Shown: piece after piece, positions 1 through 64,000 of the stretch | How positions within the stretch are numbered: the stretch's first letter is position 1 | How the letters are laid out: every line of letters starts with the position of its first letter | Assembly (NCBI GenBank): GCA_963924565.1 | Contig: OZ004607.1 | Location: 30,628,001-30,692,000 of the forward strand | DNA length: 64,000 nt | From: Ascidiella aspersa | Taxonomy: Eukaryota | Direction of reading: 5' to 3' | Translations under genes and position numbers: made by a program | The notes under the pieces: model-generated | What the model was told of the DNA's origin: nothing | Seen by the model: only the letters and a program-made list of their open reading frames with translations | Database searches by the model: none

Positions 1-579
1 ATTTATAAATGAAATGTTTATTTGGGTTGACGTAAAAAACAGTTGAAAAATATTTTTCTACTAAGCTGCTTTGCCTAATGTAGGACTACCATGTGTACCC
101 GTTTTCAAAGAAAACTTAATGGTCCCAGACTGAAACCACTGAAAAGTGCCTGATTGTTTTCCTTTTTTGCATTTTGCGTTTTCTTGCTTATCTAGAATTA
201 TATTTTTGAGAGAGACCTAAATTAAGTCAAACCCTTTTCGGTGACACAAATGTGCCTATCATATTTCCAATCTATCTTTTATTTTGAAAAAATAAAGCGA
301 AACATCTAACATTGTGTGAATCCGCCAAAAAATTGCCTTGTTTTTCTCTATTTTTTCTGTTACTTTTGTTGCATATGAGTATGATAATTCAAAACCAAGT
401 GATTAATTTTTTGAATGTAAAACTCTGTGTTCATTCCACTTTTTGTCATCGTTTTAGGCAAATTGTCATCTTTCGGCCTTGAAAAAAAATTGTAGGCTCT
501 TTTTACCGCTAATCAACTAAGTCACTCTTGTCACTTCATAGTTTTAAACTTTTAAGCAATCATGAATTTACAATGCTAG

Positions 580-1405
580 GTTGCCGCTGGCATGGAGGCC
601 ACACTTAACCTGGAGATATACGCGATCGCCGTGGGCGTTGAGGGCGACTCGGGCGTCGGAACCGTCAACCACCAGCTGGAGATCGTGACCGAAACTGACA
701 TCATCTACCTTCCCGTTACAGCAAATATCCTTTGTCCGTTAAAAATATTTGTTAACGCTACAAATAATACTAATCTTAAAGTGTACTAATTCCCATACTA
801 TATAAAACTGATTCTATACTATAGAATCATAAACTGTAGTACTTGGACAGCATGTTTAAGGGAAATTCGTATAATTGTACAAATTATTAACACAACTAAA
901 TTTGTGCTAAGAATATTTTTGTCTCTGATAATTATTTTTGTATTGACGCCGTTGAGAGAAAGGCACAAATAAACCTATGAGCCAATAGTAGTATAAAAGT
1001 AATAATTTTTTTTTTTATCGGGATGTAAAAATTCGTGATTTCTTGAGCGATAGGAAAAATATTGCTCTTTGCGCCGCCATGTTAACTTTGTTTGTTACAC
1101 ATATAGAACCCCTTGTTCGCATGACACTTAACTATTTGCTATAGTGATTTGTTAATGGATTTTATTAATAATCTAAACGAAATAGTGATTTTCAGGGCAG
1201 GGTTTTAATGTAATCATAACCTAAAAACTGATGAGTCAGAAATTTGCCCTTAACCGCCAAATCACTAGTCTTGACCGCTCACGACTTCGACAATCGAAAT
1301 GACGTCATGCCCCCCGGCGGGAAAGCCCCGGGGGTAAAGCTGTGCTCAAACAAACCGCCTTCGAGAGACGGGATACTTCGGCCTGTGCGGATCGGCGCCA
1401 GCTAA
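580..1405 (+). CDS. SPAG17: Sperm-associated antigen 17 (PF6 central-pair protein) homolog, last two coding exons (580-724, 1266-1405); gene starts upstream of the window
   Basis: Spliced translation VAAGMEATLNLEIYAIAVGVEGDSGVGTVNHQLEIVTETDIIYLPVTA-I-VLTAHDFDNRNDVMPPGGKAPGVKLCSNKPPSRDGILRPVRIGAS* resembles the SPAG17 C-terminus as I recall it (VAAGM..LN.E....AVG..G......H..EI.TE.....LPV.A.VLT). AG acceptor at 578-579, stop TAA at 1403-1405, AATAAA near 1685. Confidence 0.8.
725..1265 (+). other. U12-type (minor spliceosome) AT-AC intron
   Basis: 5' end ATATCCTTTG at 725 matches the U12 consensus; branch point CCTTAAC at 1248-1254; terminal AC at 1264-1265; splicing keeps the reading frame. 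Confidence 0.88.
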
Positions 1406-2401
1406 AAATGTAAAGTACTTTTTTTTTATTCTGGTGATATTTTCACTTTCTAACCTGATTGTTTGTAAAAATTAAGACCTGATTTCTCTGTAAAATTCCG
1501 TAGAAATAATATGTGACAGTTTTGTTTTGCTAATTAAGAAATAAGATGCTTTATTTTTAGATTTCGACGGCGCGACCATCTTTGCTGAACGTTTAATTTG
1601 TATTTGTGTGTTTCGTGTCACGCATTTTTAAAGTATAGTTTATGTTTTCTGAAATTGTTGTGCTATTTTTACTGTTGGTCTATCAATAAATTTTACGCTG
1701 TTTTTCAAAAATAAACGTTGTACGAAATATGTTAAACTAAACCTTTGACAGAAAAGTAGGAACTGTTTCAAGTAACTCCTAATGGATCGAAAGACACGAA
1801 CTCTCTATAAAATGACGGTTAGAGTATTAAATTGATTAACAATGCAGTATATCGTTCCTGTATACGATTTTTGCAGAAGCAGTTCACTAATGCCCTCTAT
1901 ATGACAAACTGATCTGTTTGTCTATCTTCTAGATAGACTAGACTCTAATCTAGGGTTAAGGTATAGACAGCGATTCAAGCAATCATACTCTGTCGTTGTA
2001 TCCTATATATATATAGCACAAATCCATCCATAAATACCCTTGTTCAAATGTTGGGTTGTAATTGTTAGCGCAACTCAGCCTTTTTAGCTGGGGTTGCCAT
2101 ACGTCAGTTCCAACCGAAATCGTATTAGCCCGAATGCGCCTTGCGTCTCACCACACCATCGAAAACGACAATTTGAGAAACTTAAACTATATTTAAAGGC
2201 ATTTTTCATGCAGCACGCCATTGTTTTCCATCTTTTAATTTAAGAATACGTCACGTTTTAACATAACGTTTTGTTGTTTTAAAAAAAAAAATTTTTAAGT
2301 GATTTCTGAGTTTTTTTAAGTGCAGTGATGTGGAGTTGGCCAATGCAACCGCGGTAAACTTGTCATGGATTTCGCAACTCGAAACATGGCCCCTTTTTTA
2401 A

Positions 2402-2893
2402 CACACTCTTAAGACCGATGAGTTTTCTTTAAAATTCAAAATTACCGCTCGCGCCTGGTTGATCGTAGGGCGCAGGCCCAAACAGGACTATACCTCTACC
2501 GGAAGTTTTCTGAAAAAACGACGGACTGTGGTAAAATGCCACTTGCGCTGGCCTAATCTGCTATTCTGGCAGATAGTCCTCCTTCTGTCCACAAAGCCTA
2601 ATATTGCCCTCTTCGTCCTAACAACGCGGGACCGGCCCAAGTCCTCGAAGTGCGAGTTTGAAACAACACGAAGCCGAGTGGCTCGAATAACAAAGCTGCA
2701 GTTGGTTCAGGCCCCAGACGTGTCCAACGGAAAGTTGCGCAGAAAGGCCAAACAAAGAGGCGTCCTTTAGCCAAGTGAAACCAATACACTTGTTCAGGTG
2801 CGCCAGAGCAGCTATAGGCCGATAAGCAGGGGCAATTTCGGCGACGAAATTAATTTTCCCCATGCCATAAAGGGCCTCGTGATTAAGAGTGTG
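2402..2893. mobile_element. Possible non-autonomous DNA element with 11-bp terminal inverted repeats
   Basis: CACACTCTTAA at 2402 and TTAAGAGTGTG ending at 2893 bracket a GC-richer segment; no clear TSD. Confidence 0.4.
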
Positions 2894-3203
2894 GCGTTGT
2901 TGGTTTAGCTCGGAGGCGAGATTTGCCGGTTGCTACGTGAATTTCAACTTGTATCTCGCCGCGTTTCGCGAAATTCTTAAGTTGATTGATGGTTAAACTT
3001 CTATCTTAATCACCAGAAAAGGTATGCGGATGGTCATCAAAGGCGCGTTTAGTTAACCAAACCAATTAAACTTGATATCTGGCTTTATAAGGTTTTCGAT
3101 CTTGTGTTAAATCGCATCGATTTTAAAGACAGGTAGTTATCGCGAATCAAGTTAGATATCGTGGCGACTCTTAGGCAAGTGGAGTTTGTTTCTGGAAGCG
3201 GCT

Positions 3204-6200
3204 ATGAGTGACAATAAACTTAACATGGAAGTGACGGATGCTTGGTACGGAAATCAACATAACCTCTTGCAGTTTAGAAGGCCGTTTTTAGTTCTCGGGG
3301 TAAGTTTTGTTTTTTAGTCCTTTTTTACCCTCTTTAATAACGCAGAGTTCCGCTAAAATAAACACTAAGGATTTTTGTACATCGATCCCAATCCTATGTG
3401 TCTATTGCTTAAGATAAGAAATGTAGGCCTACACAGAAAACCTATTTAGTGCCAGTTTAAAAAAATCAGTGTAAAAGATTTTTCTATTTCGCTCGTCTAC
3501 ATAGATACAAAGATGCACATGCATTCTGTTCAGCCAAATTCCGTGATTCGAGATGTCCGTATTCGGATCAAAATTAAAACTAAGTTTAATTATATCGGTT
3601 GACGTTCGGATTTTTATGTGTTATCTCACTGTTTACAGACTTTCATTCCTTAAATTTAACAGAAGATTCCGAATTCGTCTGTTGTTACATGTCAACTACA
3701 TCAGGGGTCGGCAACCTTTTTTTGCATCTTGGAACTCTAAAAAACTAAAATTTTATCGCGGATCGGCATTAAAAACAAGAAATGCTTATTTATGAAAAAT
3801 TATTACAGCTTTGGTGAATGATACCTTTGAGCTTGTTTTGATGCAAAGTCCAAAATAATTTGATAAGACAACAAAGTTACGTCATAGTAGAACCTAATAT
3901 AATATAGAATTACGAGAAGTACAAACGACAGATCGCCACAAGTGTAGACCTACGCCCGGACGGGTAACAAACTTCTCGCGGACCGGTGTTCGCCGACCCC
4001 TAGATTACATCATTTAGTGACATGTTTCTTGCCCTTCTTTAGTCAACGTAGGCTATGGCATTTTCAGACGCTTCGGTCTTTTTCATACCCATATGGACGT
4101 GAATTTATATATGCATCGTTTTTAACCAACTTCAATTTTCCTAAGGCGATCCAGTTGACCTTGGGCCTTCTGGCTATTATTGTGTCCGCCATCAACCTGG
4201 CGCTTATCATTAATAATACCGAGGAAGACGAAGTGACTATATTGCAACTGATCACCCCAGGCCTGTGGGCGGGTTTCATTGTGAGCTCAATTTTAACGTT
4301 TTTTATTTCTTAAGGCTTGCTCGTTTTTATTTTATTATAGTCCAAGTCATGCTGCAATGATTACAGTCTTAAAAAAAACTGATCAATCGATTTTTAGATC
4401 TCTATACGTAAAAATCATTGCTTCTCTATATTTGTGTTGTGCTTGCTGGTTAATCATTTCTGTGTTTATCTTCATTGGTAAAATAAATATTGCCCTATTC
4501 GCTCTGTAATTTGATAAGTTTTTACTGCCCACAACACAGTTTCGTGATTTATAAATACTTTTTAATTTCGTTTTCTAGACTATTCGTAGATAGTAAAAGA
4601 AGTAAATCGTAAATGCAAATTTATTACCCGAAATTATTTTACTGCCGTTATATCCCTGTCGTAACTTTTTGCCTTGATGCGATACTAATTTGCCGTTCAA
4701 AGTAATTTTATGAAATATACTAAATATTACAAGTATTCCCAATATTGTTATAATGATCATTTTTATTGCAATAAAGAAGTATGGGATGAAACTAAATCGC
4801 AGTTGTTTTATTTAGTTCATCGTAGCTGGCTCACTCAGTGTTTCTGCAAGCAAACATCTTACGCAAGCTCAGGTTGGTTGCATAAAAAACATTTGTTGGT
4901 GTCAATTAGACTAAAACTACTGAACTTTGTATTGGATTGTATTACTAACGAACACGTTTGCGTTTTTTTTTACAGTTGTAGTTTTGAATTAGACTCTTTC
5001 TGATGTTAGGCAAAACGAAGTAAGTTTGTGTAAACATGGTCTTACTGAACTTTTCAACCCGAAAAAACGTCTTTTAATATATTAAATCTCTTTGCGACCC
5101 TTTCAGAGGTTTAACAATAACAAACAGAACATTTCCTTGTCTTCTGCACGAGTTTGTCGACGTTATGGCCAAATTTGTGGGATTGTGTTATTATTCGGTT
5201 TGACATTTGCTATTCATATCTTAGCAAAATACCATTACACAGATTGTTACACTTTAACTCCTCTAGTGACCTACTACAGATCGAGATCCTTTGAGAAGCG
5301 CAGACGTAAACTATTTTGCCTCAAAATGATTAAGTTACACTTGCGTAGGCTACAACTGTGATTCACTTTGTAGAGCGGGAATGTGTGGTTTCGATAAGCC
5401 CTTCCAAATGCACCCAGTGTTCTATATTGCGCCACAGTTTGATACTGTTGCTTTGGTATAGATTACCGGAGCACTGACTGTGAGCATCTTTGCCGCCCTT
5501 TTCGCTGCTGGCATGCTGACGATTGAGATACTGAACAGCCTGCGAGCACACTTCTGCATGGTCGACGATTGTTCGGTAAGTACAATCTTGCCTTGAATGT
5601 GAAACACTTTGTTTGCTGATGCTAAAGCGTCCACCATCACCTAAAATTAATGAGACTACACTAAAAATTTGAATTTATGTTTGCCTTAATAAACGCTTGA
5701 AAAATTCGAATGCTAAACTTTGTTAAGAGGGGTGTTCGTTTACTAAAAGGGATGGCGATAAAACATTTTGTCTAACATTTCGTAGAATTACATAAGACTG
5801 CATTAACAAGTTTCAATTTATGTTTGCCTCAAGAATCGCTTAAAACTTCGTGATCTATCGAAACACTTTACCTTAACATCACCAACCTCCAAACCTAACA
5901 TATTCTGCAAAAGCCTAAAGGTCCCAGCAAATCACAATCCTAATTCACACTGTTTAATAGCAAGCTTTGTTTAGCTGGTTTCAGTCGAAGCGCAATCATA
6001 AATTTAATGCGGGCCGGCAAACTGTCGGTAAAGTCTAGATCAGTGATTCGCAACCTTTTATAACTTGCGGCAACCCTCAGAAATAATAAATAGATTGCAG
6101 CACCCCTTCACGATTTTTCACAATAAACCGAACTGGAACAACACCCATAACCTCCATTCTACGTAGGAAGTTATATTTTATTTATTCTACTGTAATCTTA

Positions 6201-7768
6201 CACAAAAATTTGTAAAAGTTGAGCGAAAATAAGATTTCTTAAAGATTCTTAAATATCTCTTGGCACCCTTGAGGCTTAGAAATGGCACCCCAGGGTGATT
6301 GAGAACCACTGTTCTAGATCTACAAGTTGACAAGGTTTATATTCGCGGACATTCCTCTACTTTTCGACAGGTTGACGAAAGCCTGATGGACTCGCTGTTG
6401 CGTGAGATGGAGCCCGACGAAGACAAGACTGTCGAGTTTTACTTGTTCGTCATTCACTCTTCCCTTTGCGGAATCGCCTTGGTTGAGTTGCTGGCGGCCG
6501 TTGTCACGGCGGCGTACGGTTGTAGGGTGATGTGCTGTCGGGGGCGGGTAGGTTTCTGTAAGGAAAACTCGCTTTGTTTTGTTCTTTCATTTTCAGCTGG
6601 AAACTTATAAAAAAATGCAATATCAAACAAAAATTATCGGATAATATCGAGTAGCACTTCTTTGCAGACTCTTGTTCCTGAAGCAATATTTCGCGAGTAG
6701 AAGTTTAATATTTGTTGCCTATACAGCGTCAGACATCAATAAACTCACAATTCTACCACTTGCCACAACACTTGCAAAATATTTTTTGCTATTTTTCCCA
6801 ATTAAACGTTTTTCCTAAAATATTATCATTACAGCATAACTCATTTAAATTTCACTGGGATATTTTAAAAGATTAGTACTTTTAATAGGGTGCTTTGAGG
6901 TTTGATAGGCTACTTTTTTTAGACTGCAGTTGTCGACATTGCAGATGAGGATATAACAGGTTTGGACCGAAAATCACACCTAAATGAAGGTAATGCGATA
7001 TCAATAACTATTTTATGTTTGTTACTGTGGTTTCACTCAATCAGTTTTTTCTGTATTGATTATAGAGGTCAGTAAACTCTTTTTAAAGGTTTGTATTAAT
7101 GGGTCGGATGCCGAGAGAAATTTTCATGTGTTTCGCGTTTTTTTTGCAAACTTTAAAAATAATATAGTCGTATTACATTGCACACTATACACAATTATAT
7201 GTCTGATAATATTATGTTTTTTACCTCTGGCAATGTTATGTATTAAGGGCGAAAAAAAATGTATAGTGAGCGTAATAAAATTCATCGCTTAGTTAGCATA
7301 GGAAAAAAAATCATAATTTTCTTATATTTGCATTCGACAAGCATTTTCCTTATTATAGAATTACCCACGCGGGTCATGGTTTGGTAACTGCTGACGTAGG
7401 TGGATGTAGGCCTTAAATAAACACGTAATAAACTGTATTTTGGTAATAGATAAAAGTTCCTATATGCAAATACGCCTTCTGTTATTCATGTAATCCATAA
7501 ATCAACATGACCTATCTGTGGGAACCAACTAATCGTCTTGTTTTCATTTTGGTTTTAGGCTTTGTCCAGGAGTCGTCCAACGCCTTCAAGGTAGTTGCAA
7601 AATAAATTATCATTTTTTATTGACTTAACTGTAAATTTATTTTGAATATATCAATGTTTGTAGTGTTTGCTCGTATGACATGCTTCAAATAACTTGCCAC
7701 ATTATTTAAGTCCATTTAAGTTCACAATTGTGTTTTAGGCTCCACGTTACGAAGACACAGATGCTTGA
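3204..7768 (+). CDS. MS4A/CD20-like four-transmembrane protein 1 (~235 aa, 8 exons: 3204-3299, 4146-4280, 4816-4872, 5462-5575, 6371-6547, 6923-6989, 7559-7590, 7739-7768)
   Basis: All junctions are GT-AG and in frame. Translation has LG-AIQLTLG (TM1), PGLWAGFI-FIVAGSLSV (TM2), ITGALTVSIFAALFAAG (TM3), a Cys-containing loop, and TM4 ending ELLAAVVTAAYGCRVMCC, all typical of the CD20/MS4A family. Confidence 0.82.
3702..4002. mobile_element. hAT-type MITE in intron 1 of MS4A-like gene 1
   Basis: TIRs CAGGGGTCGGCAAC / GTTCGCCGACCCCTA; degenerate 8-bp TSD AACTACAT / GATTACAT. Confidence 0.65.
6041..6311. mobile_element. hAT-type MITE (same family as 9746-10026)
   Basis: TIRs CAGTGATTCGCAAC / TTGAGAACCACTG; TSD GTCTAGAT / TTCTAGAT; internal GGCACCC repeats. 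Confidence 0.78.
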
Positions 7769-7899
7769 GATGAAAATCTGTCAACAAATCAGACTTTGTT
7801 GAAATATTTAACCGAGGCAGGCTTTCGTTGCTGCAGTACTGTTTTTAGCTGTTTTATACTTTGTGTTTTATAATATTAGTTGTTTTTTTTTAATTAGAA

Positions 7900-8380
7900 A
7901 GTTAGTTTTTAAAGGCCTATATCTGTCATGTTTTGTCTATCAACCTTTCTGTAAAGCTTGTTTCTTCCTTTTCTGACTAGTATAGTTTTGACGATTTAAA
8001 AGATGAAAACGTGTTTAGCATGATGGACACCCGCTTCGAGAAATAATCAGTTACAACAAACGTCCAATTGTTAGGTCACAATCGGAACATTTTACAATTA
8101 AACCAATGTGGCGTGGTAGCCTAACAAATTAATAAAATAAATAGATGTTTTAAATAAATGCTGTAACTATTATGTTAAAATGGTATACGTTTTTTACATG
8201 AGTCAAATATACAATTTTATCTAATAAATGTACAAATTTTAACACCGTCTTTATTGCTTTAAATTAGGAAACTATAGTACTTTATTGTTTGTCAAATAAG
8301 CAAAATGCAAGATAAAAGCATTCTACATAAAATTCATAGCTGTAACATTTTTTATCGAAACATCATAGTCATATTTAATA
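7900..8380 (+). repeat. Diverged direct repeat of 18095-18430; the pair flanks the copy-A receptor cassette
   Basis: Shared blocks such as TAGTTTTT...CTATATCTGT.ATGTTTTGTC, AATAAATGTACAAATTTTAACAC and GTACTTTATTGTTTGTCA occur in both places in the same order. Confidence 0.75.
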
Positions 8381-8449
8381 TTAAGCAAAAAGTTAATGTA
8401 AAGATGCTCATTTATTTAGTCCGGTTCTTACACAAAACTATCAAATACG

Positions 8450-9360
8450 TTGAACCACTTTACAAAGTTCATCAAATGACTGCGTTGTTTATTATAAACG
8501 TTGTCATACCTTCCAAAATACCAGTTTGAATCGAAAAATTGTTATTACGAACTTTTTTCATTATAATATTTGTTACATTTTTACTAGTCGTGGCAACGTA
8601 AGTGAAAAAACAAATATTAGGTGTCAAACAACTTGTTCAATTTTTTATGTATATTTGCTGCTTCCTTTGCAAGTTGAAAAAAGGCAATTTTATTATTTAA
8701 ATTCTTGATATAGCAATCTTAATGGTAGCTGCTTCCTGTGAAAATATCTATAATGACAGTTCAGTCAGTTAATGACATTTTGAGTTATGAATTTAGCACG
8801 TATATAGGGAAAAACAAATATTGATACAAAAATAGGCAGCTGAATAATGTGATTTTAAAAAGATTGACATAAATAATTATATTCTGCTACTAATGGTCGT
8901 ATTAATCCCTTTAATGCAATATGTCCAATTTTAGTTTTAGAGGATTTATTACGAAATATGAAACTGTTGTCGTAGTAACAATAAACTATAGATAGATTTT
9001 AATTATGATTGTTTATGATGACCAATTTTCGTTTTAATGAGGTGAAATTTGATATTAATGATGCAAAATAACAGAGTAACTTTAGATACACTAGCACATT
9101 ATAAACGTGTGGTAATGGTAACACGTAAGTCAACACGTAATGATATTAAAATTTGGCATTTTATAGGAATAGGTTTTGTTAAATAAACATATTCGTCCGA
9201 TCTAAGAAATTGAAGTTGGAGCAATCAACATTCTTTTTGTTGTCTCTATTGGACATGCTTTTTTGAATTGGAAATTGTTATGTGAACTTGCTTTTGAGTA
9301 ACTTTCTGCCATTTTGGAGAGTAACCTATTTGCATTTCATACACACGTAACTAATCAAAA
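8450..9360 (+). repeat. Inverted diverged copy of 62210-63775 (region upstream of the SLC43 gene), lacking the nested MITEs
   Basis: ATGACTGCGTTGTTTATTATAAACG, GAATCGAAAAATTGTTATTAC, TTTTCGTTTTAATGAGGTGAAATTT and TTTTGTTAAATAAACATA..GTCCGATCT all occur as reverse complements, in colinear order, at 62.2-63.8 kb. Confidence 0.8.
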
Positions 9361-9745
9361 AAGAAAAAAAAAATGACCATTGTAAACGTGACCCTTACCG
9401 AAGCAACCTAGCTGATTGTTTTCCACGTCAAATGCAAGGGTATAATAGAAAAAACAATAGAATCTGCTATAACTGACCAAAACATTAATAGCTGCGCCAT
9501 TAACATAGACCACGAAATAGCAATATTTACTCGGATATTCCTAAACACAGCCCAAGTGCAGACCTAACATTTGCCTTGTCCTAAATATTCCTACGCTCTT
9601 TAGAAACTTCAAATTAACTTGAATACTAAATATTGCACCCTTTGCGATAGCGGAAACCATTAAGGATTTTTAATAGCATATTAAGAAAACTAAACCTAAC
9701 AATTTTGGTTTGTATTATTTTCTTTGGAACCAGCAGCTGTTAATT

Positions 9746-10026
9746 CAGTGATTCTTAACCTTTTATGGCTTACGGAATCCCTAAGAAATAATAAATAGAT
9801 TGTCGGCACCCCGACTGGAAATTTTCGTTGAAAGATTTACTAAAATGTCACTTTAAATAGAACTGAAACAACACAACACAAAACAATACTGTACACATAG
9901 TTGTATCAAGAAGCTTAACAATTAAGCCAAAATCAGATTCTGAAAAATTCTCAAATACCTATCGGCACCCTTGACCGTTAGAAATGGCACACCAAGGCGC
10001 CGCGGCACCCCGGATGAGAACTACTG
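9746..10026. mobile_element. hAT-type MITE
   Basis: TIRs CAGTGATTCTTAACC / GGATGAGAACTACTG; TSD TGTTAATT / CCTTAATT; internally similar to 6041-6311. Confidence 0.72.
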
Positions 10027-11803
10027 CCTTAATTTATACAATCACATTTAAAATGATATTTTATAGGTTTCGGGGATATGGATAATATGCCTTTTAACTT
10101 TGGTGTAAAGTTTGAAAACAATTGTTGTATGTTTATACTCCTAGCGGTAGTTGAGTCTTTACACAGTGTTTAAAAATTGACTTCCGGCGATAAAAGATAC
10201 CATAGGTTTTACAAAAGTTTCAAATATTAACAAAAATTCTTAAGTTACACCTGGAATATTGCATAAGTCAAGATACCTGCTTTGATGTATGATTTTCGTG
10301 TTTTTTTTTACCCTGAAAACTTATTCTTACCAAAGGCAAGTAACACACCTCCGGGAAAGTATCTGCACACCTGATTTGGTCACGCGGCACAACGGTTGCA
10401 GAGCACTGCAATAGATTGAGCCTAGCGTTGGCATTTGCGCCACGCGGCCATTAAAATAATAAACACTAATGACAGAGCTGAGTGTGAAATTTGGTCAGTG
10501 ACTGGCCGTCAAGGAGAGAATAAAACATGGTGCAACATTTATCACCTAATTAAGTTGGGGCCCGCAACATTAGCACAAAAACGGATGTTGAGTGATCAAT
10601 GAGCAAAAGATAATAAAAAACGACGAATCACCTGTAAAGCTGCCAATAGCTTGAATAAAATCGTCAATTTTTAACTGAAGAGGCACAGATGGTGTGAGTA
10701 TAGTGAACGCTGATCAAGGCCGATTTTAGCGGATTCGTTTTACACCAATGAATGGACTTAGTTATTTAGTTAGTTATAATGAAATGAGTGATGAAATATA
10801 TGCCGGAATACCTAAACTTTTTTAAGGGTCTCAATATGTTTGTTAGGTTTATTATTTGCATGTAAGTCTATACCAGAACTAGTTTGGAAGTTTCTAACTC
10901 TTTTACAAAGTAACTGATAAAAAACGAGGGTGAAAAGTGACCGACAACGTGTTGTACCTTGGGGAGCGTTGATGATAAGTGAAAAATTACGATGTAACGA
11001 AGCCACTAAATATTTGCAGAACTTCAGTGGTTGACCTGCATGAACCGAATGGGTTATCCGTTATACCTTTGGACAGCATTGCATTTGCCTGCGGTGAGTT
11101 TTGGCCGACCGTGCTTTTCGCGGGCAACATTAAAATATATTATGTGTGTGGTTGTGTTGTTTGTTTGGTGTACGAGGCAAAAACTTTTTGTTGCGGGCAA
11201 ATTTCTTCAAAAGTAAGTCCTTAACTTGCGGACCCTTCGTTGCGGACCTAGCCGATGCATTTTTGTGGTTGCGAATTTGCAGTGCAAAACATTTGAAGAG
11301 AATAGCATTCCATGATAAGCTTAAAGCATTCCAATTCTAGGCTCTAAGTTTCATAAAATCGCCTATGCTATAGTCAGCCAAAAGGGCGACTTTAGGTGTT
11401 GCTTAATTCATTTCCAAACGAAGCAATAGAAACTTTAATTCAAGGTCGGATTAGTTACAATTTAGGATCCATCTAATTGCATGCAAGGAATTAGTTAAAA
11501 ACGTTATAAATGGCAGTCTGTATACATTTATACATTATTACTTAAATAAAAGTAGTAACAACACCTTATTCTGCGGTAAATATAAATCAAAGTTTTAGGT
11601 AAGGTCTGATTGTATTTTGGCAACGGTAGGATATCGATGTATAGGGGACCATAAAATAAAAGGGGATACAATACAAGGGATATTTATCGGGAAGCTTGTG
11701 TTGCTAAAATACCAAGTAAAATGCGAATAAGTTCTCAAGTTTGTGTTGTATGTCATTTAACGTAATGTTTTTCCTCGCTGCAGAACTTTTCATGTACTTA
11801 GTA

Positions 11804-14800
11804 ATGCGTTGGACTGCTGTCGCTGTTTTACTGGGGATAGTTCGGATGGCCCCAGCTTTTGAAACGGCCAAGGAACTCAATGAATGGGTTCCGTATTACG
11901 GTATGTAGACAAATTGTTTTACGATCACGTTAGTTTCCAGTAAATAGAAATTGTGTATACCAGAAGTCACCAAACTAGGGTCCGCGGGCTGGATCGGTCC
12001 CTCAGATTTAATAAAACCTGTGTACGGCAAAATTTCTTGATAAAGAAGAAGTACAGTAATTGTACTCGGCTGTAATTGCAAATTAAATTTAGGTGAAATT
12101 GTAAACTGAGAAACAATTTATTAAAGCATACTACCATTTTTGTTGCATGTTTATTTGGGTTACCTTCGTTTTACGATATTCAAGTTAATTTTGTTAGACA
12201 TGCACAAAGTTTTATCCAGCCCGAGGCGATCAGGCTTTACAGCTATCCCACCTTTATGAAAAACGTTTGGTGACCCCTGGTGTACATCAATAATATTTGT
12301 ATTGCAATTTGAAACGTATATTTAATAAAGGCAATACGTCCTCTTAAAGGCCCGATTTACGTTACAGCTTCCGCAAGTGTAGGCAGTCGAGAACAGTCCG
12401 TAATTGAAAACATTTTTTCTTCGTTTAACTTAGTTTGTATTGAGTGAAAAACATTTAAAGTCAGCCTAAATAAATTAATCGCAAGACAAAGGCGAAATGT
12501 TTGTCGGTTGTACACCGTTATGCTAAACGCACTTTCCATATATAAGTGTAACTTAACATTCAAAAAAAATTGGACAGAGTTTTTTAGTTAAACTTTTAAG
12601 AGCATTTACTTTTTAGTTAGGCGCTGTTTGGGACTGCACTTCTTTCGTGCCTGGAGACACTTTTGAGGGAACCATACGACCATACTATGTGCTAATATGC
12701 GGATATACCAAACATTTTCTCGCTGCACCTGACTAAATTCTAATTTCAACACGAAACGTGCAACATAGCACTATACAGAGATTATAATTGTGCAACTAAG
12801 TGTCTAAGGTACTTAAAAAGGCGTCATTTTAAAAAATGATTAAGGCCTATACCAAAATATTGTAAAAAAAAACTTATTCCATTAGAAAAAAGGGTACCTG
12901 AGAAAGCCTTCGATAACCCTAACCACAGATTAAACGATTTTCGTTGTGTTAAACATAATGTCACGTTTCAGTTTTTAGTGCATCCCTCAACTGCAACCAT
13001 ATTGATCATTCGTATAATATCTTAATTGTTTTATGTAGATTGGTGCAACGCCGTTCGACTGGATCCTAGCCGGAATTCTATCAACTGCTTCTGTCCATCA
13101 AGAACTAAAGATTTGAACTTCTACTTTTCAACACTTAGCGGTCTAGAGAAGCCCACAGCGATTCCGAAAAGATGGCTTTGTGACGGACGGAATGATTGCC
13201 CTGACTATTCCGACGAGATAAGAGAAGACTGCCTCTGTTCTCCTCAAGAATATCAATGCGGGTGCTCACTTCGAACCCAGCACTGCTATCACGGCCAGGG
13301 GTGCTACAGCGAGGGTGACATTTGCAACGGTCGTTTGGATTGCATGGACGGCACAGACGAGCTAAACTGCACTTGTCCAAGTGGGACTTTTCGCTGTGCG
13401 TGCCAAGATAACAACACGTGCGCCTACCCGGAAATGTGCATCTTGGAGCATCAGACCTGAGACGGGAAAAGCGATTGTTCCGACGGAAGCGACGAAGCCG
13501 ACTGCCAATGTGCCGGGGAATTTTCTTGCGGTTGTCGCTACGTGAACGGTAAATGTCAAGATCCAACCAGCTGTATCCCGATGTCATCTAAATGCGACGG
13601 GACTAACGACTGTGTAGACGGCAGCGACGAACACGACTGCCAGTTTGCACAGCGTCAGTTCTACTGCGCATGCGCAAGAAAAGGATTATGCGTCTCACCC
13701 AATCCGTCCTACATTCCTTGGGAGTTTGTTTGCGACTTTGACAACGACTGCGGCGACTGGAGTGACGAAATTAACTGCCCGTGTACCGATGGGGAGTTTA
13801 TGTGCGATTGCAACAGACTGGGCTGCAGCACTTCGCCTGGCTGTGTCAACCTAAATTATTTCTGCGACGGAATAGACGACTGTGGCGATTGGAGTGATGA
13901 ACTTGACTGCATGTTTGACTATAAACGGTTTAATTGCGAGTGCTTTACAAACAACCAAACCTGCTCGGGCAACGTCGCAAGTGTTATCTTGGACAAAGTT
14001 TGCGATGGAATCTACCAATGCTCCGATCACTCCGACGAACGCTCCTGTAAATGCCAGGCGCCCAAGTTTCAATGCAAGTGCGCTAATGTTGCTTCCGATG
14101 CTTGTGCTGGAGATAATTGGTGCATCAGCAGCGATAAGGTATGCGATGGATACACTGACTGCTTGGACGGAAGCGACGAGTTGAACTGCACCTACCCCTA
14201 CTATGCTTTCACTTGCACTTGTGCTTTCGACCTTATATGCACAGAGAGGTTTGTGGCCGTAGGATACTGGCTTGAATGCAACGGTAATAACGAGTGTGGA
14301 GATTGGAGCGACGAAGATACGTGTTTATGCGGCGCTGGCAAGTTCATGTGCGACTGCTATAAAACATCACCAATCACATGCGACGTTAACAATGGATGCT
14401 TGGAACAGGAGAAAGTGTGCGATCACATAAACGACTGCGGGGATTGGAGCGACGAACGGAACTGCAACTTTTTCCAATGTGCTTGTAGTTCGTCAAACGT
14501 TTCAGCAGTTTGCTATGCCGAAAGCGTAAGCGGGGAGAGACGCTGTGACCTTGTGAACGACTGTGGCGATTGGAGCGACGAAAACAACTGCACTTGCCCA
14601 CCAAACAGCTTCGAGTGTCCGTGCAACTTTCCAGGATGTGGAGCCGGGCCCGGATGTGTATCAGCAAACTTTATGTGTGACGGGTTTAACGATTGTGGAG
14701 ATTGGAGTGACGAAGCGAATTGCTCGTGTCCCGCTGGAGAAACTCCTTGTGAGTGTTATGCTAGAGAAAATAAGACTTGCCATTTCAAGAACGGATGCCT

Positions 14801-17291
14801 TCAGCCTTGGCAAGTTTGCGACGGATTGAACGACTGTGGCGACTGGAGTGGAGAACTGGAATGCAATTGCACACACGGTCAAGTCAAATGCGGCTGCCTA
14901 TTCAACGACTCCGGTTGCGTTTCCAACAAGGGTTGTATTGATTGGTCTTTAGTGAATAATGGGATAGCCAACTGTTTCGGCGGTGACGACGAACCTTGTG
15001 TGACCAATTTTAACTTCTGTGATAACAATTGTCAGACAAAGGCCATGTACTGCCCTGATTTACAAGCAAAAGAAAAAATGTTGCAGTACGAAAATGCTTC
15101 GCTGACGCATTGCTTTCCTGTGTTGGCTAAAACGTTTATCAACAACACCATAGGAGAAAAAACACCAGAGTGGGCCTGCATTTCAACCACGTGTGGGGCA
15201 GAGAACGCTGGCTGCAAAAAACCGTTTGTTTCCGATAACAAGGAAGTTATAATAGCCAACCTGTTTTGTACTGGTAATAGCGAATGCAGCGACTGTAGTG
15301 ATGAGGCATTCAACCTTCCAGGATTTAAATGCGCCACCGGTTATTCGACGTTTACCTGCGTTCTTCCCCAAATAAATTTGTACGACGACATTGCACAGTG
15401 CTCCGACGGATCCGATTTGTGTTTCGCTGACGGGACGATGAACTGTTTTCAATGCTTTGATAAGCGACTTATAATCTCTCCCAAGCAGGTCTGCGACGGT
15501 GTTGTGGACTGTTACGATCTCTCAGACGAGTGCTTTTGCGCGAATCAAACTGCCTGCAACGATGTGCGCGGGATATCCAAGACCGTTTGCCCGCCCGGTG
15601 AACTATATTGCAACGAAACTGTTGGATGCGTGGAGGAAACCACTGTTCTGTGCAATTGGGATTACAAATGCACAAACAGCACGAACACAGTGGCCTGCAT
15701 CAATTCGGAAAGGCAGAAAACAATCAGTTGTGTCGCTATTTCAGGCCCAATTGAAGCTGTGCTGTGCGACGGCCGGCCGCAATGCAACGACTTGTCCGAC
15801 GAATGTGAAAACTGCCCGACTAAGCCTTGGTTTTGCGACGATGCCTGTCGCTTGTATTATCCCATTGGAGACCGATACTGCGACGGGCAAAATGATAGTG
15901 TTTCGGGTTATATTGACAAACCGTTTTGCCCCAATGGGTTCGACGAAAAAAACTGCTCCAAAAGGTTCTATTGCGCAAACGGTGTATCAGTCAGCATCGA
16001 TGTCAACAATGTATGTGATGGTATAATTAACTGTGAAAACGGAGAAGACGAGACTGAGGCACGTTGCGCTGATAGACGCTTTTACTGTGGCGATAAAAAG
16101 CCGATATCAGTGGCGAAAAGCCAGGTGGAGGATGGCAAGTGGGACTGCGCTGACGGAAGCGACGAATGCCCGCCGCAAACCGACAAAGTAACTGTGTTTT
16201 CCTCGCAATACGAGCTGATTGGTAACAAAATTATTCTTGCCGTATTTTGGATTATGGCGCTGTTATCAATTGCCGGTAATATCGTTGTGTTCGCCACCAC
16301 AGTAAAAAATATACTGGTTACCGACAAAATGTCAAAAGTGTTGCAATATAACTCGTTATTCGTACTCAACCTTTCCGTGTCCGATTTTTTAATGGGCATT
16401 TACCTTTTAACGATTTGCATTAAAACGGCCCAATTTTCTGGTTCGTATTGCTTCCATGACAAACCATGGCGTACGAGCAGATCGTGTTCGTTTTTAGGCG
16501 TCCTTGTCGTTCTTTCAACTGAAACATCCGTGTTCATAATGACATTTATGACCACATTCCGCCTTGTCACAATATTTCGACCTTTTATAACCTCCACGCT
16601 CAAAATAATCTGGGGAAGGTTGGCAGTGGCAGCGTCCTGGATTTTGGCAATTTTAATCGCCACTTTTCCTTTAATGTTTCCGACCTCTGGCTACTTTGTG
16701 TCCGGGGTTTGGTTTCCGAACTACTTTTACAAATCTGACCAAGTAGATAAGGCAGATGTGAACACCCTTGCATTAAGAATGGGACAAACAAACATTTCCT
16801 CATGGTCGAACACTTTGAAGTTCATTGAATCCAAGCTTCGATACTTGCCCATAAAAGGGGACATAGGTTACTACGGTGAGACGAGCGTGTGCATGCCTCG
16901 ACTTTTCGTAAACGTCGGTGACGCTGGTTGGGGTTTTTCCACTTTTCTTATCCTTCTTAATTTTCTTCTCTTTCTCTACATGGTCGTAAGCTACGTCGTC
17001 ATTTACCGCCTTAGCACCAGTGGAGCTGGAAAGTTTAGTAATAAGCGTTCGAAAAAGATGCAAAGCCGCATAACGCGCCTCATTCTAACCGATTTTGCTT
17101 GCTGGGTTCCGCTTTGCACACTGGCCTTTATACAACTTTCCGGTGTCGATTTACCCATCGTGGTGTACGCTATCAGCGCCGGAATTTTGCTTCCCATTAA
17201 CAGCGCAATCAACCCATTGCTGTATTCCGACGCCATAATTGGCGTGTTGTATTCTGTGTTTTCTTGTGGTAAACGTCAGTCCTCCCAATAG
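11804..17291 (+). pseudogene. LDLa-repeat GPCR (RXFP/GRL101-like, no LRRs) copy A; exons 11804-11900 and 13039-17291; in-frame TGA at 13458-13460
   Basis: Exon 1 encodes signal peptide MRWTAVAVLLGIVRMAPA...WVPYY (possible upstream ATG at 11792), followed by a phase-1 GT-AG intron. ORFs 13026-13460 and 13542-17291 share a frame and are separated by TGA where copies B and C have TGC (Cys). The tail is also shortened (TCG to TAG plus a deletion relative to B). Confidence 0.8.
11961..12279. mobile_element. hAT-type MITE in the intron of receptor copy A (same insertion as 30685-31006 in copy B)
   Basis: TIRs CAGAAGTCACCAAAC / GTTTGGTGACCCCTG; TSD GTGTATAC / GTGTACAT. Confidence 0.72.
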
Positions 17292-18094
17292 GACGCTTCT
17301 GTAATTGGAACGGCTTACAATATCTTTCCTTTTCTGAACAACTACGAGTGTTCCAGAATATTTCAATTATCGATTTGTGGATGTACTTAATGCTTTTGTA
17401 TATTGTTTTTCTGAGTTTCACTGCACTTGGTCTGTTTTTGTTCCCATTACTTTTGTAAATATATATGCATAGAACAGATTTGTCCCGATTAATTAAATTT
17501 TAAACTGCATAAGCTTTTTGTAATATTTCTTCACTGTTTCTTAGTTTTATCGTATTGTTTTTTTTACTAAGTTGTGCAATGCTTGTTCTGTGTTTCAATT
17601 CATTGTATATAAATTTTATAACAGCAATGTTTTGTTATTACTCGTTCTAAACGTGAAATACTTCAATGACGATGAGCAAATGCTTGACTTTGTGAAAAAT
17701 GCTGTTTTTTTATCACTTTTCCATTATTAAGGAAGTCTCATTGTAAAAACTTACAAAGCTTGTTTATTTGTTGTAATCTTGTTGGAATGCTTGTATCATT
17801 ATTTTGAGTCGATTTGAAATATACTTGTATACGGGACTTTTTTTGCTTGCAATGTATTACATTACTCGAATTCTTCTTTTAATGAATTCACTTTGATTGT
17901 AAGAACTTTTACATACATACCCCTCCTCTCTCAAATTTTAAAATAACGACATTACATCCACACAAAATCCGCCTACATGAAAATCTGTTGGGATTAAGTT
18001 TCTGCGTAATTAATTTAGGCAAGTTTTGTAAATTGAATCTAATATAGGTTCCCAATCGTCATTCAACTCACATAGTATAGTTGTTTTCCAAATT

Positions 18095-18430
18095 ACATTT
18101 TAGTTTTTGAATGCCTCTATCTGTAATGTTTTGTCGCTCAATCTTTCTGTAAAACTTATAGCCTTTAAACCAGTGTAGCGTAGGAACAAATTAATATATC
18201 TTTGTAATAAATGCCTGTAGGTATTTTAGGTATACGATTTTTGTCTGAGCTAATTATACACTTTTATCAAATAAATGTACAAATTTTAACACACCTTTAT
18301 TCCTTTAGATTACTAGACGAGTACTTTATTGTTTGTCAGTATAGCATAATGCAAGGTGTAAAAGCATTGTAGGCTTGCATGCAATTCATGCTATAACATT
18401 TGTATCGAAAAAGCAAAGACATATTTAGTA
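18095..18430 (+). repeat. Diverged direct repeat of 7900-8380
   Basis: Same shared blocks as 7900-8380; begins right after homology to the copy B 3' flank ends (~18060). Confidence 0.72.
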
Positions 18431-19189
18431 TTTACATGTAAAAGAAGCCGTGTCGTATATATAGGCTACCTTTAATTAAAATTTTCGAAACTAATTTATA
18501 CAGGTCATCAAAGAGAAAAAACAAATTAAAATTTAGCCAATTTAAAATATGTATTTAGTCAAGCGTCCAACTTTTTTAATTAAAACATTGCAGATATACA
18601 CTTTGCGGACAACATCTCTAATAGGGTATCTGTTTTACCAGCCAGAAGCGGAAGCCTAAAACAAAAAAAAAAACATTAGTATTTAGGTTTGATTGTGACT
18701 AAATTCCAAAGTTTAATTCTCTGTTCTATCTATTATTTTTAGTTGATTCATCTTATGTTGTATGAAAATCGTTTTTTAAAAAAACATTTTTATTTTAAAT
18801 GAAAACATTTAAGGTCGGTTTATAAGTGGGCACTATGTGAAGCTTATACTAACACCTTTTCAAAAGATGTTGAATCCATTAGTTTCATTTTTTGATCTTT
18901 AGGCGTAATATCATTAATAAATGGACGTTGAATCGTCAAGTCTAACCTAAGCACTATTTTTTATAGAATTATGTTGCTTTTGGTGCGTTGCAAACAATTC
19001 TAATTTTTAGCAAAAATGCATAGGCTAATATTATCCGAAACAACGTAGTCCAAAATTGCATACACTTTCTCAATTCTTATTACCCCATAATGCACTATCA
19101 AGCAGAGTAGGCTAACCAAAATTCATCGCTATGATTAGCTGAGGGAGAGATTTTGTGATAACCTGTGTATCAGGTCAAATACCATAAAA

Positions 19190-22100
19190 TCATCTAATAC
19201 AATCATGGTTTTGTACCTCTGGTACTTGGTGTTCTTCTTGTCTTGGAGGCAATGTCGGATAGATGCCACTTGGTGAGCTTGAATTAGGATGGTCGACAAT
19301 TGTTTCCTATATAAATAGAAAGACGTTAGTTGTTGTGAGAACTTTAGCTGTAGAAGAAAGACTTTTTACCCACTGAAAACCTACAAGCCAATGTGCAGAA
19401 ATGACCCCTGATATTGATAAATAATAAATACATCCACCTGTTTTACCACCACGATTAATAAAACCCCTTCTTAATTGAGATATCTGTTACGACCATCAAT
19501 CTAAGTTTAAAGTAATGTTATTCAATGGGCCTGTAATGCGCCATTATTGCGGCCCAACGTTTAAAACTGTGTCCTAAAGCTTAACTGTGCAAGACAGGCT
19601 ACCGTTACCTTCCTCATCTATTACATGTTAAGTTAGCCTTGTGTGAGGGTGTGGATTAACAACAATTAGAGTATTTTTAACTCATTTCTACCTGCGGTGA
19701 TTGTTGCATTGAAGTTGTCGGTCTCATTTCACCACCAGGCAAGCTCGTCTTAGGTTGATGAACATGGATTGCCTATTTAAAATAGCGTCGATCGCATATG
19801 TATAATAGTAATCTTTTTTCTACGGAGTCTAAAAAACTTCTTTTTGGGGGGCAAAAGTGTTTCCAAATTTATATGTTATGTTACCTCAACGTTCTTAAAT
19901 TTTTATGCTTGTTAGCTTTCAATATCTCAGTCATATAGAAAAACGTTGATTTTTTGAAAAAGCAGATTTATATTGCCCATTGTAATATATTGAAATTCAC
20001 TCACGATATTCGGCATTGGAATCCCTGAAAAACAAGATTTTTTAAATTTAAATTTCAACATCTTCCGAAATAAGGTTTTGAACGATAAACAAATTAAATC
20101 CTTGGTGTTTCCTTTGTGCATAAATAAGTTGTTTATGCAATATTTTGGTATAAACTAAGCTTAATAAAGACGTATGTCCAAAGAAACGAATAATTATACA
20201 GGTTCCACCCAAAACAAGTGTGCTTCGCGTCCACGACGATAGATGCTTTGCATCAATACTTTAAAATCTCTCATGTAGTATTATGGGTTTTCAGTAGTAA
20301 AAGGTAAGTCTAAAAATAATGTATTGGCTTTTTTGTTCGAATTTACAAAACAAGTAACTTTTAAATAAAAGTTTCTTTATGCTTTGTTTACTAGATGGCA
20401 GGGTCGGGTTTGCGCTCCGCACGAAACTCAATTATGTTTCAAATGTGTCTTAAATGTGAGAAAATTTTTTATAGAAATCGTTTTAGCCCAAAGGCATCGC
20501 ACGTCTAACTGTACCCTTAAAAACTTTTGGCAAGTTGAACAATACAAAGACGTTTTTTCACTTTGCGCTAACCGACAACATCTTTGGAGTTTTGCTTTTC
20601 TACTGAAAGCAATACCTCTCTAACCTAAATCTTAAACACAATAAGCGAAGAGTGTGGTGTTCTTAAGGTTACTACAGTTTGACGTCAAGCTTGCCGTAAC
20701 TTTATGACGTAACGTTTTACGTCACTTTGTAAGTCGCGGTATAAGGTAACTTTATGACGTAACCCCTAAAAAGAAGTTCATGCCTTCTCCCCACATTTAA
20801 AAATCTTAGAATTAAAAAAAAAAAACTTATCAGTACATACCTTGGTGGTTGTATCCCTGGTTGACATATTGAGGTTGCGGCTGATTTTGTGGTTGTTGCT
20901 GTGGTGGTTGCTGCTGGTGCTGAGGCATGTTTCTACCAGTAACTATTTCCACCGGAGTTTCTATATGCTTTCACATATTGACAACATTAAGTAAAATTTG
21001 TAGCTCTACGTGGTTCAAAAATACGTAAAGGTATTATTGAAAAGTAAATGAAAAATGTAAGGTAATTCTGGGATTTTCAAAACCTTTCAAGATTTTAGAC
21101 AAGTAGCTAGGCTACACCATAGTTATTATAAATCTACAAATTTGGCTAAAACTACAAACGTGTTATTTTAAATTGAAATTGTTACAGAACAGAATTTTGC
21201 ACTAAATACCAATTTTTTAGCGACATAAAACCACGAATCTACAACAATTACCAATATAGCATATAAAAAAACTCAAATAAATACAAAAACACGGCATTTA
21301 CCCAACTGTTGCAGCACGTCGCACTACATCCGTGCCCCGACAACGTTATGGACAAAACGAAGCCAACAAATGCCAGGGTTCCCAGGGTGGCGTGAATGGC
21401 AATGTAATAGGCGTACTGGTCCTACAACGACAGATAGCGTTAAAGCTGAGAATGAACCATTTCTTTATTAAAGCATCCGGCAACGCTTGGTTTTAAGTTT
21501 TTTTTCTATATAACTTAACTTTTCAATAACTTTAACATTGCAGAAAACTGCTTGTTTAACTTAAAAAAAAGGAGTTAGGGTAAGGCGAAATTCGAAACCA
21601 CGCTTTTACCTTTATAAACATAGATTATAAAATAAATACTGCTAATTCATTAAATATTAAACAAGCATTATAACCAGACATTACAGTTAAATACAAAATA
21701 AGATTAATTCTGTTATTACAATGTGTAATAAATTTCTTAATATCTGATGTAAATTTACACTCTTGATTTTTCCGTGGAGTAAATACATGTCTAACAATTT
21801 GTTTGGGCGTTAAAAAATTAAGCTGTACTGGCTTCTTAACACCCTACATGAAATGCTTTTTTATACTTTTAAACCTGATTTTATTCATGTTCCCTTTGCG
21901 ATTTTAAACCAGATGGAAGGTCGCGGGCTAAAAATAAAATTTGTTACTGTCCTTATTTGTCTTGATTATGAAATCGTATTTAATAGTTTAGCATAGTTTT
22001 GCATCTGAAAATACTTCCTTCATAAACTACTAACATAGTTTGTTGACCCCTGTTTTAAACCATCAGGCGAGCCTAATTACCCCACAATACAAGTGGCCTA

Positions 22101-24005
22101 ACTCACCCCACAATACGAGTGGTGAAAGCAATGCTGCAAGTCGACCAGCTGAATAACTTCGATCGCAATGAACGGAATGGCTGCGATTGAAGATAGGATG
22201 CTCATGGCCATACAGCTCACAAACTGTAAATTAAAGGTTGCACCAAATGTAATGTTAACCGCTTTAAAAATACTTTCGTCAGCAATCCTTGACTTTTAGA
22301 TTTACATGGTAAAGACAATGTGACTTTGAAGGCCGGTGTGGCTGTTACTTGCTCTAACTTTATTGTAGCCCCGTAATACCAAACCCTGTTTTCTTCTTAT
22401 GTGCATTAACAAGATGCAATCAAGATTATATGCCCTTAAAATGACTCCAGGAGAGTGGTACCTTGAAGTCTCGAAAGGTGTCCTTAGGGTGCACTGTGTA
22501 TTTGATAAAGAAAAATAAAGTAACGCCAGTCTGAAATTCCTAATTATGTTGGTCTAGCTACAGTTAACCAGTCGTGTTTACGACGTCACCATCGAAATGT
22601 GACAAATAGAGACTCAAATCGTACTTTAGCTAGTTGTGTATGCTTTGGGTTGAACTCCGCACATTTCATTCAACTTTAAAGCAATTCGTTTAGAAATTTG
22701 CATTTTTGCCCATTTGAATGTGTTTCTAATTGACCCTGGCTTATTCACCATATTGGGGCCGCGAGAAATAAAAGGTTGGAAACCACTGCTCATATGCTAA
22801 TTTTCCAAGCGTAAATCAGATACCATAATTAAATACTTACGTTACAATGGGACTGAGAGACACCGGAGGCGACGCCGAGTGATCCAGCGACGAGAAACTG
22901 AAAGTTTTATAATTTTACTAAATTAGTGAGGAACACGGTTTTGGTCTTTTCGAGCATAATTTCTAAATTCGACTTTAGCTCAGAAACTTTCGAAAAACAG
23001 CCAATGGATTCAGAAAAGCATATTAGGCTACAGACCGACAGTAGGCCTTAGAGATTACACAAACTTACGTTTTCTTTAATTAGATGTTAGCACAGTGTTT
23101 TAAAACAGGTTGTTATACACTTACAAAGGCTCCGGCCCATATTCCAGGTGCGGCGTAGTCCAACGGCGTGACGCCATATTTTTTGTCAGAATCTGATGCC
23201 AGTATGACGATATGAGCCGTGTCGATGATTATGCAGGATAGACCAAAGGTGAGGAGAAACGCCTTAAAATAAAGTTCAATGTAAAGCCGTGCTATATAGC
23301 AGACCTTTCCAAACTGGGCATTTCTACGATCAAACTTGGACAATAGATGATAATTCTAGTTTTCTAATTCAATGAATTAGGTCTACAGCAAAATGCGGCT
23401 TATTCTAATTGTAATCTATTTTGTCAATGGCTGGTGGGCTCTAATTCTAGTTCTAATCTAATTCGGATTTTACCAAATCGATACTTTCTTCAATGCATTT
23501 TTAGTACCTTAGTCAAGATTTATCAATAGTGATTGTATTTTTTCTACTTTTTATACATAGACTACAAATGACCTTATAATGCAAAAGCCTAATGCAAAAC
23601 AAAACCTTTCAGTTACACATTACTTGAATAACTGTGAACCGAATCAGACTACGAAAAGTGTTCTGTTTAACACTTTTAAATCTAAAGGGTGGCATAAAGT
23701 TTTAATAAATTTAAAAAAGTCACATAATGGAAGTTTGAGATCGTATGGAATAAAAGCCCTATAGGCCTACACCATACAACTTTTATCTAAATGTTATGGT
23801 TCACATATACCCTTGTTTAATTGCTAAAAAAGCGTGTGAATTGAGAACCAGAATATATCTGAAATACCAGATTTTGCTGGCAACAAATTTATTTGAACAT
23901 ATTTTAACTTTTGCTTACCCCGATACATTTGAACTGGGTTTTGTAAACAGCTAGGCGAGCAGTTTTCTGACGAGTCGGAGTCACCGACCTAATCATTTGT
24001 CCCAT
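19190..24005 (-). CDS. MS4A/CD20-like four-transmembrane protein 2 (exons 24005-23919, 23262-23125, 22897-22841, 22223-22107, 21421-21302, ~20967-20841; tentative 19772-19692 and 19306-19190)
   Basis: Translation MGQMIRS...FKCIG-AFLLTFGLSCIII...APGIWAGAF-FLVAGSLGVASG...-FVSCMAMSILSSIAAIPFIAIEVIQL...HCFHHSYCG-DQYAYYIAIHATLGTLAFVGFVLSITLSGHGCSATCC, then a Gln/Pro-rich tail. Exon phases and the 57-nt third exon match gene 1. Junctions among the tail exons are not fully resolved (a small phase 1-to-0 exon may be missing). Confidence 0.78.
23338..23507. repeat. Dispersed repeat family (also 33285-33600 and 35255-35575)
   Basis: GACAATAGA..ATAATT.TAGTTTTCTAATTCAATGAAT...AAAATG.GGC..ATTCTAATTGT.ATCTA...GCATTTTTAGT is recognisable at all three sites. 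Confidence 0.7.
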
Positions 24006-25484
24006 ATACATTTCGCGTTGTATTCTCTGTAACGGCTACACTTTCAATTTAACTACCTAGCAGTGTGTTACTCCTGTCTAATTGATTTGACACGGTGGTG
24101 CAAGTGGTTTGACGCGTCGCCTTGGAGATATCGCAAATTAAACAAACGAGGTTGGGTTTAATCGACACGACGAGTTGGTAAATATTTTCCCAGCACTTGC
24201 CAACATATGCTACACATAAGCGTTAAAGCGATGGCCAAATGGTAAATTTTAATCCTCTTAGGCGGGGTTTTTAATTAAAGTTTCGAAATGACATTTTGAT
24301 TCTACACTCGCGACTAACGTTATAAATCACGCTGCTAAAATAGTACAAATCGTGAAATCACCACCCCCCCCCCCCCCTACAATTCAGAACCCATTTGTTG
24401 TTTTGATGGACAGGTAATAAAAGCAAGATCATGCTATTTGCGACAAAGCAATATTCTTGACGAACAGTTGTTATTATTTTAAATTTAAACCGTCTTGTTC
24501 ACATTGATTTCATACGATTAATTGTTTGTTTTAATTTTACTATATTTCAAATGAACACTTGAATGTGTTATTGGGAAACTATATTAGATTCAAATTACAA
24601 AGTGTTTACTAAATTAATTACGCAGCAACCTAATTCCAACAGATTTTTATTAGAGGCGGATTATTTTGTGAATGTAATTTCGTTATTTAACCACTTGATT
24701 GAAGGGGAGAGAGAAGGGGGTACGTGTATAAAAATACTTACAATAAAAGTGAATTCATTACAAGAATAATTTGAATAATATAACGTAATGTTTTTTACAA
24801 CTTCTATAAATTATAAAGTCCGGTTTTAACATTTTAAAGTTGTTGCATTTACGCCCACTCTCTATAAGACACAGCAAATGTTGGAATATAGGAAAAAAGG
24901 CGCACCTTTCATTTTGTTCCTTAAAAGACAATTCGAACGGTTTCTTCCGCATATCGAATGCACTGCAGGCAACAAATAAATCCCGTATACAAGTATATTT
25001 CAAAAAACACTCAAAATACCGATACAAGCATCCCAACAAGATTACAATAAATAACAAGCTTTGCAAGATTTGGCAATGAAATCTCCTTAATAGGTCGGCA
25101 GTCATATAAAACAGCATATTTTCACGAAGTTATTGAGGTATTGTCCGATTAAGAGAAAGAACGAGTAATGACGACGAAAAATAAACAAAACTAAGGCGGC
25201 GTTAAGATTGTTATACAATAAATTAAATAACAAAACTAGCAATGTGCAACTTGGTAAAGGAAACAACAATACGATAAAGCAAAGAAACGGCGAAGATGCT
25301 AATGTAGTTTAAAATTCAAATAATCGAGACACATCTGTTCTGCGTATATATATTTAGACAAGTAATCGGACAAAAACAGACCAAGTGGAGTAAAACTCGC
25401 TAATGCATACATACACAAATAATTAAAATATTCTTTAACCCTTGCAGTTTTTGATAAAAGGAAAAACATTTTAAGCCGTTTCAA

Positions 25485-28400
25485 TTACATAGGGGTGGCA
25501 GCAATGCTTTTTGAATATGTGGTATTCGCGGTGCCGCCCCTGCTCGATGTCAAAGCGTCCGATTGGGAGGATTGACGTTTACCACAAGAAAACACGGAAC
25601 ACAACACGCCAACTATGGCATCGGAATACAGCAGGGGGTTAATCGCGCTGTTAGTTGGAAGCAAGATTCCGGCGCTGATAGCGTACACCACCATCGGCAA
25701 ATGGACACCGGAAAGTTGTATAAAGGCCAGTGTGCAAAGCGGAACCCAGCAAGCAAAATCAGTAAGAATAAGACGCGTTATGCGGCTTTGCATCTTTTTC
25801 GAACGCTTGCTACTGAACTTTCCAGCTCGTCTGGTGCTCAGGCGGTAAATGACCACGTAGCTTACGACCATGTAGAGAAAGAGAAGAAAATTAAGAAGGA
25901 TAAGGAAAGTGGAAAAACCCCAGCCAGCGTCACCGACGTTTACGAAAAGTCGAGGCATGCACACGCTCGTCTCACCGTAGTAACCTATCTCGCCTTTTAT
26001 GGGCAAGTACGGAAGCTTGGATTCAATAAAATCCAAAGTGTTCGACCATGAGGAAATGTTTGTTTGTCCCATCGTTAATGCAAGGGTGTTCACATCTGCC
26101 TTATCTACTTGGTCAGATTTGTAAAAGTAGTTCGGAAACCAAACCCCGGACACAAAGTAGCCAGAGGTCGGGAACATTAAAGGAAAAGTGGCGATTAAAA
26201 TTGCCAAAATCCAGGACGCTGCCACTGCCAACCTTCCCCAGATTATTTTGAGCGTGGAGGTTATAAAAGGTCGAAATATAGTGACAAGGCGAAATGTGGT
26301 CATAAATGTCATTATGAACACGGAGGTTTCAGTGGAAATAACGACAAGGACTCCCAAAAACGAACACGACCCGCTCGTACGCCATGGTTTGTCATGGAAG
26401 CAATACGAACCAGAAAATTGGGCCGTTTTAATGCAAATCGTTAAAAGGTAAATGCCCATTAAAAAATCGGACACGGAAAGGTTGAGTACGAATAACGAGT
26501 TATATTGCAACACTTTTGACATTTTGTCGGTAACCATTATATTCTTTGCTGTGGTGGCGAACACAACGATATTACCGGCAATTGATAACAGCGCCATAAT
26601 CCAAAATACGGCAAGAATAATTTTGTTACCAATCAGCTCGTATTGCGAGGAAAACACAGTTACTTTGTCGGTTTGCGGCGGGCATTCGTCGCTTCCGTCA
26701 GCGCAGTCCCACTTGCCATCCTCCACCTGGCTTTTCGCCACCGATATCGGTTTCTTATCGCGACAATAGAAGCGTTTATCAGCGCAACGTGCCTTAGTCT
26801 CGTCTTCTCCGTTTTCACAGTTAATTATACCATCACACACATTGTTGACGTCGATGCTGACTGATACACCGTTTGCGCAATAGAACCTTTTGGAGCAGTT
26901 TTTTTCGTCGAACCCAAGGGGGCAAAACGGTTTGTCAATGTAGCTCGAAGCGGTATCATTTTGCCCGTCGCAGTATCGGTCTCCGATGGGATAATACAAG
27001 CGACAGGGATCGTCGCAAAACCATGGTTTTGTCGGGCAGTTTTCACATTCGTCGGACAAGTCGTTGCATTGCGGCCGGCCGTCGCACAGCACAGCTTCAA
27101 TTGGGCCTGAAGCAGCGACACAACTGATTGTTTTCTGCCTTTCCGAGTTGATGCAGGCCACTGTGTTCGTGCTGTTTGTGCATTTGTAATCCCAATTGCA
27201 CAGAACAGTGGTTTCCGCCAGGCAACCGACAGTTTCGTTGCAATATAGTTCACCGGGCGGGCAAACGGTCTTCGATATCCCGCGCACATCGTTGCAGGCA
27301 GTTTGATTTGCGCAAAAGCACTCGTCTGAGAGATCGTTACAGTCCACAACACCGTCACAGACCTGCTTGGGAGAGATTATAAGTCGCTTATCAAAGCACT
27401 GAAAACAGTTCATCGTCCCGTTAGCGAAACACAAATCGGATCCGTCGGAGCACTGTGCAATGTCGTCATACAAATTTATTTGGGGAAGAATGCAGGTAAA
27501 CGTCGAATAACCGGTGGCGCATTTAAATCCTGGAAGGTTGTATCGCTCATCGCTTGAGTCGCTGCATTCGTTATTGCCGTCACAAAATAGATTGGCTATT
27601 ATAACTTCCTTATTGTCGCAAACAAAAGGTTCTCTGCAGCCAGGGTGCCCTGCCCCACACGTGGTTGAAATACAGGCCCACTCTGGTATTTTTTCTCCTA
27701 TTGTGTTGTTGATAAAAGTTTTACTCAACACCGGAAAGCAGTGCGTCAGCGAAGCATTTTCGTACTGCAACATTTTTTCTTTGGCTTGTAAATCGGGGCA
27801 GTACATGGCCTTTGTTTGGCAATTGTTATCGCAGAAGTTAAAATTGGTCACACAGGGTTCGTCGTCACCGCCGAAACAGTTCGCTTTCCCATTATTCACT
27901 AAAGATCTATCGATACAACCCTTGTTGGAAACGCAACTCGAGTCGTTGAATATGCAGCCGCATATGACTTGCCCGCTTGTGCAATTGCATTCTAGTTCTC
28001 CACTCCAGTCGCCACAGTCGTTCAATCCGTCGCAAACTTGCCAAGGCTGAAGGCATCCGTTTTTGAAATGGCAAGTCTTGTTTTCTCTAGCATAACACGC
28101 GCAAGGAGTCTTTTGAGCGGGACACGAGCAATTTGCTTCGTCGCTCCAATCTCCACAATTGTTAATCCCGTTGCATACGCGGTTTTCTGATACACATCCT
28201 GGTCCGGCTCCACAGCCTTGATAGTTGCAAGAACACTCGAAGCTTTTCGGCGGGCAGGTGCAGTTGTTTTCGTCGCTCCAATCGCCACAGTCGTTCACAA
28301 GGTCACAGCGTCTCTCCCCGCTTACGCTTTCGGCATAGCAAACTGCTGAAACGTTTGACGAACTACAGGCACATTGGAAAAAGTTGCAGTTCTGTTCGTC

Positions 28401-31157
28401 GCTCCAATCCCCGCAGTCGTTTAAGTGATCGCACACTCTCTTCTGTTCCAAGCATCCGATGTTAACGTCGCATGTGATTGGTGATGTTTTATAGCAGTCG
28501 CACATGAACTTGCCAGCGCCGCATGAACACGTGTCTTCGTCGCTCCAATCGCCACACTCGTTCTTACCGTTGCATTCAAGTCGGTAGCCTACGGCCAGAT
28601 ACCTCCCTGTGCAGGAATCGTTGGAAGCGCAAGTGCAAGTGAAGAGATCACTGGAGGGGTAGGTGCAGTTCAACTCGTCGCTTCCGTCCAAGCAGTCAGT
28701 GTATCCATCGCATACCTTATCGCTGCTGATGCACCAATTATCTCCAGCACAAGCATCGGAAGCAACATTAGCACACTTGCATTGAAACTTGGGCGCCTGG
28801 CATTTACAGGAGCGTTCGTCGGAGTGATCCGAGCATTGGTAGGTTCCGTCGCAAACTTTGTCCAATGTTACACTTGCGACGTTGCCCGAGCAGGTTTGGT
28901 TGTTGGTAAAGCACTCGCAATTAAACCGTTTATAGTCAAACGTGCAGCCAAGTTCGTCACTCCAATCGCCACAGTCGTCTATTCCGTCGCAGACATATTT
29001 CTTTCGGTTGACACATCCAGGTGAAGTGTTGCAGCCAAGTCTGTTGCAATTGCACACAAACTCTCCCTTGGCACACGGGCAGTTAATTTCGTCACTCCAG
29101 TCGCCGCAGTCGTTGTTAAGATCGCAAACAAACTCCCAAGAAATGTACGAGGGATTGGGTGAGACGCATGATCCATTACTTGCGCATGCGCAGTAGAACT
29201 GGGGCTTAGCAAACTGGCAGTCGTGTTCGTCACTTCCGTCAGGGCAGTGGTTAATTCCATCGCATTTTAACATTAACGGAATACAGCTGGTTGGTTCTTG
29301 ACATTTGCCGTTTACGTAGCGACAACCGCAAGAAAATTGCCCGGCACATTGGCAGTCGGCTTCGTCGCTTCCGTCGGAACAATCGCTTTTCCCGTCGCAG
29401 GTCTGATGCTCCAAGATGCACACTTCCGGGTAGGCGCACGTGTTGTTATCTTGGCACGTACAGCGGTAAGTCCCACTCGGACAAGTGCAGTTGAGCTCGT
29501 CTGTGCCGTCCATGCAATCCAAACGACCGTTGCAAATGTCACCCTCGTTATAGCACCCCTGCCCATGATAACAGTGCTGGGTTCGAAGTGGGCATCCGCA
29601 TTGATATTCTTGAGGAGAACAGAGGCAGTCTTTCTCGTCGGCTTTGTCAGGGCAGTCATTTGCGCCGTCACAAAGCCATCTTTTTGGAATCGCTGTTGGC
29701 TTGTTTCGACCGCTAAGTGTTGAAAAGTAGTACTTCAAATCTTTGGTTCTTGATGGACAGAAGCAGTTGATAGAATTCCGGCTAGGATCCAGGCGAACGG
29801 TGTTGCACCAATCTAAATACAGAACCAACTTCAGATGTTAAACGTATAAACAATATGGTTTTAGTTGAGGTACCCTTTTCCTTTTCGTTTATTTTGTATA
29901 AAATGTTAACTTGTTTTTACGATGTTTTGGTGTACTGTAGACCTTAATATTGTAGACCTTTAAAAATATGTTTGCATTATTTATGTCATTTACGAAGATC
30001 TTACGAATAATCGGTAAATATTCTATTTTTTTAACCTGGGCAACGTCGGGTATTTCGTCTAGTCATCTATAAAGACAAGGTCTTTTTGAAATACCTTAGT
30101 CACTTAGTTTCACACCTAATATTTTCGGTATCGTTAAGCTATGTTGCACGTTTCGTGTTGAAGTAAATATTTGTTTAGGCGCAGCAAAATATTGTTTGGT
30201 ATATTCGCATATTAGCAAGTAATACTGTCCTCGGTACCCATAAAAATGTCTCTAGGTCCGAAAGCAGTGCAGTCCCAAACAGCGCAAACTAAAAATCTAA
30301 CGCTGTTAGCAGTTTAACTAACAAAGTCTGTCAAGTTATTTTCCGAAGGTAAAGTTATGCTAATAATATTTATATATTATGGAAAGTGCGTTTAGCAAAA
30401 CGCTGTAAGCCTGACAAACATTCGCATTCGCATAGGTAAATGATGCCGATACCTATATTAGCCGTATTGTGTTTAATTTATTTAGGCTGGCCGATGGTTT
30501 GAATGTTTTTCGCTCAACACAAACCAAGTTGAACGAAGAAAACCTATTTTTAATTAACGTACTGTTCTCAAATGCCTATACCTGTGGAAGCTGTAACATA
30601 AATCGGGCACATTAAAGTGAACATATTGCCTTTGATGGTTATCCGTTTCAAATCGCAATACAAATATTAATTATTGTTGTACACCAGTGGTCACCCAGTT
30701 TTTTCCTGAACTAAAGGATCGGATACCTGGAAGCCTGATCACCTCGGGCCGGATAAAAGTTTGTGTCAAACTTTATTGACTTGTTGATCGCTCAACGAAG
30801 CTAATATAAAAAAAGATGGAACCGTAACTGTAAAAAGTGTAAAGCGCCTTAATCGTCCAGTTTACAAAGTCACCACAATGTGGTTTGGAATTGCATCAAA
30901 GAACGTTTTAACTGTAGTTCATCTATTTTAAGAAAATATGCCGCACGCCGGTTTTATTAACCCTGGGGCCCGATCCAGCCCGCGGACTCTAGTTTGGTGA
31001 CTCCTGCTGTACACAATTACTATTTAGTGCAAACTAACGTGATCGTAAAACAATTTGTCTACATACCGTAATACGGAACCCATTCTTTGAGTTGCAAGGA
31101 CCCAGATGGGGCCATCCAAACTATTCCCAGTAAAACAGTAACAGCCGTCCAACGCAT
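25485..31157 (-). CDS. LDLa-repeat GPCR (RXFP/GRL101-like, no LRRs) copy B, intact ~1472 aa; exons 31157-31067 and 29812-25485
   Basis: Signal peptide MRWTAVTVLLGIVWMAPSGS; ~22 CxxxxDCxDxSDE-type LDLa modules; LGR-type 7TM motifs GN (TM1), NLSVSDFLMGIYLL (TM2), WRTSxxC, YYGETSVCMP, DFACWVP and NSAINPLLY; uninterrupted 4.3-kb exon. Confidence 0.92.
30685..31006. mobile_element. hAT-type MITE in the intron of receptor copy B
   Basis: TIRs CAGTGGTCACC / GGTGACTCCTG; TSD TTGTACAC / CTGTACAC; same position as the MITE in copy A. Confidence 0.72.
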
Positions 31158-32689
31158 TATTAAGTAGTCGAAAAGTTCTGCATAGAGAAAGAGCATTAGA
31201 TCCCTTATTTCATTTCCCTTTAATCTTGTGAACCCTTATACAACGATATCCTACATTGCCAAAATACAATCAGACCTTGCTAAAACATTCATTTATATTT
31301 ACCGCAGAAAAAGCGCACAGTCGGAGGATGCTGTTACTCCATTCATTTAAATATTAATGTTTGTATGCACAGACTGTCATTTGTAACGTTTTTAGCTAAA
31401 TACTCGCATGCATTTTGAGTCATAAGTGCCAATGAATAGGTGGAGTCGATATTCGTGTATTTGTTTCTACTAAAACAGTATTCGTTCAGCGTTTCATGAT
31501 AGTGCATGTCACATATATAGATATAAGAGCTCGAACTACTGATATATTAGGATTTATATGTTAAATCACACAACCCGGAATACCCAATCTGGAAGTTTTT
31601 CGTGTTACTCGTTACATATTTAATTTAGGAGCATGAGCAATAGTAACTTGCATCCTAAATTGTAGCAAATCCGACTGATTTTATTTAATGATCACTTTCA
31701 CAAGCCGTGGATATATTGCAGGGTCTAATCTATAGTGCTTCTTAACTTTTTAATTATAGCATCTATATTATATTTAGTACCTAGTTATTACGAATAACTT
31801 CGCTAAATAATAGTTTAGTCTAGCGCCTACAGCCCGCTATGGAAGATTGTCAGGTGCGAAACAGATTATTTTGGCTAAAATGCAAATTGAAAAAAAAAGG
31901 GCATTTCAAGTTTTTTTCTTTCAATTTCGGCTTAGATCATTAGGCAACGTGTACAATAAAGATTATTTACCATTAAGGATATTTTATAAAAACTTGCAAG
32001 GAATTCAAGAGAATACTCGCTCTCGGTTTGTCTCCCAGATGCGCCATAACGTAAAAAGTTTAAGAAACTCTTGCTTGGTCAGTGCAAAGTTACTCGTAGA
32101 CGGTATACCAGAAAGCGCAAATTGACGGAATAATAGGGACAAGCATAATCAGTTCAAAATGATGTCAGTCGTATAATATAGACTCTCCTAGTTTTACGTG
32201 GCGTCATAAGTAAGCAATATTAAGAGAAACACACAGTCGGTTATATTTTTTATAAAGTTTAGGTTAAAAAAGTGCTACTTTTAATATAAAAGCTGCATTA
32301 TAAAGATACCATCGATTCGCTCAAAGCGAAAAAAACGCCTTTACATATGTTAAGTTACATAAACTTGCAGGATTGAGATGAAACTGACAATGACTCAACA
32401 TACTGAAAACAAAAATGTTTGCATTTAGGTAGTTAAAATAGACAAATACTTTTGCATTTATATAATAAAACGGCCGATACAATGATATAAAATCAAAAAC
32501 ATATTTGTCATGATGGCTGAACAAGCACGAATATTAATTTACCTCCTTCTAAACGCAAAACGACAAATAGAACATTTTGTATTAATGATTTATTTTGCTT
32601 CGTTTGATAATGAATCAAGTACGACCTAAATCCGCCATTTTTTAAGGCAATTTCATGAAGATTAAAGCTTAGCATTGCGAATGCTGGAT

Positions 32690-34230
32690 CCTATTCACTT
32701 CAAATGTTTTGCATTGCAAATTCGCAACCACAAAAATGCAACCGAAAAGTCCGAATAGTGTTTGCAATAAAAGGTTTTTGATTTGTACACCAAACAAACA
32801 ACATAACCCTACACATGTGATATTTTAATGTTGCCGCACATTTGTTTTTTTAGGCGATTGCGTGTTTTCAGCAGGAAAACACGACCAAGCGAAATGCACG
32901 ATCTGCCAAAAGTCACCGCAGGCAGATAATGCTGGCCAAAGGTATAACATTTGGTCGGTTCATGCAGGTCAACCATTGAAGCTCTTTTAGTGGCTTCGTA
33001 ACATCCTAATTTTTCGCATATCATCAACGCTCCCCAAAGTACAACTTTTAAACGTTGTCGGTCAAAAAAAAAACTGTATAGCTTCTAGCCCCCTACAATA
33101 TCAATGCCGCATCGAATTGCCGAACAGCTTTACGATGGTTTGTTTATCTGGTACTCCGTAAAAAAGTGAAAAACTCCAAAACCAGTTTTGGTATGAACTT
33201 AAATCCAAATAATAAACTTAACAAACGTAATTGAGATCCTTATAGAAAAGCAAATATTTTATCACTCAATTAGTGTCATAGTCAGACTTGAACAATAGAC
33301 AATAATTTTAGTTTTCTAATTCAATGAATAAGAGAAAATGTGGCCAATTCTAATTGTTATCTAATTTGTGAATTGCTTGTGTTCTCTTATAATAGTCCCA
33401 ATCTAACCGGATTGTGCCAAAAATGGTACCTTTTTCAACGGCATTTTTAGTGTCGCACTTTGCCCTGTTTTTTCTGACTACGGTTTAAGGTTTTACATCC
33501 TGCGAACATCGTCGTTTCTAGTCGTTGCCCGCAAACAGATAATGTTGTCTCGCTATAGCTTTAGCACTATAAACCAACTACCCGTTGTCAACAAATTGTT
33601 TTTTGCAATACACAATAATAAGAACGGTATTTAAAAAAATACAGCGATGGGATGCTATTCCTTTCAAATGTTTTGCATTGCAAATTCGCAAGCACTAAAA
33701 TGCATCCGATAATCCGGCAATCGAGTTTGCGCAAATCTAGACCTTACTTCTGGAGAAATTTTTCGGCAACAAAAAAGTCTTGATTCCTACACCAAACAAA
33801 CAACACAACCCCACAGATGATATATTTGAACGTTGTTGCACATCTGTTCTTTAGGCGACTGCGTGTTTTCGACAGGAAAACACGACCAAGCGAAAAGCAT
33901 GGTCTACCAAAACTTACTCAAATGTATTGCGTGCCAAAGGTATAACGAAGTCGATGTATGTAGGTCAACCACTGAAGTTCTGCAAATATTTAAGGCAGTG
34001 TTTTCCAACCTTTTTATACTAGGGCCCCTTGTGTTCTATATTAGTTAAAAACACGACCGACCAAGCGAAAAGCACAGTCTTTCAAATGTAACCGCAGGCA
34101 AATGCAATTCTGGCCAAAGGTTAACGAAGTCGGTGCATACAGGTCAACCACTGAAGTTGTGCAAATATTTAAATTTTAAGGGCTTCGTTTGATCGTAATT
34201 TATCGCCTATTATTAACGCTCGTACAACAT
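32690..34230 (-). repeat. Tandemly duplicated upstream block of copy B (32690-33270 and 33650-34430; sub-repeat 33870-33990 / 34050-34170), homologous to 10830-11310
   Basis: TTCAAATGTTTTGCATTGCAAATTCGCAA, ACACCAAACAAACAACA, AAAACACGACCAAGCGAAA and AGGTCAACCA.TGAAG recur two to three times here and once, inverted, upstream of copy A. Confidence 0.75.
33285..33600 (+). repeat. Repeat copy, close paralog of 35255-35575
   Basis: Shared CTGACTACGGTTT.AGGTT, CATCGTCGTTTCTAGTCGTTGCCCGCA and TTAGCACTATA...CCGTTGTCAACAA. Confidence 0.72.
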
Positions 34231-36590
34231 GTTAACATTCTCTGTCACTTGGCATCAAATAGTAAAGTCGGTTTTACAATGTCAACGCCACATCGATTTG
34301 CCGGACAGCTTCCACGCGGGTTTGTGTATCTGCTATATTTTTTAAAAGAGTGAAAAATTCCGAAACCCGTTCTGGTATAGACTTCAATAGAAATAATAAA
34401 CTTAACAAACATATTGAGACCCTTGAAAAAGGTTTAAGTGTTCTAGCAAATACTTTATAACATATTTTATTCCAACTAGAACTAACTAACTATAGCTAAT
34501 TAATCCATGCATTCGTGTGGACTCAACTTTTCTGCAGCTAAAATCGGCCGTGATTAGCGTTTAATAACACCCTCTGTGTTACAACGTTACCGCTCCCATT
34601 CAGTTTTTACAAGCTATTGACAACTTTTCAGTTGATTTATCGTTTTGTTTTTGCTTTCTCTGGCTGATTGATAACGCCAACATCCGCTTTTTGTGCCGAT
34701 GATGCTTTCTCTTTTAAACAATCGGCGATGGGCTCCAATTTAATGAGGTGATATCCTATTTGTAGTGTACGCAGCTCTTTTGAGTTAAACTTTAAAGCAC
34801 AGCATCACCTTCCACTAACGTTTTCAAAGAATAGAGCTTGCGGGCATTATGTTTCGCTTAGATCAGCGATCCCTAATATAATCATCCACTGCAACGACCA
34901 AGGTTTAACAGCACTCTCGCCTTTTGATAGAACTTTTAAACTTTGATAACACTACGGTTTGTCAAAACTTTTTTCGCGCGCAATTGCGCTTCGGCCATGG
35001 CTCTAGGCACTTTTGCTATTTCTACGGAGGCGGATTATTCCGCTGTAATTCTCAAATGTGAGACAGGTGTAGGTAAGTTGTTCCGTGCACATTCTTTGGA
35101 GTTGGCAGTCAACAAAGCTGACAGTCATCAATGATTTGCAGGTAAAATGACAACCCTTTTAAATAAAAAAAAAAACTGAATGCAAAAAAAAAAAACGCCC
35201 TAATGATTGATACAACAGCCAAAGAAGTGCAGAATCAAACCACAGTTCCTCTTTAGGCTTGGACAACTAGACAATTCTAATTTTTTACGAATTCAACGAA
35301 TTAGAGCAAAATGTGGCTAAATTTTAACTGTAATCCAATTTGTGAATTGCTTATTCTAGTTGTAATCTAACCAGATTTTACCAAAAAATGCTACTTTGCC
35401 CAAAGGCATTTTTAGTCTCACACTTTACCTTGTTTTCTTCTGACTACGGTTTTAGGTTCCACAGCCCGCGGACATCGTCGTTTCTAGTCGTTGCCCGCAT
35501 TCAGATAATGCTGTCTCGTTAGTTTTAGCACTATACCAACTCCCCGTTGTCAACAACATTTATTTGCAATAAACAATGACAAGGATTGGGTTTGAAAAAG
35601 ACAGCTAGACCCAAAGGACACCAGGAATACATTTTGCCATCGGAAGACTGTACCTTAACATATTTTTTAAACGTGGTCATTATGTAGTATAAAGTATGTA
35701 TTCCCTTGTTCGCCGAAATAAACATTATATGGCTGACATTTAAAAGAGGATATTTTCCGTTTCGGGTGCCCGGTATTTTAACCTTTCAAACTTTGAAGCT
35801 AATCCACAAATACTAGTGCTTCAAGTAGCTGCAGGCAATTTGGGAGTTTATCGGTGTTTATTTGCAAAAAAACACAAATCTCGGTGGCTTGATAGCCCAC
35901 CCGCACTTCGCACATCTGGTAATGCAAAGTCGTTGTGATAGCGAAGCGTTTTAAAGATTTTCGGAGAGTAAAGTAATAGCAAAAACGAAACGTATAATTT
36001 GCCTTCAAATTCACCCCTATAACTGCAATATTTTGTTTGCAAATCGTAAAATAGACGTACGATCGCGTTTAACGTTTCATCTTTTTTTAGAAAGTGGCGC
36101 ACGATTTTTGGTTCAACATCATTCGGTACTGATTGCGGTACGATTTCTATTTTTGGTGCTTTTGGAGTAGCTTACAAGTTGTTTGGGTGTCAACCTCAGC
36201 TGATTAACTGAACGTGGCTACTTCATAAACATAAATAAAACACGCGGGGGAGTGCTGAGTGCCTAATTGGAACCGTTGCCTGTCGAAAAACGGTGGGTTT
36301 GCGTTCATGGAAGTTTTTTTAGTCATTTTTACACAATTACCTTTCGCAGGTGCCTATTTTGCGACTTTGTCCTCAAGATACAAAATTTAATAGCCTTGTT
36401 TGATCGTTTCTGGTGAAACAATCGTATACCTCAAATCTTATTGGGAATAAAGAAAAAAAAAAACACGCGATGTATTTTTTCAAACAAGGTGCCGATTTTA
36501 TACAAAATGTTTAAAAACCCTCAGAAATGAGACTTTAAGCTGAAAAAATAACGCCCTGTTCTAACTTTCCCGCGAACAATAGGCTACACA

Positions 36591-36931
36591 CATGAGCGGA
36601 TCTAGATTTTTTATGGGGGGTCTTATTTTTTTAGGTTAGATAGGTGTTACTTTTAGTACAAAAGCTACATTACAAAGATGTCATCGATTTGCGGAAAGCG
36701 AAAAAACGCCTTTATATCATTTAACTTGCCAAAATTTTCATTTTCGATAGTGTTATGAGACGCACGACGCCTTTAAGCTAACACAAATTCAGCGAAATAG
36801 ATAAAGAAATAATAGCAACGCCAACCAGAATCGCGCGGAGCGCTAAAAGTGTTTTCATTTACGTCATAAAAATAGGCAAAAAATACAATTTGGGGAGCAC
36901 TTGGCCACATGGGCCTCCTAGATCGCCCCTG
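36591..36931. mobile_element. hAT-type MITE (GGCGGATCTAG-type ends)
   Basis: CATGAGCGGATCTAG / CTAGATCGCCCCTG; TSD GCTACACA / GATACAGA; an internal fragment recurs at ~32270-32350. Confidence 0.55.
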
Positions 36932-37723
36932 GATACAGATGCTATTGAGCGGAGACCATGGCTAAACGTAATATAAAAAAAAATAATGCGACCTAAACGC
37001 TGTTGCACAAGTTTTACGAATAAATGATTATCGGATAGATACCAGTAGCCCCTAAAAATTTCCACTGGAAAGTCTTCGCTGTTCAATATTTTTCTCGAAA
37101 ATTCTATGAACTTTGACTATGCAAACAGTAAGTTATGCCGCTTGATTTTGTCGCCTCTTGTCGTACTGCCACTTTTTAGATTTTGTTTCTGTTCCCTTGC
37201 AACAAAAATGCTCACTGGAAGTTAGGACGCATGAGTGTGTCACCGACAAGAGAGAAATGCGAAACTAACAACGCTTACACAATATAACCTAAAACTTGCC
37301 GGTCGTACACCGCAATGCGGGATATCCGCTAACATTGACACATTTCGTGCGGCAGACATTAATGCAAACTTCAATCAAATTTATGACATGGGATTTTCTC
37401 ACATCATGGCGCGCGAAATCCTAGTCGGGCCGACTGTTTATGTTCGGCTTCCTAAAGGCTGTATAGTTTAGCACTGTTTATATCCTTTTGAAAAGCTTAT
37501 GCATGGACCAGATACAGCAGGGTTTGACAACCTGTTCGAGCCGTAATAACTTTTAACTGGCATTTTTTTGAAACGTGTTAACTGTCAAACAGGGTCGGGC
37601 CTAGAATTTTTGCGATTAAGATTGGGTCTAATTTTACACATAAAAAGAAGGCAGGGAAGCGTTTAACATAAATCCCTTTTGTTTGGTATAAAAATTTGAA
37701 TCCAAACGGCGTTATCCATGCGG

Positions 37724-38753
37724 CAGTGCTCCGCAATCGGTGTGCCGCGGCACACTGGTGTGCAGCGAGACCATGTCAAGTGTGCCGCGACGTTCCCGTA
37801 TGTGTGTTACTTGCGTTTTTTAATTGTACTTAAATGATGCTTCAAGACAGACATTTTAACTTTATTCAATAAATAATCAATGTAAATTTTCCTTAATATA
37901 AAAAACTATTACCTATGTTAAGCTACGTTCAATCGCCGGAAGTCAAATTTTAAAACATCTTTTTTAACTAATTCAATAACAGGAGTATAAATTTTCAGCA
38001 AATTATTTTTAACCACGATATAATTAGATCAAAAATCGTCGAAAAATGGCTAAACCTGTAGGCATAAACCTAAAGTTGATGGAAATAAGCGACAATAATG
38101 CCTAAAAATGTAACGAGAGGGTATGGAATAATCGGAGGTCATCAGTTTGACATTGGATGTCAACGTTTCGGCGTTCTACTTTGAACGGCGATTACGGCGC
38201 TGTTAAGTCACCGCTGTTTTAGCATTGGGTTGTTTCCCCTGTTAGGGGTAAGTGGTGGGCAGTGAGTGGGGTTAAATATTAAGTTAGGGTTGGGATTGAG
38301 GAGTTAGTGATGAATTTAGGGGTAGGGTTTAGGTAAAAGGTTGTATAGGCCTTATTCCGAAATTTAGGTCTAATTTCAAGAGGTTAGGACATATTCCGAT
38401 TTAGACGATATTATACGACTATGGGTATTAGTCCTATTTTGGTCTTATGCCGAACTGTGTTTTATTTCGACGTTGATGTTGTTCTAATTTTGGTCTTATG
38501 GCTGTTGTCCTTTCGGCCGTCTTAAAATATTTTAAAAGACCGTAAAACCGTAAATTCAGAAGATAAAAGAATGTAAAACGTCAAATTTTCGGCGCCTTCG
38601 GCACGTTAATCGTAAATTGCACATTATTCTCTAAGCAGCTTGCTATTATGCTTTTGTTGTCTATTCTCAATCGTCATATATTTCGTAGGTGTGCCGCCAA
38701 TTTTGTTTACCTGTGTGGGTGTGCCGCAAGTGAAAAAAGGTTGCGGAGCACTG
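37724..38753. mobile_element. hAT-type non-autonomous element with GTGTGCCGC subterminal repeats
   Basis: TIRs CAGTGCTCCGCAA / TTGCGGAGCACTG; internal TTAGGG-like G-rich tract at ~38240-38340; a degenerate end of the same family lies at ~10380-10408. Confidence 0.7.
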
Positions 38754-40348
38754 ATCTATGGTCTCAATAAAAAGGTGCTACAAAAATACTTTTAAAGAAA
38801 CACGAAAAATTGAATCGTTAATCATAGTCTATGCCATAGACTCTGCCATAGACTCAAGTCTATGGCGTCACATATATAGGGCAAACTCTTAATTATGCTA
38901 TCCCGCATTTACAACAAGTTGTCGGTCATACTAGTTTTAAAATTTGGTAATGCGCATGCGCACGTCGGACTCATCGTTTTATGTGGTCTTACTCGAGTCC
39001 CGAGTCCCGAGTCCGGCAACGAAATCCCTGGTTAGAAGTTGACGAAACCTCCATTGTTGATAGTCCAACACGGCATGCACAGCGCCTTTGAGCTAAAAAA
39101 GACTCGCTCAAAAGTAGACACAAAAATATTGTATGTAAAACGATATTGGCAAGTATGCGAAACGTTTTGCATTTAAGCAGCTAAAATAGCCAAAATAATA
39201 TGGGAAACGGCTCGGAAAAATAATATGGGGAACGGTACGGCATGTATATATAGCTATTATGATTTGTTCTTGACCAGCTTTACCGCTAAGATCTCATAGC
39301 TCAGTTGACACTATCAGTCGAATATTACCACCTTTGATTTTCTCTGATGAATTACATTGTTAAAACGCGGGCACTAGTTAGGCCTACGTGTTTTTTTCAT
39401 CCCAATTGATTGTGTTTTACATTATTACCGAAAAACGAAGTAAAGCTGACGTAGTGGAAAATTATTTTGTTGAATTTATTTGTATTAGCGAGTCGCTGAT
39501 TGATCGAAACGACTTCCTTTACATGCCTTCGTATTATCGTTCGATCAATGTTAACGTACTTCTGTTGCACTGATTATTATTTCATCGTTTGTGAGTGCGT
39601 TGTTATTCATCTTTTGTCGTTTATATGCGTGTGCGTTATTGTTTCTTTACTTCATCGTTTGTACGCGTGTTGTTCTTTTCACTCTTTTTTCTCACTGACG
39701 TAAATATCGCTTTATTTCTTATCTCATAGCTTTTGTGCTGGCACCTAATAATTAGTTACATTTGACACCTACACCATTTTTTCCTTCCGTTGGGGTGATC
39801 CGCTTAACCGAAAAGCAATGACGGTAGTCGGGTTTTGGGCGAGCTTGTGAAACATTTAGACACCTTGGTAATTGACGTTTCTTCCACCTTTTAAGACGTT
39901 GACCGCTTTTCATTGTTTTACTATTTTATTCTTTTATTTTACAGTTATTAATACAGTTGAAGGACACGCAGTGTAGCGCTTGGTATTCGACAGGCAGTAA
40001 AGTAGAGATCCTACAATTTGGCGTTATACTGGTAATAGTTTTTGACAAACCAACATCCTGTTCTTATCTATTCTTAAACAATGTTTTGCAGGAAAAACAT
40101 TAAATTGTCTGCATTAAGCCAGGTCTTATAGGTTTACCTTTCTTTGCTGGGAACAAGACATATTTTATCTAAAATTAATATTGTCATTTCCACCTAACCC
40201 ATTTTGTACAGTAACGAACTGTTGTACCCATTAGTCTGCTGAAGCATATAAGGTAACGCTAATACTTAAAGCCGGTGGTTTCAAAAATACTCACTGCGCA
40301 TGCGAGATTCCGAACTATACGTGGCTTGCGCAGTGTATTGTTTTTGGG

Positions 40349-42744
40349 CAGTGTTGCAATGACTTAAATCATTGACTTGACTTAAGTGCACTTAAGTCAC
40401 TATTTTTTAAATGACTTGACTAGACTTAAGTCTGTTGGGCAAAAGGACTTTAATTAAGTCTGTTGGGCAAAATGACTTTACTTTAGTCTTTTGGACAAAT
40501 GACTTGGGTTGAAATAAGTTTTTTCATGCAGCATTTTTTATAAAATTCGGTTATTTATCTTTATTTTCGCACATAAAACAATTTGATTGCTTTACGTTCT
40601 GTTTTTTTTTACTGGAGGTATTGCACAAAATCGGACGAGAATTTTTGTGGCCTGCCCATCCTGGGCCAGATAAGTGTTAGGGTATATGATATATAAATTA
40701 TAATTGAAAATTTGGTTGCCTATGTGTATAGTTAAATAAAAAGACAGGCAAAAGCAACTTAGATTCATTTTTCTTCGGATCATAAACTTTTTCGGATCAT
40801 AAAGGTATTACAGTTTAAAGAATTGCATCATAAAACAAATCACGAACCCCGCTTTGCCTATTCGAAATCCGGACCTTTAAAATAATGTCTGACATTTTCA
40901 GGTTAGAGTTAGAACGAAATTCGTGAAAAATTGTCGGTTTAATTTTGGCAAAACGTTTTAATTAAATGTGGAATGAATAGTAGACCTGTAAACACATAAA
41001 TATAGATAGCATATTTGAACGGTTTGATTAATCCTTAATTTAATTTCAACATTTTAAGTTTGAAAATCACTTCCTATCGTTTTGTCATACAAAACAGATA
41101 TGTCAAAAACCGTTATGGGCATTTATGTTGAATGGCAAGGTGTTTGGCTTGAAAGGACTGTCGAACCCACTGCTGCAGATGGATGTAAATATATCGGCTC
41201 AGTTGCTATCTTTTCACACCTGTTGGTATGGAGCTGGATATAAAACGTCACTTTTTATATTCATGGTATTCGGCCGCTAGTGGATATGCCAGGATTCACG
41301 AAACAAACGTTAACGATAGTTACCCTTCCGAAAGTTATATTTGTTGTAATAATTTGAAAAACAAGACTGTTCGCGTAATGACGTCATTTGACATCAGATT
41401 TAATATGTTGGAATCGCCATCGAAATGCAGTTTCGGACATCTATATTATATTATTATCACAGGAAACTTGTAAAGGGTAATTTCACTTTCATAAGCACGA
41501 TAAAATTATTCGTTGTACCCCTTTTGTTTGGATAAGATTTTTTTTTGGAGAAGGCCCTTCTACTTAATGGTACAACCGCATTGTAAAATCATTTGGTAAG
41601 TAAATTTCATTAATAAAATTATAGTTTTTTTGCGGGGAGCCAATGTTGCCCCTCCAACCATATTGAAAAAGGTCTAAATATATAGCAAAAAACATAAGCT
41701 AGATCGATATAGAGTTACGGATGGACAGAAATTCGTACCGTATTACCAAACTTTATAACGCGAGTTATTGTTACAGATATCGCGCAAATCGCCTTGAAAA
41801 TGTCACGGAAGATTTCGCTTTTTTCATAATTTGACTAAAAGCGATGTGTCGTCCAATGTTGTTGTACGGCGTTTCGAGATTTTAAGATTTTTCTATGCAG
41901 AAATCGTGACGTATGCGTGCAGGCTCACCGCGAACGCTTTCCTTCCCCCAGCATGTAGCCTATACACGCACGTTTTGGACATGTTTAGGCCAGAAGATGC
42001 AATTCTGTTTCCGGTCATGCTGTGACAAGTTTGAGGTGAGCAGAGTTGACGCGGCAAACCTTTTTGGCTCACTTTGCCTTTTTACGCAACAAATCACGAT
42101 CGTTATGCAATTAGCGACACCTCGCACGCGGGCGTAATGCCAGCTGACACCGTGCGAGACACAGCTTGCAAAAGCGTACCGCGCCGCCATTCCATAAGGA
42201 AAACCATGCACGAGAGTGGGCAAACTTATTGGCAAACTCCCCACCTTATGACTCCCGCTTCGGAATTCGACTGTCAACGGAAGCCCTTTTTGCAACAAGA
42301 GTGATGGCAGTTGCAAACTTACGTCATTGACTTGACTCTTTTTTTGTTATAATGACTAGACTTGACTTAAGCCTTTCGAACGAATAGCGTGACTAGGACT
42401 TTAGTCAATAAGTCAACTGACTTAATTTAAAGAATTAAGTGTTCTCATTTAACATTTTATTATAAATTTAGCTGGTTGTCTCAAGTTTTGCCCATAAAAC
42501 GACTAGATTGTTGCAGGTTGCTTTTTGTTTTGTTTTTGAGTTGAATATTACTCATATTCGGCGATTTAACTTTTCAAATCCATTTTTTTTTATCAAAGAT
42601 TCGATTTGGGCTTGCTCGAATAATGACTTCAGTGGGACTTGGGCAACTAAAGACTTGCAGTTGGAGTTGACTTGGACTTAAGTTATATCACAAAAGACTT
42701 GACTGGGTCTTAAGTGCTTTTATATTGGCTTGTTTACAACACTG
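40349..42744. mobile_element. ~2.4-kb non-autonomous DNA element with GACTT subterminal repeat arrays
   Basis: Ends CAGTGTTG / CAACACTG; dense GACTT(G/A) repeats at 40360-40505 and 42330-42715; no transposase ORF and no recognisable TSD. Confidence 0.55.
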
Positions 42745-43510
42745 CACGAATAGAAAGGACCAGGTTTTTTTTAAGGTTTGGTTTGGGTGACCGCTAAGTA
42801 GTTTTAAGAGACCGCAAGTGTTTCATTTAAATACCAAAATGTTGCAAGTCCAAAATTTGGGAAACCTCTGGAGAAATCCCCAAAACACCTAAAAAAAACA
42901 CTGGAAAGGACTATTATTTTTATTTGATAACCTACCGATTCCTTCTTGTGCATTCAGCCTAGCGTGAAAGTCGTTAGTGCGGCATAGGTGAAAGGGTAAA
43001 CGTGCTGAGAGCGCCGTGACTCTTAACCGGGTTCTTTTTTTGCATTTCCTTTCGTTTGCACGACATGCCAAACTATAAAGTTGCCATCTCGCTGTTACGC
43101 TGTCGTCGTTTTGCAACTTAGTAAATTAAGAATGTGCGATTATTCAAGCGGTTAACCACGTGGCTGTGCGGTTAATCACGACAATCTGCTGTTAATAACG
43201 CGATTTTCCTGGGTGACATTAAGGCCACCCCGCGTATGAACACGAAATAGAAAATGTCGCTCGTTTGTGAACTCAACAACAACACCAAAAGCAAAAAATC
43301 ACTTGGCAGAAACTTATTTTTAGTTGAACTAAGGGTATATAGTGAACCTACCAGTAAATGAAAGAAAAAGCAAGTGCAACTGTGTGTAAGTTGCAATCAG
43401 GGGGTGAATAAATATACGCAGTACCTTTAAATGTTCGGCATGTTTCTTTACTTGTAATCTGGACAAGAATGGAATTCTTCTATAGGCACGGCAATAATGA
43501 ACATTATAAT

Positions 43511-43636
43511 CGGGGCTGGAGAGCCGGAGCCGGAGCTGGAGCCGGAGCTGGAGCTGGAGCCCGGAGCCCTGAGCTAAGCATTTTCTCTTTTCTGGAGCCG
43601 GAGCTAATGCTATTTTACGGTGGCTCCCCAGCCCTG
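43511..43636. mobile_element. Short GGAGCC-repeat hAT MITE immediately upstream of receptor copy C
   Basis: TIRs CGGGGCTGG / CCAGCCCTG; perfect 8-bp TSD ATTATAAT on both sides; internal (GGAGCY)n. Confidence 0.85.
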
Positions 43637-43700
43637 ATTATAATACGAGGTTTTCCTGTATGTTATCGCGTTTTTATTATTATTTCAGAGCCTCTTCGGA

Positions 43701-46700
43701 ATGCAGTTAATTATTTTGTGTTTTCTGCTCTTAGCACAGTTTGCTGTGGCGACAACCAGGACGGATGGCAATCCACTTCGCGAGTGGCATTCTTACTACG
43801 GTGATTTGGTTTCACTCGATGCAATCATATTATTATTTAGTCTCAGAATTTTAAACGAAACTCGATTACTGTCGTAAATTCAACCGGTTAATTTTAAATA
43901 CGACCGTTTTTACAAAGGATGAGACGAGTGTTGGAAGACGGGTATAACGCCGGTTTAATTTTTGGAAATAAAACATCTAAAAATAAAAACTTTCTGGGTT
44001 TTGATGTAAATATTTAACATTTTGTTTTTCGACAGAATTGGTGACGTTTTTTATAAAATGCCTTGACATGCAAAAAAAATTTATGCGTTTTGATGGTAGG
44101 AAGTATTTATTAAAATGAATTAATTTTTTCCTCTGCTGGTCCTTTTGCGGTTAAAGGTAAAATAAGTTATTGGTTGATGCGACCCTTCAACAATAAAATA
44201 ACAGTATCAAAATAATGCAACGGCTCTAACAATATGTCGTTTGATTGCAGACTGGTGCACTGAAATGAGATTACATCCAGATCGCAACGTTTCCAACTGT
44301 TACTGTCCAGCGAAAACCAAAGATCTTTCCTACCACTTTTTTACTATACGAAAGGCCGACGCTCAACAAACCATTCAAAAGAGATGGATGTGCGACGCTA
44401 AACACGATTGTAATGATGGGTCGGATGAAAAAGACTGTCTATGCTCACCTGACCAATATCAATGCGATGCCCACTGAGAACCCAGCACTGCTATCACGGA
44501 CAGGGGTGCTACAGTGAGGGTGACATTTGCAACGGTCGTTTGGATTGCATGGACGGCACAGACGAGCTAAACTGCACTTGCCCAAGTAAAACTTTTCGCT
44601 GTGCGTGCCAAGATAACAACACGTGCGCCTACCCGGAAGTGTGCATCTTGGAGCATCAGACCTGCGACGGGAAAAGCGATTGTTCCGACGGAAGCGACGA
44701 AGCCGACTGTCAATGTGCCGGGGAATTTTCTTGCGGTTGTCGCTACGTGAACGGTAAATGTCAAGATCCAACTAGTTGCATCCCGTTGTCATTTGAATGC
44801 GATGGGATTAACGACTGCGCAGACGGCAGCGATGAATTAGATTGTGAATTAGTCATGATTCAGTTTTACTGCGCGTGTGTAAGGAGAGGAACGTGCGCTC
44901 AGCCTTTCCCTAATTCGGTGCCGTGGAAAGACGTGTGCAACTTTCGCGACGACTGTGGCGACTGGAGCGACGAAGTAAATTGTCCGTGCGCCCTAGGCGA
45001 ATTCAAGTGCGACTGCAACGCGAAAGGCTGCGGCGTTTCGGCGGGCTGCGTCAACCAGAGGAGACAGGTGTGCAACGGTTTCGATGACTGCGGCGACTGG
45101 AGCGATGAAACCGACTGTGCGTTCAAGAAGCAGCGCTTCACTTGCGACTGCTTCGCGCAGAACCGCAGCTGCGCCTATGGAGTGGCGAGTGTGCGGCAAG
45201 ATCAGGTGTGCGACGGCACCTTTCAGTGCTCGGACCACTCGGACGAGCGCAACTGCACTTGCAATGCATCCAAGTTCAGGTGCAAGTGCGCTGATGCCGG
45301 GGTAGGGCAGTGCGAAGGCAAGCGATGGTGCGTTCCCCGCGATGCGGTGTGCGACGGCAGGAACGACTGTGGCGACTGGAGCGACGAAGAAGGCTGCGGC
45401 AGCTGCGGAGCGAATTCCTTCCGCTGCGACTGCTACAAAACTTCCCCAATTAAATGCTCGCGCAACTACGGCTGCTTCAGGCCCAGCCAACGCTGCGACC
45501 ATTTCGAAGACTGCGGCGACGGGAGCGACGAACGCGGCTGCGACTTTTTGCCTTGCGCGTGTCGCTCGTCGTCCTCGCAGACGCCGTGCTACACCTGGAG
45601 CGTGGCGACCGGCAAACGCTGCGACCTTGTGAACGACTGCGGCGATTGGAGCGACGAGAACAACTGCACCTGCCCGCGCTTCAGCTTTGAGTACCCGTGC
45701 AACTTTCCAGGATGTGAAACTGGACCTGGGTGTGTTTCGGTTATCAAGCATTGCGACGGTTATAACGACTGCGGCGATTGGGCCGACGAGGCCGGGTGTG
45801 TTTGCGCGGTTGGCACGAAACCGTGCAAATGCTACGTGGAGGCGAAAAAAACCTGCGCAGACAAGCAGAGCTGTGTCGCCGACAGTAAGGTATGCGACGG
45901 CAAAAACGACTGCGGCGATTGGAGCGACGAACTGGGCTGCCAGTGCGGCGCCGGTCAGGTAAGGTGCGGGTGCATTTTTGCCGACACCAACTGCACCTCT
46001 AACAAGAGGTGCATAGACGTGTCAATGGTCAATGACGGGACGCCTGACTGCGAAAAAGGCGAGGACGAACCGTGCACGATGAGTTGGCACTTCTGCGATG
46101 GGCGCTGCAAGACCACCGCTATGTACTGTGCCGACTCTGACGCCAAGGCGAGAATGCTGCAGTATGAAAACGCCTCGCAGACGCACTGTTTTCCCATGAT
46201 GACCAAAACTTTTATAAACGACACCATAGGGAAAAAAGAACCGGAGTGGGCTTGCGTTTCAAGCGCGTGCCGCTCACAAAATCACCTTGGCTGTATAACA
46301 CCAGTCCGCTGTGATAATAACAAAGTTATAATAGCGAACGCTTTCTGCGATGGAATTGACCACTGTTTTGACAGCAGTGATGAATGGTATAACGACGTTG
46401 GGTTTAAATGCTCCACCAGGCATTCGTCTTTCAGCTGTGTTCTCCCTCAGTCAAACCTATACGACGACGTGGCGCAGTGTTCGGACGGCGCCGATTTGTG
46501 TTTCGTCAACGGGACCATGAACTGTTTTCAATGCTTCGACAAACGCCTGGTGATCTCGAGCGCACAAGTGTGCGACGGCGTGGTGGATTGCCTAGACCTC
46601 TCCGACGAGTGTTTCTGCTCGGATCACACGGTTTGTGACGAGGTTCTTGGCGATTCCCGGTCTCTCTGCGATCCCGGGCAAGTTTACTGCAACGACGACT

Positions 46701-48451
46701 TGGGATGTGTGGAACAGTCGGTGGCGGTTTGCAACGCTAACTACAAATGTACCAACCAGGCCAACACGGCGTGGTGCACGCCCGGCCAAAATATTAACAA
46801 GAAGGTAAGTTGCGTTAATTTTGGTGGTCGGATAGAGGCTACGATGTGCGACGGGCGACCGGAGTGCAGTGACTTATCCGACGAATGTGGAAATTGCACC
46901 TACAAGCCGTGGTTTTGCGACGACCCTTGTCGCCTGTATTATGCGATAGGTGGTCGATACTGCGACGGTCAGAACGACATGGCCTACCGTTTCATCAACA
47001 ACCCATCGTGTCCCGAGGGCTTCGACGAGAAAAACTGTTCCCAGCGATTTTATTGCAGTAGTGGTATTTCCATAAGTATTGACGTCAACAATGTATGTGA
47101 TGGTACAATTAACTGTGAAAACGGGGAAGATGAGACTAAGGCTCGTTGCGCTGATAAACGCTTTTACTGTGGCGATAAAAAGCCGATATCAGTGGCGAAA
47201 AGCCAGGTGGAGGATGGCAAGTGGGACTGCGCTGACGGAAGCGACGAATGCCCGCCGCAAACTGACAAAGTAACTGTGTTTTCCTCGCAATACGAGCTGA
47301 TCGGCAACAAAATTATTCTTGCCGTGTTTTGGATTATGGCGCTTGTTTCCATTGCTGGCAACCTCGTTGTGTTTATAAGGACAGCGAAGGACATTTTGTC
47401 GCCAGAACGACAGTCCATACAGTTTCGCTATAACTCGTTGTTCGTGCTAAACCTTTCGGCATCCGACTTCTTAATGGGCGTTTACCTTTTAGCGGTTTGC
47501 ATTAAGGCCGCGCAGTTTTCTGGTTCGTATTGTTTCCACGATCACCTTTGGCGCACAAGTCGAGCGTGCTCTGTTTTGGGCGTCGTTGTCGTTCTTTCCA
47601 CCGAGACTTCCGTGTTCATTATGACATGCATGACCGCATTTCGCCTTGTGACCATATTGCGACCATTCGTAACCGCCACCGTTTCGATAACCTGGGGAAA
47701 GTTGGCGGTGGCAGCGTCCTGGATTTTGGCAATTTTAATCGCCACTTTTCCGTTAATGTTCCCGACCTCTGGCTACTTTGTATCCGGGGTTTGGTTTCCG
47801 AACTACTTTTACAAATCTGACCAAGTAAGTAAAGCTGACCTTAATACACTCGCTTTTAGAATGGGTCAAACGAACTCCTCTTCATGGTCCGATACCAAGG
47901 AGTATGTTCAAAGAAAACTCCCGTATTTGCCGATTAAGGGCGACATTGGTTACTACAGCGAAACCAGCGTGTGCATGCCTCGCATCTTCGTGAACGTCGG
48001 CCAAGCTGGCTGGGGCTACTCGACTTTTCTAGTCACCATAAATTTGTTTCTATTTAGTATCATGGTATTGGGCTACGGCCTGATTTATCGGCAAGGGACG
48101 AGAAACACAGAGAAGACGAGCAAGCGCACTAAGAAAATCCAACGCAAAATAACGCGCCTTATTCTGACTGATTTCGCTTGCTGGGTTCCGCTTTGTACAC
48201 TAGCTTTTATACAGCTTTCCGGTGTGGAATTTCCAGTTGTTGTGTACGCCATCAGCGCTGGAATCTTGCTTCCCACCAACAGCGCCCTTAACCCCTTGAT
48301 ATATTCCGACACAATCAGTGAGATCCTGGAAAGGCTGCACTTTTGCCATAAGCGCCAAACCGCTGTTAAACTAATAAATCCGCCTGCAGTGATTTCCGGC
48401 TCTCCCAACAACTCAGGTTCTTCTGGATCGCATCAAACCACGCCCATTTAA
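43701..48451 (+). pseudogene. LDLa-repeat GPCR (RXFP/GRL101-like, no LRRs) copy C; exons 43701-43800 and 44251-48451; 1-bp deletion at ~44466
   Basis: Exon 1 encodes signal peptide MQLIILCFLLLAQFAVATT...WHSYY with the same phase-1 intron. CAATGCGATGCCCA here versus CAATGCGGATGCCCA in copy B gives a frameshift. The remainder (ORF 44462-48451) is open through the 7TM domain. It could be an intact gene with an assembly error. Confidence 0.75.
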
Positions 48452-49125
48452 AATCGAAAAACAATCCAGCGGATTCGAACCAGTGTTTGTTTGAAGTGAG
48501 TTTATTTGTTTCGCGGTCCCCTGTTTCCCAGAACAACGTTTTTTCCGTGTTGCTGACCTTTTGATTCTATAGAATGTTCTTTCATTTTGTTTTCCTCCAA
48601 ATGATAATCTCCTACTCCATGTTAAACACTGGAAGGCTGCGTTTCTTTCGAGTTTCTTGGCAAAAATGAATTTGTTTAATTTGTATACAGTTCAACTATA
48701 ACCCTATTATTTTTGTCTACCATTTTAAAAATGTAACATACTGCTTTATAGGCGTAGATCATATACCTTGTGTTGCAGTGAACTTTTTTCTTTGCAAACG
48801 ATTGCGGAGTTCGTCTGTTTACCATCAACGTTTATTACGTTTAAAGCGTGCCTGTTAAATTATATCTATATGTGCAATTATCTGTCTTTTATTATAACTT
48901 ACACGAGAACAAACAAAGTATTCTTAATACCAGTAACAACACCCTAGCTTGGTATAGGCTACGTATGGTTGGCACACTTTTACAAAAGTAAAAAAAAATT
49001 ACACAAATTGGAAGAAAACATCCTGAAAAGCAAACATGAACGAACGTAAACTTTGTCATTGGAAAACCTGAGCGTTCCAGCACACGCACTTGAGTTAAAT
49101 ACTCGTCACAAAATACAGTAAACTC

Positions 49126-52100
49126 CTAACAGGAAGATGTCGTTTTGTTGTTGTCGTTTAGGTCTGGTCGTTTGACTTTTTGATGCTTTGTCTTGCACGA
49201 CAGTTTTGGCCGATAACTGCAACAACAAAAAACTGCTGTTGCAATTTTTTTTTTACATTTGTTAACCTGCGTTACACAGCAGGGAGAAACGTTTGTGATC
49301 TACATTATATTTTTTTCAAAGTATGAAAAGAACACCGGTAATGTATACTTACATACACCCTGGATATACCTTTTGCTATTATTTTCATAAAACATCTAAC
49401 CGTATTATGACGTCCATATTTGTTAAAATTTGCTACTTGACGTTGCAGCTGCACGTGTGTCTCAGCACGCAAGTTAATGGTTATTGGCTCGAAGTATTCG
49501 TAAATTATCATATGTTATGGATTCGAAAATCAAATTTCGACAAACCGTCTGTAATGTTGTGCTTTTCATGTGGCCCTCAGTGCTAAAAAGGTTTCCCATT
49601 GCTAAACTACAGTAACGGGGTACACAATCCTTCACTCACTTCTCCAGTTCTTTAGCTTCCTCTATCGAATGCGGAAGCTCCAGGCCGTGAGTTTCTGGAA
49701 GGAAAAATACCCCGACTGCAGCTGCCACGCTGAAGCAGCCCATCGTTAAGTAGGGGAGGGAATAGTGAACTACGTCGCCTGAAGGTGAAAATGTTAGAAA
49801 ATTTAAGCCAAGTCGGTAAATGATGTTGATGACGCGACGTTCCCAGGGTTACTTGCGGTTTTAATGATTCGTTTTAATCTGAGTTGAAACAACGCGAAAA
49901 ATGTATATCTTGCGCAATTATGCAATTATGCAATTATGTAATTATGTATAATTATGTATGTATATCTTATAAATGTATATCTTATACATTATACAATAAT
50001 CCAGGTGGAATTTTATAAAATTTCCATAATATTTAAAACTTTTTCTAAAACCTGTGTGACCTTCTTTAGCCGGAAAAAAAAATATAAAAATAGGTTTTTA
50101 AATTACTCAATTATACCAAAAACTATACCCGCTGTATAAGAATTTTACACCAAAGTGGAAAGAAAATTAACTATACGCTCGAAACTCATAAACTATCATT
50201 GTAAACAATTGGGTATTTTGTGATTGTATAATTGGTCGCTGCTGTTTCGAAAAACAAATTAAGCAAAAATAACTACACACCACCAACCACAGGTTTTATT
50301 ATGTCTTTATTCAGTTTCAATATAGTCTATTCTAAAAATTGAATAAAGAGATATTCAAAACGTTTAAAATGCTGCCAATTTCTGTATGTGCTTTGTACTT
50401 CTCGCGAAGACCTATTACAACTTACAACCATAACGCGCCGAAAATGGAATACTCGCCTAAATAAAGCAGGTATGGCACCAAGATGCCTGAAAGCCTCCCG
50501 AAGAAAGCTGCAGCCCCGTAGGCTTGGTTTCGCAGCAAGGTGGGAAAGAAGTCGCCAGTGAAAAGGTAAATTATGAGGAAGGAAACGCTGCTGAAGAACT
50601 TGCCTGTCATTGCGCATACCACCTCTGCCGTTTCACTCTCTGGATAAAAGTTCTGTTAGCGTATAGTTTTGACTGGTCGCTGCGAAGGAAAGCATCTTTT
50701 TTTCTTTTTTTTCATTGAAATATTAAGTGAAAAATGTAGTTATTACATTTGCAAGCATTTCAAAAATATATTTTAACTTGGTCATATTATCAGCTTTTTT
50801 TCAGAAGTTCATTCATCTTTTACTCACGTTTTTCGGAACTAAAATAGGTGGATATTGGACATTATACTCTTGTAGGGGTGACATATAACCCATCCTCCCA
50901 CAATATATGTTTTGGAAAATATTCCATTCAATGCTATTTAAGCTTTACAATTTACATTTTGCGTGCTTATCGGTTTTGAGTTCGGGACTAAGAATGCCCA
51001 AGTGAGTCTTTCCTAGTCTTACACCACGAGCGGTATCCTATACGACATAACATTGGTTTAAAGCAGTGGTCCGCAAAATTTTTTTTTCGCAGTCCAAAAT
51101 GTTCTTTCAAAAGCTGTTGAAGGCCAGCTATGTGAAACGACTAACGTCACAATGTTACGTTACAAAGCACTTAATCTTAAAAAATATGCGTGTAGTGCTA
51201 AAAGTTCATAGTTATATTTTTAGCTTCGCAAATATTTACCTTTCGTTAAACAATTTAATAAAGTAGAGATTTTTGGAGGGTGTGAGCACGGTGGCCCTAT
51301 AATGCAACAAAGAGCAAAAGTAAAAAAACTCTCAGCCACGTCATTTAAAAAAAAACTGAAAATATTAAAAAGTAGCACGCCCACTAAAAATTGCTCGAAG
51401 CCAACATTTGGGCCGTGGCCCACAGTTTGCCGAACACTGGTTTAAAGGATCACTATTTACTAATTGTGCTTAAAGGATCGCCATTTTTACTAATTGTGCT
51501 TACTTGCTCTCAAAAACGGCGTCAAAATAAGGCAGAAACCAGCCATGGCTGTGGCAGCTACAAACATCTTTCGGCACGTTACTTTCCGCAAGAGAACGTA
51601 GCACAAACAGCAACAAGGTATCTCAACTAATGCTGAGTAGAGGCAGTTGAGATACCTGTTGCCGCCAAGTCGGTTCGCGTTAAGAGAAAGGCCGTAGTAG
51701 GATAATGTGACTGACAACCTGCATGCAGCGAAACGAACCTAGGTTAGTCTAAGTTATACAGTACACAAGGATTAAAACGCTTAATGACGTTTTTACACGA
51801 TAACGTTTTCTGAAGGAAACAGAGTTTTGACTCTTTTGAGGCGTATGGCTGTTCATAAGCGTCCAATATGTGTGTGATTGTTTTAACCATATCTATAAGG
51901 TTGATTGAAATTGTAGATACAACAAAAGAGAGGTCTAATCCTCGACAGAAAAACGGAAAGAAAAAAATGCGTAAAAACAAAAATATATCAACCTCTTCAC
52001 TCATGTTTTAAGGTTTAGATTTTAGACAGATCGGACTTTTTAACAGTACGTTCGTCACTAAATTATAATCATTTTTATTGGCAAAAATGTATTTTCTTTA

Positions 52101-55100
52101 TTTTTTTCAGAAGCTTAATATTTTACTGTTTAACGTGTCTTACATTATTGGTATAGTAGTGTTTCTAAACAACGCACCGAACATCACCTTAAATTCCAAT
52201 ATTTATTTCATGACGATTAGGCGCAAATATGATGTGCTTCTTTTTACATAACTATATTCTCAGTTCTTTACTGACACCAAGCGGTCAGAAATTTTACTTA
52301 CATTGCGAGGGCGAGTATAAGGATCCTAGTTCTAAGGAATGAGATCCGAAACAGATCAATGTACGTCAGTTGGCGCGTTGTTTCTTTAAGGGAGGGGGTT
52401 TCCCCGTCTGTTAGCCTTTCTTTTTCCGATGGTATTTCCATCTTTAACGAAGAAAGAAGTTGAAAGCAAACATATATGAGAACAAATGTTACCAGACTAA
52501 CTATAAGACATGGTTCACCATACGTTTTTAACAGATGGCCGGATAGCTATGAAAATGACGAGGCCAGACATAACAGACATGATGTTTTAATGACCTTATT
52601 TAACTTGTTATTAAGCAAAGGAAATATATAAAACATTTATTACAAGATGTAGTGAGCCTTGTTAAATTGTCGTTTAGTTTCATCAAAATGTAGCTTAGTT
52701 TTGTATCTCACAAACATTTTCATTAATAAACTATTAATCACTTTGTGCTAGCCCGTGGGTCGTAGTTTGGTGAATCTAGCCATAGCCGTCAATTTATAAA
52801 TGTGGCCATTTTGTCAGCAAAAACGCATTTCTTCCGTCACAGGCCCGTTATAAAACAAATAACTAGACAGCAGGCTAGTCATTGTTGGTCAAAAAAAAGC
52901 TTCAGAATAGCTAAATCACAGTTGTTAACCACATGTGTGTGTTTATCGTTCATTGAATGATGATATGATACTGTAGAGTGTAGATCCTCTTCGATGTGAC
53001 CTTGTACTAACAGAATGTGGCAAGCATGCGTATGGCTGTTTCTCGACTCTCTTCCCTCTGAGCCTGCGTGTAGCTCAGTTGGTAGAGCGACGGCCCCAGT
53101 ATGGCCGGAGGTCGTGAGTTCGAACCTCACTGCAGGCTGGTTGTTTTTCTAGCCTGCCCTGCTTGCATCACTGAGCAACAGATTCGGTGAGTCTGAAATG
53201 GCTTTCGTGTACTTATGATACGTAAGCCGTTATCCTTGGTCAAAATCCAGCTTGGGTTAGATCCCAGTTGTTAAAGTTCATTGAATAACTGGACAGCTAA
53301 CAAATGAACTAATTATCATAGAATCAACAAATTCGTTTAATAGAATACCAGCAACTAATATTTGTTAGTTGATTATGGCAGCTGGAGCAAATACCAATTT
53401 ACATTTTTGTTTCAAGGGCTTATAAATTGAAAATCACAAAAACAAAATAAACTAAAAAAACAAATTCGTTTCTAAACGTGTTTCTTCCCGGACTTTACCT
53501 CACTTCCTTTGTCAGGCGTAACCTCGGTTTTGACATCGCAAGATATTTTGTTGGTTTGAGTAATTTTCTTCACTAACTTAGCGGCGTCTTCGTGTCTGTC
53601 GCGTTGAACCAGCCACGGAAGCGATTCGTCGACAAGCCTGCAGCATAAATTGTTTATAAACGTTTCAGTTTTAGCTAAGTTAAGACTGTTTGTTTGCGGA
53701 GCAGCAATTGTTAAACCATGAACAAGGACTTGGGGGCAACAACTTATTTAGGCATTTAACCAGCTGATATTATCAACGTTGCTTCCTAATAATTATCTTA
53801 TTGAAGCTTGTCGTGAAGGCTCAAAAACGCAGACAAAAAAGTTGCGATAACGATTTTGTTAAGGCAGCTATCAAATGTATTAAAGCATGTCGCAGCCAAG
53901 AGGCAACACCAAAAAAGTAAGGTTGTACGAATGGTCCTTAACCTTATACCTACCACATTAGGACGTTATCGAATGACATAATGTTTCATATACTATACAA
54001 TTACGCACATGATCTTGTTGTTTTTCCAGTTTGTAAAATAATGCCACACGTGTAAACAAATGTCGTTTGAAACTGTTAGAAAGGAGTATGCGACAGTCGT
54101 ACCCTGCTTTAACACAAATCCATGCCATTCATTATAATACCGAGTGCCGACTCACCAAAGAACTAAAGGCAGAACGACTGCAATAGCCAGGGACATTGCA
54201 GTAAGCATCCACCTCCAGTTCGGAATCAAGTAAGCGTACAAGGGCAGCGATGTGTTTCCCATACTTGCGGCCATTATCATCAACGTTCCCACTTGTTTTC
54301 GCAGCTTAATCGGTGTCAGTTCGTTCACTGTCAAGTACAGATAAGTGCCTCTTTCGCATTTCAATTGGAAGTAGGCTACTTGCCGGGTTATGCAAAATAA
54401 GCAAGGTCTCACGAAACCTTTAGAAAGTTTTCCAAAACGGAAACCTTTTTTTTCAAAGCTATCAAGGGGGTAAAAACACCCATTATATAATGTTTTTTGT
54501 GCTCCGAATTACCATAATTTTGTATTAGCTTTAATATATGCTTGATTTTGTGTTTCAAACAAATGATTCATATCAAATGGGTTCAGAGCGTTAGGTACAT
54601 TTCAATGTAATTTTTCGAGCAAGCGACTGACCGTAATTTGCTACGATGCTTTACCGAATTTAACTGGAACACCCTGTGAAAACGCGACCCTAACTCAGTA
54701 AGACGGTCGCAATAAAATAACGTGTAATACACCCTCGGTTTGTATTTGAAAACAATCACCCAAGACAATCGATGAAGTAGACCGCATGATCACTGCCATT
54801 CCGATAAAGAAAAAGGCGACGTGGACACCGACAAATACTGGGGTCCAAGCCATTCCCAGTCCGGCGGCGCACATTAACACAGCACTTATGACCACCGTCT
54901 TTAGACGCCCGAACCTGAACAAAGGAAATAAAATATGTTAAATTTACACAAGAGTTTAACTATAGAGTCGATGCGTCAGCCTAAAAACACTGGACCCTCT
55001 ACCTATAACGGCCAGTCGGATGCCTAAACGCTACACGAGGCGTCTTACATTTGAATTCAATACAGGGAGCATCAAAAAACAAAACAAGGACACTCGTGAA

Positions 55101-57182
55101 ATATTAAAAGCGGTCCAGCCTCTAAAAACGGATGTAGACCTTGTATAATTTTGTCACGATCCCAGCCTATACTCCAACCTGAATTTACCGCAACTTTTTC
55201 ACTTCATTCCCACTAATGTGTCCACGCACATAAGCAGAAACTAATCCAGATCACATGAACCACCGTGAAATGACTTTCGTCGTACCGCTTTGATTTAAAG
55301 TTTTCGCGTTCAAACAATTTTTCATACTTAAAAAATATCAGTGTTGCCATATTATTAAAAGAAACAGACCTGTCCGACAGAAATCCACCCCCAAGAGAAC
55401 CAGCCATGAATCCCAACATTAGACAAGAGGTTCCTAGCGGCGTGATCCACGATTTGTCGCATACCAAGTCGAACTGAAAGCGATTGATCGGTGAAAATAG
55501 TTGGACTTACGTATACGTTAAAAATGTGGACTTGCATTTACATTTGGTTAGTGCATTGAAAAGCAAATTGGTGATTGTACTAAAATTGGATTTAAATTGT
55601 AAACTATTTGCGAAACAATTATAATGTGTGCGCAAAATTACACACGGACTAACTACAAACAGGTTCATAAATCAATATGGCCCTTTTCAAAGGTACGTCG
55701 CTACGTCGCTCAAATAACAAATAAGAAGAATTTTTTTTAAGAGATCGGACGCTATTTAGTTATGGTTCTTTACTAAAACGCACCTCGGAAACAGCAGACA
55801 CCTCTCCGGGATCAAGGAGATATGACCATCCTTCGTTGCATTCACCTTTGCTTCGTACAGTTGTACCTGGATCGCAGAAAAACAGTGTATACTGTATTTC
55901 CCAAAATATCTGCCAAGCGAAATTTGCCGAAAAAATAATGTATAACGTATTGTTTGACGGTGAGGAATTCTTTTATGCGTTTACTCGCAATATACTCTGT
56001 TAAATGCTTAAGTCAACGAGCGTGTCGTTTCTGGACCAAAAGGTTTGCAGTTAAAAGCTTCCCTATGCACATTGCTGATAACGGCGGGTAATTCCTTCAT
56101 ACCAAGCCGCCTTACTTTTTGATACTTCAAAGTCAAGTCGAGTCTTAAACGAGTTGTCTCTTTTGTGGGTTTATTTATTTTCCTAAATTGGATTTTAATT
56201 GACATATTTTTGTCCGAACATGATAAAGCGGTGCGGGAAAGAACTCAAAATTGTGCAAATTCGTTCCTGCGGAATGAAATTAAGAACAATAAAATGGATG
56301 CACAATGCAAATTCCGATAGAAGACCAACTTCAGTCAAGTCATGTGCCATCATCGTGGCTTTCCCCAATATGCGTTAGGAAAAAAAGAACTTTAGATAAA
56401 ATTAAATGAAAACAACAAAAAATCCAAATTTATGGTAACCCATTAGATTCGAGTCAAAACCACCGGTGTTCTACACATATAAGCTTACAATTGAATGCTT
56501 CGCTATTCAACTGACTAACAAATTTACGTGATCGTACCATTGCTGCCGTTGTCAAACAGATATCGACTGCATTGACCCCATTGAAGGCTACCGTCTTTGG
56601 TGCTGTTTTCGAGTGGTAAGAACGTCGTTAATGTTGCGAACGAGTTGTTGACATTGCTTGAGTCATTTTGGGACCTGCAAAAAGTCAACGTTTATTTAAT
56701 ATGAGGAACCAAGTGGTGAAACACAATCTGTTAATTCAAAGGTCCAATAAAACTCCATATTCGTAACAGCATTCGGCTGAATTAGGGTTAATGTGTGTGA
56801 CAAAGCGCGATTCACACAGCTGCCTAAAACAGTACAGCAATAAACACGCTTTTGTAGCAGGAAGACAAAGCAACCAATTATGTAAGACAACGCTGATCGA
56901 ACAGAGGGCTACGATTTCTGATTCAACTGAATATTGCCTGCTGACTGCTGACGTAGGCCTACGAACCACAGCTTACCCTTGGGGAAGATCGAACTCGCTG
57001 TTGAGGTCACCCAACTCAAAGACAAAGCATCGATGTTGCGGTACGTAGAGTACGAACAAAGTGGTCAGCGTAAATGCAGCCTTGGCGAAGACCAGTAGAC
57101 AAATCGCTACCCAGCTTCGCTTTTGGTAAAAGCCGAAACCGCCCAGGCGCCTGTAACCTTCATTGTCCGGCGCCCACGTCAT
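49126..57182 (-). CDS. SLC22 family organic cation/carnitine transporter-like (12 exons, approximately 57182-56977, 56674-56538, 55866-55784, 55473-55370, 54914-54760, 54328-54156, 53637-53499, 52441-52301, 51718-51506, 50679-50456, 49778-49640, 49216-49126)
   Basis: Motifs GGFGFYQ, PQHRC, CNEGWSY, EFDLVCDKSW, GFLSDRFGR, ELTP..R, NWRW, ESLPWL, SYYGLSLN, ALVEIP, MTGKF, FPTLLRNQAYG and LPETHG are SLC22 signatures; junctions are GT-AG. Confidence 0.88.
51064..51439. mobile_element. hAT-type MITE in an SLC22 intron
   Basis: TIRs CAGTGGTCCGCAAA / TTTGCCGAACACTG; perfect TSD GTTTAAAG. Confidence 0.82.
53062..53138 (+). tRNA. tRNA-like sequence (anticodon AGT, Thr-like); probably a pseudo-tRNA or repeat-borne tRNA
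   Basis: A box TAGCTCAGTTGG; D stem GCTC/GAGC; anticodon stem CGGCC/GGCCG with loop CCAGTAT; T arm GTGAG-TTCGAAC-CTCAC; acceptor GCCTGCG/TGCAGGC; T5 tract just downstream. Deviations: C at position 33 and extra linker bases. Confidence 0.55.
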
Positions 57183-57453
57183 TTTCGTCGATGTGCTAAA
57201 CACAGACGGCTGTTCAAACTGTAAAGTTTATTCGGCAAACCGAAGGTGAAGGCGAAAATCCAAGTCGCAGCTAACATCAACCCTCTCAACGCTAACTCGT
57301 AACAGATGCAATGCGCCTTTAATGATTGAAGAGTGTTACTGGCCTACAGCGCTATTGATTTTGTCTCCTTTTATTGATTTTGTCTCCTTTTTACTGGCAA
57401 GTGTACACGACAGATCTGCCGAAACGTCGACGGTACGTCTAGTTATGCTAGCA

Positions 57454-57870
57454 CAGCGGTTCCCAAACTTTTCTAAAAATTTCCCTGGCGGACCCGTTGC
57501 AATTATTCTGATATTTCGCGGCCTTATAAAAATTCAAGGGTCAATTGACCCATGTTTCTTGTAGTACACTAGTGCAGTCACGATGCTTTCTAAATCTAAT
57601 GTAACAACTTTCTGACTAATACGAACGATTCGCTGATAGCAGGCAGTACAGTATAATAGATGCTTTATGATGTCACAATAGGCATCAGCAAACACGCTAT
57701 ATGTTCGAATGATAAAGCATACCTAAAGACAATAATGATGACAGATAATGTTTAAAAAGATTCGTTGAAGCCTAATGTTCAAATACTTAAAGACTAATTC
57801 TCCTTACGGACCCTCTGAAACTGCTGTACGGACCCCATTTGGTCCGCAGACCCCAGTTTGGGAACCGCTG
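57454..57870. mobile_element. hAT-type MITE upstream of SLC22
   Basis: Perfect 16-bp TIR CAGCGGTTCCCAAACT / AGTTTGGGAACCGCTG; TSD TGCTAGCA / CGCTAGCA. Confidence 0.85.
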
Positions 57871-59574
57871 CGCTAGCATAACTTGCTCTCATTTATCGTA
57901 AAGTAAGCTACGGAAGTAATACAGTCAGCCGGGAGTTTGCAACGCATAGGCCTACTGTATTTCGGATAAAGCAGTTGAACAGGTTGCTGTATATGCCTTT
58001 TCATCCTGTTTGCCTTTTTATTTAAATCTTCTGAACCGTATTTCGACTAACTGGTGTAAAGTGAACAACAGACACGCGAAAGCCAGATTGACAAAGGTCA
58101 AAGTACGGCTATATCTTCCTCAACTTGTATATGTTTACGTTTCGTTTATATAAAACGGTCTTTCGACTGCACTCGAAAAGCTGGGAGACGCGTTATTTCA
58201 ACGCTGTGGTGTTAATTATTGATAGAAGTCAAAGTACTGCAGTCTGTCGGCTTTGGGTAAACACGTGAAGCCTGTAAACATTGAAAGAAGGTTAGCCGGC
58301 CGGAACAGCGTTCAGTAAAGAGAATAAGTTTTTGCATATTTTTACGCGCATAATATGTAGAAATAAAATAAACAGTGATTCAAATCACTATTTTTACAAA
58401 CTTAACTAGATGTTGAACAATATTATATGGCGCTCATGGAAATACAAACAAAAGCATTCAGTTTGCATGGCTCCCTTAGCTAAAGAGGTTCCCGACCCCC
58501 GACTTTCTTTATTATGACAGCACACTAATAAAGGTGATTTAGTACATATCAAAGGTGAGCTTATGTTTCTTCTACATAAAATAGGTGTTTTTAGCTGATA
58601 AGAGCTGCTAGGTTACAAATATTTCACCAAGTAAATACTTCCTTTCGACTTCGATGCAATAAACTTACCCGACTCTGTCCGATTTTATAAGTTGACTACT
58701 CTTTACGTTTTCAACCACATGGCTTTTTTAAACTTCAACGAAATTCGGCGCAATGAGCGTATTAAAAACGAAAGATCGTAAATCGCTTGGAAGTAGAACA
58801 AGGCGGTTGTAGTTAAGCTGAATGCTTTTTCGGCTGCAAAACAAAAAACTAGGTTTTAAATTGCTCTAAAAATGCATCGTCGTCCCATTATGTGCAGCCA
58901 TTAAATTAGGCTGTGGTGTCAGTATCCTCACCAATTTCTAGGCAAAATATGTTTGAATTAATTACATTAAATAAAGCAATGTGCAAATAAATGAGTTTAC
59001 AATACGCCACTTGCCCTTCTGAACTATAATGTTGCCAATTTAGACCCAACGAACGATGTTTTGCATGACACAAATGCTTTGCCGTCATCTTCTTTAATGA
59101 ATACACTTTAGGTTTCTTAAGGTATTTTATACATATTTATGACGCTCCGTTATCAAGTAGTTTTCGGACGTTATATTTAAAACTGTTATATGTTCCGGTA
59201 AAAACAATATTTTAATTTCACCACTAATTTTTGAAATATGTTTAATTTGTCTCGTAAAAAAAGCTTCTCGTTTATTTGACAATTTGCAAATGTGCAGTCC
59301 ATGATCAGCGAATTACGGAATAGGCGAATAACGTTAAAAAAACTCTCAAAAAAATAATTATAGAACTTAGTACAAAACGCTTAAATACAATAACGATTTC
59401 GATTTTGTGTGGAGCTAAATGTGATATACAATTGTGCAGTGAAAGACGACGAATTACAGAACAGACACCAGGGTTAATCACTGACACTGCTAACAAAATA
59501 TTTATAACGTTTTATTTAAAACCAGAAATACAAATAATAGCCGAAGAATGGATATGAAAAGCAAAAACGAATTT

Positions 59575-59772
59575 GGAAGCATGTTTTAAAAGTTTCGAAT
59601 AATGTTCAATTCATTTTCAACATGGTGAGGAAAGCACGAATTCAATGTCCCTCTTTTTGGGCTCCGGTCCCTTATTTTTTTAAGTCCTGTGGCTCGGCAA
59701 TGTGAACTAGTGCTTTCTTCACCATGTTGTAATGAATACGGAATTATTCTAAAAGTTCGAAACATGCCATCT
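59575..59772. repeat. Imperfect palindrome with ~75-bp arms downstream of SLC43
   Basis: AACATGGTGAGGAAAGCAC vs GTGCTTTCTTCACCATGTT; outer arms GCATGTTT...GAATAAT vs ATTATTC...AAACATGC. Confidence 0.65.
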
Positions 59773-60196
59773 ATATTTTTAGAGCGGAAGATAGGTTCCG
59801 AACGATGAAAAAATTCTGACCGAAACGCATGTAAAGTCTCAGGAATGATGTCACAAAGTTACGTCATAATAAAGCACGTAACCCCAAAACCTTGGCTTAG
59901 CTTTCGATGTGGTGCAGCAATATTAAACGAACATAGGCAAAATAGTTTTGGGACATGGCTTCGTGAAAAAAGACATATATTTCCGGTATGCCTCATTGTT
60001 TTACCGGAACACTGTTTCGTATACTGTTCCAGATTATTTAAATCACTACCAACTGCCGTATGGGTTATAGTATTCATTCTGCGTTTTACTACAATAAAGC
60101 AAAAACAACAAATCAAAACAAAAACTGAAAGGTCCACCGCAATTCCAGTCACAAATAGAGTTCACGTTTACGTTATAGGTTGCGTGGTGCGTGTCG

Positions 60197-61675
60197 TCAC
60201 TCGGTCGAGAGAGAAAGAGAGGCTGATTTGGCTTCCCTGTAGATCTTTAGCGGGTGAAGCAGCGTCAGCACGGAGAGTCCAATCATCGCATAATTGGTAA
60301 AAACGAAGCCGGGGTCCGCATGCGTCGCCACCTTAAAGACGGCGTACTGGAGGGCGCCCACCGCTCCCACGCAGGTCTGCGTCAGACCGAAAAGCTGGCC
60401 GAAGTGGCGCGCAGGGAAGGCCAGGGCCACGAAGGCCGCGTTGCCGCCGTAGAGGAACGAGCGGAAGATGAGCAGGAAGGCGAAGGCGGCGTTGACTCGG
60501 CGAAAGGCAACACACACCGACAGAGCGATTGAAAGAAGGCTGGTGGCGGTCATCGAAGCACAGAAGCCGAGGAGCTTCGATCTCTCGCCGTCGGCCACTG
60601 CGTTTCTCTTGCAGTACTTTCTCACGGCGTCTGTCAGCAGTCCGTTGATTGGGGCCACGGCGGCGCCGCCAAGCATCACCAGTCCGAAAACGTCCATGTG
60701 GCGACTAACGTCATGCGCCCCCTCGAACGCCTGTAGCCAGTTGAGGAGGCTCCCGATGAAAAAGGACATTCGCAGGTTGCCCAGGCTCATAAAGAAAACG
60801 TTGCTCCAAAACAACGGACGTTTGAGGTATTTCCCTAAATTGCCATCAACATCTTCTCCGCTACTTTCGGTTACAGGTTGAGAAGCTGTCGGTTTGTCGT
60901 CTTTATTTGAATCTCTGTGCGGTGAAGCCGTACTGGGACGACGGAACAGGGTAAAAGTCTGCTGTTCTCTTTTCAAAGTGAGCTCAAAGATTCCGTATCG
61001 GTAGTCAGGTCGCGGCGGTATCAAGCCGATGGGCATGACCAAAAAGGTCCTGAGCCACGGAAAAAGAGTAAAACCGGCCATGGCGTAGAACAAATGCCGC
61101 AGCTCGAATCCGCTATCGAAGAGAACCTTTATCAGCAGGTAAGTTACGATGCCCGAATCGAACATACCGTTCAGCAGGGCGATGTAGACGGTGCGACATC
61201 GCGGAAAGAGGTTCCCGACTTGGATGTTGCTGGTGAGTAGCGCGAATCCGGCAACGGCGATAAATATCATTGCCGGGAAAAGGAGCCACGCGGTCCTGTA
61301 TGTCATCAAAGCTAGGAGTAGGCAGGCGGTAGAGTAGAACGCCGTAGCAATGCATCGCAGTGTCCAGGTGCCGTACACGTCCAGCAAGTAACCGCAGGGG
61401 AAGCAGAGTAGGTTCAGTATAGACGTCGCCAGCGTGAATATCAAGTTAAAGGCCTCGTCCCGCTGGTGACAAATCCGCGATATATTCTCGTCGTAGCTGC
61501 GGTTTAAGGTCCGCTGTACGCTTTTATTTCGCGCTTCTGTAAAGTTGCACAGCTCCGAAAAGACGCCATTTTTTGTCAGGCAGTACTGCAAAGACGGCCA
61601 GCCGAAAATCGCCCCCGCCAGTAACAGACTCTCGAGTAGGGCGGTCAGGACGCTGGACAGGTGTTGGCATTTCAT
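60197..61675 (-). CDS. SLC43 family transporter (LAT3/LAT4/SLC43A3-like MFS), single coding exon, 492 aa
   Basis: N-terminal LLESLLLAGAIFGWPSL...GVFSELC and QRDEAFNLIFTLA, GYLLDVYG, NIQVGNLFP, LNGMFDS, FRSFLY and FPARHFGQLFGL match SLC43 motifs; ~12 hydrophobic segments; GC-rich coding bias. Confidence 0.88.
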   Translation of the reverse strand: MKCQHLSSVLTALLESLLLAGAIFGWPSLQYCLTKNGVFSELCNFTEARNKSVQRTLNRSYDENISRICHQRDEAFNLIFTLATSILNLLCFPCGYLLDVYGTWTLRCIATAFYSTACLLLALMTYRTAWLLFPAMIFIAVAGFALLTSNIQVGNLFPRCRTVYIALLNGMFDSGIVTYLLIKVLFDSGFELRHLFYAMAGFTLFPWLRTFLVMPIGLIPPRPDYRYGIFELTLKREQQTFTLFRRPSTASPHRDSNKDDKPTASQPVTESSGEDVDGNLGKYLKRPLFWSNVFFMSLGNLRMSFFIGSLLNWLQAFEGAHDVSRHMDVFGLVMLGGAAVAPINGLLTDAVRKYCKRNAVADGERSKLLGFCASMTATSLLSIALSVCVAFRRVNAAFAFLLIFRSFLYGGNAAFVALAFPARHFGQLFGLTQTCVGAVGALQYAVFKVATHADPGFVFTNYAMIGLSVLTLLHPLKIYREAKSASLSLSTE

Positions 61676-62482
61676 GACTTCTTATATAAGTGCTTGCATT
61701 GGACTACAGAGAGCAAAATGGTGTTGTTCGTGTGCTGACCAGCACAAACGCCTTTAGCGATTTCTCGGATTTTACGACCTGGGGTTTACAAAGACGTATA
61801 TGTGTTTACGCTGCAAGCTACAATGACACATGGACCTGATGCACCTTTGAAGAGAAGGCTTACATTGTTTACGGAAAACGTCGTGTCGAACTGACTTGCA
61901 ATGCCATTCGTTACCCATCTCCAGTCACATGTTTTTTTTATTGCAACAAAACATGAAGTTTGTCCCGAAACAACTGGAGTGCGTTGCTATACAATTTCAC
62001 AACAACTTGTACGCTCTCTAAAGAAGTGTTCTTTTGAACTTTTGGGCTTTTGCGAAACCGCAAAAAAAGAAAAAGATTCGTGGCACACTTTACACAAAAC
62101 AACACTTTTGTAACTTGACAATTGCCCTAATACGTGTCAAGTCAGTAGATAAATGCAAAACTGTTGTCAGTTTACTAATGGATGAAATGTAGTTAAGTGA
62201 AACCAGCCTGATTGCTTGCATGTGTGTATTAAATACAAATAGCTTATTCTCCAAAATTGCAACCGGGTACTCAAAGTTCACATATGCGAACTGCAGTTTG
62301 AAGAGGCGTGACCAATCATCCTTTCCCTCAAGCAATTGTTAATTGTCCCAACTTCAACTTCAAGATCGGACAAGTATGTTTATTTAACAAAAGTAATACC
62401 TCTTAAACTTTAAATTTCTATACGATTACGTGTTTAGTAATGTCTTGCCACACGTTTTTAATGTCTGGTCGTTTATCTAAAC

Positions 62483-63156
62483 CAGTGTGGTCCAACTGCA
62501 GGCCCGCGGGCCAACTTTAGATTTTACGCTTTTTTTGGCCCGCGAACTGATAGTCAGCTTTGCTACAATCTAGCAATATCACTTCAATTTCTATTTTTTG
62601 TTATTGTAATTGGCAAAAAAATCGTAAATGATCCTTTGTGATTTCATAACTACCGTAGCTGAACAAAGGTGTACATTTCACAAAGTTAGTATATATGCCA
62701 TAGGCCAGCGGTTCTTAACCTGGTGGGCGCGGCTCCTAGGGGGGTTAATGGATTGCTGAAAATAATATTTAATTTTTTTTGCATTGATTCTAATGGTTTC
62801 GTTTAGGTTTTACACCACTCCTACAGCGCTGTAGGCTACAAAGTCTGTTTTTGCCAACTTTAACATTGAAACAGCAAAATTTTTTTCGGGCTTCGCGCGA
62901 CCAACAACAAACTTTACTATTTTCAAGTTGTCTTAGTGATATTTAATTGAAAATGCCAAATTGCTTTTCGTAGGGGGGCGAAAGGCATTGGAAAATTACC
63001 AACGCGGGACGCGGCACAAAAAATGTTAAGAACCACTGCAATATGCTATGTATAATTGCCAGCAATAAGCCCAAGAATCGCTATTTAAAAACATTGGCCC
63101 GCAAGATAAAACAAATTGTTTTTTGGCCCGCGATGAAAAGAAGTTGGACCACGCTG
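62483..63156. mobile_element. hAT-type MITE containing a nested MITE
   Basis: TIRs CAGTGTGGTCCAACT / AGTTGGACCACGCTG; perfect TSD ATCTAAAC; GGCCCGC subterminal repeats. Confidence 0.85.
62706..63038. mobile_element. Nested hAT-type MITE
   Basis: TIRs CAGCGGTTCTTAAC / GTTAAGAACCACTG; degenerate TSD CCATAGGC / CAATATGC. Confidence 0.75.
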
Positions 63157-64000
63157 ATCTAAACTCTGACATTTTACCTCATAAAAATAAAATTTCACCT
63201 CATTAAAACGAAAATTTATCATCATAATTCATCAAATCTAAAATATATCTATAGTTTAACACTTTAACGGTTCCGAATTTCGTAATAAATGCTCTTAAAC
63301 TAAAATTGTGCATATTGCATTAAAGTGATTGATATTACCAATTAGTGGCGGAAAGTAATTAACGTCAATCTTTTCAAAATCACGTTAGTTGGCTGTATTT
63401 TCTTTGCATCAAAATTTATGTGTACCTATATGCGTGCAAAATTCATAACTCAAAATGTCATAACTGACTGAAGTGTCATTATAGATAGATTCATAGGAAG
63501 AAGCTATCATTAAGACTTCTATATAGAGGATTTAACTTCTAAAATTGCCTTTTTTTTATTGCAATAGGAAGCAGCAAATATAAATAAAAAATTAAACAAA
63601 TTTAAAGACACCTGATATGATTTTCTTCACATACGTTGCCACTGTTGGTCAAACTGTAACAAATATTACGATAAAATAAGTTTGTAATAACAATTTTTCG
63701 ATTCAATTTGGTATTTTGAAAGCTGTAACGACGTTTATAATAAACAACGCAGTCATTTAATGAACTTTGTTATGCTTTGTTCAATGTGTTTGATAGTTTT
63801 GTGTAAGAACCTGACTAAATCAATGAAAGTCATTACATTAACTTATTTGCTGGTTATTGGCGGTCAAGCTTTGGCAAGTTATGATAGCCTAGGAGAAAAG
63901 TGGGAACAGTATGTTGGTAAGCCATTCTCAAATAACTTTTATATTGTAGGCTATGTTAAATATTATTTTTAATTTTTTTGTGATGTTTTTTGTCGGCCTA

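What the first reader, a model, noticed from the sequence alone, without database searches (positions are those of the whole stretch)
11804..48451. Cluster of giant LDLa-array GPCRs that lack the leucine-rich-repeat domain
Seen: three paralogs with a signal peptide, ~21-22 LDLa modules joined directly to an RXFP-like pre-TM1 segment (ECP...VFSSQYELIG) and an LGR-type 7TM, with no LxxLxLxxN repeats. Established: RXFP1/2 have one LDLa plus LRRs; GRL101 has about 12 LDLa plus LRRs; the LRRs provide the main hormone-binding surface. LDLa-bearing GPCRs are known to be expanded in ascidians, so the family may not be wholly new. Inference: these receptors must bind ligand through the LDLa array, like a lipoprotein or scavenger receptor wired to a G protein, which suits environmental, immune or self/non-self recognition.
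Basis: partly seen in the sequence, partly recalled or inferred. Interest (0 to 1): 0.85.

Follow-up and report, generated by a model that had tools for sequence, protein, structure and literature searches.

The report
Ascidian LDLa-array GPCRs without LRRs
Three neighbouring sea-squirt genes encode relaxin-receptor-like G-protein-coupled receptors whose outer part is a chain of about 20 LDL-receptor-type modules instead of leucine-rich repeats. This receptor type was already described in Ciona in 2008 and still has no known ligand; these are unusually long members of a very large family.

Summary
The span 11804-48451 contains three two-exon paralogs: A on the + strand, B on the - strand, C on the + strand. 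Each has a signal-peptide exon and one giant exon. The giant exon encodes 18 (Pfam) to about 22 (motif count) LDLa modules, a pre-TM1 hinge that aligns with RXFP1 and LHCGR, and an LGR-type 7TM. No LRR was found by Pfam, tblastn, motif scan, intron comparison or fold search.

Only B is intact in this assembly. A has a TGC-to-TGA change at 13458-13460. C has a 1-nt deletion at about 44466. dN/dS of 0.12-0.23 indicates both lesions are recent, polymorphic or errors.

The architecture is not new. Kamesh et al. 2008 (PMC2396169) named it LDLRR-GPCR in Ciona: 1-10 LDL-A repeats, no LRR, relaxin-receptor-like TM, still orphan. They already proposed lipoprotein or protein-complex ligands.

What is added here:
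- arrays of 18-31 modules in a 13-gene subfamily;
- at least 120 family members in this 309-Mb genome;
- a constant membrane-proximal stalk below a variable N-terminal array;
- conservation of RXFP1's activating ECL2 loop and hinge residues.

The scan also noted such arrays on other DNA of this genome. Expression could not be tested. Verdict: new members of a known kind, of moderate interest.

The parts
11804..11900 (+). Copy A exon 1: signal-like peptide (MRWTAVAVLLGIV...), ends in phase 1 before the GTATGT donor; an upstream in-frame ATG lies at 11750
13039..17291 (+). Copy A exon 2: LDLa array, stalk, hinge (from 16194) and 7TM; stop TAG; C-tail 24 aa shorter than B
13458..13460 (+). Premature TGA in copy A at a conserved module cysteine (B and C have TGC; the flanking 18 nt are identical in all three)
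   Evidence: no SECIS downstream
31067..31196 (-). Copy B exon 1: signal-like peptide (ATG at 31196 or at 31157 'MRWTAVTVLL...'), donor GTATGT
25485..29812 (-). Copy B exon 2: the only intact copy, 1442 codons plus TAA
27858..29812 (-). B N-terminal variable array: 14 LDLa modules (residues 1-652), alternating 8-Cys and 6-Cys forms; seven end in C-G-D-W-S-D/G-E and one has His at the aromatic position
26685..27857 (-). B membrane-proximal stalk (residues 653-1043): a 65-aa alpha/beta spacer plus about 7-8 canonical or degenerate LDLa modules. It is conserved in length across the genome's family, and its last module is 'RFYC..P.SV...VEDG..DC.DGSDEC'
27672..27857 (-). Small alpha/beta spacer domain inside the stalk; no Pfam hit, no fold match, not an LRR
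26628..26687 (-). B hinge 'ECPPQTDKVT VFSSQYELIG' just before TM1; aligns with RXFP1 'CKPNTDGISSLENLL' and LHCGR 'CAPEPDAFNPCEDIMGY'
   Evidence: family conservation
25569..26624 (-). B 7TM bundle plus helix 8 (TM1 to H8 in the AF2 model); FRL in place of ERY/ERW, CWVP and NPLLY kept
25950..25985 (-). ECL2 motif G-Y-Y-G-E-T-S-V-C-M-P-R, aligned with RXFP1 Y556-L566 (the loop that fills RXFP1's orthosteric pocket); S-V-C and P are invariant in the family
43701..43800 (+). Copy C exon 1: signal-like peptide MQLIILCFLLLAQFAVA..., donor GTGATT
44251..48451 (+). Copy C exon 2: LDLa array (one module fewer), stalk, hinge (from 47276) and 7TM; stop TAA
44466..44467 (+). 1-nt deletion in copy C (Gly codon GGA reduced to GA): frameshift with a stop three codons on; the remaining 1329 codons stay open

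Best explanation
These are three tandem paralogs of the ascidian LDLRR-GPCR family. This family is a lineage-specific offshoot of type-C (relaxin-receptor-like) LGRs in which the leucine-rich-repeat domain is absent and the ectodomain is a chain of calcium-binding LDLa modules.

Shown here:
- Each gene has a signal-peptide exon and one giant exon.
- The ectodomain has two parts. The N-terminal array (about 14 modules in B) gains and loses whole modules between paralogs. The roughly 400-residue membrane-proximal stalk keeps a constant length across the whole family.
- The stalk joins through a conserved hinge to a 7TM that keeps R3.50, CWxP and NPxxY.
- The 7TM also keeps the RXFP1-type ECL2 loop (YYG..SVCMP) and the hinge hydrophobic pair (L-I, aligned with RXFP1 L402/L403).

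Inferred:
- The N-terminal modules capture a protein ligand through lysine or arginine docking into the acidic, aromatic calcium pockets, as in LDLR, LRP and VLDLR.
- This changes how the stalk and hinge bear on ECL2, which acts as the built-in agonist in the orthosteric pocket as in RXFP1.
- The receptor then signals through a G protein, probably Gs by analogy with type A and C LGRs.
- In this model the stalk would have to replace the autoinhibitory role that the LRRs play in RXFP1.

In this assembly only B is intact. A and C each carry one recent disabling lesion.
For: Domains: LDLa plus 7tm_1 only.

No LRR was found by any of these tests:
- Pfam at E<=10;
- tblastn with nine LRR-bearing LGRs against the whole window;
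- LxxLxLxxNxL scan;
- A-B intron comparison: the only stretch near exon-level identity is the first ~100 nt of the intron, which has stop codons in all three frames;
- a 450-nt intron in C;
- fold searches.

Family: the nearest proteins are Ciona, Phallusia and Clavelina PF00057+PF00001 proteins at 40-50% identity. The family was published as LDLRR-GPCR.

7TM affinity: PDB sequence hits are LHCGR 9e-22, RXFP1 3e-21, then TSHR and FSHR. Foldseek's top 34 chains are all LGRs. The ML tree joins the ascidian clade with scallop RXFP1-like and oyster LDLa+LRR receptors (SH-aLRT 100), apart from type A/B.

Hinge and ECL2: residue-level alignment to RXFP1, with their functional roles given. The family invariants are S361, V362, C363, P365 and C228.

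Selection: dN/dS is 0.23 for A-B and 0.12 for B-C.

Module turnover is confined to the N-array.
Against: Two of the three copies are broken as assembled.

E3.49 is Phe, and the residue matching RXFP1 L566 is Arg (L566D abolishes RXFP1 signalling). The RXFP1 mechanism may therefore not transfer unchanged.

RXFP1 without its LRRs is constitutively active. An LRR-less receptor could be ligand-independent.

Several stalk modules have lost calcium-cage or cysteine positions.
Confidence: 0.6

Rival explanations
1. These are ligand-independent or environment-gated receptors. Without the autoinhibitory LRRs the 7TM is constitutively activated by its own ECL2. The LDLa chain then tunes activity in response to Ca2+, pH or shear, or controls trafficking, rather than binding a specific ligand.
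For: RXFP1 lacking its LRRs signals at 70% of Emax through ECL2 and hinge L402/L403. Both elements are conserved here. LDLa folding is calcium-dependent (established knowledge).
Against: Eight B modules keep an aromatic residue at the lysine-pocket position of the acidic motif. The N-array evolves by module gain and loss under purifying selection, which suits ligand recognition. A family of 120 or more genes is hard to explain by a single physical cue.
Confidence: 0.15
2. These are endocytic scavenger or cargo receptors. The LDLa array takes up lipoproteins or protease-inhibitor complexes as LRP and megalin do, and the 7TM serves mainly as a membrane anchor and arrestin-dependent internalisation module.
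For: The ectodomain model matches megalin/LRP2, LDLR and VLDLR arrays. The lipoprotein-ligand idea was already raised in 2008.
Against: There is no EGF or YWTD propeller for acid release. The 7TM microswitches, ECL2 loop and hinge are conserved under stronger constraint than the array, which points to signalling.
Confidence: 0.1
3. The cluster is largely decaying. A and C are pseudogenes and B may be unexpressed, so the 'system' is a by-product of birth-and-death turnover in an expanded family.
For: A has a premature TGA and C has a frameshift. Three other subfamily members are split into two ORFs.
Against: Each broken copy has only one lesion, and 1276-1329 codons remain open beyond it. dN/dS is 0.12-0.23. 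B is intact. The lesions could be allelic or assembly errors.
Confidence: 0.1
4. The gene-model is wrong: an unrecognised LRR-coding exon makes these ordinary GRL101-like (LDLa+LRR) receptors.
For: None found. NCBI labels some Ciona homologs 'GRL101-like'.
Against: LDLa array, stalk, hinge and 7TM are one uninterrupted exon, so nothing can be spliced in between. The only intron precedes the array and carries no conserved coding island. All LRR searches were negative. Annotated homologs in four ascidian species also lack LRR Pfam domains.
Confidence: 0.03

Closest known systems
Ciona LDLRR-GPCRs (Kamesh, Aradhyam & Manoj 2008, BMC Evol Biol 8:129; PMC2396169)
   Same: Tandem LDL-A repeats at the N-terminus, no LRR, a rhodopsin-type TM most like INSL3/relaxin receptors, an ascidian lineage-specific expansion, and orphan status. 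The window copies sit inside this clade in the tree and share the conserved stalk, hinge and ECL2 motifs with Ciona proteins.
   Different: The Ciona members were reported with 1-10 repeats and about 14-30 genes. Here there are 18-22 modules (up to about 25-31 in a neighbouring gene), an 8-Cys/6-Cys module variant, a 13-gene 'giant' subfamily, and at least 120 family members in the genome.
RXFP1/RXFP2 (type C LGRs)
   Same: 7TM homology. The hinge 'C-x-P-x-T-D ... hydrophobic pair' and the ECL2 'YYG...VC-[F/M]-P' both align residue for residue. LDLa modules are present.
   Different: There is no LRR domain, which is the relaxin-binding and autoinhibitory part. There are about 20 LDLa modules instead of one, and the last one lies about 10 residues from the hinge rather than at the far N-terminus. 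ECL2 is about 75-84 residues and structured. The motif is FRL instead of EKY/ERY, and Arg replaces L566.
GRL101 of Lymnaea and type-C2 LGRs (including the oyster LDLa+LRR proteins P0057/P0058)
   Same: Multiple LDLa modules on an LGR-type 7TM. These are the closest LRR-bearing 7TMs (E 1e-35) and the sister group in the tree.
   Different: GRL101-type receptors keep the LRR block between the LDLa modules and the 7TM. These receptors do not.
LDL receptor family (LDLR, VLDLR, LRP1/2)
   Same: Arrays of calcium-binding LDLa modules with the D-x-S-D-E acidic cluster preceded by Trp. The predicted ectodomain matches megalin, LDLR and VLDLR arrays.
   Different: There are no EGF or YWTD beta-propeller domains, and no single-pass TM with an NPxY tail. 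Most N-terminal modules carry an extra cysteine pair or have swapped a canonical pair.

Membership tests
Ascidian LDLRR-GPCR (Kamesh et al. 2008) | One or more tandem LDL-A modules N-terminal to the 7TM | tested here: met
   Pfam PF00057 E 6e-50 to 6e-66; 16-18 stretches per giant exon
Ascidian LDLRR-GPCR (Kamesh et al. 2008) | Absence of leucine-rich repeats | tested here: met
   No LRR by Pfam at E<=10, tblastn with 9 LRR-LGRs, motif scan, intron comparison or fold searches
Ascidian LDLRR-GPCR (Kamesh et al. 2008) | Rhodopsin-type TM region most similar to INSL3/relaxin-type LGRs | tested here: met
   PDB hits LHCGR and RXFP1 at about 1e-21; Foldseek top hits are all LGRs; grouped with type-C LGRs at SH-aLRT 100
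Ascidian LDLRR-GPCR (Kamesh et al. 2008) | Clusters with the Ciona members rather than with LRR-bearing LGRs | tested here: met
   Best hits are Ciona, Phallusia and Clavelina LDLa+7tm proteins at 40-50% identity. The window clade is sister to a Ciona clade. The quick tree has limited outgroup sampling.
LGR type C (RXFP1/2) | LRR ectodomain that binds relaxin-family peptides | tested here: not met
   No LRR detected
LGR type C (RXFP1/2) | Single N-terminal LDLa module tethered by a linker | tested here: not met
   About 18-22 modules; the last one abuts the hinge
LGR type C (RXFP1/2) | ECL2 loop (YYG..VCFPL) and hinge Leu-Leu used for activation | tested here: inconclusive
   The sequence is conserved as YYGETSVCMPR and YELIG, but F is replaced by M and L by R. 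Function was not tested.
GRL101 / type C2 LGR | Multiple LDLa modules followed by LRRs, then the 7TM | tested here: not met
   LDLa array present, LRRs absent
LDL receptor family | LDLa array combined with EGF/YWTD propeller, single-pass TM and NPxY tail | tested here: not met
   Only PF00057 and PF00001 pass Pfam's cutoffs; the sole other whole-protein hit below E 0.01 is a sub-threshold PRKCSH-like match lying over LDLa modules; no EGF or Ldl_recept_b; seven TM helices
Functional G-protein-coupled receptor | Class A microswitches (R3.50, CWxP, NPxxY, TM3-ECL2 disulfide) | tested here: met
   R253, C433-W434-x-P436, N470-P471-x-x-Y474 and C228/C363 are invariant or at least 90% conserved in the family alignment; E/D3.49 is Phe
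Functional G-protein-coupled receptor | Ligand-dependent G-protein signalling | not testable with these tools
   Needs a cell assay

The most novel reading that the evidence does not exclude
The giant LDLa-GPCRs are the long-array end of a repertoire of 120 or more genes. The repertoire turns over fast through tandem duplication, whole-module gain and loss, gene conversion and frequent null alleles. It would serve ascidians as a germline-encoded recognition system for foreign or self proteins (immune, allorecognition or chemosensory). It would read out through a G protein by an RXFP1-like self-agonist ECL2, which a conserved LDLa stalk, rather than LRRs, keeps in check.
Probability: 0.2. Interest if true: 0.8.

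Novelty: new member of a known kind. Interest (0 to 1): 0.45.

Why it matters
[quoted passage not shown] This genome shows the family can reach well over a hundred genes, with arrays two to three times longer than those reported.

The receptors keep the exact ECL2 and hinge elements that self-activate RXFP1 while lacking the LRRs that restrain them. That turns a vague idea, an 'LDL receptor wired to a G protein', into specific experiments. It also offers a natural LRR-deletion series for understanding type-C LGR activation.

Tried and rejected
- Selenocysteine reading of A's TGA: no SECIS was found downstream, so this was rejected.
- Hidden LRR or other domain in the 104-residue gap of the stalk: AF2 gives a confident small alpha/beta domain. 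Foldseek matches only LDLa arrays. VIA-align wide gives nothing above Z 4.3. The ESM Atlas gives scores below 0.8. The domain is not an LRR and its fold is unassigned.
- Intergenic ORFs (17.3-25.4 kb, 31.8-42.3 kb and others): no Pfam hits.
- Literature searches for later work on the family, or for reports of its expansion in other ascidian genomes, found nothing beyond the 2008 paper.
- A first regex for exon 1 in other paralogs failed. A second scan found the conserved exon in the sister clade only.
- The spliced exon 1 + exon 2 protein was never joined or sent to any tool. All searches used exon 2 by reference.
Full report
**What is there**

The window is AT-rich eukaryotic DNA with three GC-rich blocks. 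These blocks correspond to three very long open frames: 13461-17288 (+), 25488-29837 (-) and 44453-48448 (+). Pfam finds only Ldl_recept_a (E 6e-50 to 6e-66) and 7tm_1 in them.

Comparing the three copies shows a shared two-exon structure:
- Exon 1 is short. It encodes a hydrophobic signal-like peptide and ends '..YY' plus one G before a GT donor.
- Exon 2 follows an AG acceptor. It completes an Asp codon and then runs without interruption through the whole ectodomain, the 7TM and the tail.

Coordinates:
- A: 11804-11900 and 13039-17291.
- B: 31157/31196-31067 and 29812-25485.
- C: 43701-43800 and 44251-48451.

A related signal-peptide exon lies 360-640 nt upstream of the giant exon in sister-clade paralogs elsewhere in the genome. 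All searches used exon 2 by reference.

**Module count**

In B the ectodomain has 1052 residues with 145 cysteines. Strict anchors of the form C-D-G-x-x-D-C-x-D-x-S-D-E give 19 modules. Counting degenerate ones gives about 21-22. Pfam sees 11 stretches at E<=0.01 and 18 at a lenient cut-off. For A it sees 16 plus 2 upstream of the stop, and for C 17 plus 1. C lacks one 46-residue module.

**No LRR**

- Pfam reports no LRR family even at E<=10.
- tblastn with nine LRR-bearing LGRs against the whole window hits only LDLa and 7TM parts.
- An LxxLxLxxNxL scan finds no array in any frame of the gene spans. In protein B it finds only two chance matches inside TM helices.
- The only intron lies before the array. 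It is 450 nt in C. In the A-B comparison it is 36-81% identical, apart from its first ~100 nt (about 90%), against 80-95% in exon 2. That conserved stretch has stop codons in all three frames, so there is no conserved coding island.
- An AF2 model of B residues 600-960 (pLDDT 81.5) matches megalin/LRP2, LDLR and VLDLR arrays.
- The one non-LDLa stretch is a 65-residue alpha/beta domain at 27672-27857. It has no fold match above Z 4.3 and no Atlas lead.

**7TM and hinge**

The 7TM's best solved relatives by sequence are LHCGR (9e-22), RXFP1 (3e-21), a C. elegans LGR, TSHR and FSHR. An AF2 model of the last 520 residues (pLDDT 82) has LGRs as its top 34 Foldseek hits.

In a quick ML tree of 65 7TMs, the LRR-less ascidian clade (SH-aLRT 93) groups with a scallop RXFP1-like receptor and oyster LDLa+LRR receptors (100), apart from type A/B LGRs. 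Outgroup sampling is thin.

HMMER aligns 'ECPPQTDKVTVFSSQYELIGN' with RXFP1 'CKPNTDGISSLENLLAS' and with LHCGR 'CAPEPDAFNPCEDIMGY'.

**Known family**

Kamesh, Aradhyam & Manoj 2008 (PMC2396169) described 14 Ciona 'LDLRR-GPCRs'. These have 1-10 tandem LDL-A modules, no LRR, and INSL3/relaxin-receptor-like TM regions. The authors proposed lipoprotein or large-protein-complex ligands and noted ESTs mainly from blood cells.

Database homologs from Ciona intestinalis, C. savignyi, Phallusia and Clavelina all carry PF00057+PF00001 without LRR. They are 40-50% identical to B in the 7TM region, and some are named 'GRL101-like' or 'LRP1B-like'. I found no later functional work. But the architecture and the functional idea are both published.

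**What is added here**

1. *Family size.* The window lies at G000:C1:30628001-30692000 in a 309-Mb assembly. A 7TM query gives 103 scored matches (312 candidates), all with E<1e-99. The back-translated ECL2 motif E-T-S-V-C-M-P occurs 123 times, against 0 for the reversed control. Copies lie in many tandem arrays.
2. *A giant subfamily.* Thirteen genes on five contigs form one clade (100) with A, B and C. Their exons run 1401-1907 codons with 16-31 acidic anchors. The gene just beyond the window's end has 25 Pfam stretches. Homologs from other species retrieved here reach at most 15 anchors, with a median of 5.
3. *Two-part ectodomain.* Whole-module indels occur only in the N-terminal array. 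The roughly 400-residue stalk keeps its length, and it is recognisable (32-66% identity) in distant paralogs. The last module ('RFYC..P.SV...VEDG..DC.DGSDEC') and the hinge ('FSS..E-[LM]-I') are conserved as far as Ciona.
4. *RXFP1 activation elements.* Erlandson et al. (bioRxiv 10.1101/2022.01.22.477343) showed three things. RXFP1's ECL2 (Y556, Y557 ... C563-F564-P565-L566) fills the orthosteric pocket. Hinge L402/L403 are essential. Removing the LRRs makes the 7TM constitutively active. In the alignment these positions read Y-Y-G-E-T-S-V-C-M-P-R and L-I here. S-V-C, P and the TM3 cysteine are invariant in 34 family members.

R3.50, CWxP and NPxxY are kept, but E/D3.49 is Phe. ECL2 is long (about 84 residues) and confidently structured.

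**State of the copies**

- A has TGA at 13458-13460 where B and C have TGC, inside 21 otherwise identical bases. No SECIS follows.
- C has lost one G from a Gly codon at about 44466 and stops three codons later.
- Beyond each lesion, 1276-1329 codons remain open.
- A-B: dS 0.19, dN/dS 0.23. B-C: dS about 1.9, dN/dS 0.12.
- Low-dS tracts at codons 61-180 and 1021-1080 suggest gene conversion between C and A/B.

The lesions are therefore recent, allelic or errors.

**Mechanism**

Shown: the domain order, the conserved elements and purifying selection.

Inferred:
- The N-array binds a protein ligand through lysine docking. Seven B modules have C-G-D-W-S-D/G-E and one more has His at the aromatic position. 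The pocket logic comes from LDLR/RAP structures and is my own knowledge.
- The stalk and hinge gate the ECL2 self-agonist.
- The output is a G protein, probably Gs.

The main rival is a constitutively active or physically gated receptor. That reading follows directly from the RXFP1 LRR-deletion result.

**Verdict**

The genes are new, unusually long members of a known orphan family within a very large expansion. The scan's first readers also flagged similar arrays on other DNA of this genome.

Noticed in passing
G000:C1:30696279-30700382 (L010/L036), about 1.3 kb beyond the window's end: A fourth paralog of the cluster has a 1907-codon exon with 25 Pfam LDLa stretches. It also carries an internal duplication of about 330 residues of the stalk unit (46% identity to B's stalk at L036:3853-4854, in addition to the copy at 4954-6024).
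   Followed up: partly
window 27858-29812 (-): The N-terminal modules alternate between an 8-Cys form and a 6-Cys form. The 8-Cys form has an extra C-x-C ... C pair between canonical C2 and C3. The 6-Cys form seems to have lost canonical C1 and C3 while keeping the extra pair.
   Followed up: partly
window 44430-44800 and 47180-47360 versus copies A and B: Synonymous divergence between C and A/B falls from saturation to 0.13-0.29 at exon-2 codons 61-180 and 1021-1080. This indicates gene-conversion tracts; the first tract spans the site of A's stop codon.
   Followed up: partly
window 11901-12001 (+) and the matching part of B's intron: The first ~100 nt of intron 1 are 90-96% identical between A and B, while the rest of the intron is 36-81%. 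There is no open frame, so this may be a splicing or regulatory element or a conversion edge.
   Followed up: no
window 27672-27857 (-): A 65-residue cysteine-containing alpha/beta domain inside the stalk is predicted with pLDDT about 85-96. It has no Pfam, fold-library or Atlas match and is conserved across the family.
   Followed up: partly
L038, L039, L040 (G000:C7:24.545 Mb; C3:35.337 and 35.361 Mb): Three giant-subfamily members have the ectodomain (919-944 codons) and the 7TM (482-511 codons) in separate open frames. This means either an intron or a break just before the last modules.
   Followed up: no
window 53066-53138 (+): A tRNA gene (Rfam RF00005, 35.2 bits, above the gathering score).
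   Followed up: no
window 60200-61681 (-): A single 494-codon open frame with a Major Facilitator Superfamily domain (MFS_1, E 9e-15) in a GC-rich block.
   Followed up: no
Genome G000, e.g. C2:35.36-36.69 Mb, C2:38.30-39.24 Mb, C6:0.09-2.44 Mb: Long tandem arrays of shorter LDLa-GPCR paralogs (861-1390-codon frames). Neighbours are nearly identical, with tree end branches of 0-0.02.
   Followed up: partly

What the first reader, a model, noticed from the sequence alone, without database searches (positions are those of the whole stretch)
44470..48290. Receptor C is a mosaic: sharp near-identical tracts inside a divergent paralog
Seen: C is strongly diverged from A/B over most of its length but near-identical in DNA at ~44475-44785 (modules 2-4), ~47080-47340 (last modules, hinge, start of TM1) and ~47690-47830 (TM4/ECL2), and largely so at ~48150-48290 (TM6-7). 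In the first tract C shares A-specific residues (YSEG, FRCAC, GEFSC, QDPT) against B; in the second it mixes A-like (CGDKK) and B-like (TKARCADK) states. Inference: recurrent segmental gene conversion shuffling modules among paralogs, a diversification mode known from immune and recognition receptor families.
Basis: partly seen in the sequence, partly recalled or inferred. Interest (0 to 1): 0.78.

Follow-up and report, generated by a model that had tools for sequence, protein, structure and literature searches.

The report
Gene-conversion patches in a sea-squirt receptor
One old, diverged copy of a sea-squirt cell-surface receptor gene carries three short stretches overwritten from (or shared with) neighbouring copies, a clear but ordinary example of gene conversion between duplicated genes.

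Summary
Receptor C (main exon about 44251-48451, +) is 71% identical in DNA to paralogs A and B, and synonymous sites are saturated (pS 0.7-1.0). Three sharply bounded stretches are 94-98% identical with pS 0-0.25: T1 44455-44790, T2 47081-47343 and T3 47708-47827. Each beat all 1000 column shuffles. Four-fold sites are identical at 75 of 86 inside the tracts against 92 of 241 outside. The fourth stretch (48150-48290) is ordinary conserved TM6-7.

Short-read contigs and reads from three other data sets carry the same junctions, so this is not an assembly chimera. They also restore a base missing after 44465, which closes C's apparent frameshift.

T1 is a cassette shared with six further paralogs, closest to the neighbouring gene D. 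T2 and T3 are shared with A and B only. All tracts are about as old as the A/B duplication. The "A-like/B-like mix" reflects private changes in A and B, not two donors.

The best explanation is interlocus gene conversion seeded in the most conserved protein segments. It homogenises those segments; it does not shuffle modules. Nothing suggests somatic or programmed diversification. The family is the tunicate LDLa-repeat GPCR group already described in Ciona. This is a known process in a new gene family.

The parts
44251..48451 (+). Receptor C, main coding exon. It encodes an LDLa-repeat ectodomain followed by a rhodopsin-type 7TM domain. The frame is open from a likely splice acceptor (…CAG ending at 44250) to the stop.
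   Evidence: ORF 44462-48451. The upstream module is open in another frame. Pfam finds Ldl_recept_a (4.7e-59) and 7tm_1 (1.8e-13).
44465..44466 (+). One base is missing in the assembly relative to A and B. This shifts the frame between module 1 and the rest of C.
   Evidence: Alignment. Contigs of X1 (depth 64.2 of 64.2) and X2 (100.9 of 100.9) both carry an extra G behind 44465. X7 has depth 1 there and is uninformative.
44455..44790 (+). Tract T1, covering LDLa modules 2-4. The cassette is 89-94% identical (whole-tract values) in A, B, D and six further loci.
   Evidence: pS is 0.12-0.37 among the nine full-length genes and 0.57-0.78 to the C9 group.
45350..45358 (+). Site where reference C lacks one LDLa module relative to A and B. 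Reads of X7 run on into an extra module here.
   Evidence: Alignment gap. X7 has 5 loose-end reads before 45350 and 5 behind 45358.
45623..45677 (+). Marginal short patch of high identity to A and B.
   Evidence: 2 mismatches in 55 against B. The score was reached in 5 of 1000 shuffles for B-C and 78 of 1000 for A-C.
47081..47343 (+). Tract T2, covering the last LDLa module(s), the hinge and the first half of TM1. It is shared with A and B only, and its right border is very sharp.
47708..47827 (+). Tract T3, covering TM4 and the start of extracellular loop 2. It is shared with A and B only.
48150..48290 (+). It is conserved coding sequence, not a conversion tract.
13039..17291 (+). Receptor A. 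Its tract counterparts are 13249-13595 (T1), 16008-16261 (T2) and 16610-16753 (T3). It has an in-frame TGA at 13458-13460.
25485..29812 (-). Receptor B, an intact frame. Its tract counterparts are 29275-29608 (T1), 26590-26843 (T2) and 26098-26241 (T3).

Best explanation
C is an old, fast-diverging paralog in a local cluster of LDLa-repeat, relaxin-receptor-like GPCR genes: A, B and C in the window, and D about 17 kb downstream of C. Three short segments of C (about 340, 263 and 120 bp) were homogenised with neighbouring paralogs by non-allelic (interlocus) gene conversion in the germline. In this process a break in one copy is repaired from a paralog, leaving a short patch of copied sequence.

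The patches sit where the proteins are most conserved: N-terminal modules 2-4, the membrane-proximal module with hinge and TM1, and TM4 with ECL2. The inferred reason is that only there was DNA similarity high enough to pair.

T1 is a cassette that also occurs in D and its relatives. T2 and T3 involve only A, B and C. All three date to about the time of the A/B duplication.

What is shown: the tracts, their low synonymous divergence, their borders, and their presence in other read sets. What is inferred: the repair mechanism, the seeding in conserved islands, and the timing. What is not resolved: the direction of transfer.
For: - Sliding identity and pS drop sharply inside the tracts.
- All three tracts beat 1000 of 1000 shuffles.
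- Four-fold sites are identical at 75 of 86 in the tracts against 92 of 241 outside, p 6e-16.
- C's terminal branch is 0.40 and 0.35 in the backbone trees, against 0.024, 0.033 and 0 in T1, T2 and T3.
- In the same tracts, pS to the C9-group paralogs stays at 0.57-0.78, even though the T3 protein is nearly identical across groups. Synonymous sites are therefore free to vary there.
- Whole-genome DNA search finds T2 and T3 at 94-96% only in A and B, with the next best at or below 78% (T2) or 81-83% over comparable length (T3). T1 is found at 89-94% in nine other loci.
- Contigs of X1 and X2 cross the borders of T2 and T3 and the right border of T1 with 31 or more letters on each side. They carry C's private variants inside the tracts. 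X7 reads cover all 30 bins.
- Other families in this genome show similar conversion islands, according to earlier scan notes that I did not check.
Against: - No long reads were available. The left border of T1 is crossed by only 29 letters of the X1 and X2 contigs.
- X1 and X2 may come from the individual that was assembled, although they differ from the window at many sites.
- The shuffle test ignores rate differences along the gene. The synonymous-site tests cover that gap.
- Pairing between copies that are only about 65% identical in the flanks is hard for classical conversion, so a template-switching repair event is a live alternative.
- For T1 the evidence is a branch-length collapse, not a clean topology conflict. 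The AU test against monophyly of the D clade gives only p 0.033.
Confidence: 0.85

Rival explanations
1. One complex replication-based rearrangement (template switching), linked to the event that made the inverted A/B duplication, wrote all the patches at once. On this view there were no separate recombinational conversions.
For: All tracts have similar pS (0.07-0.25), equal to the A-B backbone pS of 0.09-0.19. The three-way site patterns are star-like: in T2, 7, 3 and 8 private sites for B, A and C. A and B are inverted relative to each other. The flanks are too diverged (about 65%) for easy heteroduplex formation.
Against: T1 has a different set of partners (D and its clade) from T2 and T3. 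A matches D better than B at 13545-13605, which suggests tract ends differ between copies. No junction scars or inserted bases are seen at the borders.
Confidence: 0.1
2. The tracts are conserved by selection alone. The constraint could act on the protein, on codon usage, or on an embedded RNA or DNA element, with no exchange between copies.
For: The tracts coincide with the most conserved protein segments of the subfamily.
Against: In the same segments pS to the C9-group paralogs is 0.57-0.78, despite near-identical protein in T3. Backbone stretches with equally low pN (0.07-0.11) keep pS at 0.5-0.9. No Rfam family matches 44200-48500. The right border of T2 falls in the middle of TM1.
Confidence: 0.03
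3. Assembly or polishing artefact: reads from A or B were used to correct C's consensus in places.
For: The assembly does carry at least one local error or variant in C, the missing base after 44465.
Against: Independent short-read contigs from two samples, plus raw Illumina reads from a third data set, carry C's backbone joined to the tracts, including C-private variants inside T1 and T2. Each tract has 2-11 C-private sites. Simple overwriting by A or B reads would not leave such sites.
Confidence: 0.03

Closest known systems
Interlocus gene conversion in clustered receptor gene families (for example mouse V1R, PMC2644715, and mosaicism in human rhodopsin-type GPCRs, PMC2684142). For both papers I saw only the search listing and the start of the abstract.
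   Same: Short, sharply bounded patches of near-identity, silent sites included, between otherwise diverged paralogous GPCR genes in clusters.
   Different: The family here is a tunicate LDLa-repeat receptor. The backbone is saturated at silent sites, so the contrast is extreme. One cassette (T1) is shared with a second clade of the family.
Ciona LDLRR-GPCR cluster (Kamesh et al. 2008, PMC2396169; passages read)
   Same: Tandem LDLa modules with no leucine-rich repeats, followed by a 7TM domain similar to the INSL3/relaxin receptors. The family is a tunicate lineage-specific expansion. The best database hits are Ciona, Phallusia, Clavelina and Styela proteins.
   Different: That paper reports 14 confirmed members with up to 10 modules and does not mention gene conversion in the passages I read.
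Relaxin receptor RXFP1 / LGR type C (PDB 7tmw)
   Same: It is the closest solved 7TM domain (E 6.2e-25). It has an LDLa module in the ectodomain.
   Different: RXFP1 has one LDLa module plus leucine-rich repeats. Receptor C matches Ldl_recept_a many times and no LRR family at E up to 0.001. The ligand and the activation mode of the tunicate receptors are unknown.
Conversion islands in other gene families of this same genome (scan notes s1-788658 and s1-788676)
   Same: Patches confined to the most conserved coding segments, with silent sites included.
   Different: They involve different gene families (dehydrogenases, P-glycoproteins). Those notes are unchecked by me.
Programmed gene conversion that diversifies immune or surface receptors (chicken immunoglobulin pseudo-V donors, trypanosome VSG). 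These examples are recalled, not taken from a call.
   Same: Segmental copying between related sequences produces mosaic receptor genes.
   Different: Those systems act somatically or in a programmed way on the variable, ligand-facing parts, using silent donor arrays. Here the patches are germline, the same in three other data sets, cover conserved parts, and make the copies more alike.

Membership tests
Interlocus (non-allelic) gene conversion tract | A bounded segment far more similar between paralogs than its flanks, beyond chance. | tested here: met
   T1, T2 and T3 were reached in 0 of 1000 shuffles. The fourth stretch failed the test.
Interlocus (non-allelic) gene conversion tract | Synonymous sites are homogenised too, while remaining free to vary in other paralogs. 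| tested here: met
   pS is 0.07-0.25 in the tracts against 0.56-0.83 in the backbone. pS to the C9 group within the tracts is 0.57-0.78.
Interlocus (non-allelic) gene conversion tract | The tract's tree or branch lengths disagree with those of the flanks. | tested here: met
   C's terminal branch is 0.35-0.40 in the backbone and 0-0.033 in the tracts. For T1 the signal is mainly in branch lengths (AU p 0.033).
Interlocus (non-allelic) gene conversion tract | The mosaic is real in the organism and not an assembly product. | tested here: met
   X1 and X2 contigs and X7 reads carry the junctions. Only short reads were used, and T1's left border is crossed by 29 letters.
Interlocus (non-allelic) gene conversion tract | Non-reciprocal transfer with an identifiable donor and recipient. 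| not testable with these tools
   No outgroup species is available. D is the closest T1 partner (pS 0.12-0.19), but the direction is unresolved.
Tunicate LDLRR-GPCR (LDLa-only, relaxin-receptor-like rhodopsin GPCR) | Tandem LDLa modules at the N-terminus with no leucine-rich repeats. | tested here: met
   Only Ldl_recept_a and 7tm_1 match C (plus PRKCSH-like below its cut-off for B). No LRR family matches at E up to 0.001.
Tunicate LDLRR-GPCR (LDLa-only, relaxin-receptor-like rhodopsin GPCR) | The 7TM domain is closest to relaxin/INSL3 and glycoprotein-hormone receptors. | tested here: met
   RXFP1 at 6.2e-25, then LHCGR, TSHR and FSHR.
Tunicate LDLRR-GPCR (LDLa-only, relaxin-receptor-like rhodopsin GPCR) | The nearest relatives are tunicate proteins of the same architecture. 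| tested here: met
   Among the 68 hits at E up to 1e-20 (of 4278 candidates), the top named hits are Ciona, Phallusia, Clavelina and Styela proteins at 37-50% identity, with PF00057 + PF00001.
Programmed or somatic diversification by gene conversion | Tracts differ between cells or individuals and fall in the variable, ligand-binding parts. | tested here: not met
   The junctions are the same in X1, X2 and X7. The tracts lie in the most conserved segments. Tissue-level variation was not tested.

The most novel reading that the evidence does not exclude
T2 (membrane-proximal LDLa module, hinge, start of TM1) and T3 (TM4 and the start of ECL2) were kept together because they form one co-adapted activation unit. 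This would resemble the LDLa/hinge and ECL2 interplay that I recall for RXFP1. On this reading, conversion moves a shared 'signalling core' between paralogs while the ligand-facing modules diverge freely. Together with the module-number variant seen in X7, it would make this very large orphan family a rapidly evolving recognition or chemosensory repertoire with constant and variable parts.
Probability: 0.12. Interest if true: 0.55.

Novelty: new member of a known kind. Interest (0 to 1): 0.33.

Why it matters
The result gives a clean, well-controlled example of patchy gene conversion in a large, orphan, tunicate-specific receptor family. It marks which parts of these receptors are kept alike between old paralogs: N-terminal modules 2-4, the hinge with TM1, and TM4 with ECL2. 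Those parts are a reasonable starting point for chimera experiments on how LDLa-only GPCRs signal.

It also carries a practical warning. Trees of this family built from whole genes or from conserved blocks will be distorted by such patches.

It does not reveal a new mechanism.

Tried and rejected
1. I first read the T1 tree as a topology conflict with the backbone. That was wrong. The C9 group is a clade in both trees, so the split I named is present in both. The real signal is the collapse of the distances between A/B/C and the D clade, plus a weak AU result (p 0.033).

2. Inter-chromosomal concerted evolution of T1 is not needed. Within the L035 clade (on C3, C6 and C7), T1 pS is 0.07-0.31 against 0.02-0.33 in the backbone, so that clade is simply young. 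Only the exchange with the C1 cluster needs explaining.

3. I tested whether C's ectodomain and 7TM have different deep origins. The result is unresolved: AU p 0.087 and 0.046.

4. I looked for a closer relative of C's backbone that could show the unconverted state. None exists in this genome. The best ectodomain matches are 55% (C9 group) and 61% (A and B, partial).

5. Rfam search of 44200-48500 gave 0 matches.

6. Expression could not be judged. X8 RNA gave 2 reads (one pair) at 47511-47824, partly on T3, and they could come from A or B.

7. Literature. 'LDLRR-GPCR' occurs in 1 paper. Searches combining LDLa, GPCR, expansion and gene conversion, tunicate, gene conversion, receptor, paralogs and LDL, and ascidian, LDL receptor class A, GPCR and allorecognition listed no paper on conversion in this family. 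Supplements were closed.

Full report
**What is in the window.** The window holds three long single-exon reading frames of one family. A lies at 13542-17291 (+) and continues upstream to about 13039 through an in-frame TGA at 13458-13460. B lies at 25485-29828 (-). C lies at 44462-48451 (+). Pfam finds many LDL-receptor class A modules followed by a rhodopsin-type 7TM domain, and no leucine-rich repeats. The closest solved 7TM is the relaxin receptor RXFP1, followed by the glycoprotein-hormone receptors.

**The family.** The best database relatives are uncharacterised proteins of Ciona, Phallusia, Clavelina and Styela with the same architecture, at 37-50% identity. These came from 68 hits at E up to 1e-20 among 4278 candidates. 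This is the 'LDLRR-GPCR' cluster described for Ciona by Kamesh et al. 2008 (PMC2396169, passages read). The host is therefore a tunicate, and an earlier scan note calls it a sea squirt. The family is very large here: 93 scored matches of 382 candidates for C's 7TM part, all without stops in the match.

**The observation.** A three-way DNA alignment shows C at about 71% identity to A and B: 1168 and 1197 mismatches in 4088 columns. Three stretches stand out.
- T1: 44478-44772, 9 mismatches in 295 against A; the wider extent is 44455-44790.
- T2: 47081/47084-47343, 10 in 260 against A and 15 in 263 against B.
- T3: 47708-47827, 3 in 120 against A and 2 in 120 against B.

None of 1000 column shuffles reached any of these scores. 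That shuffle ignores differences in constraint along the gene, so I also looked at silent sites.

**Silent sites.**
- Nei-Gojobori pS between C and A/B is 0.7-1.0 over most of the gene and 0-0.2 in 25-codon windows inside the tracts.
- Four-fold sites are identical for A-C at 75 of 86 in the tracts against 92 of 241 outside (p 6e-16). For B-C the figures are 68 of 85 against 92 of 241.
- Backbone windows with equally conserved protein (pN 0.07-0.11) keep pS at 0.5-0.9.

**The fourth stretch.** It has 26 variable sites in 141, and its longest exact run of 20 was reached in 744-792 of 1000 shuffles. Four-fold identity is 14 of 25. A 55-nt patch at 45623-45677 is marginal.

**Position in the protein.** By hydropathy, T2 ends in the middle of TM1. 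T3 covers TM4 and the first 23 or so residues of a long ECL2.

**Is it an assembly artefact?** One read-laying run on 43900-48600 used raw Illumina DNA reads (X7), RNA reads (X8), and Logan contigs from two further samples (X1, X2). All three DNA sets differ from the window at many sites, and X7 covers all 30 bins.

| Border | Contig evidence |
|---|---|
| T1 right | X1 44756-45344; X2 44735-45227 |
| T2 left | X1 45952-47170 |
| T2 right | X1 47272-47505; X2 47296-47739 |
| T3 left | X2 47296-47739 |
| T3 right | X2 47791-48199 |
| T1 left | Entered by only 29 letters (to 44483) in both X1 and X2 |

The differences listed for these contigs all lie outside the tracts, so the contigs carry C's private variants inside T1 and T2. 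Summed contig depth rises about nine-fold in T1 and two- to three-fold in T2 and T3. This fits the copy numbers found by DNA search, although it is a rough measure. No long reads were available.

**The apparent frameshift.** X1 and X2 both carry an extra G behind 44465. This removes the one-base frameshift that separates C's first module from the rest in the assembly. C is therefore probably intact.

**Who shares the tracts.** Whole-genome DNA searches gave the following.
- T2: found at 96% and 94% only in A and B, with the next best at 78%.
- T3: found at 95% and 94% only in B and A. The next best over comparable length is 81-83%.
- T1: found at 89-94% in nine other loci on contigs C1, C3, C6 and C7, and at 75-76% in four more.

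I fetched eleven loci and aligned ten full-length paralogs with A, B and C. The only high-identity segment between A/B/C and the clade of D (L036, starting about 17 kb downstream of C, beyond the window) and L035-L040 is T1. Its ends vary between 44455-44597 on the left and 44741-44792 on the right.

**pS matrices settle the reading of T1.** In T1, pS is 0.12-0.37 among A, B, C, D and the L035 clade, but 0.57-0.78 to the C9-group paralogs. The protein is well conserved in all of them. Silent sites are therefore free there, and nucleotide-level constraint is excluded. Rfam also finds nothing.

Within the L035 clade, T1 distances match the clade's own backbone distances. The spread of T1 over four chromosomes is thus explained by a young clade plus an exchange inside the C1 cluster. 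D is the closest partner (pS 0.12-0.19).

**Trees.** C's terminal branch is 0.40 and 0.35 in the backbone trees. It is 0.024, 0.033 and 0 in T1, T2 and T3.

I withdrew my first claim of a topology conflict for T1, because the C9 group is a clade in both trees. What remains is the branch-length collapse and a weak AU rejection of D-clade monophyly in T1 (p 0.033).

**Timing and the A-like/B-like mix.** Tract pS between C and A/B is 0.07-0.32 (0.07-0.25 in T2 and T3), close to the A-B backbone pS of 0.09-0.19. The three-way site patterns are star-like. T2 has 7 B-private, 3 A-private and 8 C-private sites. T1 has 17, 5 and 11. T3 has 0, 1 and 2.

In T2, the B-like state is also the C9-group state, and A's version is private to A. 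So one shared sequence diverged three ways at about the time of the A/B duplication. Two donors are not needed. 'Recurrent' conversion is not shown, and a single burst or one complex event fits as well. The direction of transfer is unresolved.

**Mechanism.** The best explanation is germline interlocus gene conversion, seeded where protein conservation had kept enough DNA similarity. It leaves patches of 120-340 bp, which from my own knowledge is a typical tract size.

The patches lie at collinear positions and make the copies more alike. The long middle of the ectodomain (44830-47050) has no tract and no close relative anywhere in the genome: the best matches are 55-61% protein identity. This is homogenisation of conserved parts. 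It is not module shuffling and not a diversification device. The same junctions in three other data sets argue against somatic variation at this level.

Because the flanks are only about 65% identical, a template-switching repair event tied to the inverted A/B duplication is a reasonable variant (confidence 0.1).

**Comparison and novelty.** Patchy conversion among clustered GPCR genes is well known. Examples are V1R (PMC2644715) and human GPCR mosaicism (PMC2684142); for both I saw only the listing and the start of the abstract. Earlier notes of this scan report similar islands in other families of this same genome, judged there as a known process (I did not check them).

I found no paper on conversion in the LDLRR-GPCR family. 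The supplements of the Ciona paper were closed. The finding is a new member of a known kind.

The boldest reading still open is that T2 and T3 travel together because hinge/TM1 and TM4/ECL2 form one co-adapted activation unit. I could not test this.

Noticed in passing
window 13458-13460: Receptor A has an in-frame TGA where B and C have a cysteine codon, inside its T1 counterpart. The other 1249 codons downstream are open. It could be a young pseudogene, a polymorphism or an assembly error.
   Followed up: no
window 44465-44466: The assembly lacks one base here relative to A and B, which splits C's frame. Contigs of X1 and X2 both carry an extra G that restores the frame.
   Followed up: yes
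window 45350-45358: Reference C lacks one LDLa module that A and B have. The junction lies in a short motif repeated in neighbouring modules. Five X7 reads on each side run on into an extra module with a typical acidic LDLa motif, which suggests a module-number polymorphism or a collapsed module in the assembly.
   Followed up: partly
window 47343: Seven X7 reads match C's T2 up to 47343 and then continue in a sequence that resembles A and B but is not identical to either (about 5 differences in 30, by eye). This points to a further A/B-like copy or allele in that individual.
   Followed up: no
whole genome G000: At least 93 loci encode this 7TM type (93 scored of 382 candidates), many in dense clusters on C2, C5, C6 and C8. 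Ciona has 14 confirmed LDLRR-GPCRs according to the 2008 paper.
   Followed up: partly
L036 1195-6915 (G000:C1:30693195-30698915, just beyond the window's end): Paralog D has a 1907-aa open frame and is the closest partner of the T1 cassette. Its ectodomain is far from the L035 clade (pS 0.60), but its 7TM is close (pS 0.24-0.28). It may itself be a mosaic, or its extra modules may be misaligned.
   Followed up: partly
L038, L039, L040: Three paralogs of the L035 clade have their frame split in two (933+511, 919+482 and 944+486 aa) at about the same place before the last modules. They could be broken copies or carry a gained intron.
   Followed up: no
window 13545-13605: Here A is closer to D (0.85-0.88) than to B (0.70-0.78). 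The 3' end of the T1 cassette therefore differs between A and B.
   Followed up: partly
window 60197-61675 (-): A 492-aa open frame with many hydrophobic stretches lies between C and D. I did not examine it.
   Followed up: no
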